From IMG/VR virus record IMGVR_UViG_2925903241_000001, positions 1 to 19,439 of that record: 19,439 nt of DNA, one strand, 5' to 3'. The translations under genes were made by a program, and so were the position numbers. Shown here piece by piece: positions 1-19,439 of this stretch. Under the pieces are notes generated by a model that worked only from the letters and a program-made list of their open reading frames with translations, had not been told where the DNA came from and did not search any database. Numbering within the stretch: position 1 is the stretch's first letter; each line of letters begins with the position of its first letter. The stretch comes from a virus. Lineage: Duplodnaviria; Heunggongvirae; Uroviricota; Caudoviricetes.

Positions 1-1011
1 TTATAACGTCACTCCGCCTTTTAGTGGATTCAGAGCGACGGCATTTTGCAGATAGTCAGGCGCAAGGTGCGCATAGGCCATCGTCTGCTGAATGCTCGCA
101 TGTCCCAGAATCTGTTGCAGTGCGATTATATTGCCCCCATTCATCATGAAATGGCTTGCGAATGTATGCCGCAGGATGTGGGTTGCCTGATTGGGTGGTA
201 TATCAGGTTTCACTCTGCGTAAAATCCCGCAAAATTTCTCATAATCAACTTTGAATAATTTGGCGCTGGCCTCCTCTTTAACTTTTTTCTCCAGTTCCTC
301 AGAAATCGGCACGGTTCGCTTTTTACCGTTTTTGGTTTTCAGGAAGGTAACCCTGCAATTTGTAATCTGTGCTGGTTTTAGCGTGGCAACTTCCGTCCAT
401 CTTCCTCCGGTGCTCAGACATAAAAGCGCGACAAGTAAGTCATCACCAGCCAAAACATTTAACAGTTTTTCGATTTCTGCTTTTTCCAGGAACGTCATTT
501 CAGGGTTGGCCTCCGCCAGTGGCGGCAGTCCGTGAATTGGGTGTTGCCCGGAAAATTCATCCAATTGAATTAATTTTGTGAACATGCCGGATAATCGGTA
601 CATGTCACGGTTTATCGTTGCGGCACTGATACCATCACGTAGTCGCATGGAACGATAATCCATCAAAGCCCTTTTGCTCATCCTGCTCACTGGTATATCA
701 CCTATGCCGCTGATGGTTTTGAGTAGATGATTAAACTCTTTTGTTCCATGCTCGTGGTTTTGCCCGTGATATTTCCACCAGATGTCCAGCAACTCACTCA
801 AAGTCCGGCGGTCTGCTCGCTGGCCTCCCCATTCTTTCTGACTGGCATTGGCGATTGTGTATCGCTCAAATGCTAGTGCTTCAGCTTTTCTTTCGAATTT
901 CCTGCGGATGCGTTTTCCGTCGCGACCGCGAGGTCTAATGTCCACTTCATAGCGACCATCATCGAGCTTCTTAATTGCCATAAGAAAGCCCTCCGGCGCT
1001 GTATTCACCAT
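1..1011 (-). CDS. int: P2-like phage integrase (tyrosine recombinase)
   Basis: 336-aa minus-strand ORF with stop at 1-3. Internal stretch MAIKKLDDGRYEVDIRP matches the P2 Int N-terminus as I recall it, so the true start may be the internal ATG near 981. C-terminal ...HxLRHTFAS...ILGH...YAH resembles the tyrosine-recombinase catalytic motifs. Sits at the prophage left end, transcribed leftward with the repressor as in P2. Confidence 0.9.
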   Translation of the reverse strand: MVNTAPEGFLMAIKKLDDGRYEVDIRPRGRDGKRIRRKFERKAEALAFERYTIANASQKEWGGQRADRRTLSELLDIWWKYHGQNHEHGTKEFNHLLKTISGIGDIPVSRMSKRALMDYRSMRLRDGISAATINRDMYRLSGMFTKLIQLDEFSGQHPIHGLPPLAEANPEMTFLEKAEIEKLLNVLAGDDLLVALLCLSTGGRWTEVATLKPAQITNCRVTFLKTKNGKKRTVPISEELEKKVKEEASAKLFKVDYEKFCGILRRVKPDIPPNQATHILRHTFASHFMMNGGNIIALQQILGHASIQQTMAYAHLAPDYLQNAVALNPLKGGVTL

Positions 1012-1050
1012 CTTGGTAGCAAATGGTGAAAATGTAATCTTTATATAGAG

Positions 1051-1344
1051 TTAGCCAATCCTTTTCGCGGAGTGGTTGGACTCTGTTGACTCTGGCCCAA
1101 TGTGCGCGAGAGCCGGTGCGATTTGTCCTGCGTCCGGCGCGGTTTTATCTGTCATAAGCCATAGAGCATATTTTTGGAATGTGGGATGCATAGTGATTTT
1201 TAGCAAAGCTGTGCCACCGGGTTCAAAGTTTCCTCCTTCATATTTTTTAAGTGTGCTTAGCGGTAACTCTATGATTTCACAGAATTTTGATTGGCTTAGC
1301 CCTTCAGCCTCACGCAAGGCCTTAATCTTTTCGCTTAATTTCAT
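1051..1344 (-). CDS. P2 C-like immunity repressor (small HTH protein)
   Basis: 97-aa ORF directly upstream of int on the same strand. C-terminal GQIAPALAH motif is shared with P2 C as I recall it. The N-terminus differs from P2 C, suggesting a different immunity type. Confidence 0.75.
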   Translation of the reverse strand: MKLSEKIKALREAEGLSQSKFCEIIELPLSTLKKYEGGNFEPGGTALLKITMHPTFQKYALWLMTDKTAPDAGQIAPALAHIGPESTESNHSAKRIG

Positions 1345-1465
1345 TTGACATGGTGCCTATATAGGGACTAAATCCCCTCAAAACTGGAACCTATATAGGT
1401 TCCATTGATTTGAGAATAAACCAGCATCTAAACGGTTTTGAGTGGTTTAGAAAGGGCTGGATCCT
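1345..1465. promoter_or_regulatory. Divergent early promoter/operator switch region between the repressor and cox
   Basis: 121-bp intergenic region between divergently oriented genes. Contains TTGACA at 1345-1350 abutting the repressor start codon, the palindrome CCTATATAGG at 1356-1365, and a perfect 18-bp palindrome GGAACCTATATAGGTTCC at 1387-1404. Exact -10/-35 assignment is not resolved by eye. Confidence 0.5.
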
Positions 1466-1480
1466 ATGAGGGTACCATAT

Positions 1481-1753
1481 ATGGACGCTGAAAATTATGT
1501 GATTCAGTATCCGCTTGATGCGGTTCATGTGGATAAATTTGCTGATTTATTAGGGAAGCCAAAGACAGCCGTCAGTGAAATGGTGAAGGCAAATAAATTA
1601 CCAATTATTGAATTGCGTGATCCTTGCAAACCGAAGGCTCGTGCCGGTGAAAAATGGGTTTTCATTCCTGAGTTTAATCGCGCTGTACGTGAGGCGTTTT
1701 ATAACCGACCGGTTGAACAGCGTGATGCATGGCTTTTGTGGATGGGGTTGTGA
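1481..1753 (+). CDS. cox: Cox-like excisionase / early regulator
   Basis: First rightward gene after the switch region. The ORF track starts at 1466, but the ATG at 1481 has a GAGGG Shine-Dalgarno about 9 nt upstream and gives 90 aa, close to P2 Cox. Product has the pattern ...GKLP.I...AG..WV..P.. ending ...WLLWMGL, similar to P2 Cox ...WLMWLGL from memory. Confidence 0.6.
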   Translation: MDAENYVIQYPLDAVHVDKFADLLGKPKTAVSEMVKANKLPIIELRDPCKPKARAGEKWVFIPEFNRAVREAFYNRPVEQRDAWLLWMGL

Positions 1754-1755
1754 TT

Positions 1756-1926
1756 ATGAATGAGCCGCGTTGTATTGCTCAGTTATTGCGTAACGAAAGC
1801 CCCAGGGCGATTGACTTCACCATCACCCACGGTAAGGGGCGTAAGGGAATCATTATCCGCACCAAAAAACAGAGTCCGTTAAAAAAGGCTCTGACCTTTC
1901 TGAAAAGCCGGAGGGTATGGAAATGA
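1756..1926 (+). CDS. Small hypothetical early protein (position of P2 orf78)
   Basis: ORF track gives 1729..1926; the ATG at 1756 (MNEPRCIAQLL...) avoids overlap with cox. Assignment is positional only. Confidence 0.35.
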   Translation: MNEPRCIAQLLRNESPRAIDFTITHGKGRKGIIIRTKKQSPLKKALTFLKSRRVWK

Positions 1927-2423
1927 CAGTGATGACGCTCAATCTCGTTGAAAAACAGCCAGCAGCTATGCGCCGGATAATTGGCAAGCATCTTGCCGTC
2001 CCTCGCTGGCAGGATACATGTGATTATTATAATCAGATGATGGAGCGCGAACGGCTAACGGTTTGCTTTCATGCACAGTTAAAACAGCGTCACGCAACGA
2101 TGCGTTTTGAAGAAATGAACGACGTCGAACGTGAACGACTGGTTTGTGCAATTGATGAATTGCGTGGCGCATTCTCAAAACGCCGTCAGGTCGGCGCAAG
2201 TGAGTATGCATATATTAGTTTTTTAACAGTCAGTCAGCGTCGTACTTTATTTATGCATGCGGGATTGACAGAAAAAGAATTCAATCAGCCGTACTGGCGA
2301 ATTAATGAAGAATCATGTTACTGGCGTGATGCTTTATTCCGTGCATTACGTGAATTATTCAGTCTGTTTGAGTATGCACCGACAATTCTGACGTCGGTAA
2401 AACCAGAGCAATATCTGCATTAA
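1917..2423 (+). CDS. P2 gpB-like early replication protein (tentative)
   Basis: 168-aa ORF at the position and size of P2 gene B (about 166 aa from memory) between cox and the small orf80-83-like genes. Based on synteny and size, not sequence recall. Confidence 0.5.
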   Translation: MEMTVMTLNLVEKQPAAMRRIIGKHLAVPRWQDTCDYYNQMMERERLTVCFHAQLKQRHATMRFEEMNDVERERLVCAIDELRGAFSKRRQVGASEYAYISFLTVSQRRTLFMHAGLTEKEFNQPYWRINEESCYWRDALFRALRELFSLFEYAPTILTSVKPEQYLH

Positions 2424-2486
2424 ATAATTAACCAGAGTTTTTAACGCACTTAATCGTGCGGGGCTTCTTTTTGCCTGGAGAAAGTC

Positions 2487-2711
2487 ATGCATACAGTTTC
2501 TGAAAATCAGTGCGGTAAATACGCATTACTGCTGCAACAGGCCAGAACCGAAGCACAGGCCGACGCTGCGACGCGCTTTTCTTCTCATCTTGACGCCATG
2601 ATTCGCCACATCACAAAGGCGGAGTTATCCCGCGTGGAGATAGTTGAGCTGCTCAGTCAGGAGTCGGAAAAATTTCACAATATCGGATTGTCTCGCGGGG
2701 AGGTGCTTTGA
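2487..2711 (+). CDS. Hypothetical early protein (P2 orf80 position)
   Basis: 74-aa ORF; its stop overlaps the next start (ATGA), indicating translational coupling within the early operon. Confidence 0.5.
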
Positions 2712-3013
2712 TGTCCTGTTCTCGTTCGGTTGTATTACTGAATAACGCCTTAAAAATCGCCGTTATGAAAAATGGTGATTTGTCTCTTATTCAACTTGGT
2801 ATTGATAAAGAGAAGCGCGAAATAACTGAATCTGTTATCGCGATTTATCAGAGTGAATTAAACCTCCTGTCTGATGTGGTCAATTTACTTGTTAAACGCG
2901 CTGTATTCCACAAGCAAATTTCCTCAGTGGATGAACTGACAAAATTAACGACAGAACTCGCCAGTTATTGCGCTGATGAATTTAAGAAGCTGAACGACAA
3001 AAGGAGCTGGTAA
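2708..3013 (+). CDS. Hypothetical early protein, AT-rich (P2 orf81 position)
   Basis: 101-aa ORF, visibly AT-richer than its neighbours. Tightly packed with the flanking genes (ATGA overlap upstream, the next start abuts its stop). Confidence 0.5.
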
Positions 3014-3237
3014 TGCCGGACAACGTGGATTTTATTCAGGAACAACAGGCTGAATTACTGGAGCGCCAGATTAACGCGGCAAGGGTAAAACATTGCGGTG
3101 TTTCTGCGCTGGTTTGCGAAGAGTGTGACGCGCCAATACCTGCTGCCCGTCGTGCGGCTTATCCGTCAGCCACGCGTTGTGTTTCCTGTCAGTCAGTCTT
3201 TGAAGCAAAAAACAAACATTACCGGAGAACGGCATGA
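3013..3237 (+). CDS. TraR/DksA-family C4 zinc-finger protein (P2 orf82-like)
   Basis: 74-aa product with CxxC...CxxC arrangement (C-E-E-C ... C-V-S-C) typical of phage TraR/DksA-like zinc fingers. Confidence 0.7.
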   Translation: MPDNVDFIQEQQAELLERQINAARVKHCGVSALVCEECDAPIPAARRAAYPSATRCVSCQSVFEAKNKHYRRTA

Positions 3238-3509
3238 GTATTCGTATTGAAATTGGCGAACGTTATGTCGTTACCAGTGACAGCTTTCAGTTTATTCTCC
3301 ACGAGAAAAAGAGAGCGGAAAGCGGTAAAAACGCCGGTCAGGAATGGCTGGCGGTGGTTGGTTATTACCCGAAATTAGGCCAGCTCGTTTCCGGCCTGAT
3401 GCATCACGATATTCTGACCGGAAGCGCAAAATCTTTTGCTGATTTAAACGCGCAGGTTGAGCAACTCAGCAAGCGTTGTTCAGAGGCTTTTGGCTCATAT
3501 GGCCGTTAA
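3234..3509 (+). CDS. Hypothetical early protein (P2 orf83 position)
   Basis: 91-aa ORF; its stop at 3507-3509 overlaps the A start codon at 3499. Confidence 0.55.
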   Translation: MSIRIEIGERYVVTSDSFQFILHEKKRAESGKNAGQEWLAVVGYYPKLGQLVSGLMHHDILTGSAKSFADLNAQVEQLSKRCSEAFGSYGR

Positions 3510-4869
3510 AGCCTCCGGGCGTTTTGTCCCTCCGTCAGCATTTACCGCAGGCACCGGTAAGGCGTTTACCGGTGCTTATGCATGGAACGCGCCACGCGAG
3601 GCTGTCGGGCGCGAAAGACCTCTTACACGTGACGAGATGCGTCAGGTGCAAGGTGTTTTATCCACGATTAACCGCCTGCCTTACTTTTTGCGCTCGCTGT
3701 TTACTTCACGCTATGACTACATCCGGCGCAATAAAAGCCCGGTGCACGGGTTTTATTTCCTCACATCTACTTTTCAGCGTCGTTTATGGCCGCGCATTGA
3801 GCGTGTGAATCAGCGCCATGAAATGAACACCGACGCGTCGTTGCTGTTTCTGGCAGAGCGTGACCACTATGCGCGCCTGCCGGGAATGAATGACAAGGAG
3901 CTGAAAAAGTTTGCCGCCCGTATCTCATCGCAGCTTTTCATGATGTATGAGGAACTCTGCGATGCATGGGTTGATGCGCATGGTGAAAAAGAATCGCTGT
4001 TTACGGATGAGGCGCAGGCTCACCTGTATGGTCATGTTGCTGGCGCTGCACGTGCTTTCAATATTTCCCCGCTCTACTGGAAAAAATACCGTAAAGGACA
4101 GATGACCACGAGGCAGGCATATTCTGCCATTGCCCGCCTGTTTAACGATGAGTGGTGGACTCATCAGCTTAAAGGCCAGCGTATGCGCTGGCATGAGGCG
4201 TTACTGATAGCTGTCGGGGAGGTCAATAAAGACCGTTCTCCTTATGCCAGTAAACACGCCATTCGTGATGTGCGTGCGCGCCGCCAGGCAAATCTGGAAT
4301 TTCTTAAATCGTGTGACCTTGAAAACAGGGAAACCGGCGAGCGCATCGACCTTATCAGTAAGGTGATGGGCAGTATTTCTAATCCTGAAATTCGCCGGAT
4401 GGAGCTGATGAACACCATTGCCGGTATTGAGCGTTACGCCGCCGCAGAGGGTGATGTGGGGATGTTTATCACGCTGACCGCGCCGTCAAAGTATCACCCG
4501 ACACGTCAGGTCGGAAAAGGCGAAAGTAAAACCGTTCAGCTTAATCACGGCTGGAACGATGAGGCATTTAATCCAAAGGATGCGCAGCGTTATCTCTGCC
4601 GTATCTGGAGCCTGATGCGCACGGCATTCAAGGATAATGATTTACAGGTCTACGGTTTGCGAGTCGTCGAGCCACACCACGACGGAACGCCGCACTGGCA
4701 TATGATGCTTTTTTGTCATCCACGCCAGCGTAACCAGATTATCGAAATCATGCGTCGCTATGCGCTCAAAGAGGATGGCGACGAAAGAGGTGCGTATTTT
4801 CATGAAAGGAGATCACTCAATAACTTCCATCGAGATCGGGTAATAACATTTGAACAGATCGCTGAATAA
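3499..4869 (+). pseudogene. A: Replication initiation endonuclease gpA (rolling-circle HUH nickase), 3' truncated by IS21-family insertion
   Basis: Likely start at MAVKASGRFVPP (3499), which is the P2 gpA N-terminus as I recall it. Phage-derived coding runs to about 4790 (roughly 431 codons, versus about 761 aa for P2 gpA). The final 25 codons of the ORF (...AYFHERRSLNNFHRDRVITFEQIAE) read into the IS terminal repeat. HUH motif PHWHMM is retained near aa 405-410. Confidence 0.85.
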
Positions 4870-4983
4870 CATCGATGGAGATCACTTTTGACTCATTTTG
4901 TTATTCAGTGATCTCCATCAATGTTATTGGAACTTCACAGGTGTGTTGATCTGTATCTTTTGCCATTCCGGTAAAGGATACCT

Positions 4984-6525
4984 ATGCCAACAGTTCCAAT
5001 TTCTATGAGAAAACTTAAAGAAATTCTTAGGCTTAAATACGGTGTTGGACTCAGCCATCGACAAATTGGTCGTAGTCTTGCAATCTCCCCTTCCGTTGTA
5101 TCCAGATATGCTAATCGGGCGGCTCAACTTGGCATAAAGCAGTGGCCCTTACCTACAGGATGGGATGATACAAAACTAAAACATGCGTTCCTTCAGACCC
5201 AGGTTAAGATGAAGAAGCACTCTCTGCCTGACTGGGCTACAGTACACCGGGAACTGCGTAATAAATGCGTGACGCTGCAGCTACTCTGGGAAGAATACTG
5301 TGAGCGTAATCCAGGCGGTTTTTACAGCTATAACCATTACTGCCGGATGTACCGTGAATGGCTCAAAACCACTTCACCATCAATGCGTCAGGTACATAAA
5401 GCTGGCGAAAAACTTTTCGTTGATTACTGTGGACCTACCGTTGGCGTTACCGACCCTGAGACCGGAGAAATAAGAACTGCTCAGGTCATCGTAGCTGTTC
5501 TCGGGGCATCAAGTTACACATGGGCAGAGGCCACCTGGTCTCAGCAGCTTGAAGACTGGGTGATGAGTCATGTTCGCTGCTTCCAGTGGTTGGGTGGCGT
5601 TCCTGAACTTGTTGTTCCGGACAATCTGAAAAGCGCCACATCCAGGGCATGTAAGTATGATCCTGACGTTAACCCTACCTACCAGCAGATGCTTGAGCAT
5701 TATAATGTCGCAGTTTTGCCTGCGCGGCCACGTAAACCGAAAGATAAAGCCAAAGCTGAAGTTGGCGTTCAGGTTGTTGAACGCTGGATCATGGCCCGAA
5801 TCAGGCATGAGATCTTCTACAGCCTTGCATCGCTTAATCAGCGCATTCGGGAGTTGCTGGAAAGACTGAATAACAAAATAATGCAGAAGTTGGGTTATTC
5901 ACGTGCAGAACTCTTCATCCAGCTTGATAAACCCGCACTGAAGCCTCTTCCTGAAGCCAGTTACAGTTACACCCTGGTGAAGAAAGTCAGAGTTCATGCC
6001 GATTACCACGTGGAAATCGACAAACATTACTACTCGGTTCCATGTTCGCTGTTAGGCCAGCAACTGGAAGCATGGATCTCCGGAGAACTGGTAAGACTCT
6101 TCAATCAGGGGCAGGAGGTTGCTGTGCACCCGCGCAAGCGTACTTATGGCTACAGTACCCGCAACGAGCACATGCCTGAAGCTCATCGACAGCATGCCAC
6201 CTGGACGCCAGAGCGTCTTCTGGAATGGGCGGGGCACATAGGCAGTGAAACTCATAGTTATGTGCTTCATATACTGAACTCTCGTCCACATCCGGAACAA
6301 AGCTATCGCTTCTGCCTTGGACTCCTGAACCTTCATAAAAAATACAGTAAAGCCAGACTTAATGCAGCATGTGCAAGAGCTCTGGAAACAAAGGTATGGC
6401 GTCTGTCAGGTATTAAATCGATCCTGGAAAAAGGTCTGGATAAACAACCTGTTCAGGATCCAAAACCAGATCTGTTATCCACGATGGAACACGAAAACGT
6501 ACGCGGCAGTGAGTATTACCACTGA
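4984..6525 (+). CDS. istA: IS21-family transposase IstA
   Basis: 513-aa ORF with N-terminal HTH-like region (LSHRQIGRSLAISPSVVSRYANRA) and a central integrase-type core, immediately followed by istB. Shine-Dalgarno AGGATA upstream. Confidence 0.9.
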   Translation: MPTVPISMRKLKEILRLKYGVGLSHRQIGRSLAISPSVVSRYANRAAQLGIKQWPLPTGWDDTKLKHAFLQTQVKMKKHSLPDWATVHRELRNKCVTLQLLWEEYCERNPGGFYSYNHYCRMYREWLKTTSPSMRQVHKAGEKLFVDYCGPTVGVTDPETGEIRTAQVIVAVLGASSYTWAEATWSQQLEDWVMSHVRCFQWLGGVPELVVPDNLKSATSRACKYDPDVNPTYQQMLEHYNVAVLPARPRKPKDKAKAEVGVQVVERWIMARIRHEIFYSLASLNQRIRELLERLNNKIMQKLGYSRAELFIQLDKPALKPLPEASYSYTLVKKVRVHADYHVEIDKHYYSVPCSLLGQQLEAWISGELVRLFNQGQEVAVHPRKRTYGYSTRNEHMPEAHRQHATWTPERLLEWAGHIGSETHSYVLHILNSRPHPEQSYRFCLGLLNLHKKYSKARLNAACARALETKVWRLSGIKSILEKGLDKQPVQDPKPDLLSTMEHENVRGSEYYH

Positions 6526-6536
6526 TACGGGATCCA

Positions 6537-7286
6537 ATGATGAATCATCTTTACGAACAACTGACCGCACTTAAACTCACCGGCTTCCGTGATGCGCTTA
6601 AAAAGCAACTTGCTCAACCGGGCACATACCAGGAGCTGGGCTTCGAAGAACGCCTGTCATTACTGACAGCAGAAGAACTAACCTGCCGTGAAAACAGGAA
6701 GGCAGAGCGTCTGATCAAACATGCACGGTTCAGACTTAATGCTGAGTTATCAAAGCTGGATTATCGTAACAATAGAGGGCTGGACAGGGCCCTCATCCGT
6801 TCACTCAGTCAGGGAAACTGGTTAACCCTGAAACAAAATATTTTACTGACCGGGGCCACCGGCAGCGGTAAAACGTTCCTGGCATGTGCACTTGGTCATA
6901 ATGCCTGCCGACAGGGATACAAGGTCTACTATTATCGCCTTAAAGCGCTGATGGAACAGTGCTATCAGGGGCATGCTGATGGAAGATACAGCAAACTTTT
7001 GACCAGGCTGAATAATAGCGATCTGCTGCTTCTGGATGACTGGGGGCTGGAACCTCTCTCATCAGAACAGCGTAGCGACCTGCTGGAAATAGTGGATCTG
7101 ATGTACCAACGAGGCTCAATCATCGTAGTGAGCCAGTTGCCGGTGGAAAACTGGTACAAAATGATCGGAGACTCCACACATGCGGATGCCATCCTAGATC
7201 GACTGGTTCATGGCAGTATCAAGATCGAACTTAAAGGAGAATCAATGCGGAAAATACAATCTCCGTTGACCGAAGGAGATCAGTGA
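6537..7286 (+). CDS. istB: IS21-family ATP-binding helper protein IstB
   Basis: 249-aa ORF with Walker A GATGSGKT and Walker B-like LLLLDDWG, 11 bp downstream of istA. Confidence 0.9.
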   Translation: MMNHLYEQLTALKLTGFRDALKKQLAQPGTYQELGFEERLSLLTAEELTCRENRKAERLIKHARFRLNAELSKLDYRNNRGLDRALIRSLSQGNWLTLKQNILLTGATGSGKTFLACALGHNACRQGYKVYYYRLKALMEQCYQGHADGRYSKLLTRLNNSDLLLLDDWGLEPLSSEQRSDLLEIVDLMYQRGSIIVVSQLPVENWYKMIGDSTHADAILDRLVHGSIKIELKGESMRKIQSPLTEGDQ

Positions 7287-7411
7287 AGGTAATTTAAAAA
7301 CGGTTCTGTGAAAGTGACACGAACCGATCTCCATCGATGTTACTCACCGATCTCCTTCACGGTAATACGCAAAGGCCACGGAACAGGCACACCAACGGGT
7401 AATACAGAGCC

Positions 7412-7437
7412 TTCTCCCAAACCAACGTTTATGAAAA
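7412..7437. other. Orphan gix/hix/pix-like invertase crossover site
   Basis: TTCTCCCAAACC-AA-CGTTTATGAAAA: a 26-bp imperfect palindrome (half-sites match 8/12 in inverse orientation) with central AA dinucleotide and AAACC..GGTTT-type core, resembling hixL and gix sites as I recall them. Lies 56 bp upstream of the invertase start, as in Gin/Hin systems. No partner site found in the window. Confidence 0.6.
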
Positions 7438-7517
7438 TGCAGAGATAACGGGCAAGTGGCATCATCTCCGGTTTTTATTCAGGGGGATGCTCATGCTTAT
7501 TGGCTATGTACGCGTGT

Positions 7518-7525
7518 CAACAAAT
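7518..7525. repeat. IS66 target-site duplication, left copy (CAACAAAT)
   Basis: 8-bp direct repeat immediately flanking the IS66-family left end; identical copy at 9981-9988. Confidence 0.9.
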
Positions 7526-7606
7526 GTAAGCGTCGTCTCAGCACCGTCTGGCAGATCCTGAAATTCCTGAGAGAATAGTGGACACCAAATATGGTGGACG
7601 CAATCC

Positions 7607-8011
7607 ATGAAATCATTAACCGCAGTGCGTAAAAAAAGCCCTAATTATCCCGTTGAGTTCAAAATCAAAATGGTTGAACTCTCGCATCGACCAGAGATCT
7701 CCGTAGCGCAACTCGCTCGTGAGCATGGGATCAACGATAATTTGCTGTTCAAGTGGCGCCAGTACTGGCGCGAAGGAAAACTACGTCCTCCTTCAACAAC
7801 AGAAAACAACGTGCCTGAGCTGCTCCCGATAACACTTGATGCCGAAGATGTTGTCCCTACAACCTCCCCCCGGTCACAACCTGTAGCTGCTGCGACACCT
7901 GAATCACTCAATATCAGCTGTGAAGTGACGTTCCGGCACGGATCACTCCGTCTGAATGGTGCCATCAGCGAAAATATCCTGAACCTGCTGATACGGGAGC
8001 TCAAACGTTGA
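7607..8011 (+). CDS. tnpA: IS66-family accessory protein TnpA (orfA)
   Basis: 134-aa ORF, first gene of the IS66 module; stop overlaps the tnpB start. Confidence 0.8.
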   Translation: MKSLTAVRKKSPNYPVEFKIKMVELSHRPEISVAQLAREHGINDNLLFKWRQYWREGKLRPPSTTENNVPELLPITLDAEDVVPTTSPRSQPVAAATPESLNISCEVTFRHGSLRLNGAISENILNLLIRELKR

Positions 8012-8355
8012 TCCCATTACCATCAGGGACAAAGATCTGGCTGGTCGCTGGCATCACCGATATGAGAAACGGCTTCAACGGCCTGGCGGCAAAGGTGCAG
8101 ACGACGCTGAAAGACGATCCGATGTCAGGTCACGTTTTTATCTTCCGTGGGCGTAATGGCAGTCAGGTAAAGCTCCTCTGGTCTACCGGCGATGGACTGT
8201 GTCTGCTGACCAAACGGCTGGAGCGCGGCCGCTTCGCCTGGCCGTCAGCCCGGGATGGCAAAGTGTTCCTCACACCGGCACAGCTGGCGATGCTGCTGGA
8301 AGGTATCGACTGGCGGCAGCCTAAAAGACTGCTTACGTCCCTGACTATGTTGTAA
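8008..8355 (+). CDS. tnpB: IS66-family accessory protein TnpB (orfB)
   Basis: 115-aa ORF MIPLPSGTKIWLVAGITDMR..., the conserved IS66 orfB-type protein by recall. Confidence 0.85.
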   Translation: MIPLPSGTKIWLVAGITDMRNGFNGLAAKVQTTLKDDPMSGHVFIFRGRNGSQVKLLWSTGDGLCLLTKRLERGRFAWPSARDGKVFLTPAQLAMLLEGIDWRQPKRLLTSLTML

Positions 8356-8403
8356 GCCTCTTTATCCTGGTCGACGCTGAATGAGCCTGGTAATATACCC
8401 GGT

Positions 8404-9939
8404 ATGAGCAGCTCACTTCCTGACGATATCAATGCACTGAAACGTCTCCTTGCCGAACAGGAGGCGCTGAACCGTGCCCTGCAGGAAAAGCTGAACGAGC
8501 GTGAACGCGAAATAGACCATCTGCAGGCACAGCTGGATAAGCTGCGCCGGATGAACTTCGGCAGCCGCTCGGAAAAAGTCTCCCGTCGTATCGCACAGAT
8601 GGAAGCTGACCTGAAGGCACTTCAGAAAGAAAGTGATACCCTTACCGGTCGGGTTGACGACCCGGCCGTGCAGCGCCCGCTGCGTCAAACCCGCACCCGC
8701 AAACCGTTCCCCGAATCACTCCCCCGCGATGAAAAACGGCTGCTGCCGGCAGCGTCATGCTGCCCGGAATGTGGAGGCTCGCTGAGCTATCTGGGTGAGG
8801 ATGCCGCCGAACAGCTGGAGCTGATGCGCAGCGCCTTCCGGGTTATCCGGACTGTACGTGAAAAGCATGCCTGTACTCAGTGCGATGCCATCGTGCAGGC
8901 CCCCGCGCCTTCACGGCCCATCGAGCGGGGTATCGCAGGACCGGGGCTGCTGGCCCGCGTGCTGATCTCAAAGTATGCAGAGCACACCCCGCTGTACCGC
9001 CAGTCTGAAATGTACGGCCGCCAGGGCGTGGAGCTGAGTCGTTCACTGCTGTCGGGCTGGGTGGATGCATGCTGCCGGCTACTGTCACCGCTGGAAGAAG
9101 CGCTTCAGGACTATGTGCTGACTGACGGTAAGCTCCATGCTGATGACACGCCTGTCCCGGTGCTGTTGCCAGGCAATAAGAAAACGAAGACCGGGCGGTT
9201 ATGGACCTACGTTCGTGACGACCGTAACGCCGGGTCAACGCTGGCGCCGGCGGTGTGGTTCGCTTACAGCCCGGACAGAAAAGGCATCCATCCGCAGACC
9301 CATCTTGCGGGGTTCAGTGGTGTACTGCAGGCGGATGCATACGCCGGGTTCAACGAGCTGTACCGGGATGGCCGGATAACGGAAGCCGCCTGTTGGGCTC
9401 ACGCCCGCCGTAAAATCCACGATGTGCACGTTCGCACCCCGTCAGCCCTGACGGAGGAAGCGCTGAAACGGATCGGCGAACTGTACGCCATCGAGGCAGA
9501 GATAAGGGGAATGACGGCGGAGCAGCGCCTTGCCGAACGTCAGTTGAAAACGAAACCGCTGCTGAAATCCCTGGAAAGCTGGCTGCGTGAAAAGATGAAA
9601 ACCCTGTCGCGACACTCAGAACTGGCGAAAGCGTTCGCATACGCCCTGAACCAGTGGCCGGCGCTGACGTACTATGCAGATGATGGCTGGGCTGAGGCGG
9701 ACAATAACATCGCTGAAAATGCGTTGCGGATGGTCAGTCTGGGCCGCAAAAACTACCTGTTCTTCGGTTCGGATCATGGAGGAGAGCGGGGAGCGCTGCT
9801 GTACAGCCTGATCGGGACGTGCAAACTGAACGGAGTGGAGCCAGAAAGCTACCTCCGCTATGTCCTTGACGTCATAGCCGACTGGCCGATAAACCGGGTC
9901 GGCGAACTGCTCCCCCTGGCGCGTAGCACTGCCGACTGA
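8404..9939 (+). CDS. tnpC: IS66-family transposase TnpC
   Basis: 511-aa ORF with N-terminal leucine-zipper/coiled-coil, a CxxC...CxxC zinc-finger region (CPECGG ... CTQCD) and a C-terminal DDE-type region, typical of IS66 transposases. Confidence 0.9.
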
Positions 9940-9980
9940 ATAACACATCCCCGTCAATACGGTTCTTGCTGCACGCTTAC

Positions 9981-9988
9981 CAACAAAT
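9981..9988. repeat. IS66 target-site duplication, right copy (CAACAAAT)
   Basis: Identical to 7518-7525; immediately follows the IS66 right terminus. Confidence 0.9.
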
Positions 9989-10608
9989 GACCAGAACACG
10001 GAATTGCAGCGTAACGCGCTGGAGTGCGCAGGATGTGAGCTGATTTTTGAGGATAAAATCAGCGGCACGAAGTCCGACAGGCCGGGGCTGAAAAAACTGC
10101 TCAGAACATTATCGGAAGGTGACACTCTGGTAGTCTGGAAGCTGGACCGGCTGGGGCGTAGTATGCGGCATCTGGTCATTCTGGTTGAGGAGCTGCGCGA
10201 ACGCGGCATTAATTTTCGCAGCCTGACGGATGCCATTGATACCAGCACGCCGATGGGGCGTTTTTTCTTTCATGTGATGGGTGCCCTGGCTGAAATGGAG
10301 CGAGAACTCATTGTCGAGCGGACACGCGCCGGACTGGAGGCGGCCAGAGCCAAAGGTCGTATTGGTGGCAGACGTCCGAAACTCACCGCGAGTGAGTGGG
10401 AGCAGGCCGGGCGGTTGCTGGCTGCAGGGGAATCACGTCAACGCGTGGCACTGATTTTTGATATTGGCCTGTCCACGCTCTATAAAAAATTCCCCGCCTC
10501 AGTGACAAAAAATAAATTGTGTCATCCCTTAGCCAACCGGGACAAATAGCCTGACATCTCCGGCACAACTAAAAATATCACTCACCCATTAACCACGGAG
10601 TTAAACGG

Positions 10609-11799
10609 ATGAGTGACTATCATCACGGCGTGCAGGTGCTGGAGATTAACGACGGCACCCGCGTCATTTCCACCGTATCCACTGCCATTGTCGGCATGGT
10701 CTGCACGGCCAGCGATGCGGATGCGGAAACCTTCCCCCTCAATAAACCGGTGCTGATTACCAATGTGCAGAGCGCAATTGCAAAGGCTGGTAAAAAAGGC
10801 ACGCTGGCGGCGTCGTTACAGGCCATCGCCGACCAGTCAAAACCGGTCACCGTTGTCGTGCGTGTGGAAGACGGCACCGGTGACGACGAGGAAACGAAAC
10901 TCGCGCAGACCGTTTCCAATATCATCGGCACCACCGACGAAAACGGTCAGTACACCGGACTGAAAGCCCTGCTGGCGGCGGAGTCGGTAACCGGTGTTAA
11001 GCCGCGCATTCTCGGTGTGCCGGGACTGGACACCAAAGAGGTTGCCGTCGCACTGGCATCAGTCTGTCAGAAGCTGCGCGCTTTCGGGTATATCAGCGCA
11101 TGGGGCTGTAAAACCATTTCCGAGGTGAAAGCCTACCGCCAGAATTTCAGCCAGCGTGAGCTGATGGTCATCTGGCCGGATTTCCTCGCATGGGATACGG
11201 TCACCAGTACCACCGCCACCGCGTATGCCACCGCCCGTGCGCTGGGTCTGCGCGCTAAAATCGACCAGGAGCAGGGCTGGCATAAAACACTGTCCAACGT
11301 TGGGGTGAACGGTGTTACCGGCATCAGCGCATCTGTATTCTGGGATTTGCAGGAGTCCGGCACCGATGCTGACCTGCTGAATGAGTCAGGCGTCACAACG
11401 CTGATTCGCCGTGACGGTTTCCGCTTCTGGGGTAACCGTACCTGCTCTGATGACCCGCTGTTCCTCTTTGAAAACTACACCCGCACCGCGCAGGTGCTGG
11501 CCGACACGATGGCTGAGGCGCACATGTGGGCGGTGGACAAGCCCATCACCGCAACGCTGATTCGCGACATCGTTGATGGCATCAATGCCAAATTCCGAGA
11601 GCTGAAAACAAACGGCTATATCGTGGATGGCACATGCTGGTTCAGCGAAGAATCCAACGATGCGGAAACCCTCAAGGCCGGAAAACTGTATATCGACTAC
11701 GACTATACACCGGTGCCTCCTCTCGAAAACCTGACCCTGCGCCAGCGTATTACCGATAAATACCTGGCAAATCTGGTCACCTCGGTTAACAGCAATTAA
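10609..11799 (+). CDS. FI: Contractile tail sheath protein gpFI
   Basis: 396-aa ORF beginning MSDYHHGVQVLEINDGTRVISTVSTAIVGMV..., matching P2 FI in length and in sequence as far as I can recall. GGAG Shine-Dalgarno upstream. Confidence 0.93.
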   Translation: MSDYHHGVQVLEINDGTRVISTVSTAIVGMVCTASDADAETFPLNKPVLITNVQSAIAKAGKKGTLAASLQAIADQSKPVTVVVRVEDGTGDDEETKLAQTVSNIIGTTDENGQYTGLKALLAAESVTGVKPRILGVPGLDTKEVAVALASVCQKLRAFGYISAWGCKTISEVKAYRQNFSQRELMVIWPDFLAWDTVTSTTATAYATARALGLRAKIDQEQGWHKTLSNVGVNGVTGISASVFWDLQESGTDADLLNESGVTTLIRRDGFRFWGNRTCSDDPLFLFENYTRTAQVLADTMAEAHMWAVDKPITATLIRDIVDGINAKFRELKTNGYIVDGTCWFSEESNDAETLKAGKLYIDYDYTPVPPLENLTLRQRITDKYLANLVTSVNSN

Positions 11800-11811
11800 G
11801 GAGCCTGACCG

Positions 11812-12330
11812 ATGGCAATGCCGCGCAAACTCAAGTTAATGAACGTCTTTCTGAACGGCTACAGCTATCAGGGCGTTGCAAAGTCCGTCACGCTGCCAAA
11901 ACTGACCCGTAAGCTCGAAAACTATCGCGGTGCGGGAATGAACGGCAGCGCACCGGTAGACCTCGGCCTTGATGACGATGCGCTGTCAATGGAGTGGTCG
12001 CTCGGGGGCTTCCCGGATTCGGTTATCTGGGAGCTTTACGCCGCAACCGGTGTGGATGCTGTGCCGATTCGTTTTGCAGGCTCTTACCAGCGTGACGATA
12101 CCGGCGAAACGGTGGCCGTCGAGGTGGTCATGCGTGGACGTCAGAAAGAAATCGACACCGGCGAGGGTAAACAGGGAGAAGACACTGAGTCGAAAATCTC
12201 CGTGGTCTGCACCTATTTCCGGCTGACGATGGACGGTAAGGAGCTGGTCGAAATCGACACCATCAACATGATTGAGAAGGTGAACGGCGTCGACCGGCTG
12301 GAGCAACACCGCCGCAATATCGGCCTGTGA
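11812..12330 (+). CDS. FII: Tail tube protein gpFII
   Basis: 172-aa ORF immediately after FI; same length as P2 FII (from memory) and in the conserved order. Confidence 0.9.
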   Translation: MAMPRKLKLMNVFLNGYSYQGVAKSVTLPKLTRKLENYRGAGMNGSAPVDLGLDDDALSMEWSLGGFPDSVIWELYAATGVDAVPIRFAGSYQRDDTGETVAVEVVMRGRQKEIDTGEGKQGEDTESKISVVCTYFRLTMDGKELVEIDTINMIEKVNGVDRLEQHRRNIGL

Positions 12331-12386
12331 TTTTCATCCGGTCAGCCTGGCTGACCGGTTAACCCCGATTCATAAGTGAGAAAACC

Positions 12387-12662
12387 ATGAACAAAGAAAA
12401 TGTGATTACCCTGGACAATCCGGTCAAACGTGGTGAGCAGGTTATCGAACAGGTCACGCTGATGAAACCCAGTGCCGGGACGCTGCGCGGTGTCAGTCTG
12501 GCAGCGGTCGCAAACTCCGAAGTCGATGCACTGATTAAGGTGTTGCCGCGCATGACGGCACCGATGCTGACCGAGCAGGAAGTCGCCGCACTGGAACTGC
12601 CTGACCTTGTGGCGCTGGCCGGTAAGGTGGTCGGTTTTTTGTCGCCGAACTCGGTGCAGTGA
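12387..12662 (+). CDS. E: Tail assembly chaperone gpE
   Basis: 91-aa ORF between FII and T, same length as P2 E; contains the slippery heptamer T-TTT-TTG near its 3' end. Confidence 0.88.
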   Translation: MNKENVITLDNPVKRGEQVIEQVTLMKPSAGTLRGVSLAAVANSEVDALIKVLPRMTAPMLTEQEVAALELPDLVALAGKVVGFLSPNSVQ

Positions 12663-12814
12663 CGTTTCCGAAAAATCTCTCGGTCGATGACCTGATGGCG
12701 GATGTGGCAGTGATATTTCACTGGCCGCCATCAGAACTGTATCCCATGAGCCTGACCGAACTCATCACATGGCGCGAAAAGGCGCTCCGGCGAAGCGGAA
12801 ACACGAATGAGTAA
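12387..12814 (+). CDS. Tail assembly chaperone gpE+E' produced by programmed -1 frameshift
   Basis: Slippery site T TTT TTG at 12635-12641 in the E frame. The -1 frame from 12641 is open to TAA at 12812-14 and encodes VAELGAVTFPKNLSVDDLMADVAVIFHWPPSELYPMSLTELITWREKALRRSGNTNE. Fusion is 85 + 57 = 142 aa, equal to the P2 E+E' size as I recall. Stop overlaps the T start. Confidence 0.8.
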
Positions 12815-15254
12815 CAATGTAAAATTACAGGTATTGCTCAGGGCTGTTGACCAGGCATCCCGTCCGTTTAAATCCATCCGCACAGCGAGCAAATCGCTGT
12901 CGGGGGATATCCGGGAAACACAAAAATCACTGCGCGAGCTGAACGGTCAGGCATCCCGTATTGAGGGATTTCGCAAGACCAGTGCACAGCTCGCCGTGAC
13001 TGGTCATGCACTTGAAAAGGCACGGCAGGAGGCCGAAGCCCTTGCCACACAGTTTAAAAACACCGAACGTCCGACACGTGCTCAGGCGAAAGTGCTGGAA
13101 TCCGCGAAGCGTGCGGCGGAGGACTTACAGGCGAAATATAACCGCCTGACGGATTCCGTTAAACGCCAGCAGCGGGAACTGGCCGCTGTGGGAATTAATA
13201 CCCGCAATCTTGCACATGATGAGCAGGGACTGAAAAACCGTATCAGTGAAACCACCGCACAGCTTAACCGTCAGCGTGATGCGCTGGCGCGTGTCAGTGC
13301 GCAACAGGCAAAACTTAACGCAGTCAAACAGCGTTATCAGGCCGGAAAGGAACTGGCCGGAAATATAGCCTCAGTGGGCGCTGCCGGTGTGGGGATTGCG
13401 GCGGCGGGAACGATGGCCGGAGTTAAGCTGCTGATGCCCGGTTATGAGTTTGAGCAGAAAAACTCAGAATTGCAGGCCGTGCTCGGAGTGGCAAAAGACT
13501 CCGCCGAAATGACCGCACTCCGCAAGCAGGCGCGCCAGCTTGGCGACAACACCGCCGCCTCGGCGGATGATGCAGCCGGTGCGCAGATTATCATTGCGAA
13601 AGCCGGCGGGGATGTTGATGCCATTCAGGCGGCAACGCCGGTCACGCTGAATATGGCGCTGGCGAACCGTCGCACGATGGAAGAAAACGCCGCCCTGTTG
13701 ATGGGGATGAAATCCGCCTTTCAGCTTTCAAACGATAAGGTCGCTCATATCGGGGATGTTCTCTCCATGACGATGAACAAAACCGCCGCCGATTTTGACG
13801 GCATGAGCGATGCGCTGACCTATGCCGCACCTGTGGCAAAAAATGCCGGTGTCAGCATTGAAGAAACCGCCGCAATGGTCGGGGCACTGCATGATGCAAA
13901 AATTACCGGTTCAATGGCGGGGACGGGAAGCCGTGCCGTGTTAAGCCGCCTGCAGGCACCGACGGGAAAAGCATGGGATGCACTGAAAGAGCTTGGTGTG
14001 AAAACCTCAGACAGCAAGGGAAACACCCGACCAGTATTTACCATTCTGAAAGAAATGCAGGCCAGTTTTGAGAAAAACCGGCTCGGTACTGCCCAGCAGG
14101 CTGAATACATGAAAACTATTTTCGGGGAGGAGGCCAGCTCAGCCGCCGCCGTGCTGATGACTGCCGCCTCAACCGGAAAGCTGGACAAACTGACCGCTGC
14201 GTTTAAAGCCTCAGACGGGAAGACCGCCGAGCTGGTAAATATCATGCAGGACAACCTCGGCGGTGACTTTAAGGAGTTTCAGTCTGCTTATGAGGCGGTG
14301 GGGACTGACCTGTTTGACCAGCAGGAAGGCGCACTGCGTAATCTCACGCAGACGGCCACAAAGTATGTGTTAAAACTCGACGGCTGGATCAAGAAAAACA
14401 AATCACTGGCGTCAACCATCGGCCTCATTGTCGGTGGCGCACTGGCGCTTACTGGCATCATCGGTGCCATTGGTCTTGTCGCCTGGCCGGTTATCACCGG
14501 CATCAATGCCATCATCGCGGCAGCAGGCGCAATGGGGGCAGTCTTCACGACGGTTGGCAGTGCTGTTATGACCGCCATCGGGGCTATTAGCTGGCCGGTT
14601 GTGGCCGTGGTGGCCGCAATTGTCGCCGGGGCGTTGCTTATCCGTAAATACTGGGAGCCTGTCAGCGCATTCTTTGGCGGTGTGGTTGAAGGGCTGAAAG
14701 TGGCATTTGCGCCGGTGGGGGAACTGTTCACGCCACTTAAGCCGGTGTTTGACTGGCTGGGTGAAAAGTTACAGGCCGCGTGGCAGTGGTTTAAAAACCT
14801 GATTGCCCCGGTCAAAGCCACTCAGGACACCCTGAACCGTTGCCGTGACACGGGGGTCATGTTCGGGCAGGCACTGGCTGACGCGCTGATGCTGCCGCTT
14901 AATGCGTTCAACAAACTGCGCAGTGGTATTGACTGGGTACTGGAAAAACTCGGTGTTATCAACAAAGAGTCAGACACACTTGACCAGACCGCCGCCAGAA
15001 CTCAAGCCGCCACGTATGGCCGCGGTGGTTATATTCCGGCGACCAGCTCTTATGCAGGTTATCAGGCTTATCAGCCGGTCACGGCACCGGCTGGCCGCTC
15101 TTATGTAGACCAGAGTAAAAACGAATATCACATCAGCCTGACGGGTGGTACTGCGCCGGGGACACAGCTCGACCGCCAGTTACAGGATGCGCTCGAAAAA
15201 TACGAGCGGGATAAACGTGCGCGCGCCCGTGCCAGCATGATGCATGACGGTTAA
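12807..15254 (+). CDS. T: Tail tape measure protein gpT
   Basis: 815-aa ORF (P2 T is 815 aa from memory) with coiled-coil N-terminal region and hydrophobic Gly/Ala-rich segments typical of tape measure proteins; directly follows E/E'. Confidence 0.93.
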   Translation: MSNNVKLQVLLRAVDQASRPFKSIRTASKSLSGDIRETQKSLRELNGQASRIEGFRKTSAQLAVTGHALEKARQEAEALATQFKNTERPTRAQAKVLESAKRAAEDLQAKYNRLTDSVKRQQRELAAVGINTRNLAHDEQGLKNRISETTAQLNRQRDALARVSAQQAKLNAVKQRYQAGKELAGNIASVGAAGVGIAAAGTMAGVKLLMPGYEFEQKNSELQAVLGVAKDSAEMTALRKQARQLGDNTAASADDAAGAQIIIAKAGGDVDAIQAATPVTLNMALANRRTMEENAALLMGMKSAFQLSNDKVAHIGDVLSMTMNKTAADFDGMSDALTYAAPVAKNAGVSIEETAAMVGALHDAKITGSMAGTGSRAVLSRLQAPTGKAWDALKELGVKTSDSKGNTRPVFTILKEMQASFEKNRLGTAQQAEYMKTIFGEEASSAAAVLMTAASTGKLDKLTAAFKASDGKTAELVNIMQDNLGGDFKEFQSAYEAVGTDLFDQQEGALRNLTQTATKYVLKLDGWIKKNKSLASTIGLIVGGALALTGIIGAIGLVAWPVITGINAIIAAAGAMGAVFTTVGSAVMTAIGAISWPVVAVVAAIVAGALLIRKYWEPVSAFFGGVVEGLKVAFAPVGELFTPLKPVFDWLGEKLQAAWQWFKNLIAPVKATQDTLNRCRDTGVMFGQALADALMLPLNAFNKLRSGIDWVLEKLGVINKESDTLDQTAARTQAATYGRGGYIPATSSYAGYQAYQPVTAPAGRSYVDQSKNEYHISLTGGTAPGTQLDRQLQDALEKYERDKRARARASMMHDG

Positions 15255-15268
15255 GGAGGTGACGAAAA

Positions 15269-15748
15269 ATGATGCTCGCGTTAGGTATGTTTGTTTTTAT
15301 GCGCCAGACGCTGCCACACCAGACCATGCAGCGTGAATCAGATTATCGCTGGCCGTCAAATTCCCGTATCGGTAAACGGGACGCTTTTCAGTTTCTCGGT
15401 GTGGGTGAGGAAAACATCACGCTTGCCGGTGTGCTTTATCCCGAACTGACCGGCGGCAAGCTGACGATGACCACGCTCAGGCTGATGGCAGAGGAGGGGC
15501 GGGCGTGGCCGTTGCTGGATGGCACCGGCATGATTTACGGCATGTATGTCATCAGCAAGGTGAGTGAAACAGGGAGTATTTTCTTTGCAGACGGCACACC
15601 CCGGAAAATTGATTTTACGCTGTCGCTCACCCGCGTTGATGAATCACTGGCCGCGCTTTATGGCGATATCGGTAAACAGGCGGAATCGCTCATCGGTAAG
15701 GCTGGCAGTATGGCGACTAAATTCACGGGTATGACGGGGGCGGGATAA
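15269..15748 (+). CDS. U: Tail protein gpU
   Basis: 159-aa ORF after T, same size and position as P2 U; GGAGG Shine-Dalgarno upstream. Confidence 0.9.
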   Translation: MMLALGMFVFMRQTLPHQTMQRESDYRWPSNSRIGKRDAFQFLGVGEENITLAGVLYPELTGGKLTMTTLRLMAEEGRAWPLLDGTGMIYGMYVISKVSETGSIFFADGTPRKIDFTLSLTRVDESLAALYGDIGKQAESLIGKAGSMATKFTGMTGAG

Positions 15749-16911
15749 TGCTGGATGCACTGACATTTGATGCAGGCAGTACGCTGACGCCGGATTACAT
15801 GCTGATGCTCGACAGCAGGGATATTACCGGCAATATCAGCGACCGTCTGATGAGCATGACCCTGACGGATAACCGGGGCTTTGAGGCTGACCAGCTTGAT
15901 ATTGAACTGAACGATGCCGACGGGCAGGTCGGACTACCGATTCGTGGCGCTGTCCTGACGGTGTATATCGGCTGGAAAGGTTTTGCCCTGGTATGCAAAG
16001 GGAAATTTACCGTTGATGAGGTTGAACACCGGGGCGCACCGGATGTGGTCACCATCCGCGCCCGGAGTGCAGATTTTCGCGGGACGCTCAATTCCCGCCG
16101 TGAAGGCTCATGGCATGACACCACGCTCGGTGCGATTGTTGAGGCGATAGCCTCCCGTAACAGGCTGGAAGCCAGTGTCGCTCCGTCACTGGCCGGAATT
16201 AAAATCCCGCACATCGACCAGTCGCAGGAGTCTGATGCGAAATTTCTGACCCGTCTTGCAGAACGCAACGGCGGTGAGGTGTCGGTAAAAATGGGAAAAC
16301 TGCTGTTTCTCAAAGCGGGGCAGGGGGTGACGGCCAGCGGTAAAAAAATCCCGCAGGTCACCATCACCCGCAGCGACGGTGACCGCCATCATTTTGCGAT
16401 TGCTGACCGTGGAGCCTACACCGGCGTAACGGCAAAGTGGTTACACACCAAAGACCCGAAGCCGCAAAAGCAGAAGGTAAAACTGAAACGCAAAAAGAAA
16501 GAGAAACACCTGCGCGCACTGGAGCACCCGAAAGCGAAACCGGTCACGCAGAAGAAAGCGCCAAAAGTACCGGAAGCGCGCGAAGGTGAATACATGGCAG
16601 GTGAGGCTGACAATGTTTTTGCCCTGACTACGGTATATGCCACGAAAGCGCAGGCCATGCGCGCCGCTCAGGCGAAGTGGGATAAACTGCAACGGGGCGT
16701 TGCGGAGTTCTCCATCAGCCTGGCTACCGGTCGGGCTGATATTTACACGGAAACACCGGTTAAAGTGTCAGGCTTTAAGCGCGTCATAGACGAGCAGGAC
16801 TGGACAATCACTAAGGTGACACATTTTCTGAATAATAGCGGCTTCACGACGTCCTTAGAGCTTGAGGTCAGGCTTTCTGATGTGGAGTACGAAACAGAAG
16901 ATGATGAGTGA
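15748..16911 (+). CDS. D: Tail protein gpD (late control D family)
   Basis: 387-aa ORF overlapping the U stop (ATAATG), same length as P2 D; includes a Lys-rich low-complexity segment (KPQKQKVKLKRKKKEK). Confidence 0.9.
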   Translation: MLDALTFDAGSTLTPDYMLMLDSRDITGNISDRLMSMTLTDNRGFEADQLDIELNDADGQVGLPIRGAVLTVYIGWKGFALVCKGKFTVDEVEHRGAPDVVTIRARSADFRGTLNSRREGSWHDTTLGAIVEAIASRNRLEASVAPSLAGIKIPHIDQSQESDAKFLTRLAERNGGEVSVKMGKLLFLKAGQGVTASGKKIPQVTITRSDGDRHHFAIADRGAYTGVTAKWLHTKDPKPQKQKVKLKRKKKEKHLRALEHPKAKPVTQKKAPKVPEAREGEYMAGEADNVFALTTVYATKAQAMRAAQAKWDKLQRGVAEFSISLATGRADIYTETPVKVSGFKRVIDEQDWTITKVTHFLNNSGFTTSLELEVRLSDVEYETEDDE

Positions 16912-16992
16912 TGTTTTTATTTTATCTGTTTGTTTTATAAGGATAAATTAACTAAAATGGCACCATCAACAAAACCGGAAGAGGTGCTCGCG

Positions 16993-17211
16993 ATGTTTCA
17001 TTGTCCTTTATGCCAGCATGCCGCACATGCGCGTACAAGTCGCTATATTACTGACACGACAAAAGAGCGTTATCACCAGTGTCAGAACGTGAATTGCAGC
17101 GCCACGTTCATCACTTATGAGTCGGTACAGCGATACATCGTGAAACCGGGAGAAGTCCACGCCGTAAGGCCGCACCCGTTGCCGTCAGGGCAGCAAATTA
17201 TGTGGATGTAA
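16993..17211 (+). CDS. ogr: Late transcription activator Ogr (zinc-finger)
   Basis: 72 aa from the internal ATG at 16993: MFHCPLCQHAAHARTSRYITDTTKERYHQCQNVNCSATFITYES..., with the CxxC-N22-CxxxxC zinc-binding pattern and the P2 Ogr length. The ORF track's 93-aa version from 16930 is a likely over-extension. Shine-Dalgarno GAAGAGG upstream of 16993. Confidence 0.9.
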   Translation: MFHCPLCQHAAHARTSRYITDTTKERYHQCQNVNCSATFITYESVQRYIVKPGEVHAVRPHPLPSGQQIMWM

Positions 17212-17220
17212 TTACAAACA

Positions 17221-17236
17221 GAAAGCCCCTCAGTCG
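17221..17236 (+). terminator. ogr rho-independent terminator, split by IS150 (left arm here; right arm and T-tract at 18683-18698)
   Basis: Removing IS150 and one TCG copy reconstitutes GAAAGCCCCTC-AGTC-GAGGGGCTTTC followed by TGTTTTGG: an 11-bp perfect stem, 4-nt loop and T-rich tail, immediately 3' of ogr. Confidence 0.75.
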
Positions 17237-17283
17237 TGTACTGCACCCATTTTGTTGGACGATGAAATGGAATAGCCCCTAAT

Positions 17284-17805
17284 ATGTCAAAGCCAAAATA
17301 CCCTTTTGAAAAGCGCCTTGAAGTCGTGAATCACTACTTCACAACTGATGATGGTTACAGGATCATCTCGGCACGTTTTGGTGTCCCCCGAACCCAGGTC
17401 AGGACATGGGTTGCCCTCTATGAAAAACATGGAGAAAAAGGTTTAATTCCCAAACCTAAAGGCGTTAGTGCTGATCCAGAGTTGCGTATTAAGGTCGTGA
17501 AAGCTGTGATCGAGCAGCACATGTCCCTTAATCAGGCTGCTGCTCACTTTATGCTTGCTGGTAGTGGTTCTGTAGCCAGGTGGCTGAAGGTCTATGAAGA
17601 GCGCGGAGAAGCTGGTTTACGCGCGCTCAAGATTGGCACCAAAAGAAACATTGCAATATCAGTTGATCCAGAAAAAGCGGCATCAGCATTGGAGCTGTCA
17701 AAAGACCGACGCATTGAGGATCTTGAAAGGCAAGTTCGATTTCTTGAAACGCGGCTTATGTATCTAAAAAAGCTGAAAGCCTTAGCTCATCCCACGAAAA
17801 AGTGA
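17284..17805 (+). CDS. insJ: IS150 transposase OrfA (InsJ)
   Basis: 173-aa ORF with N-terminal HTH; contains the A AAA AAG frameshift heptamer at 17766-17772 near its 3' end. Confidence 0.92.
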   Translation: MSKPKYPFEKRLEVVNHYFTTDDGYRIISARFGVPRTQVRTWVALYEKHGEKGLIPKPKGVSADPELRIKVVKAVIEQHMSLNQAAAHFMLAGSGSVARWLKVYEERGEAGLRALKIGTKRNIAISVDPEKAASALELSKDRRIEDLERQVRFLETRLMYLKKLKALAHPTKK

Positions 17806-18653
17806 AAGTACTCAACGAGCTAAGGCAGTTTTATCCTCTTGATGAGCTTCTCAGGGCTGCGGAGATACCGCGCAGTACGTTTTATTATCATCTAAAGGCT
17901 CTCAGCAAGCCTGACAAGTATGCGGACGTTAAAAAGCGTATTAGTGAGATTTATCACGAGAATAGAGGCCGATACGGATACCGTAGGGTAACGCTGTCTC
18001 TTCATCGAGAAGGGAAACAGATTAACCATAAAGCTGTTCAGCGCCTGATGGGAACCCTCTCACTTAAAGCAGCGATTAAGGTCAAGCGATACCGCTCTTA
18101 CAGAGGAGAGGTAGGGCAAACCGCCCCTAATGTTCTCCAAAGAGATTTCAAGGCTACGCGGCCAAACGAGAAGTGGGTTACCGATGTTACTGAATTTGCA
18201 GTCAATGGGCGCAAGCTGTATTTGTCTCCAGTAATAGATCTCTTCAACAACGAAGTTATTTCTTACAGCCTTTCGGAAAGACCAGTGATGAACATGGTTG
18301 AGAATATGCTCGATCAGGCATTCAAAAAGCTTAATCCTCACGAGCATCCTGTTCTGCACTCTGACCAGGGATGGCAGTATCGTATGAGAAGATATCAAAA
18401 TATCCTTAAAGAACATGGTATTAAACAAAGCATGTCCAGAAAAGGCAATTGTCTGGATAATGCTGTGGTGGAGTGTTTCTTTGGAACCTTAAAGTCGGAG
18501 TGTTTTTATCTTGATGAGTTCAGTAATATAAGCGAACTGAAGGATGCTGTTACGGAATATATTGAATACTACAACAGCAGAAGAATTAGCCTGAAATTAA
18601 AAGGTCTGACTCCAATTGAATATCGGAATCAGACCTATATGCCTCGTGTTTAA
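17802..18653 (+). CDS. insK: IS150 transposase OrfB (InsK), DDE catalytic domain; expressed mainly as an InsJK fusion by -1 frameshift
   Basis: 283-aa ORF in the -1 frame relative to insJ, with an IS3-family integrase-core DDE region (...WVTDVTEF...HSDQGWQY...). Confidence 0.92.
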
Positions 18654-18797
18654 CTGTCCAACTTTTTGGGGTCAGTACATCGAGGGGCTTTCTGTTTTGG
18701 GGAATATTCTTCATTAAAAGTAGTGGATCACGTTTAATAAACTATGTTTATCATATACTTAAAAGTCAATCTTTAAAGTTGGACAGGTTGGTGGAAA

Positions 18798-19439
18798 ATG
18801 GAAAAAGTTATAATTGAGCTTGATAATCGTTGGGAGTTAGCTGATTTCGCGGTCTTAACGAAAGAGTATTTGCAGCTATATGGTTTTTTTTATGGCCTAA
18901 AAGGAGGATCAAGAGGATATTCAACAATGCCTTGGGAGGGTGGGCACAGTGTGGTGAACTTTTTTAGAGGGGCTTACAGTGCGACTCCACCAGATTTACG
19001 TCCTGTAGTGAAAAAAATTCAGTATGCCTCTCCTGGCTTTATTGAATTGTCTGCTCTTATTGATATCTCTTGGCAGATTGCTGAGTTAGTTACTGCTGTT
19101 GGTGGAAGTATTCTGGCTGCCAACAAAGTTTACGATCAGGTGATGCGTACATATCGACAAAGAGAATGGGCAAAGTTGAAATCAGAGAAGCTGCGTATAC
19201 AGAATCAAATTAAAGAGATTGAACTTGTTTCTGACGCAGTTAAATCACTTGAATCTGTGATGGCACTTAGTGAAGAACAACGTAAAAACTTGGTTCAACT
19301 ATCGGGGGCAGATGAACTGGTTCAGTTAAAGATACTTTTGGCTGTTTACCGACGGTTATCTCCTCTTGTTGAGTTGCAAAACAGCGGGAAAGCTAATTTT
19401 TCTGCTGGGAAAAATAAAAATTTAAAAGCGTCCGATTAA
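18798..19439 (+). CDS. Hypothetical protein (unassigned), complete, in AT-rich DNA
   Basis: 213-aa ORF with ATG at 18798, GGTGG Shine-Dalgarno-like sequence upstream and TAA at 19437-19439. Base composition is clearly AT-richer than the phage block. C-terminal half is predicted helical/coiled-coil (KLKSEKLRIQNQIKEIELVSDAVKSLESVMALSEEQRKNL). No family recognised by eye. Confidence 0.55.
   Translation: MEKVIIELDNRWELADFAVLTKEYLQLYGFFYGLKGGSRGYSTMPWEGGHSVVNFFRGAYSATPPDLRPVVKKIQYASPGFIELSALIDISWQIAELVTAVGGSILAANKVYDQVMRTYRQREWAKLKSEKLRIQNQIKEIELVSDAVKSLESVMALSEEQRKNLVQLSGADELVQLKILLAVYRRLSPLVELQNSGKANFSAGKNKNLKASD

What the first reader, a model, noticed from the sequence alone, without database searches (positions are those of the whole stretch)
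1..19439. P2-like prophage reduced to its two arms, with three IS families within 17 kb
The early arm (int to the 5' part of A) and the late-tail arm (invertase, FI to ogr) are joined directly, so roughly two thirds of a P2-type genome is missing: the rest of A, the tin/old position, cos, terminase, capsid, lysis, baseplate and tail-fibre genes. The remaining ORFs appear uninterrupted by eye and the tail-block sizes match P2 as I recall them, which suggests recent decay. Sheath, tube, tape measure, U and D are retained without any baseplate or fibres, so this is not a tailocin-like unit.
Basis: partly seen in the sequence, partly recalled or inferred. Interest (0 to 1): 0.45.

Follow-up and report, generated by a model that had tools for sequence, protein, structure and literature searches.

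The report
IS-eroded P2-type prophage remnant
This is a dead P2-type virus in the chromosome of the E. coli ST167 clone that was first hit by three jumping genes and then lost about 58% of its DNA in a deletion starting exactly at the end of one of them; it is an ordinary kind of prophage decay, but every intermediate stage survives in sister strains.

Summary
The window is 100% identical to E. coli ST167 chromosomes and is a P2-type prophage between cpxP and fieF.

- **What remains:** int to the first 431 codons of A, and FI to ogr. Every retained phage ORF is full length.
- **ISEc12 (IS21 family, 4791-7371):** sits at the deletion and has no target duplication.
- **ISEc22 (IS66 family, 7526-9980):** a simple insertion with an 8-bp duplication.
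- **IS150 (17237-18679):** a simple insertion with a 3-bp duplication in the ogr terminator loop.
- **Ancestral state:** 42 sister genomes carry the same prophage with all three IS but at full length. Strain M217 has no mismatch to the window.
- **The deletion:** the window lineage lacks 18,552 bp, starting at the last base of ISEc12.
- **Recurrence:** two other deletions (17,185 and 11,911 bp) start at the same base in other genomes. No second-copy intermediate exists at the window endpoint.

ISEc12 itself is therefore the likely deletion engine, by IS21-type intramolecular transposition. The decay is recent, the junctions are not an assembly artefact, and the unit is not tailocin-like. This is a known kind of event and of modest interest.

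The parts
1..981 (-). Integrase (326 aa by PGAP; the longer ORF runs to 1011). It is 52% identical to P2 Int, and the window begins at its stop codon.
1051..1344 (-). C-type immunity repressor (97 aa). It is 43% identical to P2 C and matches 64 of 97 residues of the prophage at the same site in strain Ecol_224, so it is a different immunity type.
1481..1753 (+). Cox (excisionase and repressor of Pc), 45% identical to P2 Cox.
1756..1926 (+). orf78-like small ORF. It is intact but not annotated by PGAP in this genome.
1923..2423 (+). Gene B homologue (166 aa, 501 nt as in P2).
2487..3509 (+). orf80, orf81, orf82 (TraR/DksA zinc finger) and orf83 homologues. All four are the same lengths as in P2.
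3499..4790 (+). The 5' 1292 nt of replication gene A (codons 1-431 of about 760, 98% identical to P2 A). The HUH-type motif is kept. The 3' part is lost; in P2 that part carries the ori nick site, 1859 nt into A.
4791..7371 (+). ISEc12 (IS21 family, 2581 bp; istA 4984-6525, istB 6537-7286; ends TGCGTATT...AATACGCA). Its left flank keeps AGAGG, one copy of the original 5-bp duplication. Its right flank is new DNA, so there is no target duplication. It sits exactly at the deletion.
7372..7465 (-). The first 94 nt of the inverted tail-fibre variable gene. This is the only fibre remnant.
7412..7440 (.). The surviving invertase crossover site (TTCTCCCAAACCAACGTTTATGAAAATGC). Its inverted partner, at L006 36759-36787 in strain M217, has been deleted.
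7493..7525 (+). Invertase codons 1-11 (MLIGYVRVSTN), which include the catalytic-serine motif.
7526..9980 (+). ISEc22 (IS66 family, 2455 bp; tnpA 7607-8011, tnpB 8008-8355, tnpC 8404-9939; ends GTAAGCG...CGCTTAC). It is a simple insertion with the 8-bp duplication CAACAAAT at 7518-7525 and 9981-9988. PGAP marks tnpC as frameshifted; the shift alters only about the last 8 residues.
9989..10549 (+). Invertase codons 12-197. Joined to 7493-7525 it gives an intact 197-aa Hin/Gin/Pin-type recombinase. The PGAP ORF 9947-10549 starts inside the ISEc22 end and lacks the serine motif.
10518..10608 (+). Late promoter PF region. The Ogr-type activator site (TGT-N12-CCA) is conserved with P2 17561-17578.
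10609..12330 (+). FI tail sheath (396 aa, 98% identical to P2) and FII tail tube (172 aa).
12387..12814 (+). E and E+E' tail assembly chaperones. Bases 12620-12830 are identical to P2 19663-19873, including the slippery GGTTTTTTG.
12807..16911 (+). T tape measure (815 aa, 98%), U (159 aa) and D (387 aa, 99%).
16993..17211 (+). ogr late-gene activator (72 aa, 100% identical to P2 Ogr).
17237..18679 (+). IS150 (IS3 family, 1443 bp; orfA 17284-17805, orfB 17802-18653). It is a simple insertion in the loop of the ogr/F-operon terminator, with the 3-bp duplication TCG at 17234-17236 and 18680-18682.
18798..19439 (+). A 213-aa low-GC cargo ORF inside the prophage, between the ogr terminator and the Int arm site and attR. 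It has no Pfam match. PADLOC gives PD-T4-10_B at E=1e-34. No partner ORF is present.

Best explanation
The window is a defective P2-type prophage of the E. coli ST167 lineage. It is integrated at a 47-bp core that overlaps the cpxP terminator, between cpxP and fieF.

**Shown: the sequence of events**
1. The prophage was first hit by three simple IS insertions.
   - ISEc12 entered replication gene A, with the 5-bp duplication AGAGG.
   - ISEc22 entered the tail-fibre invertase after codon 11, with an 8-bp duplication.
   - IS150 entered the loop of the ogr terminator, with a 3-bp duplication.
2. That full-length, triple-IS state (38.3 kb from attL to attR) still exists in 42 complete genomes.
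3. In the window lineage, 18,552 bp were then lost. The deletion runs from the last base of the ISEc12 right end to a point inside the inverted tail-fibre gene.
4. The lost DNA held the 3' part of A (which carries ori in P2), a PDC-S28 candidate defence helicase in the tin/old slot, and all head, packaging, lysis, baseplate and fibre genes.

**Inferred: the mechanism**
ISEc12 made the deletion itself, by IS21-type intramolecular transposition. Either its right end or a transient tandem (ISEc12)2 junction attacked a target in the same DNA molecule. The reasons are that two other deletions of different length start at the same base, that no target duplication flanks the IS, and that no second-copy intermediate is found.

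**Inferred from intact sequence only: what the remnant can and cannot do**
- It cannot replicate, package, lyse or build tails.
- It still encodes Int, Cox, the C repressor, Ogr, the PF promoter with FI-D, both att cores and both Int arm sites.
- It could therefore still give immunity to homoimmune phages, could perhaps still excise, and could donate tail or ogr sequences by recombination.
For: - **Identity and site:** the window is 100% identical to SCEC020007 and others and lies between cpxP and fieF. A 47-bp att direct repeat and Int arm sites flank it.
- **P2 type:** gene lengths match P2. Protein identity to P2 is 98-100% for A, FI, T, D and Ogr, and the frameshift site and PF site are conserved.
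- **Junctions and target duplications:**
- **Ancestral state:** M217 carries the same protein accessions and all three IS at full length. It has 0 mismatches to the window. The undeleted right junction occurs in 42 genomes and the left junction in 73.
- **Deletions anchored at the same IS base:** 18,552 bp in the window, 17,185 bp in AR_0162 and 11,911 bp in strain 163.
- **No two-copy intermediate:** 0 of 5426 genomes match a hypothetical second ISEc12 copy at the window endpoint.
- **ISEc12 forms tandem dimers in nature:** dimers with a 2-bp spacer occur in natural genomes.
- **Precedent:** IS21-family tandems and the IS21-family element ISPve1 are reported to cause adjacent, unidirectional deletions (PMC9330008).
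- **Lineage:** strains carrying both the deleted and the undeleted state are listed as ST167 in PMC6392093.
Against: - Homologous recombination between two directly repeated ISEc12 copies would give exactly the same product, and such intermediates could be short-lived.
- I tested for a two-copy intermediate only at the window's endpoint, not at the other two.
- The three deletions could be successive steps rather than independent events. I built no SNP phylogeny.
- No read-level data were examined.
- The retained functions (immunity, excision, Ogr activity) are inferred from intact sequence and were not tested.
- Three of the 73 genomes with the left junction are not classified. One of them has a different rearrangement.
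Confidence: 0.8

Rival explanations
1. The deletion arose by RecA-dependent recombination between the ISEc12 copy in A and a second, directly oriented ISEc12 copy that had inserted into the tail-fibre gene. The other two variants would have arisen the same way from second copies in G and in lysB.
For: The product would be identical: a single IS, the left flank kept, and no target duplication. ISEc12 is multicopy and mobile in these genomes (one search found ISEc12 ends at a median of 4 places per genome that has any, up to 28).
Against: No genome among 5426 has the predicted second-copy junction at the window endpoint. This route needs three separate same-orientation insertions within 7 kb, each followed by recombination, yet 42 genomes show no second copy next to A.
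Confidence: 0.17
2. The IS junctions are assembly chimeras caused by repeat collapse at multicopy IS, and the prophage is really complete.
For: All three junctions lie in multicopy IS, which are classic places for misassembly.
Against: The identical 19.4-kb structure is present at 100% identity in at least 17 independently assembled complete genomes from several countries and hosts. Sister genomes assembled through the same IS give the full-length form. The simple insertions have exact 8-bp and 3-bp target duplications.
Confidence: 0.01
3. The retained sheath, tube, tape-measure, U and D block is a domesticated contractile device (tailocin or injection machine) that has been kept by selection.
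For: FI-D, ogr and the PF promoter are intact and 98-100% identical to P2.
Against: There is no baseplate, spike, fibre, tail-completion (R, S, X) or lysis gene. There are zero substitutions relative to the full-length sister, so there has been no time for purifying selection to be detectable. The deletion endpoints differ between strains.
Confidence: 0.02

Closest known systems
Bacteriophage P2 (NC_001895, Peduovirus)
   Same: The gene order is the same: int-C-cox-orf78-B-orf80-83-A, and FI-FII-E/E'-T-U-D-ogr. Gene lengths are identical. Protein identity is 98-100% for A(1-432), FI, T, D and Ogr. The E/E' slippery site and the PF activator site are conserved.
   Different: - Int, C and Cox are only 43-52% identical, so this phage has a different immunity type and a different att site (cpxP-fieF).
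- The Z/fun slot holds an invertible fibre segment with an invertase.
- The tin/old slot of the ancestor held a PDC-S28 helicase.
- There is an extra 213-aa gene between ogr and attR.
- 58% of the genome is deleted and three IS are inserted.
Cryptic P2 remnants of E. coli K-12 (ogrK/yegZ) and the defective P2-related prophage of E. coli B (recalled from memory, not tested here)
   Same: These are also P2-type prophages reduced to the att-proximal end, with ogr and part or all of the D/tail block. PGAP names the gene here ogrK. BL21 carries a related fibre and invertase segment at about 90% identity (H47).
   Different: This remnant sits at a different chromosomal site. It is far younger, with no mismatch to a full-length sister. 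It keeps the whole early arm, and its deletion mechanism can be read from the junctions.
IS21-family adjacent deletions: (IS21)2 tandems, and ISPve1 of Paracoccus versutus (review PMC9330008)
   Same: The deletions begin exactly at one IS terminus, run in one direction, have variable far endpoints, and leave a single IS without a target duplication. ISEc12 tandem dimers with a 2-bp spacer exist in natural genomes.
   Different: The reported ISPve1 deletions were 0.5-4.5 kb, lay next to the 5' end of the IS, and were seen on a trap plasmid. Here the deletions are 11.9-18.6 kb, lie next to the 3' (istB-side) end, and occur in chromosomes of natural isolates. The mechanism was not demonstrated here.
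Hin/Gin/Pin/Cin tail-fibre inversion systems
   Same: The system has a serine recombinase with an N-terminal MLIGYVRVSTNDQ motif and a C-terminal HTH_7 domain. In the full-length sister, two inverted crossover sites flank about 1.9 kb (1925 nt between the sites) holding alternative fibre C-termini and assembly genes.
   Different: In the window the recombinase gene is split by ISEc22 and one crossover site is deleted, so no inversion is possible.

Membership tests
P2-type (Peduovirus-like) prophage | P2 early-region synteny (int, C, cox, B, orf80-83, A) and F-operon synteny (FI, FII, E, E+E', T, U, D, ogr) | tested here: met
   ORF order and lengths against the P2 record. PGAP names. Protein identities of 98-100% for A, FI, T, D and Ogr.
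P2-type (Peduovirus-like) prophage | Ogr-dependent late promoter and the E/E' -1 frameshift signal | tested here: met
   TGT-N12-CCA upstream of FI is conserved with P2. The slippery site and 211 bp around it are identical to P2.
P2-type (Peduovirus-like) prophage | A complete virion and replication set (cos, Q, P, O, N, M, L, lysis, baseplate, fibres, full A with ori) | tested here: not met
   These are absent from the window and present in the sister strain M217 and in Ecol_224. The window is a remnant, not a functional phage.
P2-type (Peduovirus-like) prophage | Flanking att core repeats with Int arm-type sites | tested here: met
   A 47-bp direct repeat (46 of 47 identical) at L001 5838-5884 and 25522-25568, and arm sites at L001 5967-5985 and 25455-25473. 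All lie outside the window ends except the logic of their position.
IS21 family (ISEc12) | istA (DDE/rve transposase) followed by istB (IstB_IS21 AAA+ helper), with TG...CA ends carrying repeated terminal motifs | tested here: met
   Pfam rve plus Mu-transpos_C_2, and IstB_IS21 at E=2e-67. The ends were aligned. PGAP name.
IS21 family (ISEc12) | A short target-site duplication flanking the element | tested here: not met
   The window copy has flanks AGAGG and AAGGC. The same copy in M217 has the 5-bp duplication AGAGG. The loss of the duplication is the signature of the adjacent deletion, not a reason to doubt the family.
IS66 family (ISEc22) | tnpA-tnpB-tnpC, GTAAGCG terminal repeats and an 8-bp target duplication | tested here: met
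   Pfam HTH_Tnp_1, TnpB_IS66 and DDE_Tnp_IS66 at E=5e-107. The ends and the duplication CAACAAAT.
IS3 family (IS150) | orfA and orfB with a programmed frameshift, TG...CA ends and a 3-bp target duplication | tested here: met
   Pfam HTH_28, and rve plus rve_2. PGAP notes a 'programmed frameshift'. Length 1443 bp with the duplication TCG.
R-type tailocin / contractile-tail bacteriocin | A baseplate, spike, fibres, tail completion and a lysis cassette alongside sheath and tube | tested here: not met
   Only FI, FII, E/E', T, U and D remain.
Hin/Gin/Pin/Cin inversion switch | An intact serine invertase and two inverted crossover sites | tested here: not met
   The gene is split after codon 11. 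One of the two sites is deleted.
PD-T4-10 toxin-antitoxin-like abortive-infection system | Two overlapping genes, A (antitoxin) and B (toxin) (PMC9519451) | tested here: inconclusive
   ORF 18798-19439 matches PD-T4-10_B models at E=1e-34 to 3e-19, but it covers only positions 139-346 of 353 in the best model. No partner ORF of 20 aa or more is plausible in the 115 bp upstream or the 83 bp downstream. The defence function was not tested.

The most novel reading that the evidence does not exclude
ISEc12 may act as a recurrent, strictly one-sided deletion engine in the ST167 high-risk clone. At least three events start at the same right-end base and reach 11.9, 17.2 and 18.6 kb, with none shorter. 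If that size floor is real, it would point to Mu-like, IstB-mediated target immunity around the element. The alternative cause would be selection for loss of the lysis cassette or the PDC-S28 gene. Either way, the 73 genomes would form a natural series for measuring IS21-family intramolecular transposition and the tempo of prophage decay.
Probability: 0.15. Interest if true: 0.5.

Novelty: new member of a known kind. Interest (0 to 1): 0.3.

Why it matters
Defective prophages and IS-driven deletions are both well known, so the remnant itself is ordinary.

What is useful here is the resolution. Within one clinically important clone (NDM-producing ST167), the full-length IS-hit prophage and three differently truncated derivatives coexist with no sequence divergence. 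That allows the order of events (inactivation by insertion, then IS-anchored deletion) and the likely mechanism to be read directly from genomes.

It also shows that the deletion removed a candidate defence gene from the P2 tin/old hotspot while keeping the immunity module and a second candidate defence-like gene. This could change the phage susceptibility of sublineages.

Finally, it gives a caution for annotation. The 'recombinase family protein' called here is a chimeric ORF that starts inside an IS end.

Tried and rejected
- **Whole-genome BLAST against P2:** not possible in the script sandbox, because loci fetched by accession (L002, L004) and L009 under its own name never appeared in /data. 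I used gene-by-gene protein comparisons and direct sequence reads instead.
- **First boundary guess for ISEc22 (7532-9990):** wrong, and it gave a frameshifted invertase reconstruction. Corrected to 7526-9980.
- **'Extra IS insertion' reading:** I first took the 20.8-kb and 26-kb matches to be additional IS insertions. They are shorter deletions.
- **Second-copy ISEc12 intermediate at the window endpoint:** none found.
- **ORF213:** no Pfam family, no tblastn match in 50,697 phage records, and no antitoxin-like partner ORF.
- **PADLOC on B and orf80-83:** no hits.
- **Literature:** the ST167 comparative papers (PMC6392093, PMC7193042) do not mention P2-like, ISEc12, IS150 or cpxP.
- **Promoter and terminator scan of 16900-19439:** nothing above shuffle expectation.
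- **Sampling six unclassified genomes:** four were undeleted, one was the window type, and one had an unrelated rearrangement.

Full report
**1. What the window is**

The 19,439 bases are 100% identical to the chromosome of E. coli SCEC020007 and other strains. PMC6392093 lists SCEC020007, AR_0162, M217, Sanji, ECONIH6 and others as ST167. With 6-kb flanks (L001), the element lies between cpxP and fieF.

A 47-bp direct repeat (46 of 47 identical) that includes the cpxP terminator hairpin lies at L001 5838-5884 and 25522-25568. Int arm-type repeats (TGTGGACnCTATGTGGACA) lie just inside each copy. The prophage is therefore 19,731 bp from attL to attR. The window starts at the int stop codon and ends 83 bp before attR.

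**2. Check of the observation**

The early arm has the P2 order: int, C, cox, an orf78-like ORF, B, orf80-83 and A. The late arm runs FI, FII, E/E', T, U, D and ogr.
- Gene lengths equal those in the P2 record for B, orf80-83 and every F-operon gene.
- Protein identity to P2 is 98% for A residues 1-432, 98% for FI, 98% for T, 99% for D and 100% for Ogr.
- Int, C and Cox are only 52%, 43% and 45% identical. This is a P2-type phage with its own immunity and integration module.
- The E/E' slippery site and 211 bp around it are identical to P2.
- The TGT-N12-CCA activator site of the late promoter PF is conserved.
- Against an intact prophage at the same site in strain Ecol_224, all retained ORFs have the same length and no internal stop.

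Three IS of three families are present (PGAP names, Pfam). Every non-IS base aligns collinearly to the intact relative, so no capsid, terminase, lysis or baseplate gene is hidden in the window.

**3. The junctions**

| Element | Coordinates | Length | Target duplication | Where it sits |
|---|---|---|---|---|
| ISEc12 (IS21 family) | 4791-7371 | 2581 bp | none (left flank ...GAAAGAGG in A, right flank AAGGCCACGG...) | at the deletion, between A' and the inverted fibre gene |
| ISEc22 (IS66 family) | 7526-9980 | 2455 bp | 8 bp, CAACAAAT | inside the invertase, after codon 11 |
| IS150 (IS3 family) | 17237-18679 | 1443 bp | 3 bp, TCG | loop of the ogr/F-operon terminator |

- Joining 7493-7525 to 9989-10549 restores an intact 197-aa Hin/Gin/Pin-type recombinase.
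- Between ISEc12 and the invertase start lie 121 bp. They hold the first 94 nt of the inverted fibre gene and one crossover site (7412-7440). The partner site of that crossover site is deleted.

The arms are therefore not joined directly, and one 'retained' gene is interrupted.

**4. The ancestral state exists**

I built a synthetic query from the ISEc12 right end, AGAGG and the continuation of A. It matched at 100% in many genomes, and 42 genomes hold it in full.

Strain M217 (L006 and L007) has the same protein accessions for int, C, cox, B, orf80-83 and FI-ogr. It also has all three IS at the same positions. In M217, ISEc12 is a simple insertion with the 5-bp duplication AGAGG, and it is followed by:
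- the 3' part of A;
- an 827-aa helicase in the tin/old slot, which matches PADLOC candidate PDC-S28 at E=0 over its full length;
- Q, P, O, N, M, L, X, Y, K, lysA, lysB, lysC, R, S, V, W, J, I, H and G;
- the inverted G' and H' genes.

The window is identical to M217 over 1-7371 and over 7372-19439, with 0 mismatches. It differs only by the absence of 18,552 bp, from L006 20121 (the first base after ISEc12) to L006 38672.

Without the IS, the full phage is about 31.8 kb. So 58% was lost and 13.2 kb remains.

**5. Recurrent deletions at the same IS end**

Two matches that looked like extra insertions are in fact shorter deletions.

| Type | Example | Right flank of ISEc12 | Deletion length |
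|---|---|---|---|
| Window type | SCEC020007 | inverted fibre gene (L006 38673) | 18,552 bp |
| AR_0162 type | AR_0162 (L008) | gene G (L006 37306) | 17,185 bp |
| Strain 163 type | strain 163 (L009) | lysB (L006 32032) | 11,911 bp |

All shared sequence in these strains is 100% identical to the window.

- Among the 25 rows listed, 16 are the window type, 8 the AR_0162 type and 1 the strain 163 type. Several of the window-type rows are re-sequenced Ec-050 derivatives.
- EC16 is also the window type.
- The A::ISEc12 left junction is present in 73 genomes. That is 42 undeleted, 28 covering at least 80% of the window, and 3 others.
- One of those three (11899A_LBHALD) has ISEc12 cut by an IS5 fragment and joined to yhdJ-fis.
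- The junction predicted for a second ISEc12 copy at the window endpoint occurs in 0 of 5426 genomes.

**6. Mechanism**

*Shown:*
- Three deletions of different length share one endpoint, at the terminal base of ISEc12.
- The IS keeps its original left flank.
- The IS has no target duplication.

*Inferred:* the deletions are products of intramolecular transposition by ISEc12. Three lines of support:
- IS21-family elements are reported to form reactive tandem (IS)2 junctions that cause adjacent deletions.
- The IS21-family element ISPve1 gave frequent unidirectional deletions (PMC9330008; PMC9333248).
- ISEc12 does form tandem dimers in nature. Two complete genomes have the right end and left end abutted. 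Strain 4/1-1 shows istA-istB-istA-istB with a 2-bp spacer.

Recombination between two directly repeated copies gives the same product and cannot be excluded. I put it at about 0.17.

Whether the three events are independent or successive is unresolved. There is a weak hint of independence: SCEC020007 shares a SNP branch with the undeleted ECONIH6 and CRE1493, while AR_0162 has a different K and H type (PMC7193042).

**7. What the remnant can still do (inferred from intact sequence, not tested)**

*Lost:*
- The ori nick site, which P2 annotates 1859 nt into A, whereas only 1292 nt remain here.
- The C-terminal 330 residues of A.
- All head, packaging, lysis, baseplate and fibre genes.
- The inversion switch.

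*Kept:*
- C, cox and int, plus both att cores and both Int arm sites.
- ogr, PF and FI-D.
- A 213-aa low-GC ORF between ogr and attR.

Immunity to homoimmune phages, excision, Ogr activity and recombinational donation of tail sequences are all plausible. A tailocin is not.

**8. Comparison and novelty**

The remnant is a member of the P2-type prophages by synteny and identity. It fails the 'complete phage' criterion. It resembles the known P2 remnants of K-12 and B (from memory) but is much younger.

IS-mediated prophage decay and IS21-family adjacent deletions are known kinds of event. The specific case is not mentioned in the ST167 papers I read.

My verdict is that this is ordinary biology, well resolved, and a new member of a known kind. 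Interest is 0.3.

Noticed in passing
window 18798-19439: A 213-aa ORF with 38% GC lies inside the prophage, between the ogr terminator and the Int arm site and attR. This is not one of the two described P2 defence hotspots. It has no Pfam match. PADLOC matches PD-T4-10_B (the toxin of a two-gene abortive-infection system) at E=1e-34, but no partner ORF is present. It has no tblastn match in 50,697 phage records. The same gene sits at the same place in the intact prophage of strain Ecol_224.
   Followed up: partly
L006 21353-23836 (strain M217; deleted from the window): The tin/old hotspot of the full-length sister prophage holds an 827-aa DEAD/DEAH helicase that matches PADLOC candidate PDC-S28 at E=0. 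All three deletion variants lack it, so ST167 sublineages differ in a candidate defence gene.
   Followed up: partly
L009 7672-24152 (strain 163): The 11.9-kb deletion variant keeps lysC, R, S, V, W, J, I, H, G, the invertible segment, FI-D and ogr. It has lost all head genes, X, the holin, the endolysin and lysA. That leaves a nearly complete tail module without heads, which is closer to a tailocin layout than the window is.
   Followed up: no
L016 933-5818 (strain 4/1-1, NZ_CP023844.1): A tandem (ISEc12)2 dimer lies inside a disrupted hypothetical gene. The right and left ends are separated by a 2-bp spacer (ACGCA-AC-TGCGT). A second genome (NZ_OZ501570.1) has the same kind of junction.
   Followed up: partly
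L014 3751-4160 (strain 11899A_LBHALD): In this strain the ISEc12 copy in A is cut off about 100 bp in. An IS5-family fragment follows, and then yhdJ-fis-dusB, which normally lie far away. This indicates a large IS-mediated rearrangement at the same locus.
   Followed up: no
window 9947-10549: The PGAP 'recombinase family protein' (WP_062914736.1) is a chimeric ORF. Its first 12 codons come from the right end of ISEc22, and it lacks the catalytic-serine motif. It is an annotation artefact of the IS insertion.
   Followed up: yes
window about 9912-9916: PGAP marks the ISEc22 tnpC gene as frameshifted in every strain examined. The shift lies in a run of five C near the 3' end and changes only about the last 8 residues (...[10 protein letters not shown] instead of ...[11 protein letters not shown]). 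All four Pfam domains are intact.
   Followed up: partly
window 1-1753 compared with 1923-17211: There is a sharp mosaic boundary. Int, C and Cox are 43-52% identical to P2, while B onward and the tail block are 98-100% identical. C also differs (64 of 97 residues identical) from the prophage at the same att site in Ecol_224. Immunity types therefore vary among prophages that share this integrase and site.
   Followed up: partly
window 17221-17236 and 18680-18695: IS150 sits in the loop of the ogr/F-operon terminator hairpin (AAGCCCCTCAGTCG | IS150 | TCGAGGGGCTT). Late-operon and ogr transcripts would therefore read into IS150, and the 213-aa ORF lies just downstream of the IS150 right end.
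   Followed up: no

Follow-up and report, generated by a model that had tools for sequence, protein, structure and literature searches.

Palindromic Sites in the Predicted Two-Part Operator of an L-413C-Type P2-Like Prophage Remnant

Introduction

Whether the C repressor of a P2-like element may read palindromic operator sites, instead of the direct repeats recognized in the model phages, is the question raised by the short spacer that separates the divergent genes C and cox in the DNA analyzed here, a stretch of 19,439 nucleotides hereafter referred to as the window. The C repressor of P2 recognizes two 8-bp direct repeats located 22 bp apart and that of P2 Hy dis 8-bp repeats located 26 bp apart, while the repressor of Wphi recognizes 10-bp repeats 34 bp apart, and the repeats of both P2 and Wphi flank the -10 element of the early promoter Pe (PMC1904268). 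In the literature covered, mapped operators are described for P2, P2 Hy dis and Wphi only. A preliminary description of the window had regarded the spacer as an immunity switch region, and this view is upheld: the spacer belongs to the switch of a P2-like element, and the best candidates for its operators are the two palindromes.

The Prophage Remnant and its Immunity Region

According to the list of open reading frames and to the Pfam matches, the gene order, int and C followed by the divergent cox, B and small early genes, is that of P2, and the spacer between C and cox is short, extending from 1345 to 1480 in the list. The genes that border the region are the following:

1 to 1011, minus strand: integrase gene, an open reading frame with the Pfam domains Int_N and Phage_integrase.
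1051 to 1344, minus strand: C immunity repressor of 97 aa with a helix-turn-helix, matching the P2 C structure and Pfam HTH_3.
1481 to 1753, plus strand: cox, matching Pfam Phage_Cox (E=1.2e-23); its product shares 82% identity with the Cox protein of Wphi.

The region represents the C / Pe-Pc / cox switch of a P2-like prophage in decay, and the element as a whole is a remnant riddled with insertion sequences (IS) that keeps an intact immunity region. The integrase gene adjoins cpxP in an identical prophage of Escherichia coli M217. In the stretch 3457-8364 of the window, gene A, devoted to replication, is interrupted by an IS21-family element (istA at 4984-6525, istB at 6537-7286), and the junction between gene A and the IS is identical in E. 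coli M217, where the IS is annotated as ISEc12 and the prophage lies beside cpxP; downstream of gene A, the M217 prophage departs from the window. Other transposase genes are IS66-like (7607-8011 and 8404-9939) and IS3-like (17284-18653). After the IS66-like element the window passes directly to tail genes (sheath at 10609, tape measure at 12807, U and D), so that the head, lysis and baseplate genes seem to have been deleted.

The DNA from 1000 to 1800 is 99.0-99.8% identical to that of L-413C, R18C, HQ103, FSL SP-004, vB_YpM_50, P24B2 and P2_AC1, and equally close (99.0-99.8%) to a phage named "P2" that was induced from E. coli O157:H43 T22. Among 5426 complete E. coli genomes, 419 (~8%) possess the operator region, with one copy in each of them.

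The C Repressor and its Immunity Type

The C repressor aligns with the structure of P2 C (2xcj/2l49) over residues 3-97 with E=1.9e-21, and shares 56% identity with Wphi C and 43% with P2 C. Most of this identity is located in the C-terminal half of the protein, and the divergent N-terminus that had been ascribed to it corresponds to the helix-turn-helix region, with a recognition helix at about residues 29-37 (LSTLKKYEG). Alignment with P2 C shows that four of the five residues proposed as base-reading in the P2 repressor (PMC2995052) differ in the repressor of the window.

An immunity group comprises phages whose C proteins are at least 95% identical to each other (Nilsson et al., PMC3448106). 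With a C protein 100% identical to that of L-413C and a C-cox spacer that can be aligned with its own, the window belongs to the L-413C group. The same C protein, again with 100% identity, is found in R18C, FSL SP-004, P24B2 and others, the spacers differing at 1-4 positions. The window lies outside the Wphi immunity class III, its C being 56% identical and its repeats being other than TATTGGTGAC, and according to the 95% rule of Nilsson et al. the element should be heteroimmune to both P2 and Wphi. The distinct immunity specificity announced by the preliminary description is thus correct with respect to P2, from which the window differs by its C protein (43% identity) and its operators, but it does not amount to a new type. 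The immunity is of the L-413C type, which was known before and is common: C and spacer are identical or nearly so in L-413C, R18C and FSL SP-004 and in the 419 of 5426 E. coli genomes. Immunity classes I-VII were reportedly defined by Karlsson et al. in 2006, in a paper that probably depicts the repeats of each class. In HQ103, C is frameshifted and the operators are intact; a full-length C homologue supplied in trans stops plaque formation by HQ103.

The Early Promoter and the Elements of the Spacer

The elements recognized or predicted in the spacer are listed below, O1 and O2 being the two candidate operator sites:

1345 to 1350, plus strand: Pe -35 element TTGACA, abutting the C start codon; its position is that of the Pe -35 annotated in P2 and of the one in Wphi, and it lies inside the HQ103 Pe-GFP fragment.
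1351 to 1370, no strand assigned: O1, a 20-bp pseudo-palindrome made of TGGTGCCTAT and ATAGGGACTA with the core CCTATATAGG at 1356-1365; 8/10 symmetric pairs; it fills the Pe spacer.
1369 to 1374, plus strand: predicted Pe -10 element TAAATC (TAAATT in most copies), 18 bp after the -35 element, placed by alignment with relatives and Wphi.
1385 to 1404, no strand assigned: O2, a perfect 20-bp palindrome made of TGGAACCTAT and ATAGGTTCCA with its core at 1390-1399; 10/10 symmetric pairs; on the transcript predicted for Pe it would span approximately +5 to +24.
1407 to 1464, minus strand: stretch that should contain Pc and the sites bound by Cox; it equals the HQ103 'Pc' fragment, and the P2 record shows Pc at an analogous location.

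As had been noticed, TTGACA abuts the repressor start, the start codon of C being read as CAT at 1342-1344 and the hexamer following at 1345-1350. Judging from the letters and from the alignments, the early promoter Pe would consist of TTGACA, an 18-bp spacer and TAAAT(T/C), and relatives carry at the same offset a conserved TAAATT, TTAAAT or TATATT. A 61-bp fragment of HQ103, equivalent by its primers to positions 1320-1380 of the window, drives GFP expression and is sufficient for Pe activity. A consensus promoter scan of 1250-1560 gave no promoter-like match on either strand, Pe being missed because TAAATC is devoid of the final T.

At position 1374 the window has a C where nearly all other copies have a T, which changes the predicted -10 element from TAAATT to TAAATC with loss of the conserved final T. 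The exact 90-nt sequence of the window occurs in 79 of the 419 E. coli genomes, and the C at 1374 may have weakened the promoter in a prophage lineage undergoing decay.

Anatomy of the Two Palindromes

The core CCTATATAGG is found at 1356-1365 and 1390-1399, in exact agreement with the two copies 34 bp apart (start to start) of the preliminary description, and the window contains no further match, even when one mismatch is accepted. Shuffling gives an expectation of 0.23 matches, and two or more matches occurred in 5 of 200 shuffles. The second copy had been placed inside a perfect palindrome of 18 bp; the palindrome is real, but its length is actually 20 bp (TGGAACCTATATAGGTTCCA, 1385-1404). 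It is the longest perfect palindrome of the 19.4-kb window, and palindromes of at least 20 bp arose in 4 of 300 first-order Markov simulations (p ~0.013). The direct-repeat unit common to O1 and O2 reaches 15 nt, with identity at 13 of the 15 positions. Elsewhere in the window, the second-longest perfect palindrome (16 bp, 7756-7771) is located within the IS66-like region.

Conservation and Substitutions in Lytic Derivatives

Among the 37 IMG/VR contigs with the C-start pattern, 36 have this type of spacer and 35 of these 36 have both cores identical, the sole exception (L106) bearing both of the R18C substitutions described below. All 419 chromosomal copies of E. coli show at most two differences in 90 nt, one of which is usually the 1374 polymorphism, and in the three most divergent copies that were read the differences affect 1351, 1352 or 1375, none of which belongs to a core. 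The cores are invariant in every prophage copy read.

Two lytic phages of the group depart from this rule. L-413C is described as a clear-plaque, lytic mutant of the temperate phage L-413, and R18C was reported as virulent, its failure to lysogenise being an assertion that its authors did not test. Both encode a C repressor identical to that of the window. Since the parents of L-413C and R18C are unsequenced, a consensus of ten copies over 801 nt (int-C-cox) served as a proxy and as the reference for their substitutions. R18C (L122, MN016939) exhibits two private substitutions in the 801 nt, one in each core, G1364T in O1 and C1390T in O2. L-413C (L002, AY251033) exhibits four, three of which are C1356A in the O1 core, T1373C in the -10 element and C1402A in an arm of O2. 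Of these six private substitutions, five are located in a single stretch of 60 nt, 1345-1404 (binomial P=1.3e-5), and the other seven phages of the comparison show no change in O1 or O2.

In the experiments performed with P2 and Wphi, repression was kept when one half-site was mutated and abolished when both were mutated, and the double-site substitutions of L-413C and R18C correspond to the pattern expected from these experiments. The virulence of R18C, a point unaddressed in the paper describing this phage, would be explained by the location of both private substitutions in the operator cores. More generally, the substitution of both predicted operators offers a simple explanation for the fact that R18C and L-413C, the latter used in plague diagnostics, are lytic despite an intact repressor.

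Proposed Mode of Repression

It is rather probable that the stretch 1345-1404 comprises the Pe promoter of a P2-like prophage and a two-part operator for the C repressor that the prophage itself encodes. The invariant cores, the substitutions in the lytic derivatives and the half-sites shared by elements with the same recognition helix all point to this operator assignment, and C would be expected to bind O1 and O2 physically. O1 (1351-1370) would fill the Pe spacer and O2 (1385-1404) would overlie the predicted start of the transcript. Each 20-bp site would consist of two inverted half-sites with the consensus TGGnnCCTAT, and would probably accommodate one symmetric C dimer. Two such dimers, with their centers 34 bp apart, may cooperate as in Wphi and keep RNA polymerase off Pe. 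Exclusion of the polymerase from Pe would silence cox-B-A and confer immunity to phages of the L-413C type.

Dyad Symmetry and Direct Repeats

The preliminary description opposed palindromic operators in the window to the direct repeats of P2. This opposition is a false one, because a palindromic 10-mer that is present twice is also a direct repeat, so that the sites are both; the dyad symmetry itself is real and is shared by relatives. Non-palindromic direct repeats, the hallmark of P2, are not what the window contains, since each repeat is palindromic (10/10 in O2, 8/10 in O1), yet the two copies are also direct repeats. As each copy is its own inverted repeat and both copies are direct repeats of each other, the sequence alone cannot separate the two readings, and the relatives have to be brought into the argument.

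The window contributes four half-sites, TGGTGCCTAT, TAGTCCCTAT, TGGAACCTAT and TGGAACCTAT. Together with 20 half-sites from five relatives, they give a set of 24 half-sites from six loci and five genera, all with a STLKKYE-type helix, in which positions 1-8 read T19 G18 G21 n n C21 C20 T18, positions 9-10 and partly position 8 of the consensus being set by the way the sites were centered. The left and right halves fit TGGnnCCTAT alike in the six loci. Relatives with the STLKKYE-type helix (in Escherichia, Kosakonia, Enterobacter, Dryocola, Hafnia and Pseudomonas) carry CCTATATAGG-like cores at the same two positions, and relatives with other recognition helices have other repeats. The substitutions of the lytic phages strike left halves (1356, 1390) as well as right halves (1364, 1402), at the conserved half-site positions 3, 6, 6 and 7 and never at the variable positions 4-5.

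Symmetry at the O2 position extends beyond this class. In 38 non-identical relatives of the same promoter layout, which share ancestry and are thus not independent, the mean best palindrome score at the O2 position is 6.39/10 versus 4.67 +/- 0.16 in shuffles, and a score of at least 8/10 is reached in nine of the 38 loci versus 0.17 expected. At the O1 position the enrichment in the 38 relatives is weaker (5.26 versus 4.34 +/- 0.17 in shuffles). Among the relatives with asymmetric sites, the specific half is direct in Wphi and in the loci L034, L040 and L019, and inverted in the loci L010, L011, L021 and L012 and, by eye, in the Yersinia phage P37 (L003 660-693). Direct and inverted orientations sometimes occur with the same recognition helix (L034 and L040 for the direct orientation). 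The inverted half-sites in L021 are TTGGTTCCGA and TCGGAACCAG. The center-to-center spacing in relatives ranges from 24 to 34 bp, in agreement with reports that Wphi C tolerates an altered spacing.

The most serious alternative is that the sites act purely as direct repeats in the style of P2 and Wphi, one subunit of the dimer reading a 10-bp repeat and the other binding non-specifically, with the palindrome being incidental. The repeat length and the spacing are indeed those of Wphi, the repeated unit extends asymmetrically to 15 nt, and all seven known classes seem to recognize direct repeats (PMC2995052). Moreover, a Kosakonia locus (L006) combines a perfect 16-nt direct repeat with a dyad symmetry of 6-7/10 only, which, like the 8/10 of O1, indicates that strict symmetry is not required. 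However, O2 is symmetric over 20 bp (p ~0.013 in the simulations mentioned above), both halves fit TGGnnCCTAT in the six loci, and the lytic phages are substituted in left and right halves. The occurrence of the specific half in direct (L034, L040) or inverted (L010, L021, L012) orientation also suits symmetric dimers better than an oriented array, and the crystal structure of P2 C likewise shows a symmetric dimer (PMC2995052). Recognition as direct repeats alone is accordingly considered rather unlikely.

Four observations made on these sites and on those of the relatives favor a true dyad-symmetric recognition, each site being read by a symmetric dimer. The chances are about even that the C dimers of this class each recognize a 20-bp site that is symmetric throughout, being composed of two TGGnnCCTAT half-sites, and that the sites of the Wphi-like branch are symmetric, asymmetric-direct or asymmetric-inverted. 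If this holds true, the recognition of non-palindromic direct repeats, regarded in the literature as the hallmark of the P2-family repressors, would be a peculiarity of a few model phages rather than a property of the family, and the class would offer a natural system for solving a symmetric C-DNA complex.

The Pc Stretch, the Cox Start and the TATATA Cores

The scan of 1250-1560 gave no consensus promoter on the minus strand that could correspond to Pc. Reading of the sequence, guided by the analogy with P2 and by the HQ103 primers, yields weak minus-strand candidates only, TTTCTA-N17-TAGATG and TGgTTTATT. The HQ103 'Pc' reporter fragment, equivalent to 1407-1464, gave no GFP. An A/G polymorphism occurs at position 1426, with A in the window, HQ103, FSL SP-004 and eight IMG/VR copies, and G in most others; being located inside the inactive HQ103 Pc fragment, it may be the "Pc mutation" mentioned by the HQ103 authors.

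The cox open reading frame opens with an ATG at 1466 (95 aa), and most related records start at 1481 (90 aa), a position preceded by GAGGG and aligned with the start of Wphi Cox. A third perfect palindrome, of 10 bp (CCATATATGG, 1475-1484), overlaps this likely cox start codon (ATG 1481); its center is located 85 bp from that of O2, and six of its positions differ from the operator core. Palindromes of 10 bp are frequent by chance.

The preliminary description had also suggested that the TATATA cores of O1 and O2 double as -10 elements, which would then belong to additional or alternative promoters, such as a Pc running leftward from O2. TATATA does agree with TATAAT at 4/6 positions, and the search for Pc in this class did not locate it. 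The idea is not borne out, the scan of 1250-1560 having given no promoter-like match on either strand and Pe being accounted for by TTGACA-N18-TAAAT(T/C). Furthermore, TATATA is devoid of the final T of the -10 consensus, the best -35 partners found by reading the sequence around the cores score 3/6 at most, P2 Pc is located about 50 bp downstream of the Pe -10 element, outside O2, in the P2 record, and the HQ103 authors put Pc at the equivalent of 1407-1464. A promoter function of the TATATA cores is for these reasons very unlikely.

Other Readings of the Palindromes

O2 might act not as a protein site but as an RNA hairpin of the Pe leader, in the role of an attenuator, a terminator or a stability element, or as a DNA cruciform. 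A scan flags 1385-1404 plus TTGATTTGAG as terminator-like, and the O2 RNA hairpin has a folding energy of -13.1 kcal/mol (z-score -3.75). However, any perfect palindrome folds well, and both the flag and the folding follow from O2 being a palindrome. The U-tract after O2 is poor, the tail UUGAUUUGAG being weak and the stem merely the palindrome. O1, which the hairpin leaves unexplained, lies upstream of the start predicted for Pe and is no more stable when folded than its shuffles (z = -0.5), yet it has the same core and is substituted in both lytic phages. In addition, relatives retain the half-site consensus with imperfect stems, and an Rfam scan of 1000-2000 with E up to 1 gave no match. 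A hairpin or cruciform function is highly improbable, and the reading of O2 as a terminator is considered unlikely.

It is equally hard to believe that the palindromes, AT-rich as they are, serve as sites for a protein other than C (H-NS, Cox, Int or IHF): H-NS shifts the HQ103 Pe and Pc fragments in EMSA but is not sequence-specific enough to account for the exact conservation of a 10-mer or for the match between sites and C helix, P2 Cox exerts its action on Pc, which is located downstream of the C operators, and the Cox of the window is 82% identical to that of Wphi, yet the repeats at these positions are unrelated. The preferred reading remains that of sites for the C repressor.

Significance of the Predicted Operator

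The window sequence is already present in public phage records, and the results represent a refinement within a well-understood system, not a new mechanism. They predict, at the level of single bases, the operator of a P2-type immunity group that ranks among the commonest in E. coli, and what may be new is that such a prediction is backed by natural mutants of the virulent type. It may also be new that the recognition of direct repeats is not invariable within the family. The only unusual feature of this immunity type is that each site is symmetric, instead of being an asymmetric direct repeat.

Comparison with Known Systems

The closest known elements are the phages L-413C, R18C, HQ103 and FSL SP-004, which share ~99% DNA identity with the window over int-C-cox and belong to the same immunity type. 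L-413C and R18C differ from the window by their substitutions in both palindromes, and the window differs from all four phages by its own substitution T1374C in the Pe -10 element and by being an IS-riddled remnant.

The comparison with the operators of P2 and Wphi, which had been proposed as a check, shows that the window has the architecture and the dimensions of Wphi with another sequence. The Wphi record shows TATTGGTGAC at L001 1346-1355 and 1380-1389, after CAT-TTGACA, with TATATT between the two copies. Both elements possess a C homologue of 97 aa, a -35 element TTGACA that abuts the C start, and 10-bp repeats 34 bp apart that flank the -10 element; their Cox proteins are 82% identical, and L-413C, which has the same immunity region as the window, shares the attP core of Wphi. 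They differ in the repeat itself, the non-palindromic TATTGGTGAC in Wphi versus CCTATATAGG in the window, and in the dyad symmetry of the 20-bp sites, which is 7/10 and 5/10 in Wphi versus 8/10 and 10/10 in the window.

With P2, the window has in common the C family, the gene order, operators that flank the Pe -10 element (the order in the P2 record being -35, O1, -10, O2), a -35 element at the C start and the sequence TTGACATGGTG. In contrast, the P2 half-sites are non-palindromic 8-bp sequences, and C is only 43% identical. The repeats of the window are not those of P2 O1 and O2, P2 having GTTTAGAT twice, 22 bp apart. Unlike the lambda-type cI repressors, C comprises 97 aa only, with the helix-turn-helix domain alone detected and without a C-terminal domain for oligomerisation and RecA-dependent self-cleavage.

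From a structural point of view, the dimer of P2 C is near to P22 c2, 434 cI and C.Esp1396I (Massad et al., PMC2995052), and C.Esp1396I binds directly repeated palindromic sites, with one dimer per site (PMC2995052). The operator predicted in the window, with its two palindromes of 18-20 bp, resembles the layout of the C.Esp1396I sites, a likeness that does not imply membership at the sequence level; the center-to-center distance is 15 bp for C.Esp1396I versus 34 bp in the window. In this respect, the class bears on the old puzzle of a symmetric P2 C dimer facing asymmetric repeats, since here the sites themselves are symmetric.

Follow-up and report, generated by a model that had tools for sequence, protein, structure and literature searches.

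How an insertion sequence (IS) came to connect two distant parts of a prophage is the question raised by the stretch of DNA analysed here (19,439 nucleotides; hereafter the window). The DNA belongs to a P2-like prophage that occupies the cpxP-fieF site of an E. coli clone, presumably ST167 to judge by strain names. An IS21-family element interrupts replication gene A and its right end lies 40 bp from a tail-fibre inversion site. The original prediction, made from the letters alone, described both junctions in these terms. It attributed them to an adjacent deletion or to recombination between two IS copies and not to a simple insertion. Comparison with sister genomes agrees with that reading and takes it further: the window almost certainly carries a deletion anchored at the IS end and derived from a simple insertion. 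The features concerned are collected in Table 1.

Table 1 Features at and around the two IS junctions of the window; L004 is an undeleted sister prophage
Feature	Position in window	Strand	Basis or detail
5' fragment of P2-type replication gene A	3499–4790	+	codons 1–430 plus 2 nt; Pfam Phage_GPA
AGAGG, left copy of the 5-bp target duplication from the original ISEc12 insertion	4786–4790		
ISEc12 (IS21 family), complete	4791–7371	+	2581 bp
istA, DDE transposase, 513 aa	4984–6525	+	Pfam rve and Mu-transpos_C_2; RefSeq WP_002431311.1
istB, AAA+ helper ATPase, 248 aa	6540–7286	+	Pfam IstB_IS21, E=2.2e-67; RefSeq WP_001016257.1
AAGGC, first bases of the new right flank	7372–7376		BLAST mapping and junction sequence; corresponds to L004 26173
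40-bp remnant of the invertible tail-fibre segment	7372–7411	-	collinear with L004 26173–26212
Right crossover (cix/gix-like) site of tail-fibre inversion	7412–7437		sequence TTCTCCCAAACCAACGTTTATGAAAA
First 11 codons (MLIGYVRVSTN) of a Din-family serine invertase	7493–7525	+	sequence; downstream part matches Pfam Resolvase and HTH_7
ISEc22, 2455 bp, of the IS66 family; interrupts the invertase gene	7526–9980	+	Pfam HTH_Tnp_1, TnpB_IS66, DDE_Tnp_IS66
3' part of the invertase gene, without catalytic Ser9	9981–10549	+	translation; Pfam Resolvase

The element is ISEc12. It is identical over all 2581 bp to the RefSeq-annotated copies, of which there are hundreds in E. coli, and shows no difference from the copies at sister loci. 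Matches to ISEc12 were found in 1908 of 5426 genomes, at a median of 3 places per genome. Assignment to the IS21 family agrees with the consecutive istA and istB genes identified by Pfam and with termini of the TG...CA type (TGCGTATT...AATACGCA). The element starts with TGCGTATTTTCATGAAAGGAGATC and finishes with GATCTCCTTCACGGTAATACGCA, which form imperfect terminal inverted repeats, and several GATCTCCATCGATGTTA-type repeats occupy the subterminal zones at both ends. Catalogued ISEc12 has the same sequence, gene layout and ends and creates 5-bp duplications, as in the tssM insertion of ST131 clade C (PMC10711316); such a duplication is shared with the ancestral state of the gene A insertion. 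Unlike catalogued ISEc12, the element in the window has lost the right copy of its duplication, together with 18.5 kb of adjoining DNA. The expected duplication is thus missing in the window but present in the ancestral state (AGAGG/AGAGG, 41 genomes), and its loss is explained by the later deletion, not by non-membership in the IS21 family.

With the start of gene A at position 3499, as given in RefSeq, the IS interrupts codon 431 of 759 after its second base, in agreement with the original prediction. RefSeq labels the fragment 'replication endonuclease, missing C-terminus'. Its match to Phage_GPA (E=3.7e-110) is cut off at profile position 289 of 321, and the catalytic tyrosines Y450 and Y454 are not included. 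Genome EJN001 carries the same cpxP-fieF prophage with an intact gene A (759 aa) and the empty site GACGAAAGAGGAGCC (state 0). In 41 genomes ISEc12 is a simple insertion at the identical base, with AGAGG on both sides and gene A continuing to the right (state 1). Of 5426 complete genomes, 71 contain the exact left junction, each time once and in the chromosome; these comprise the 41 simple insertions, 18 window-type genomes and further genomes in groups of 9, 1, 1 and 1.

Alignment to the undeleted sister prophage L004 locates both breakpoints. Window positions 1–7371 are identical to L004 250–7620, and positions 7372–19439 to L004 26173–38240; 18,552 bp are missing from the window and from every one of the 18 complete genomes with the same right junction. 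The earlier estimate of about 20 kb was close but somewhat too high. The 8-mers flanking the element, GAAAGAGG and AAGGCCAC, are as originally reported and do not match. Exact mapping of the IS termini in the window gave no direct repeat of 4–8 bp (AGAGG against AAGGC). The right copy of AGAGG went with the deletion, and we infer that AAGGC was the target pentamer of the deletion event.

The right breakpoint falls within the tail-fibre inversion region. The 40-bp remnant is the 5' part of an alternative tail-fibre C-terminal exon, annotated in RefSeq as 'phage tail protein, missing C-terminus'. The crossover sites of L004 form an inverted repeat pair (24259–24287 and 26213–26241), and the partner of the site retained in the window, 1.9 kb upstream in the undeleted sister, has been deleted. 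The sister prophage possesses both sites and the alternative fibre and assembly genes, and the segment is seen in both orientations. The window retains one site and an invertase gene split by ISEc22, and its inversion switch is therefore dead. The Resolvase match of the 3' invertase part covers profile positions 19–144 only. ISEc22 has ends GTAAGCG...CGCTTAC and an 8-bp duplication (CAACAAAT, at 7518–7525 and 9981–9988). It is found in states 0–4 of the locus and is older than the ISEc12 events.

The deletion in the window is one of a nested series. Other genomes with the identical left junction have endpoints at L004 24806 (9 genomes, 17,185 bp deleted), L004 19532 (1 genome, 11,911 bp) and L004 28815 (1 genome, 21,194 bp); one further genome with this junction has undergone a later rearrangement. 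All four deletions are one-sided; each begins precisely where the IS ends on the right, and in each case the IS is complete and free of differences. This is the form of an IS-mediated adjacent deletion, in which the left junction is unchanged from the simple insertion and the other has moved distally in the same orientation. Collinear flanks and junction searches indicate that the intervening DNA was lost rather than inverted or translocated. No junction between the IS right end and the 3' part of gene A was found in genomes with state-2 or state-3 junctions. Inversion or translocation was rejected on the collinear flanks and on finding neither a reciprocal nor a state-1 right junction in deleted genomes.

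The sister genomes show the following history. An ordinary insertion of ISEc12 in codon 431 of gene A, as preserved in the state-1 genomes, duplicated AGAGG. In a descendant, the right end of the IS was then joined to a point 18,552 bp downstream, 40 bp into the invertible segment, leaving the left junction and the IS untouched. What was lost comprises the 3' part of gene A, a helicase gene, every head, lysis and baseplate gene and most of the tail-fibre genes. We lean towards direct intramolecular transposition as the mechanism, without a second insertion followed by recombination. In the IS21-type reaction, a transient head-to-tail dimer would present an abutted, highly reactive IRR-IRL junction; attack by this junction on a neighbouring site of the same chromosome would, in the appropriate orientation, produce a deletion. 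The left IS copy would become connected to the distal side of the target, and the other copy would be released together with the intervening DNA in a circle unable to replicate. Loss of the 18.5 kb may have taken one step, or several via the shorter variants of the sister genomes. The shared regions are 100% identical and offer no local differences by which to order the deletion states, which may have arisen serially or independently.

This proposal draws on related systems. IS21-family elements are thought to use dimer or circle junctions and not Shapiro-type replicative transposition. In (IS21)2 of plasmid R68.45 and in (IS30)2, the reactive IRR-IRL junction drives replicon fusion, deletion and inversion. 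IS21 belongs to the same family as ISEc12, and the product expected from (IS21)2 has the form found in the window: a single IS remains, with its old flank at one end and a new target at the other. ISEc12 dimers, in head-to-tail arrangement with a 2-bp spacer (AC, GG), occur naturally in two genomes and agree with the 2–3 bp between IRR and IRL expected of the IS21 family; they count in favour of the direct route. They lie outside the state-1 genomes, in which none was seen, a point against it. The dimers formed by IS21 and IS30 stimulate deletion of adjacent DNA, and ISPve1, an IS21-family element of Paracoccus versutus, frequently produces one-sided deletions beside its insertion (PMC9330008). 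The ISPve1 deletions likewise form a nested series anchored at one IS end. They measure 0.5–4.5 kb and lie at the 5' (left) end in a trap plasmid, whereas those of ISEc12 measure 12–21 kb and lie at the right end in the chromosome. Experimental proof of dimer-junction deletion covers IS21, IS30 and ISPve1, and that ISEc12 is not among them counts against the direct route. A 2022 review calls the mechanism 'unclear' for IS21-family members other than IS21 itself. Adjacent deletions by IS1, IS26, Tn3 and Mu have the same outcome (exact terminus joined to a new target, no duplication), but their intramolecular replicative transposition is of a different chemistry and family.

The endpoints themselves are also informative. 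The 17.2-kb deletion ends at the pentamer GCCGG in a tail-fibre assembly gene. In an unrelated prophage, an independent, simple insertion of ISEc12 duplicated the homologous pentamer; this reuse is counted in favour of an endpoint chosen by the transposase. The deletions may be transposase-dependent and recA-independent, for which the GCCGG endpoint and the nested series give indirect support. Nine pentamers were compared (AGAGG, GCCGG, AGCGG, ACACG, ACGTA, CTCCC, CTACT, AAGGC and ACGCG); they yielded no convincing target consensus and one reused site only. The one-sidedness of the series is weak evidence for the direct route, since the dispensable prophage DNA on the left amounts to no more than about 5 kb.

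The main competitor is a possible but less probable route in which a second ISEc12, in direct orientation, entered at AAGGC close to the inversion site and the DNA between the copies was subsequently lost. The loss would occur by homologous recombination, or by transposase-mediated IRR-IRL joining and collapse of the resulting dimer. Such a route would produce the exact flanks observed, the left half-duplication from the first copy and the right from the second, and this identity of the final sequence is a point against the direct route. Further observations suit it: (i) ISEc12 is active and present in several copies in these genomes, at the median given above; (ii) its insertions recur in P2-like prophages, in gene A, in tail-fibre assembly genes and near lysB; (iii) an inversion with swapped flanks in strain EC29 records recombination between ISEc12 copies in the same clone; (iv) one of the dimers, in NRZ101541, lies at another gene A-to-invertase deletion in the same prophage, without duplication and between two unrelated flanks. 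That dimer could be a joined pair of separate copies, in which case two-copy routes operate too. The difficulty is that this route calls for four separate insertions, all in the same orientation and no more than 21 kb from one IS, in genomes that have few copies, and each insertion must have been followed by loss. The intermediate would have its second copy at ...GTGGCTGAAGGC|TGCGTATT and be diagnosed by the two-copy junction GTGTGGCTGAAGGC|TGCGTATTTTC. None of the 71 left-junction genomes keeps a two-copy state. When the junction lists for these 71 genomes were compared, in no genome did a deletion junction occur together with the state-1 right junction, and neither a two-copy intermediate nor a reciprocal product was seen. 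On balance, the data favour adjacent deletion over recombination between two IS copies.

Accounts that dispense with a deletion made by the IS are very improbable. A simple insertion, or a phage type in which gene A and the invertase are natural neighbours, would be suggested by the bare adjacency in the window only. The former is contradicted by AGAGG and AAGGC, which are no duplication, and the latter by the approximately 18.5 kb of collinear genes that separate the two regions in the undeleted sister and in P2-like phages. Equally remote is an assembly collapse across IS copies, which are classic sites of misassembly. It was rejected because the junction recurs in 18 independent complete genomes that differ in laboratory and host of origin. 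An IS-independent illegitimate deletion, falling at the IS terminus by chance, belongs with it: four different deletions begin precisely at the final base of the IS, and one ends at a pentamer that ISEc12 has targeted elsewhere.

The prophage resembles the P2-like (Peduovirus) prophages with a Din-type switch, with which it shares the order int-C-cox-B-A ... H-G-invertase-FI-FII-E-T-U-D-ogr. Its DNA is 96–97% identical to phages labelled P2 (strain T22) and pro483, and int, C, cox, A, FI, FII, T, U, D and ogr were identified by Pfam and from RefSeq annotation of sister loci. Unlike these prophages, the copy in the window is a defective remnant hit by three insertion sequences (ISEc12, ISEc22 and IS150) and without any head, lysis or baseplate genes. 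The defect is explained by the history given above: the active site of the replication nuclease is missing, as are the head, lysis, baseplate and fibre genes.

Both ISEc12 and IS-driven prophage decay of this sort are already known, ordinary and well understood, and the deletions described here leave current understanding unchallenged. Their main use lies in annotation and bookkeeping: they supply precise junction markers by which a clinically important E. coli clone can be subdivided. A bolder idea, which we consider unlikely, is that the repeated loss of lysis and virion genes is more than neutral decay, and that the right end of one ISEc12 copy is a recurrent, transposase-driven generator of dimer-junction deletions with sequence-preferred targets in P2 late genes, such as the reused GCCGG site in tail-fibre assembly genes, the products being selected. 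If true, selection in a multidrug-resistant clone would keep the immunity and integrase end of derivatives unable to kill their host, and the 71-genome series would be a natural experiment on IS21-family intramolecular transposition. As they stand, four nested deletions at one IS end together with natural dimers make a tidy natural data set, which supports the dimer-junction model of adjacent deletion for a member of the IS21 family besides IS21.

The insertion sequence that truncates gene A is a complete ISEc12, and its termini and full-length match fall exactly on the predicted limits (see table). Searched for identity and copies in 5426 complete E. coli genomes, ISEc12 had matches in 1908, the median number of places per genome being three. 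The copy in the window starts TGCGTATTTTCATGAAAGGAGATC and ends GATCTCCTTCACGGTAATACGCA; its termini are imperfect inverted repeats, and several subterminal repeats are also present. Gene A is interrupted after the second base of codon 431, counting from the RefSeq start. The uninterrupted homologue has 759 aa, and tyrosines 450 and 454, which we take to be the catalytic residues in P2, are both downstream of the break. On the other side, the inverted partner of the crossover site is found 1.9 kb upstream in the undeleted sister prophage. The IS is bordered by ...GAAAGAGG at its left end and by AAGGCCAC... at its right end, and no direct duplication of 4-8 bp was found in the flanks at the mapped termini. 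All elements of the original observation (a left end in gene A at about codon 431, a right end 40 bp from a tail-fibre inversion site and non-matching flanks) are confirmed.

Features of the window around the insertion sequences
Feature	Position	Details
P2-type replication gene A, 5' part	RefSeq start 3499	Pfam Phage_GPA, E=3.7e-110, truncated at profile position 289/321
ISEc12 (IS21 family), complete, 2581 bp	4791-7371	100% identity, full length, to RefSeq-annotated copies
IstA, 513 aa	within ISEc12	Pfam rve and Mu-transposase C domain
IstB, 248/249 aa	within ISEc12	IstB_IS21, E=2.2e-67
Invertible tail-fibre segment, 40 bp remaining	7372-7411	right flank of ISEc12
Crossover site TTCTCCCAAACCAACGTTTATGAAAA	7412-7437	directly after the 40-bp segment remnant
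Serine invertase, first 11 codons	7493-7525	after the crossover site
ISEc22 (IS66 family; tnpA/tnpB/tnpC)	7526-9980	8-bp duplication CAACAAAT at 7518-7525 and 9981-9988
IS150, 1443 bp	17237-18679	3-bp duplication TCG

The prophage is P2-like and integrated between cpxP and fieF, a site at which several states are known. In state 0 (e.g. EJN001) gene A is whole and the empty site reads GACGAAAGAGGAGCC. State 1 (41 genomes, among them AR435, M217, WCHEC005237 and Sanji) has ISEc12 at the identical base with AGAGG on both sides; gene A resumes at the right and the entire late region is kept. This 5-bp duplication has the length of that published for ISEc12, ACTGC in tssM of ST131 (PMC10711316). 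Comparison with the AR435 locus (L004) placed both breakpoints, at L004 7621 and 26173. Window 1-7371 is identical to L004 250-7620 and window 7372-19439 to L004 26173-38240; L004 7621-26172 (18,552 bp) is therefore missing. The large gap predicted between the breakpoints is real, but it measures 18.55 kb and not about 20 kb. The gap takes in the 3' end of gene A, a gene for a DEAD/DEAH helicase, the genes for portal, terminase, capsid, lysis and baseplate, tail-fibre gene H and the greater part of the invertible segment. The helicase-family gene (2.5 kb, L004 8853-11336), absent from the window, is encoded on the other strand of the undeleted prophage, with gene A and portal as its neighbours; it occupies the slot of old and tin in P2 and may therefore be anti-phage cargo.

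P2-like phages carry the deleted block in collinear order at 96-97% identity, so the invertase region does not naturally adjoin gene A. An assembly artefact is likewise rejected, since the right junction of the window is present in 18 complete genomes (human, dog and cat sources). At the sequence level, comparison of the states shows an insertion followed by loss anchored at the IS end. With AGAGG on both sides in state 1 and 18,552 bp gone from the window, the original reading of an IS-mediated adjacent deletion or two-copy recombination, not a simple insertion, is fully supported.

The loss in the window belongs to a nested series. A 240-bp probe spanning the left junction matched 71 genomes; in every one of them the match is 100% identical and lies on the chromosome as a single copy. 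The four deletion states all retain a complete IS with zero differences, and the loss begins at its last base. The shared regions are 100% identical, which is as compatible with independent origin of the four deletions from state 1 as with successive erosion.

States sharing the left ISEc12 junction
State	Genomes	Right flank begins	Right-flank sequence	Missing
State 1, simple insertion	41	L004 7621	gene A continues	nothing
State 4, strain 163	1	L004 19532 (CTACT)	lysB	11,911 bp
State 2, AR_0162 type	9	L004 24806 (GCCGG)	tail-fibre assembly gene	17,185 bp
State 3, window	18	L004 26173 (AAGGC)	invertible segment	18,552 bp
State 6, strain labelled 167 (CM132942)	1	L004 28815 (ACGCG) = window 10014	invertase 3' part	21,194 bp, ISEc22 included
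Rearranged, 11899A_LBHALD	1	not applicable	ISEc12 cut after 128 bp by another element	not applicable

The endpoint of the 17.2-kb deletion is the pentamer GCCGG (L004 24806-24810), about 60 bp into the tail-fibre assembly gene. PRO_A-1420, an unrelated genome with another P2-like prophage, has a simple ISEc12 insertion at the homologous position and in identical orientation, with GCCGG duplicated (L005 7015-7019 / 9601-9605). That the same pentamer is both a deletion endpoint and an independent insertion site points to an endpoint chosen by the transposase rather than by random breakage, and its double use suggests that GCCGG in P2-type tail-fibre assembly genes is a target hot spot for ISEc12. 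ISEc12 recurs within P2-like prophages of unrelated E. coli (L006, L007, L009, L013, L014, H272-H276), although this recurrence is not a measure of enrichment since the queries contained P2 sequence. The sites there are gene A (two other positions), tail-fibre assembly genes, beside the invertase and near lysB, with duplications AGCGG, ACACG and the 6-bp ATCAGA.

Other insertions mark the same prophage. ISEc22 splits the invertase gene after codon 11, removing catalytic Ser9; it is found in states 0 to 4 and is therefore older than the ISEc12 events. The 200-aa RefSeq 'recombinase family protein' begins inside the ISEc22 end, and this chimeric ORF is very probably inactive. The invertible segment has opposite orientations in AR435 and EJN001 (L004 24259-26241 vs L010 18421-19923) despite the same ISEc22-disrupted invertase in both, which implies inversion after the knock-out, presumably by a Din-family invertase acting in trans from another prophage. 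IS150 interrupts the loop of a hairpin with a perfect 16-bp stem (AAACAGAAAGCCCCTC / GAGGGGCTTTCTGTTT); this hairpin directly follows ogr and is probably its terminator. Between IS150 and fieF, at or beyond the prophage end, is a 213-aa ORF of low GC (about 38%; window 18798-19439) encoding hypothetical protein WP_000416606.1.

(IS)2 tandems of IS21 and IS30 give rise to adjacent deletions, their inner abutted ends attacking a target in cis, and ISPve1 of the IS21 family makes frequent one-sided deletions, whose generality across the family a recent review terms 'unclear' (PMC9330008). One-sided deletions are common to ISPve1 and the ISEc12 prophage series. The window fits this dimer model, and we infer such a route. 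The state-1 insertion would have made a transient dimer, the junction of which would attack AAGGC, 18.5 kb downstream; the distal side of the target would be joined to the left IS copy, and the intervening DNA would be lost as a circle with the second copy. We hold this direct intramolecular deletion by the dimer junction to be reasonably probable.

A second, direct-orientation insertion at AAGGC, with the two copies then joined by homologous recombination or transposase, would yield an identical product; we regard it as possible but rather doubtful. ISEc12 copies do recombine in the same clone, as EC29 (L008 10020-12600, L012 10001-12581) carries a large chromosomal inversion between the gene-A ISEc12, here with the 17.2-kb deletion, and an oppositely oriented copy within an Ag43/AIDA-type autotransporter gene, with flanks exchanged (AGAGG...CTCCC and CTCCC...GCCGG). 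However, the two-step route requires ISEc12 to have inserted four times in the same orientation within 21 kb of a single IS despite few copies per genome, and none of the four insertions survives as an intermediate. No genome with a deletion junction also has the state-1 right junction, and comparison of right-junction lists revealed no two-copy intermediate or reciprocal product in the collection.

Head-to-tail dimers were found in two genomes, strain 4/1-1 (L015 2220-7383) and NRZ101541 (L016 2220-7383), with a probe joining the last 300 bp of ISEc12 to the first 300 bp. The spacers, AC and GG respectively, are the two bases expected after the right terminal repeat of the left copy (the first two of that copy's duplication). 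The strain 4/1-1 dimer is flanked by the duplication ACGTA. That of NRZ101541 belongs to the cpxP-fieF prophage described here, in a lineage that lacks IS150, with the IS in opposite orientation. It is flanked on one side by about the first 520 bp of gene A and on the other by about the last 480 bp of the invertase gene, and has no duplication. The gene A-to-invertase region was thus lost here independently, again in connection with ISEc12. In favour of the two-step route, this dimer may itself have arisen by the joining of two copies.

The element is thus ISEc12, its host is a P2-like prophage of the ordinary kind, and what happened is textbook IS-mediated adjacent deletion: a real finding, but an ordinary one. 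It adds, modestly, a natural nested deletion series, together with natural dimers, for a member of the IS21 family.

Follow-up and report, generated by a model that had tools for sequence, protein, structure and literature searches.

The closest described relatives of the locus reported here are invertible segments of the Din family, in which a serine invertase acts on two inverted crossover sites. Inversion of the P segment of e14 goes back to Plasterk and van de Putte (1985), as cited in PMC3241671 and PMC4272514, and the crossover sites of the family are tabulated in Table 3 of PMC3241671. In P2-like prophages of EPEC, inversion of tail-fibre loci was demonstrated by sequencing and PCR (PMC4272514). 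The Hin mechanism requires a recombinational enhancer bound by Fis, according to PMC3798978, and the P1 record annotates the recombinational enhancer of Cin at positions +19 to +90 of cin.

The window analysed here, a stretch of 19,439 nt (IMG/VR record IMGVR_UViG_2925903241_000001), was 100% identical to the cpxP-fieF locus of Escherichia coli SCEC020007 and represents a decayed P2-like prophage. A previous sequence-only reading had noted in it a 26-bp imperfect palindrome with a central AA and had taken it for the orphaned crossover site of a lost invertible tail-fibre segment. Comparison with sister genomes and viral contigs led us to conclude that the site is almost certainly the invertase-proximal pixR of a Pin-type, Mu-G-like segment in the P2-like cpxP-fieF prophage, orphaned by a deletion anchored at the insertion sequence ISEc12.

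Identity of the 26-bp site

The palindrome was present as described, on the plus strand at positions 7412–7437, and reads TTCTCCCAAACCAACGTTTATGAAAA, with an inner half-site TTCTCCCAAACC at 7412–7423, the central dinucleotide AA at 7424–7425 and an outer half-site CGTTTATGAAAA at 7426–7437. Its dyad symmetry extends to 8 of 12 positions when TTCTCCCAAACC is compared with the reverse complement of the right half, TTTTCATAAACG. Din-family sites are built in this way, from two 12-bp half-sites of imperfect symmetry with a 2-bp core between them. All 26 positions were identical to the pixR sequence in Table 3 of PMC3241671, and the identical 26-mer precedes pinE by 54 nt in e14 of E. coli K-12 MG1655. 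Identity to the other known sites was 21/26 for pixL, 20/26 for hixL, 19/26 for both cixL and cixR, 17/26 for gix and 16/26 for hixR, and the printed dix consensus, with its half-sites restored to 12 nt, left one mismatch among its 15 specified positions. When the window was shuffled 200 times with its dinucleotide composition preserved, no match to the site appeared at three or fewer mismatches. Because the sequence, the position and the adjacent enzyme all fit, the 26-bp site is a Din-family crossover site, specifically the pixR allele.

The site is separated from the ATG of the invertase gene at 7493 by a spacer of 55 nt (7438–7492). The sequence-only reading had placed it 56 bp upstream of the invertase; the adjacent upstream position stands, and the spacing differs by one through a difference in counting. 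It had also likened the layout to that of the Gin, Cin, Pin and Hin systems, which holds for Gin and Pin, each with a spacing of 54 nt, but neither for Cin, whose gene overlaps cixL at its 3′ end, nor for Hin, whose gene lies within the segment. A simple scan of positions 7300–7620 for sigma-70 promoters and terminators returned no match.

Within the 19.4-kb window, neither a partner nor a second copy of the site was found with the site itself, the partner sequence of relatives or the inner half-site alone as queries. An inverted partner with the same core dinucleotide, absent from the window, is present in strain M217, strain 163, strain 600055 and phage pro483. The loose core motif AAACCNNNGTTT had 9 matches in the window at no more than one mismatch, a number not significantly above chance. 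When up to three mismatches to the dix consensus were allowed, two weak candidates came up beside the true site, at 2089–2114 and 5188–5213, both of which were treated as chance. The latter, TTCCTTCAGACCCAGGTTAAGATGAA, lies on the plus strand in istA of ISEc12 and has two mismatches to the loose Din consensus; it is probably a chance match, its core CA being incompatible with the AA of the pixR site.

The interrupted invertase gene

The gene downstream of the site is split in two by ISEc22, an IS66-family element with tnpA, tnpB and tnpC that occupies positions 7526–9980 (plus strand) as a simple insertion, flanked by an 8-bp target duplication, CAACAAAT, at 7518–7525 and 9981–9988. The 5′ fragment (7493–7525, plus strand) holds codons 1–11 (MLIGYVRVSTN), including the codon of the catalytic Ser9, and its reading frame ends after 22 codons. 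The 3′ fragment (9989–10549, plus strand) holds codons 12–197 and the stop codon. When ISEc22 and one copy of the duplication were removed in silico, the two fragments joined into a 197-aa Pin-type serine invertase with Resolvase (3e-52) and HTH_7 (5e-13) Pfam domains. The repaired product shared 96% identity with the pro483 invertase, 88% with PinE, 80% with Cin and 78% with Gin, and it was 100% identical to the product of an intact gene in a viral contig (L061). The sequence-only reading had made no mention of this disruption.

ISEc22 thus cuts off the Ser9 codon, and the 3′ open reading frame lacks it. RefSeq/PGAP annotates this frame (9947–10549, plus strand) as an intact 200-aa ‘recombinase family protein’, WP_062914736.1, which starts at an ATC inside the end of ISEc22; with an N-terminus derived from the insertion sequence and no catalytic Ser9, it should rather be annotated as a pseudogene. 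The transposase of ISEc22 (8404–9939, plus strand), in turn, was flagged as frameshifted by PGAP, whereas the program-made list of open reading frames holds an uninterrupted 511-aa frame there.

The insertion also falls within the region homologous to the Cin enhancer. Coding positions +19 to +33, the first 15 nt of that region, lie at 7511–7525 (plus strand), and the remainder (+34 to +90) lies at 9989–10045, 2.46 kb away across ISEc22. An ungapped alignment to cin over the region had 58 of 72 positions identical, with the insertion point between +33 and +34. By this homology, the stretch from +19 to +90 of the invertase gene is a putative recombinational enhancer that ISEc22 would have split.

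ISEc22 is present in M217, a relative without the deletion described below. Its insertion therefore came earlier than the deletion, and the switch was already dead before the deletion took place. In relatives with the identical invertase remnant, each genome had one megablast-level match to the invertase gene, at a sensitivity that does not reach PinQ/PinR-like distances. This single copy in close relatives argues against a closely related Pin acting in trans.

The remaining prophage

The prophage in the window starts with the integrase gene, C, cox, B and small early genes. These are followed by a 5′ fragment of the P2-type replication gene A (3499–4790, plus strand), which is cut off by ISEc12 and annotated by PGAP as ‘replication endonuclease, missing C-terminus’. 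Its last 5 bp, AGAGG at 4786–4790, are the surviving left target-site duplication of ISEc12. ISEc12 itself, a 2,581-bp IS21-family element with istA and istB, occupies 4791–7371 (plus strand), as delimited by its annotation, its terminal inverted repeats and the duplication seen in M217.

The right end of ISEc12 at 7371 leaves exactly 40 bp (7372–7411) before the site, which agrees to the base with the distance to the IS21 end given previously. These 40 bp are a minus-strand stub of an inverted, alternative tail-fibre C-terminal cassette, Hv(−), as judged by its translation and by relatives. The reverse strand of 7372–7435 translates to FINVGLGEGSVLPVGVPVPWP, a tail-fibre sequence that reads from the site away from the invertase; the stub and the inner half-site together encode ...GLGE GSVLPVGVPVPWP, so that 13 codons of one cassette remain in the window. 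The stub matches the start of a 171-aa tail-collar open reading frame of relatives and the H(−) junction generated in silico. PGAP also calls a partial ‘phage tail protein’ at this position.

Downstream of the invertase remnant lies the tail sheath gene FI (10609–11799, plus strand), followed by FII, E, T, U, D and ogr and then by IS150. With FI as its neighbour, the locus corresponds to the G-FI interval of a P2-like genome. IS150 (17284–18653) adjoins ogr, and a 213-aa open reading frame with no Pfam match (18798–19439) stands between it and fieF.

Intact relatives and the ancestral segment

The locus with the invertase gene repaired (786 bp) shared 100% identity with strain 600055 and 95% with phage pro483. 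In both, the order of features is H, G, an oppositely oriented G′ with an Hv′ open reading frame, the site, the invertase gene and FI, and G and G′ have opposite orientations in the intact relatives. The inverted partner lies inside H in 600055 and pro483 and reads TTCTCGCATACCTTGGTTTGGGAGAA, which is composed of TTCTCGCATACC, TT and GGTTTGGGAGAA; across the inner half-site and the core, it complements the window site exactly. In M217, the inverted partner is likewise inside the tail-fibre gene H, 1,951 bp from the site, and the two sites flank the Hv-G and G′-Hv′ cassettes. The expectation that intact relatives would have two such sites around tail-fibre cassettes was thus borne out in 600055, pro483 and M217, where the sites are inverted relative to each other and enclose the C-terminal cassettes and their chaperone genes immediately upstream of the same invertase and FI.

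Inversion between the two cores, carried out in silico, leaves H in frame and gives products of 431 aa for H(+) and 433 aa for H(−). The two share their first 280 residues and diverge directly after GLGE. The alternative C-terminus, which carries a tail-collar domain, begins with GSVLPVGVPVPWP, the same residues as the stub in the window. A constant N-terminus followed by two C-terminal cassettes, each with a chaperone gene, is found only in the ancestral form of the locus. These features support an ancestor that carried a Pin-type, Mu-G-like invertible tail-fibre segment, with a putatively different host range in each orientation. The sequence-only reading had located such a switch between the tail-fibre genes and FI; the segment architecture was as proposed, and its placement needs correction in that the partner lies inside H, where its constant part meets the variable one.

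M217 further carries, at 3360–5843 of its sequence and within the DNA deleted from the window, a gene for an 827-aa ResIII/DEAD-type helicase between the portal gene and gene A. In P2, this position is occupied by the accessory or defence genes old and tin.

Natural inversion at the site pair

We then scanned viral contigs for exact matches to the 26-mer and obtained at least 120 contigs. Among the 114 with enough downstream sequence, 111 had an invertase start (MLIGY) 53–55 nt downstream of the site, and of the 75 whose upstream sequence reached 3.5 kb or more, 70 had an inverted partner at a distance of 1.46–4.09 kb. Five contigs with long upstream flanks had no partner at the threshold used; these may hold additional orphan sites, or partners that have diverged further. 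The partner was an exact inverted copy of the site in five viral loci (L027, L040, L104, L105 and L108), and another (L030) had the exact site twice, inverted and with both copies identical. The distances between site and invertase in the viral loci (L011–L130) fell mainly into a class of 54 nt, as in e14 (n = 72), and a class of 55 nt, as in the window (n = 38), which may mark e14-type and P2-type lineages of the module.

Contig L061, which corresponds directly to the ancestor of the window and encodes the intact invertase identical to the repaired one, was informative on the activity of the pair. The 1,956 bp between its site centres were 99.9% identical to M217 but reversed, with both breakpoints at the site centres, and its flanks were collinear with M217 at 99.9–100% identity. 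Reciprocal cassette arrangements were also common among the other viral contigs. Since a contig with the identical intact invertase carries the segment flipped at the site centres, this comparison of assemblies shows that the P2-type site pair recombines in nature. Inversion at the site centres is therefore a property of the intact pair; the orphan copy in the window cannot invert without a partner.

Deletions anchored at ISEc12

M217 contains the same prophage in complete form, with ISEc12 as a simple insertion in gene A, AGAGG on both sides and the two halves of A flanking the element. The window aligned to M217 with no mismatch over 7,371 and 12,068 bp. What it lacks of M217 amounts to exactly 18,552 bp, starting at the right end of ISEc12, with only the left AGAGG retained. 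The earlier statement that the partner and the segment are gone is accordingly accounted for by a deletion anchored at the IS21-family element. Lost with it are nearly all of the ~2-kb segment and ~16.6 kb of other prophage DNA, comprising part of gene A, the accessory helicase gene and head, lysis and baseplate genes.

Two further genomes extend this pair to a series. To the right of ISEc12, nothing is missing in M217, which keeps both crossover sites; 11,911 bp are missing in strain 163, which also keeps both; 17,185 bp are missing in AR_0162 and 18,552 bp in the window, each of which keeps the right site only. All four states of the prophage occupy the same chromosomal site and share the same ISEc22 and IS150 insertions, and their remaining DNA is identical. 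Among the 28 genomes that matched at least 80% of the window, some had extra DNA at the ISEc12 junction; the window junction was common to 18 genomes.

Two observations point to deletion from an M217-like state as the direction of the change, rather than insertion: intact P2-like phages are collinear with that state, and one half of the target duplication survives. We also considered whether the extra 6.6 kb of strain 163 could be an insertion; this was rejected, since intact P2-like prophages have this DNA in collinear order and, in M217, the full series is seen along with the duplication. A fixed terminus of the insertion sequence, loss of the flank and of the duplication on one side only and an ancestor with a simple insertion were all found. 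IS-mediated adjacent deletion usually leaves just such a pattern, with one IS terminus fixed and the distal end-points varied, and we favour intramolecular transposition of ISEc12 as its probable route. The series as a whole preserves, in natural genomes, successive stages in the erosion of a prophage by an IS21-family element.

Discussion

The site itself, the architecture of its relatives, the end-points of the deletion and the flipped isomer are all observed directly, and the following course of events would connect them. In the ancestor, the serine invertase would have bound two inverted 26-bp sites, one inside H and the other 55 nt upstream of the invertase gene, and strand exchange at the central AA/TT would have flipped the 1,951-bp segment. 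The constant part of H, 280 residues long, would thereby have been fused in frame to either C-terminal cassette, each with its own assembly chaperone. Insertion of ISEc22 after codon 11 would have killed the enzyme, split the putative enhancer and frozen the segment in one orientation, and ISEc12 would have inserted in gene A; both insertions are already found in the least decayed relative. A deletion at the right end of ISEc12 would then have taken 18,552 bp, including the partner and all but 40 bp of the segment. As the window has no partner, no enzyme encoded in cis and a split putative enhancer, its site is probably a non-functional relic.

For the deletion step only, the same product, namely a single insertion sequence with the left duplication kept and the right one lost, would result from RecA-dependent recombination between ISEc12 and a second, directly repeated copy 40 bp from the site, and several ISEc12 copies do exist in these genomes. 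The three end-points on one left junction, however, would demand that a second copy inserted on three separate occasions, always in the same orientation, and recombined each time, and no genome with two ISEc12 copies in this prophage was seen among the records inspected. We therefore regard this route as unlikely, though still a serious competitor to intramolecular transposition, which we continue to prefer for this step.

Much less probable, in our estimate, is that the site is still live. A Din-family invertase encoded elsewhere in the chromosome would then act in trans and pair the site with a distant one resembling pix, gix or hix, giving large chromosomal inversions or deletions. The 26-mer is after all intact and identical to a functional site, and Din invertases can replace one another; Kutsukake and colleagues are said to have dealt with the Fels-2 Fin invertase in this context in 2006. 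Cryptic-prophage Pin recombinases are, moreover, credited with physiological roles in PMC12529663. Against this stand the lack of a partner within 19.4 kb, the CA core of the sole other consensus-like 26-mer (5188–5213, in istA), the split enhancer-homologous region, the one megablast-level match to the invertase gene in closely related genomes, and a junction that 18 genomes share without change, none of the matches being a rearranged variant.

The palindrome might also have arisen by chance, or serve only to regulate the invertase gene as an operator or promoter, without ever having been used for recombination in this phage; its position directly upstream of that gene would fit a regulatory element. 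We give this hardly any weight, given the complete identity to pixR, which no shuffle approached, the inverted partner with identical inner half-site and core inside H of the direct ancestor, the natural flipped isomer broken at the site centres and the lack of a sigma-70-like promoter match in 7300–7620. Equally implausible is that the invertase, rather than the insertion sequence, removed the segment by recombining two sites in direct orientation, for although serine invertases occasionally delete between secondary sites, such an event would have left a hybrid site broken at the core dinucleotide, whereas the window has an unchanged site next to 40 bp of remaining segment DNA, the breakpoint coincides with the ISEc12 terminus to the base and the invertase gene was already disrupted in the undeleted ancestor.

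With an orphaned pixR thus preferred, the practical value of the result is modest. The history of a textbook crossover site can be read base by base from sister genomes, and a clean series of IS-anchored deletions is seen dismantling a prophage in a clinically relevant E. coli lineage. The analysis also corrects an automated annotation, in which a ‘recombinase family protein’ without the catalytic serine passes as intact, and the comparison of assemblies shows activity of the P2-type site pair in nature. As a long shot, the orphan pixR might serve as a latent substrate for the Din invertases of other resident prophages, recombine now and then with distant pix-like sites and so rearrange ST167-type chromosomes on a large scale. 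Separately, the three nested end-points at the one ISEc12 end could be used to gauge the pace at which IS21-family elements erode prophages.

Comparison with described systems

The Pin/pixR system of e14 has an identical 26-bp site and an invertase 88% identical to the repaired one. There, too, an inverted tail-fibre C-terminal cassette adjoins the site, with a chaperone gene after it, and the site precedes the invertase gene by 54 nt, as against 55 nt in the window. The outer half-site of the ancestral partner is TTCTCGCATACC, compared with CTCTCGAAAACC in pixL. The two differ further in that e14 is lambdoid while the host element of the window is a P2-like (Peduovirus) prophage, and in that the window site has no partner and its invertase gene is split.

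The ancestral segment resembles the G segment of Mu in its constant S/H N-terminus, its two opposed C-terminal cassettes with their chaperones and the placement of the invertase gene outside the segment, which in Mu lies 54 nt beyond the right site. It differs in the site (17/26, with a core of GA instead of AA), in the enzyme (Gin being 78% identical) and in length (1.95 kb in the ancestor of the window versus ~3 kb). Cin of P1 belongs to the same family, with a core of AA, 19/26 identity in the site and 80% in the protein, and its enhancer at coding positions +19 to +90 corresponds to the region where ISEc22 inserted in the window; cin, however, is transcribed towards the segment, with cixL overlapping its 3′ end. 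The Hin/hix system of Salmonella likewise shares the site family (hixL 20/26, core AA), but it inverts a promoter rather than tail-fibre coding cassettes, and hin lies within the invertible segment.

The same genomic position, between G and FI, is found in pro483, with the same site pair and an invertase 96% identical, and in the two phase-varying P2-like prophages of EPEC E2348/69, which have the switch at the same G-FI position (PMC4272514). The loci of pro483 and EPEC are intact, whereas the window retains the invertase-proximal site and 40 bp of the segment only. In sum, the locus represents a known system in a known kind of decay, and nothing in it falls outside known biology.

Follow-up and report, generated by a model that had tools for sequence, protein, structure and literature searches.

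The invertase gene of a P2-like prophage in Escherichia coli ST167 is split after codon 11 by ISEc22, an element of the IS66 family flanked by a perfect 8-bp target duplication. The insertion is real, ordinary and already sequenced: a textbook case of a gene knocked out by an IS while its prophage decays. It lies in a window of 19,439 bp (the whole stretch of DNA that was analyzed; Table 1) that is 100% identical, with 0 mismatches, to E. coli strain SCEC020007, which belongs to ST167 (PMC6392093). The locus very probably reflects a single ISEc22 insertion, clonal inheritance in ST167 and a later ISEc12-associated deletion, with an inert switch remnant as the outcome. ISEc22 would have transposed once into the invertase gene, duplicating CAACAAAT and inactivating the gene by separating its first 11 codons, Ser9 included, from the remainder; the disrupted allele would have been passed on clonally within the ST167 lineage; and later, in the sub-lineage of the window, an ISEc12-associated deletion would have taken out all the DNA from the middle of replication gene A onward, sparing only the last 40 bp of the invertible segment. 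Such stepwise IS-driven prophage decay would have left one orphan crossover site in an inert remnant of a tail-fiber switch. This order of events is read from genome counts, not from a phylogeny.

The initial annotation had recognized an insertion of the IS66 family and its 8-bp duplication, and this reading is borne out by CAACAAAT on both sides and by Pfam and NCBIfam assignments. Both copies of CAACAAAT are perfect and abut the IS termini exactly (two preset positions would match by chance with a probability of 4^-8, or roughly 1.5e-5), and the duplicated target corresponds to nucleotides 26-33 of the invertase gene. The empty site of strain 600055, which has one CAACAAAT, equals the product of in-silico excision at every base. 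Imperfect terminal inverted repeats starting with GTAAGCG are typical of the IS66 family; here the ends, previously described as the characteristic GTAAGCG / CGCTTAC, read GTAAGCGT and ACGCTTAC, match perfectly over the outermost 8 bp and imperfectly, as an inverted repeat, further in, and are identical across five ISEc22 copies. The name ISEc22 comes from PGAP labels of copies that are 100% identical over 2455 bp, and the TnpC sequence falls in the cluster "ISEc22 family transposase". Other 100%-identical copies are found at unrelated loci, three out of four with the same termini and with 8-bp duplications of their own (GCATATTC, CATCATAC and TCAAAACT); the four target duplications, each from a different locus, have no consensus in common.

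ISEc22 encodes tnpA, tnpB and tnpC as three consecutive ORFs on one strand, all scoring above the curated cut-offs of the NCBIfam IS66 models for TnpA (IS66_ISRel24_TnpA, 82.8 bits, cut-off 74), TnpB and transpos_IS66. The start of tnpB and the stop of tnpA share 4 nt (TTGA), and TnpC also contains the Pfam domains zf-IS66, LZ_Tnp_IS66 and DDE_Tnp_IS66_C. Five consecutive C at 9912-9916, versus four in the 512-aa form of TnpC, alter the last 8 residues, and PGAP labels the gene "frameshifted"; the NCBIfam model stops short of the frameshift, and the two frames were discriminated by exact sequence look-up. The distinct duplications around identical copies show the extra-C variant to be still mobile, or mobilized in trans.

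Table 1. Features of the disrupted invertase locus and adjoining prophage remnant (window coordinates).
Feature	Position	Strand	Details
P2-type replication gene A	3499..4790	+	3' end truncated by ISEc12; Pfam Phage_GPA; PGAP "missing C-terminus"
ISEc12 (IS21 family)	4791..7371	+	2581 bp; istA 4984-6525, istB 6537-7286
Remnant of invertible tail-fiber segment	7372..7411	-	last 40 bp; start of alternative tail-fiber 3' exon
Sole surviving crossover site (gix/hix/pix-like)	7412..7437	+	TTCTCCCAAACCAACGTTTATGAAAA; 26 bp; 55 bp upstream of invertase ATG
Invertase 5' fragment	7493..7525	+	codons 1-11 (MLIGYVRVSTN); ATG 7493; holds catalytic Ser9
Left target-site duplication copy	7518..7525	.	CAACAAAT; 8 bp
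ISEc22 (IS66 family)	7526..9980	+	2455 bp; termini GTAAGCGT / ACGCTTAC
tnpA, IS66 accessory protein	7607..8011	+	134 aa; Pfam HTH_Tnp_1
tnpB, IS66 Orf2	8008..8355	+	115 aa; Pfam TnpB_IS66, E = 1.6e-38; NCBIfam IS66_TnpB
tnpC, DDE transposase	8404..9939	+	511 aa; Pfam DDE_Tnp_IS66, E = 5e-107
Right target-site duplication copy	9981..9988	.	CAACAAAT; 8 bp
Invertase 3' fragment	9989..10549	+	codons 12-197 plus stop; without Ser9

The gene had been said to be rebuildable, and deletion of 7526-9988 in silico, the check proposed at that time, indeed yields an in-frame ORF of 594 nt (197 aa plus stop) with invertase motifs. [quoted passage not shown] Codons 1-11 align with Gin residues 1-11, and within VRVSTNDQ the catalytic serine aligns with Gin Ser9; it had been placed at residue 10, which is the Hin numbering. 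All sequence statements of the initial annotation are confirmed save this one residue number.

Ser9 is the nucleophile through which the enzyme becomes covalently attached to DNA as phosphoserine. In the present window it is cut off from the remainder of the invertase gene: the reading frame from the ATG runs 11 codons further inside the IS and then stops, and the earliest in-frame start of the 3' fragment is a TTG at 10004, the beginning of a 181-aa ORF (10004-10549) that, as had been pointed out, lacks the catalytic serine. RefSeq places the start of the 3' fragment within the IS (ATC, 9947) and annotates as intact a 200-aa "recombinase", a hybrid ORF that is encoded by 369 public contigs. 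The S9A substitution in Gin abolishes DNA cleavage, with DNA binding and oligomerization retained (PMC3575834). Since Ser9 sits in the first 11 codons, split from the rest, neither piece of the gene would be expected from the Gin S9A phenotype to give an active recombinase.

Among 5,426 complete E. coli genomes, 81 contain the same ISEc22 insertion, which thus marks a clone and is not a fresh event. Position, orientation and duplication are identical in every carrier. The left junction is common to 78 genomes, 60 with an intact segment and 18 with the ISEc12 junction. Eleven carrier strains, SCEC020007 among them, were compared with the literature, and all are listed as ST167 (PMC6392093). The earlier proposal of a relatively recent insertion stands insofar as the flanks are undiverged from the intact allele, but recency is relative only, the insertion being fixed in the ST167 clone. 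Most carriers have the 1.95-kb tail-fiber segment in a single orientation. Intact alleles at 100% identity amount to one genome per orientation; a baseline of orientations drawn from intact alleles (873 versus 75 genomes) was rejected because the tail-fiber segments are mosaic and the queries sample different prophages.

The host prophage, integrated between cpxP and fieF, is a remnant. In related genomes both crossover sites are found, 1.95 kb apart and inverted, and both orientations of the segment are seen; the inverted partner of the surviving site occurs only in those genomes (L002 7090-7115), and a search of the window for two inverted 26-bp sites flanking a segment found one site only. 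The ancestral prophage therefore had a two-site invertible segment, and the present locus no longer does. ISEc12 now connects the truncated gene A with what is left of the segment, its last 40 bp, which PGAP includes in a partial "phage tail protein" (7373-7465). The flanks of this ISEc12 lack a target duplication, whereas in strain TO73, where ISEc12 is simply inserted, a 5-bp duplication (AGCGG) surrounds it. The remnant state of the prophage, with ISEc12-associated loss of the invertible segment as a whole and of the other crossover site, had been overlooked in the initial annotation. Strain 167 harbors a further derivative, in which the IS and the 5' end of the invertase gene are lost and the end of ISEc12 is fused to codon 19; its intact-looking recombinase beside ISEc12 was considered as a precise excision of ISEc22 and rejected, as the structure is an additional deletion.

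With one crossover site left and the invertase gene split, the switch would be dead twice over. The Fis-bound recombinational enhancer of such systems usually lies toward the 5' end within the gene of the invertase. A candidate 15-mer resembling the Fis consensus (GAGGATAAAATCAGC) is located at +94 of the rebuilt gene and is conserved in Mu gin (GAAGATAAATTAAGC), where its position is identical; all candidate Fis-like enhancer sites lie 3' of the insertion point. The 2.5-kb separation of enhancer and crossover site to which attention had been drawn would carry no functional weight, since the enhancers of Hin and Gin remain effective when the crossover site is many kb away (PMC3798978), and with only one crossover site left it is moot.

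Three genomes with the disrupted allele (EJN001, EBJ001 and 11899A_LBHALD) carry the segment in the inverted state, with the crossover sites as the exact endpoints, and inversion is the sole difference between the loci of EJN001 and 4/2-1 (0 mismatches in 10.5 kb). These three genomes count against the preferred account: the segment has not been absolutely frozen since the ISEc22 insertion. PinQ of the Qin prophage inverts the P segment of e14, a trans-acting inversion between cryptic prophages (PMC12529663), and flipping in trans would likewise be the simplest account of the inverted segment in the three genomes. Unlike the PinQ/e14 case, no second intact Pin-type invertase gene was found in the chromosomes concerned: megablast detected one locus per chromosome, blastn with a word size of 11 detected two, the second being a 168-nt pinH remnant between ypjC and ypjA, and on the SCEC020007 chromosome the integration sites of e14 (icd), Rac (ttcA) and Qin (ydfJ) are all three empty. 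The serine recombinase encoded by the only plasmid of EJN001 was rejected as a Pin-type source, being just 24% identical and of the resolvase type. That the ST167 segment still inverts precisely although its one recognizable Pin-type invertase gene is split and the genome has no other detectable gene of that type, either through an unrecognized resident recombinase acting on the pix-like sites or by invertase-independent exchange across 14 bp of inverted identity, is rather unlikely.

It is very unlikely that the insertion created a new function and not a null allele, with the 3' fragment expressed from the TTG at 10004 or as the 200-aa ORF to give a serine-less DNA-binding protein that is dominant-negative or represses at the crossover site. 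In favor of a new function, the 3' fragment is an intact ORF with the dimerization helix and HTH_7 domain kept, Gin S9A still binds DNA and oligomerizes (PMC3575834), and 369 contigs have the hybrid ORF in conserved form, for which clonal inheritance accounts equally well. However, a simple scan of 7300-10650 found no sigma-70-like promoter, outward-directed or otherwise, the candidate starts of the 3' fragment are TTG and ATC with no ribosome-binding site identified, it has lost not only Ser9 but also the initial beta-strand of the catalytic domain, and its only possible target in the window is one orphan site. In strain 167, moreover, the invertase region has been trimmed further without sign of constraint.

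The occurrence of the disrupted allele with both segment orientations would also fit a target hot spot that ISEc22 entered several times independently, in place of one inherited event, but this is extremely improbable given that the four ISEc22 target duplications lack a consensus, that all carriers share position, orientation and duplication, that EJN001 and 4/2-1 differ by the inversion alone, and that the 11 carriers checked in the literature are listed as ST167 (PMC6392093). An assembly artifact or chance juxtaposition, for which no evidence was found, is already refuted by the identical junction in 81 independently assembled complete genomes, by the exact agreement of empty site and excision product, and by the canonical duplication rule that other ISEc22 copies follow. 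A single insertion, inherited clonally and followed by ISEc12-associated loss, is the preferred account.

The biological significance of the insertion is small: good descriptions exist of the IS as well as of the invertase family, and RefSeq already contains the sequence. The ISEc22::invertase junction is a clean clonal marker for the NDM-5-associated ST167 lineage, as is the nested ISEc12 deletion for one ST167 sub-lineage. Two RefSeq "recombinase family protein" entries without the serine, WP_062914736.1 (200 aa, 369 contigs) and WP_303275799.1, should be pseudogenes and could mislead surveys of invertases or defense islands. The rare inverted carriers offer a natural test of prophage segment flipping in trans, a question that has become more interesting with the link between PinQ-driven inversion and phage defense (PMC12529663).

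ISEc22 agrees with the IS66 family to which it belongs, for which a three-ORF layout and an 8-bp duplication are established traits (PMC6778807), in its tnpA-tnpB-tnpC order, the IS66 DDE domain of TnpC, its 8-bp duplication and its GTAAGCG termini, and has as relatives IS66 of Agrobacterium and IS679/ISEc8 of E. coli; the present copy is the common extra-C variant with a TnpC of 511 aa, versus the 512-aa form. The rebuilt 197-aa protein belongs with Gin (Mu), Pin (e14), Cin (P1) and Hin (Salmonella) in the Fis-dependent subfamily of small serine recombinases, sharing with the Gin subfamily Ser9, a C-terminal HTH_7 domain and a 26-bp crossover site 55 bp upstream of the gene, although it extends 15 aa at the C-terminus past the alignment with Gin. 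The layout is that of Mu, in which a constant tail-fiber part is followed by invertible variable parts and assembly genes and then by the invertase, but the host here is a P2-like prophage, unlike the Mu, P1 and e14 systems. Unlike the gin, pin, cin and hin loci, the invertase gene is split by an IS, and its substrate in the window is down to one site.

The invertase gene of this prophage remnant is interrupted by a simple insertion. Its first eleven codons, ATG CTT ATT GGC TAT GTA CGC GTG TCA ACA AAT (MLIGYVRVSTN), end with the 8-mer CAACAAAT, a second copy of which precedes GAC CAG AAC ACG GAA TTG on the far side of a 2455-bp block. The two copies form a perfect direct repeat flush with both ends of the block, the termini of which are inverted repeats (perfect over the outer 8 bp, with an imperfect match further in). 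Removal of 7526-9988 in silico restores a 594-nt in-frame open reading frame (197 codons plus stop), and the empty site of strain 600055, with a single CAACAAAT, matches this product base for base; thus, the event was a simple insertion at nucleotides 26-33 of the gene. The initial annotation had all the coordinates of the insertion right, its perfect 8-bp duplication and GTAAGCG/CGCTTAC-type IS ends were seen on both sides of the block, and the deletion it proposed gives a product that is in frame, 197 residues long and alignable with Gin; the serine of VRVSTN, which it numbered 10, is actually residue 9. The finding is real and was correctly interpreted, yet it is ordinary, being a known IS in a known type of gene, and the sequence is already public and clonally inherited.

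Features of the prophage remnant in window order
Feature	Position	Remarks
Integrase, C, cox, early genes		
Replication gene A		truncated
Left flank of ISEc12	4786-4790	AGAGG
ISEc12 (IS21 family)	4791-7371	ends TGCGTATTTTCA (left), CGGTAATACGCA (right)
Right flank of ISEc12	7372-7376	AAGGC; phage homology picks up again at 7372
Phage remnant		120 bp
Crossover site	7412-7437	TTCTCCCAAACCAACGTTTATGAAAA; sole site in the window
Invertase, 5' piece	7493-7525	
Left repeat copy	7518-7525	CAACAAAT
ISEc22 (IS66 family)	7526-9980	opens with GTAAGCGTCG
tnpA/tnpB overlap	8008-8011	TTGA
Five-C run in tnpC	9912-9916	
ISEc22 right end	9974-9980	CGCTTAC
Right repeat copy	9981-9988	CAACAAAT
WP_062914736.1	9947-10549	start ATC 9947
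First in-frame start of invertase 3' piece	10004	TTG
Tail sheath, tube, E/E', tape measure, U, D, ogr		
IS150 (IS3 family)	17284-18653	programmed frameshift; just downstream of ogr, right end of remnant

Copies with 100% identity to the block, which PGAP labels ISEc22, are present in many E. coli chromosomes and plasmids, and 1072 records contain one at 99% identity or more. The element encodes three proteins on one strand: 134 aa (Pfam HTH_Tnp_1), 115 aa (TnpB_IS66, E=1.6e-38) and 511 aa (DDE_Tnp_IS66, E=5e-107, with IS66 zinc-finger, leucine-zipper and C-terminal modules), all of which score above the curated cut-offs set by NCBIfam for its IS66 models (TnpA, TnpB and transposase). A three-ORF layout and an 8-bp duplication are traits of the IS66 family (PMC6778807). 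The start codon of tnpB is TTG and overlaps the tnpA stop by 4 nt, consistent with translational coupling of these accessory genes. The termini recur unchanged in four other identical copies, three of which are flanked by their own 8-bp duplications (GCATATTC, CATCATAC and TCAAAACT) with no common target motif. PGAP flags tnpC as frameshifted because of a run of five C; with four C, TnpC has 512 residues, and with five, 511, the last 8 residues being different. The five-C tnpC is a common variant, for exact matches to the 511-aa form are found on 876 public contigs and those to the 512-aa form on at least 1000, and identical five-C copies with their own 8-bp duplications elsewhere indicate that the variant is still mobile or mobilised.

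The rebuilt protein contains a Resolvase catalytic domain (E=3e-52) and an HTH_7 domain, aligns with Gin of phage Mu (PDB 4m6f) over residues 1-182 (E=1.7e-93), shares 99% identity with the invertase of the free P2-like Salmonella phage MET_P1_103_31, and occurs exactly on 623 public contigs. As it stands, the 5' piece has coding capacity for no more than 11 residues of the invertase, followed by 11 from the IS, and the 3' piece lacks Ser9 and the first beta-strand; the open reading frame from the downstream TTG is present and without the catalytic serine, as had been noted initially. No sigma-70-like promoter was found by a scan of 7300-10650. The Gin crystal construct 3uj3 has alanine at residue 9, a substitution (S9A) made to block DNA cleavage, with oligomerisation unaffected (PMC3575834); by this phenotype we infer that the split invertase is probably a null allele. 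In RefSeq the 3' piece nevertheless appears as a "recombinase family protein" of 200 aa (WP_062914736.1; 14658-15260 in the SCEC020007 locus), which starts within the right end of ISEc22, has no catalytic serine and is found, as an exact match, on 369 public contigs. In a derivative, strain 167, PGAP predicts a 197-aa "recombinase" (WP_303275799.1), also without the catalytic serine, of which the first 19 residues are encoded by the ISEc12 end. Both should be pseudogenes.

The window matches E. coli SCEC020007 (NZ_CP025627.1) with 0 mismatches across 19,439 bp, and in that genome it is a P2-like prophage flanked by cpxP and fieF; this strain is ST167, as are 11 carriers that include it (PMC6392093). 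ISEc12 abuts the truncated P2 gene A on one side and, on the other, what is left of the invertible tail-fibre segment, its last 40 bp. The flanks of this IS are unlike, with no target duplication, whereas in strain TO73 a 5-bp duplication (AGCGG) brackets a simple ISEc12 insertion. ISEc12 in the window thus marks an IS-associated deletion in which the head, lysis, baseplate and tail-fibre genes were lost. The TO73 copy (NZ_LS992171.1, locus positions 1666-4246) is an independent insertion: in a related P2-like prophage whose invertase is intact, it interrupts a tail-fibre assembly gene lying within the invertible segment. IS insertion has thus struck the switch region at least twice. The left ISEc22 junction is present in 78 of 5,426 complete E. 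coli genomes; 60 of these retain the full segment, oriented as in the window, and 18 have the ISEc12 junction. In another three genomes, this IS junction accompanies an inverted segment. Because the ISEc12 genotype is nested inside the ISEc22 genotype, ISEc22 inserted first. In strain 167 (Houston; NZ_CM132942.1, locus positions 4161-4782), a later deletion has joined the ISEc12 right end to invertase codon 19 (window 7371 to 10010), with loss of ISEc22, the 5' fragment and the crossover site. The history of the locus, as read from these junctions, appears to be one of stepwise IS-driven erosion.

In EJN001 (NZ_CP086338.1), EBJ001 and 11899A_LBHALD the disrupted allele is accompanied by an inverted 1.95-kb segment, the breakpoints falling exactly at the crossover sites. 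When the segment is flipped in silico at the crossover cores, the 10.5-kb locus of EJN001 and that of strain 4/2-1 agree with 0 mismatches, so at least one precise inversion followed the insertion. No resident invertase able to flip the segment was found: megablast shows one invertase locus per chromosome, word-11 blastn shows two, the second being a 168-nt pinH remnant, and e14, Rac and Qin are absent from the SCEC020007 chromosome. A serine recombinase on the only plasmid of EJN001 is unrelated (24% identical) and was rejected as a candidate. Inversion in trans between prophages is documented, as PinQ works on the e14 segment (PMC12529663), and a helper invertase, transient or since lost, is therefore the simplest explanation. 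Rare exchange without invertase would give the same product, within the only 14 bp of perfect inverted identity common to both sites. Independent re-insertion of ISEc22 at the same nucleotide is unlikely, because its targets share no consensus. This rare inversion without a recognisable invertase is the sole loose end worth following; in the window itself, the locus is further gutted by a second IS. In 11899A_LBHALD (NZ_CP130447.1), the ISEc22 left end runs for about 130 nt from locus position 5433 and is followed by tRNA/gad-region DNA, the invertase 3' part lying about 1 Mb away at record position 1,620,168; this break is either a large ISEc22-mediated rearrangement or a misassembly.

With its invertase split and the second crossover site deleted, the switch in the window has neither enzyme nor substrate. 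A Fis-consensus-like 15-mer at +94, a candidate Fis site, is conserved in both the rebuilt gene and Mu gin, and all candidate sites fall downstream of the insertion point, where the initial annotation had supposed that any enhancer would sit. The 2.5-kb separation that it described would by itself have no expected effect: the usual distance of the hin enhancer from a hix site is about 100 bp, but it still activates inversion from many kb away (PMC3798978). In a switch already disabled, the point is moot. In the intact relative, strain 4/2-1, the inverted partner of the crossover site lies 1.95 kb away within a tail-fibre gene, and the invertible region has the same layout as the G segment of Mu.

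Follow-up and report, generated by a model that had tools for sequence, protein, structure and literature searches.

IS150 insertion at a preferred target motif in the ogr terminator hairpin of a P2-like Escherichia coli prophage

The window analysed here (the whole stretch of Caudoviricetes DNA, 19,439 nt, IMG/VR record IMGVR_UViG_2925903241_000001) derives from a P2-like prophage that sits between cpxP/cpxQ and fieF. Towards its right end lie the late-gene activator ogr, which is ∼98% identical to P2 ogr at the DNA level, a full-length insertion sequence and a cargo gene with a GC content of 40%, vs 52% for the prophage. The features of this region, all on the plus strand, are as follows:

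16993..17211, +, ogr, late-gene activator, 72 aa (RefSeq OgrK; Pfam Ogr_Delta zinc finger, E = 1.6e-21)
17216..17231, +, 5' arm of the ogr/F-operon terminator that IS150 splits, AAACAGAAAGCCCCTC (from the inverted repeat and P2 homology)
17234..17236, +, left copy of the target site duplication (TSD) TCG, present as a single copy in IS-free genomes
17237..18679, +, IS150, 1443 bp, with its right inverted repeat (IRR) toward the downstream gene (from sequence comparison and RefSeq)
17284-17805, +, orfA (insJ) of IS150, open reading frame
starting at 17766, +, A6G frameshift site of IS150
17802-18653, +, orfB (insK) of IS150, open reading frame overlapping orfA
18680..18682, +, right copy of the TSD, TCG
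18682..18697, +, 3' arm plus start of the T tract, GAGGGGCTTTCTGTTT (from the inverted repeat, P2 homology and folding)
18683..18689, +, target motif N-GRGGCY, here A-GGGGCT, right after the TSD on the IRR side (from 24-site counts and laboratory sites, see below)
18798..19439, +, cargo gene, 213 aa (PADLOC PD-T4-10_B, E = 1.3e-34), lying 118 nt past the right end of IS150

The element at 17237-18679 had been named as a 1443-bp IS150 in a preliminary description made from the letters of the window, and this identification was confirmed by its ends, its open reading frames, its RefSeq annotation and the existence of identical copies elsewhere. The terminal inverted repeats are imperfect, with TG at the start and CA at the end (TGTACTGCACCC... 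on the left, ...GGGGTCAGTACA on the right), and RefSeq labels the same DNA ‘IS3-like element IS150 family transposase, programmed frameshift’. No differences were found between the window copy and 11 other full-length copies in public contigs, and the 35 other full-length copies compared showed 0-5 differences from it. The duplication of 3 bp falls within the 3-4 bp expected for IS150, a member of the IS3 family. The IS-bearing allele was recovered at 100% identity in 71 genomes; the insertion is one event, inherited clonally from the ancestor of one E. coli clone. As an event it is an ordinary clonal IS insertion, real and explainable.

The sequences flanking IS150 form a perfect 16-nt inverted repeat, AAACAGAAAGCCCCTC at 17216-17231 and GAGGGGCTTTCTGTTT at 18682-18697. 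The preliminary description had proposed an 11-bp stem with a 4-nt loop; the loop (AGTC) stands, while the stem is 16 nt long and the 11 bp correspond to its inner, GC-rich part. The stem begins 5 nt past the ogr stop codon. Since the duplicated TCG takes in the last two bases of the AGTC loop together with the base that opens the 3' arm, the element sits at the loop/3'-arm junction and not, as had been described, strictly within the loop. Folding of the reconstituted 57-mer, a check proposed at the outset, gave a strong hairpin of -28.3 kcal/mol (z = -6.4; 0/200 shuffles as stable), and the empty site taken from a real IS-free genome gave -31.6 kcal/mol (z = -7.3). The two IS junctions, in turn, showed no significant structure (z = +0.46 and -0.71). 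The insertion thus destroys the terminator hairpin.

The ancestral state was examined with an empty-site query of 665 bp, from which the IS and one TCG copy had been removed and which spans the joined junction. At least 80% of this query was covered by 85 E. coli genomes, 12 of which are IS-free and identical to it (100%) across the junction; the trinucleotide TCG occurs once in the IS-free genomes. In P2 the same stem-loop, GAAAGCCCCTC AGTC GAGGGGCTTTC, lies at the same place after the ogr stop and bears the label ‘rho-independent terminator for ogr transcript and F operon’ (GenBank AF063097, 24265-24288), and the window stem aligns base for base with this feature. This hairpin is present directly 3' of ogr in P2 and in many Peduovirus genomes. 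Because both the IS-free genomes and P2 carry the hairpin, it is ancestral and not IS-associated and, judged by homology, is the P2-type ogr terminator. The preliminary reading of the hairpin as an ancestral ogr terminator is therefore borne out by the 12 IS-free genomes and the P2 annotation; the comparison it had suggested with intact P2-like ogr regions returned the same hairpin in P2, and where it had envisaged an IS-free relative devoid of the structure, the IS-free genomes keep it intact.

The two lineages differ beyond the stem. The T tract is interrupted in this lineage (CTTTCTGTTTTGG, vs CTTTTTTG in P2), and P2 homology stops inside it, so aligned (CTTTCTGTTTT here, CTTTTTTG in P2). 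A simple consensus terminator scanner made no call at the empty site; homology and the predicted fold point to terminator function in this lineage. Downstream of the terminator P2 has Int P-arm sites, whereas this prophage has the cargo gene. K-12 homology resumes 83 nt past the stop of the 213-aa ORF and is preceded by two ATGTGGAC repeats that resemble P2 Int arm sites, from which it follows that the ORF is cargo of the prophage, placed after the terminator and ahead of attR. By its PADLOC match the encoded protein resembles the candidate anti-phage defence protein PD-T4-10_B; Pfam and PHROG searches of the 213-aa protein returned no match.

With the hairpin lost, and no plus-strand terminator-like site found in a scan between ogr and the next gene, ogr and late F operon transcripts should enter IS150. 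Transcription leaving the right end of the element would then reach the PD-T4-10_B-like cargo gene. Scans for sigma-70 promoters gave no convincing outward promoter at the IS150 right end and no cargo-gene promoter above shuffle expectation. Published evidence on an outward promoter of IS150 is conflicting: transcription was gained, modestly, at 12/55 regions downstream of the IS150 3' end and was ascribed to an outward promoter (PMC11101190), whereas the terminal 150 bp of IS150 were chosen elsewhere for their lack of detectable promoter activity (PMC12095673). The effect of the insertion on the cargo gene is thus uncertain. In the window, one clone's P2-like prophage has lost the terminator that would insulate the late operon and ogr from the cargo gene, and IS-bearing and IS-free strains, such as ESY001 or EBJ001 with the element and EJN001 without it, constitute a testable natural pair.

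To assess target choice by IS150, its first 34 nt were used as a probe of public collections. Matches were obtained in 21 genome, 120 metagenome and 5 viral stretches, with 147 left ends in all, among which 64 different left flanks were distinguished. Both flanks were available for 44 distinct sites, with a clean, verified duplication in 24. These share a motif at a fixed register, [3-bp duplication]-N-(G/A)-R-G-G-C-Y, usually beside the IRR. Position +1 is N (any base), and the remaining positions are G at +2 (19/24), R at +3 (23/24), G at +4 (22/24), G at +5 (23/24), C at +6 (23/24) and Y at +7 (22/24); the background frequency of an in-register GRGGCY is 0.00085. These natural sites have already passed selection, and ∼15/24 are diverged hok/sok-type loci that are mutually homologous and do not count as independent evidence for the flanking sequence. 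At the hok/sok-type sites the mok Shine-Dalgarno sequence CGAGGC, itself an arm of the Sok-RNA terminator hairpin, comes immediately 3' of IS150. The core motif is also kept at the ∼9/24 sites unrelated to hok/sok, of which 7 are strict matches; examples include [TAT]AGGGGCT, [ACC]CGGGGCT, [GGA]TGAGGCT and [GTT]TGGGGCT. The window site, [TCG]AGGGGCT, fits the same motif. The motif stands beside the IRR at 22/23 natural motif sites. Two sites are exceptional: L116 is the same hok-like site with IS150 inverted, and L027 is an R1-type hok/sok locus with IS150 in the hairpin loop and no motif adjoining the duplication.

Insertions recorded in laboratory lines gave a second view of target choice. 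Five IS150 insertions of the long-term evolution experiment (LTEE) are listed with REL606 coordinates (PMC11101190), and seven mutation-accumulation events from PMC5289635 were mapped, a set that leaves out most sites of the central chromosome, where the REL4536 coordinates are rearranged vs REL606. Orientations of the latter are given as reported:

LTEE, metL 4110237: N-GAGGCT in register, two independent hits
LTEE, 3015771, capsule-export gene: N-GAGGCT in register
LTEE, rhsA 3697154: N-GAGGCT in register
LTEE, narZ: weak CGGGC only, on the wrong side
LTEE, cirA: no motif adjoining the duplication
Mutation accumulation, mokC 16972 (-): [ACC]CGAGGCC, fits the motif
Mutation accumulation, mokC 16992 (+): TCG followed directly by GGGGCT, 2 nt out of register
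Mutation accumulation, imp/djlA 61532 (-): [TAT]CAGGGCT, fits, with zero offset verified by an lptD SNP
Mutation accumulation, rrlH 230817 (-): no motif
Mutation accumulation, rhaS 4043793 (-) and 4043794 (+): [CAG]TGAGGCC, both events fit
Mutation accumulation, yihS 4015454 (+): [AAA]CAGGGCT on the minus strand, fits

Three of the five LTEE sites thus carry N-GAGGCT in exact register, with the duplication starting at the reported REL606 coordinate, and these three (metL, the capsule-export gene and rhsA) are intragenic and without a hairpin. Six of the seven mapped mutation-accumulation events fell on motif sites, although for one of the six the register is off by 2 nt. Events in rhaS and yihS match the motif-predicted position to the base, using a mapping offset that was inferred here from a glpF SNP and is not author-given. 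Furthermore, the two reported ldr sites are separated by 615 bp, a spacing for which the ldr repeats offer a single pair of GGGGGCT sites. The orientation rule was followed by ∼4/6 mutation-accumulation events, with yihS and one rhaS event counted as inverted; natural sites keep to it more closely than laboratory ones. Overall, the motif is a strong preference of IS150 and not a rule.

These data bear on why the element landed where it did. The preliminary description had held that IS150 targeted a hairpin loop; its implication that the site was not chosen at random is upheld, while the loop as the target is not, as the motif recurs in hairpin-free genes. The insertion lies at the loop because the motif is the start of the 3' arm and is spaced 1 nt from the duplication. 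Our preferred explanation, which we consider quite likely, is a single clonal IS150 insertion into the terminator at a site chosen mainly by the motif, with the palindrome probably helping. On this account IS150 (IS3 family, copy-out/paste-in) would have inserted once in the intrinsic terminator shared by ogr and the late F operon, and the transposase would recognise the motif: the descending terminator arm, G-A-GGGGCT, matches the target consensus, which would be the main reason for the site. The palindromic terminator presents the motif on either strand, its complement GCCCC lying a short way upstream, and in this it is much like the Sok-RNA terminator hairpins of hok/sok loci, the hottest IS150 targets known. 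The hairpin would enhance insertion, and this likeness probably raised the probability of insertion further.

Several counts suggest that the motif is accompanied by something else at the hottest sites. REL606 DNA contains ∼990 strict motif sites per Mb (∼4,600 per genome), of which ∼2% have a complementary arm upstream, and of the ∼50 IS150 events seen in mutation-accumulation lines 10 struck trg/mokB, at the two arms of the mokB Sok terminator (PMC5289635). Given the frequency of hot sites relative to the abundance of motif sites, the 6-mer alone cannot explain their hotness. Probable contributors are an inverted second copy of the motif, the hairpin, or an extended consensus like GGGGCTTTCT, which is common to the ogr arm and the Sok terminators. 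Among the distinct natural left flanks 24/62 are hok/sok-like; in the other, non-hok flanks GCCYC occurs within 35 nt in 10/38, vs a background of 5% (p = 1.3e-5). A hairpin was present at 2/9 non-hok motif sites, vs a base rate of 2% (p = 0.013). The window without the IS holds 34 strict motif sites, and hairpin context is found only at the two terminator arms, one of which holds the IS. Insertion is probably more frequent where a hairpin or inverted motif copy is present, but neither is required, and the hairpin enrichment at natural sites could be due to insertions surviving in neutral DNA between genes.

The same enrichments, together with the use in the window of the only hairpin-context motif location among the 34 sites, are what would be expected if IS150 instead recognised a hairpin, cruciform or loop, in the manner of IS1397 and ISKpn1 at palindromic-unit loops, and the motif were a by-product of GC-rich terminator stems. 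Such structure-directed targeting would also accommodate the hottest sites, which are Sok terminator arms (mokC 16972/16992, mokB 1272453 and 1272468-70), and the L027 site with its IS in a hairpin loop. It is nevertheless improbable in our judgement. The same register is kept in metL, rhsA, rhaS, yihS and the capsule-export gene and also in the imp/djlA spacer, all of which lack a complementary arm upstream. The insertion point lies at a variable distance from the upstream GCCCC (∼7 to ∼21 nt) but always 1 nt from the downstream motif, and in hok/sok loci the IS occupies the base of a long stem and not its loop.

Less probable still is a near-random insertion that survived in a harmless spot between a silent prophage gene and the cargo gene. 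Intergenic insertions are generally tolerated, and the 71 identical alleles represent a single, clonally inherited event, both of which agree with chance followed by survivorship. Selection, however, cannot yield a single-nucleotide register to a 6-mer across unrelated loci, and mutation-accumulation lines under minimal selection show the same hot spots (PMC5289635). An insertion at any point of the silent prophage late genes would have done no more harm, yet what the IS occupies is one of 2 hairpin-context motif sites in 18 kb. Lastly, that the flanking symmetry was borne or created by the IS (as a larger mobile unit or through rearrangement) and is no ancestral terminator can be discarded with near certainty: the hairpin is intact in IS-free genomes at 100% identity over 665 bp and follows ogr in P2, where it is annotated as a terminator, and in many Peduovirus genomes, the flanks of other IS150 copies are wholly different, and no support for the idea was found.

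Pairing of an IS-internal GCCTCG with the target CGAGGC was also considered and rejected, a hexamer match being expected by chance in 1.4 kb and the junction fold being not significant.

Returning to motif-directed insertion, a more general form may be proposed, in which IS150 follows a strong, largely orientation-specific consensus and gains a several hundred-fold boost when the motif is an arm of a terminator-like structure (AAAGCCCC...GRGGCT). We put this forward tentatively and stop a little short of calling it probable. If true, a rule of motif plus inverted repeat would cover the unexplained hok/sok and ldr hot spots in LTEE and mutation-accumulation lines, the about 40% hok/sok-like share of distinct IS150 sites in public contigs, and IS150 hits on phage and gene terminators like that of ogr. 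Such a target rule would let hot spots of IS150, terminators and type I toxin-antitoxin loci among them, be predicted for evolution experiments as well as for production strains and clinical clones, and would help to split mutational bias from selection in parallel IS150 insertions. No published IS150 target consensus was found in the searchable literature, the classic IS150 papers lying outside that coverage; the rule may be of moderate interest if unpublished. Papers on ISSau2, of the IS150 group, do not report target specificity.

Among related elements, IS911 reportedly inserts next to sequences resembling its own ends (work attributed to Loot et al. in 2002 and Rousseau et al. in 2007, both cited in PMC3299598). 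Within the IS3 family it is a precedent for a transposase or OrfA protein that guides the choice of target. The right end of IS150 contains TGGGGTCA, which is like the target consensus TGRGGCYA, a similarity of only 7-8 nt that is speculative. Likeness of the kind seen with IS911 was otherwise rejected for IS150, as the IR-like terminal TGTACTG is absent from its target flanks and only the weak similarity of TGGGGTCA to TGRGGCYA is left. IS911 and IS150 are mentioned in passing, without details, as having ‘specific insertion preferences’ (PMC10379815), and a further study gives IS copy numbers without positions (PMC7881107, Supplementary Data 1).

A closer parallel in geometry is provided by IS1397 and ISKpn1, which belong to the IS150 subgroup. 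As in the ogr event, an IS3-family DDE element that makes duplications of 3-4 bp is found between the arms of a GC-rich palindrome. Both elements insert in the loops of REP/palindromic units (PMC1525189 and its references). They are reported to be specific for one repeat family, whereas IS150 also takes non-palindromic intragenic sites and has a conserved 6-mer at fixed register; the metL, rhsA, rhaS and yihS sites, which lack a palindrome, set IS150 apart from loop-specific targeting of the IS1397/ISKpn1 type.

The closest comparison is with the hok/sok loci. hokA in K-12 is said to be interrupted by IS150, as described by Pedersen and Gerdes in 1999. In evolution and mutation-accumulation experiments with E. 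coli B, IS150 hot spots are known at the type I toxin-antitoxin loci trg/mokB, mokC/nhaA, hokE and ldr, from papers that give neither a motif nor a hairpin explanation (PMC5289635, PMC5419217); further reports of IS150 hot spots likewise come without a motif (PMC11101190, bioRxiv 10.1101/527788). The ogr target is the terminator of a phage protein gene with a 4-nt loop, whereas Sok provides an antisense-RNA terminator with a long stem. The element and the 3-bp duplication are otherwise the same, the target in both cases is a G-rich terminator arm (CGGGGCTTT(T)CT or CGAGGCC for Sok, A-GGGGCTTTCTG for ogr), and at hok/sok and ogr sites alike the right end of the IS adjoins the motif.

Hok/sok-type loci, which encode type I toxin-antitoxin systems, accounted for 24 of the 62 distinct IS150 left flanks in public contigs carrying the element (loci L004-L149). 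These flanks came from several enterobacterial genera and, because the target duplications differ between them, they point to a single position, at the Sok terminator and mok ribosome-binding region, having been struck by IS150 many times independently. At R1-type hok/sok (contig L027 and nine others), the long hairpin of the Sok terminator carried IS150 in its TTTC loop, and the strict target motif GRGGCY was absent beside the duplication. The R1-type site is an exception to the motif rule and favors a structural component in IS150 targeting.

The motif was likewise absent adjacent to a cirA insertion site common to an LTEE population (REL606 position 2196654, L155) and metagenome contig L025; here GGGGCTTT was found 17-21 nt away, on the side of the IS left end. 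Two strict motif sites, [AAC]GGGGGCT and [TGC]GGGGGCT (duplication in brackets), were present in each of the 535-bp ldr repeats of REL606 (L156, 44170-45900), with a spacing that agrees with that of reported ldr insertion hot spots.

IS150 itself carries GCCTCG, the complement of the CGAGGC target consensus, at window positions 18642-18647, a distance of 33-38 nt from the right tip of the element. In the window, this hexamer can pair across the junction with 18681-18688, ahead of a T-rich tail; since the z-score was not significant, the pairing is probably due to chance.

The P2-like prophage is integrated in the 3′ end of cpxP and the sRNA cpxQ (L001 14540-14700, just past the window end, compared with 1031-1088 of the K-12 stretch L157). 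Homology to K-12 resumes inside cpxQ, and the sRNA terminator region was therefore rebuilt by the phage end. Two further features of the prophage were annotated in the window:

about 7600-9950, a second insertion sequence, ISEc22 (IS66 family), in the tail-fibre/invertase region, comprising tnpA (7607-8011), tnpB and a frameshifted transposase (8404-9943)
18798-19439, low-GC ORF of 213 aa, similar to a candidate anti-phage defence protein (PADLOC PD-T4-10_B, E = 1.3e-34)

With ISEc22 inserted in this region, the prophage is probably defective. The 213-aa ORF had no match in Pfam or PHROG, and no PD-T4-10_A partner was present beside it. It is prophage cargo, with the ogr terminator on one side and the Int arm sites and attR on the other. 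In phage P2, the Int P arm begins no more than 5 nt past the terminator, whereas in this prophage the cargo ORF lies in between.

Follow-up and report, generated by a model that had tools for sequence, protein, structure and literature searches.

The window (the whole stretch of DNA analysed here, 19,439 nt in length) derives from a P2-like prophage and closes with the late-gene activator gene ogr, a copy of IS150, and an AT-rich segment that holds one complete ORF, referred to below as the cargo ORF. Coordinates are collected in Table 1. The initial annotation had called a complete 213-aa ORF in this segment, and the ORF is real: it starts with ATG, carries the motif GGTGG 3 bases 5' of the start, ends with a stop codon that is the final triplet of the window, and has identical coordinates in RefSeq, where it is entered as a hypothetical protein. 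The sharp drop in base composition described there holds up too, with a GC content of 0.521 in the prophage (positions 1-17236), 0.441 in IS150, 0.331 in the 118-nt leader, and 0.399 in the ORF; GC3 is 0.32 in the cargo ORF versus 0.61 in gpD. The hairpin that straddles the cargo stop codon lacks a T-run on the + strand and scores as a terminator on the - strand. Scanning the region 5' of the ORF for sigma-70 consensus sites gave no convincing site, the leader shows no conservation with the leader of the related Kosakonia gene (see below), and a search for cis RNA antitoxins and repeats at the cargo gene returned no Rfam family at the gathering score and no tandem repeat. We found no mention of WP_000416606 in the literature.

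Table 1. Features between ogr and the end of the window (window coordinates)
Feature	Position	Strand	Remarks
ogr, late-gene activator (annotated OgrK)	16993..17211	+	normally the final gene before attR in P2-like prophages
ogr intrinsic terminator, left hairpin half	17220..17236	+	ends in the TCG target-site copy 17234-17236
IS150, 1443 bp, in the ogr terminator loop	17237..18679	+	terminal inverted repeats TGTACTG..., 3-bp TCG duplication
ogr terminator, right half: second TCG copy, 3' stem, T-run	18680..18699	+	from hairpin reconstruction
AT-rich 5' leader of the cargo gene, GC 0.33	18683..18797	+	Shine-Dalgarno-like GGTGG at 18790-18794
Cargo ORF, 213 aa (WP_000416606.1)	18798..19439	+	short stand-alone PD-T4-10B C-terminal module, from PADLOC match and homologues
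Hairpin GCGTCCG-ATTAAA-CGGACGC across the cargo stop codon	left arm 19428..19439	+	right arm past the window end

The position at which the initial annotation let the AT-rich segment begin, 18680, is exactly the first base after IS150, which is annotated as a transposase with a programmed frameshift. Removal of IS150 in silico restores AGAAAGCCCCTC-AGTC-GAGGGGCTTTCT followed by a T-run, with a fold dG of -29.7, and places the insertion point in the 4-nt loop of the ogr terminator hairpin (target-site duplication TCG). The cargo ATG follows the ogr terminator by only 118 nt. Because the insertion falls in the terminator loop, IS150 has not truncated the cargo ORF; truncation is likewise ruled out by the intact target-site duplication and by the same gene in 86 complete E. 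coli genomes in which the junction from ogr terminator to ORF is uninterrupted. This uninterrupted junction is missing in about 75 of the 161 carriers described below, and those sampled hold the IS150 insertion. An IS150 copy in the terminator loop could have changed read-through, or supplied an outward promoter, toward the cargo gene.

The borders of the prophage lie elsewhere than the initial annotation had supposed. Comparison of AR435 (loci L001 and L003), K-12 (L002), and non-carriers (L017-L019) places the P2-like prophage between cpxP and fieF, flanked by a duplicated att core of about 47 bp, GACACCATCCCTGTCTTCCCCCACATG(C/A)TGTGGGGGTTTTTTTTATC (L001 12868-12914; L003 4388-4434; K-12 L002 1847-1893), which consists of the 3' part of the CpxQ sRNA (its last ~42 nt) together with the cpxP terminator. 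At attL the core now terminates the host cpxP/CpxQ transcript, and in this copy the loop of the hairpin has a C-to-A change. The stop codon of the cargo ORF is about 80 bp from the attR core, on its phage side, and between the two lie Int arm-type repeats, CGATGTGGACGCTATGTGGACAG (paired TGTGGAC), with a like pair beside int at attL; we take this pair to match TGTGGACA, the arm-type consensus of P2 integrase. The right hairpin arm, the CGATGTGGACGCTATGTGGACAG repeats, and the attR core are found 1-130 bp past the window end. The segment had been described as lying beyond the prophage end, with a prophage/host junction or horizontally acquired cargo as the options. A junction at 18680 is ruled out, the true attR core (3' end of cpxP/CpxQ) being located just past the window end, and the placement beyond the prophage fails with it, given the duplicated core and the arm repeats between ORF and attR. 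The cargo option stands: carriers differ from otherwise near-identical non-carrier prophages at the same site by a clean insertion of about 775 bp between the ogr terminator and the arm repeats, and for this reason the AT-rich segment is phage cargo inside the prophage borders. The next + strand terminator 3' of the cargo ORF is the CpxQ hairpin in attR; the ORF has no + strand T-run terminator of its own, and the cargo transcript would probably end at this hairpin and thereby acquire a CpxQ-like 3' end.

The prophage that carries the gene is itself defective. The window corresponds to AR435 positions 226549-233924 joined to 252472-264539, that is, to an 18.5-kb deletion relative to AR435 whose junction (7372-7375; context 4795-7465) is flush with the right end of ISEc12, an IS21-family element in gpA, and which takes what remains of gpA, the DEAD/DEAH helicase of hotspot 1, and every head, lysis, baseplate, and tail-fibre gene; because of this deletion we regard the prophage as defective. 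The exact junction is common to 18 complete genomes, including ST167-type strains, and the cargo gene is intact (≥99% identity) despite its IS-riddled and deleted surroundings. At the fun/Z hotspot position the window holds an IS66-family element (7466-10549; tnpA 7607-8011, tnpB, and an ISEc22 transposase at 8404-9939), flanked by a truncated tail-fibre-segment ORF (7372-7465, - strand) and an invertase-like “recombinase family protein” (9947-10549), an arrangement resembling what is left of an invertible tail-fibre switch for host range. In the AR435 prophage, hotspot 1 (the gpA/portal gap; L003 13153-15636) encodes an 827-aa protein of the DEAD/DEAH-box helicase family, a candidate defence gene that the window has lost by deletion.

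We find the cargo gene in 161 of 5,426 complete E. coli genomes, 158 of them at ≥99% identity, and every copy is chromosomal; in every carrier locus examined it lies inside a prophage at the cpxP-fieF site. Such a distribution, away from any conserved host locus, sets aside the core-genome gene that the initial annotation had named as the finding that would overturn its reading. The same integrase occurs in 789 E. coli genomes, so that about 20% of prophages of this att type carry the cargo and about 80% are without it. In P2-like prophages lacking the ORF, sampled at the pflB, yegQ, and fieF sites, no gene separates ogr from att and the adjoining host gene (8/8), and we reject the notion that the ogr-att gap is a general hotspot, the slot being empty in all eight. 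In a prophage of Kosakonia arachidis the order is the same (gpD, ogr, ORF, arm repeats, and an identical core), with identities of 77% for gpD, 87% for Ogr, and 77% (amino acid) for the cargo ORF. On an IMG/VR contig (L080), gpU and gpD stand directly 5' of the ORF (72% amino acid identity), with which the contig ends; a match to ogr was not detected on it. Between the E. coli and Kosakonia cargo genes pN/pS is 0.122/0.762 = 0.16, and the corresponding value for gpD is 0.107/0.648 = 0.165. These comparisons argue that the cargo gene has long belonged to this phage lineage, under selection. A tblastn search of the cargo protein against 50,697 deposited phage genomes gave no match.

Pfam, PHROGs, and NCBIfam contain nothing that matches the cargo protein significantly, and no housekeeping identity, the other outcome that had been named as fatal to the initial reading, was found. 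The remark that the protein has no motif that can be placed is thus correct for these three collections and incorrect for PADLOC, whose PD-T4-10_B models match it with high significance (PDLC04024, E=1.3e-34; PDLC04025, 7e-23; PDLC04026, 3e-19). The alignment joins cargo residues 3-201 to profile positions 139-346 of 353 only, i.e., to the C-terminal ~210 residues of toxin B, and pairwise identity to one full-length (long-form) B is 31% over 204 residues. Residues conserved across family members of both lengths include W12, Y28, P45-W46-x-G48-G49-x-S51, Y76-A-S78-P79-G80, K178, and R185-R186. A word-indexed search retrieved 118 close homologues, nearly all of 203-235 aa, and a full HMMER profile search extended the family to 791 clusters (at 50% identity), of which 589 have E ≤1e-10; hundreds of homologues have the same length and the same start (MEKVIIELD.../...LDxRW), also across genera.

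Two forms of the protein make up the family. The majority are short (~200-260 aa) with no N-terminal extension, and the others are long (~320-380 aa) with an N-terminal extension of 125-165 aa, in a ratio of about 5:1 (202 vs. 38 sequences collected). The extension matches the N-terminal half of DUF6575 (PF20215), and long forms fit the PADLOC model end to end; two relatives have a TRADD-like N domain in place of the DUF6575-like extension, and one of the two also matches EAD1 weakly. The gene for the antitoxin, PD-T4-10A, stands immediately 5' in all five long-form loci, three of them confirmed by PDLC04023 (E 1.6e-43 to 3e-3) and the other two resting on position and on an A-family HMM constructed in this analysis, and upstream of the short form in none of about 60 loci. 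When HMMs for A and for the N-extension were run on six-frame translations, they found no match in the window, in the whole 38-kb prophage with its flanks, or in the ~60 short-form loci. The scan for family loci used alignment A1, the mixed short-and-long alignment A2 being too divergent. Clustering of all neighbouring ORFs within 2.5 kb of 48 loci gave no family that recurs in more than three loci. Because A co-occurs strictly with the N-extension, the antitoxin may act through that extension.

At one locus (L086) a large ORF (1761-3107, - strand) with a DUF6575-N-like domain (E=1.3e-6 with the N-extension HMM) lies 1.3 kb from a short-form gene, beside an integrase, and the N-extension domain may work as a separate protein near solo modules. 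A distantly P2-like contig (L091, IMGVR_UViG_3300015261_000166; gpD 41%, gpU 41%) carries a canonical pair of A and long-form B at 4234-5615; two-gene and solo forms therefore both travel on P2-type phages.

Short forms occur in a range of genomic contexts. One lies in a Pseudomonas prophage beside PDC-S21/DUF4917 and an S24 repressor, others in an Enterobacter locus with an Ogr remnant and in Vibrio contexts resembling cassette arrays, and 16 IMG/VR contigs hold short forms, in six of them as the last gene at the contig edge. In two of the Vibrio loci (L009, 3025-3654; L010, 145-774) the same short-form protein (P0018) is embedded among small, unrelated genes on the same strand, as is typical of chromosomal integron cassettes, which would mean that the short form can be mobilised as a one-gene unit. 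The initial annotation had proposed inspecting the neighbourhood for an attachment core and for a defence island. The core was located as described above. Defence context proved suggestive and not decisive: among 130 neighbour ORFs from 33 homologue loci we find scattered AbiEii, AbiU, PifA, GajA, HmaC, PD-Lambda-4_A, SoFic, and several PDC candidates, and likewise many ordinary metabolic and housekeeping genes.

The AF2 model of the cargo protein, built from a 40-sequence alignment (pLDDT 84.9, pTM 0.60), is built in three parts, an alpha/beta subdomain at the N-terminus (strands 2-8, 70-75, and 80-86; helices 14-36, 49-61, and 88-103), a helix of about 50 residues (105-154), and two further helices (159-169 and 173-195), in keeping with the helical C-terminal half that had been predicted from the sequence. 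The structure comparison recommended along with that prediction gave no confident relative: Foldseek returned no significant match (best PDB E=1.5, best BFVD E=0.29), and the family profile found nothing below E=0.15 among PDB sequences.

PD-T4-10 was described in E. coli ECOR65 as a toxin-antitoxin-like abortive infection system of two overlapping ORFs, in which the toxicity of B is neutralised by A and resistance to T-even phages, through abortive infection, depends on B; the system was given no biochemical function, and DUF6575 is among the new defence domains listed (Vassallo et al. 2022, Nat Microbiol; PMC9519451). This is the only paper in the searchable literature in which we find DUF6575, and we found no experimental work there on any short form. 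The cargo protein resembles toxin B in its ~31% identity to the C-terminal ~210 residues and in sharing the same motifs, and both are carried on mobile elements, including P2-like phages (L091). It differs in having no PD-T4-10A gene and none of the N-terminal ~135-aa DUF6575-like region of B, in consisting of one gene of 213 aa as opposed to overlapping ORFs of ~148 and 353 aa, and in a more hydrophobic central helix. The cargo locus is thus not a PD-T4-10 system proper, failing on two defining features, the A gene and full-length B.

On balance, we think it probable that the cargo gene encodes a stand-alone, prophage-borne anti-phage effector of the PD-T4-10B family. It would be a “moron” of a temperate P2-like lineage that integrates at the 3' end of cpxP/CpxQ, upstream of fieF, occupying an unusual position, with the ogr terminator on one side and the attP arm sites for integrase on the other. 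In a lysogen the effector would stay inactive, because the antitoxin is absent and yet the gene persists stably, which would suggest auto-inhibition or very low expression. An infecting phage would then trigger the effector, leading to arrest or death of the cell or to a block of the infection. The active protein is probably oligomeric, built on its long helices, and the Ser/Gly-rich conserved loops (PWxGGxS and YASPG), together with K178, R185, and R186, may form an active or ligand-binding surface. An effector module fits this picture because relatives fuse it behind DUF6575-like or TRADD-N adaptor-type domains, and the C-module is more likely the effector than a scaffold, since it is the sole part present in most members and is the part placed behind the adaptors.

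Several lines of evidence lead us to favour defence. The PADLOC match (E=1.3e-34), the 31% identity to a long B, and the motifs common to both forms tie the protein to a toxin that is neutralised by A and needed for T4 resistance. The gene is a ~775-bp insertion/deletion polymorphism within a prophage, its layout is shared with the Kosakonia prophage and contig L080, it evolves under a pN/pS of 0.16, and it has stayed intact in a defective prophage. Homologues recur in prophages, at prophage edges, in Vibrio cassette arrays, and beside PDC-S21/DUF4917, AbiEii, AbiU, PifA, GajA, and PD-Lambda-4. Other observations weigh against it. Neither this locus nor the surroundings of any short form examined contain the A antitoxin or the N-terminal region of B; with no promoter found 5' and a strong terminator (plus, here, IS150) separating the gene from ogr, expression in the lysogen is only putative; 50,697 phage genomes hold no match, and no structural relative hints at an activity; many homologues neighbour housekeeping genes, and the searchable literature offers no short-form experiment. 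The guess of a defence or abortive-infection gene in the initial annotation accordingly gains from the homology to the PD-T4-10 toxin and loses from the absence of the antitoxin and of the N-terminal region of B.

The strongest competing account, which we consider rather unlikely, has the gene as an accessory or passenger outside defence: a helical scaffold or binding protein that serves lysogenic conversion or modulates integration/excision or the cpxP/CpxQ-fieF locus, or a gene with no current function. The gene directly abuts the Int arm sites and the CpxQ terminator, has no detected promoter, partner gene, recognisable catalytic motif, or structural relative, and has homologues many of which adjoin housekeeping genes, all of which such an account would accommodate. 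It sits poorly with the strong purifying selection, with the clear homology to a validated toxin, and with the recurrence of the gene in prophages, cassette arrays, and defence-gene neighbourhoods; moreover, since about 80% of the prophages with the same integrase and att site are without the gene, it is not needed for integration.

A particular version of the defence reading, which we judge unlikely, is that the protein is a membrane-active abortive-infection or superinfection-exclusion protein whose helix 86-108 inserts into the inner membrane and depolarises the cell. This helix is far more hydrophobic in the antitoxin-less short forms than in the A-partnered long forms (mean KD 1.35 vs. 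0.26; charged residues 2.6 vs. 4.8; Mann-Whitney p=5e-17, a contrast uncorrected for phylogeny, which tempers it), and 31 of 202 short forms contain an uncharged, transmembrane-like 19-mer. In the cargo protein, however, the helix (KD 1.40) contains D89 and E96, has no uncharged 19-mer, and is amphipathic (muH 0.28); in the model it probably packs on the beta-sheet of the ferredoxin-like subdomain, and the protein has neither a signal peptide nor a second transmembrane segment.

We hold it improbable that the cargo protein is an anti-defence decoy, a solo module that co-assembles with PD-T4-10B-type proteins of the host as a dominant negative, or counters them otherwise, and so aids phage infection. 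A phage-borne, shortened homologue of a defence toxin, with long helices suited to hetero-oligomerisation, is what a decoy could look like, and the contig with canonical A and long B indicates that both forms circulate in the same phage group. Short forms nevertheless outnumber long ones about 5:1 and are widespread outside phages, for example in Vibrio cassettes and on chromosomes; their identity to long forms is only ~30%; and the gene is retained in a defective prophage no longer able to infect. Decay of a two-gene PD-T4-10 locus to a 5'-truncated B, with A and the N-terminus lost, possibly via IS150, would explain the match limited to positions 139-346 of the 353-position model and the adjoining IS element, and is essentially refuted by the position of IS150 in the ogr terminator loop with its target duplication intact, by the 86 genomes that have the same gene without IS150, by the hundreds of homologues of the same length and start across genera, by purifying selection, and by a six-frame HMM search that found no traces of A or N-terminal pseudogenes upstream.

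The anti-phage effector reading can be set beside the known cargo of P2 prophages, for which two hotspots have been described, one between A and Q, with old/tin, and one at fun/Z (Rousset et al. 2022; Vassallo et al. 2022). Like that cargo, the gene is an AT-rich, variably present insertion in a conserved P2-like genome, persists in lysogens, and has homology to a defence protein; unlike it, the gene occupies a third position, between ogr and attP, at which one type of cargo is seen. Because the slot is empty in the eight other P2-like prophages sampled and only this one cargo has been seen in it, we describe the insertion as a single polymorphism tied to one integrase/att lineage and not as a demonstrated hotspot for diverse cargo. 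In the TRADD-N and effector-associated-domain conflict systems (Kaur, Burroughs, Iyer, and Aravind 2021, eLife), adaptor domains and NTPase partners are found that the cargo protein does not have, and its structural similarity lies below any significance threshold, which makes these systems a lead and not a class to which it belongs.

A broader proposal, which we advance tentatively and think possible but doubtful, is that the short, partner-less form is the main and perhaps the ancestral state of PD-T4-10B, a widespread, self-contained, auto-inhibited single-protein immune effector with a fold unlike solved structures. Being auto-inhibited, such a protein would need no antitoxin; the need for A would have arisen when the DUF6575-like N-domain was added, making the two-gene PD-T4-10 system derived, and P2-like phages would have a third cargo slot, hitherto overlooked, in the ogr-attP gap.

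Rule-based defence finders require both PD-T4-10 genes and so leave unannotated the cargo gene, which about 3% of complete E. coli genomes carry (ST167-type clinical lineages among them), together with hundreds of related solo genes. The link between A and the N-extension (5/5 loci vs. 0 of ~60) predicts which part of PD-T4-10B the antitoxin controls, and the 213-aa cargo protein offers a minimal version for mechanistic study of PD-T4-10. For the phages themselves, the locus indicates that P2-like genomes can hold cargo in the gap between ogr and attP, outside the two hotspots described.
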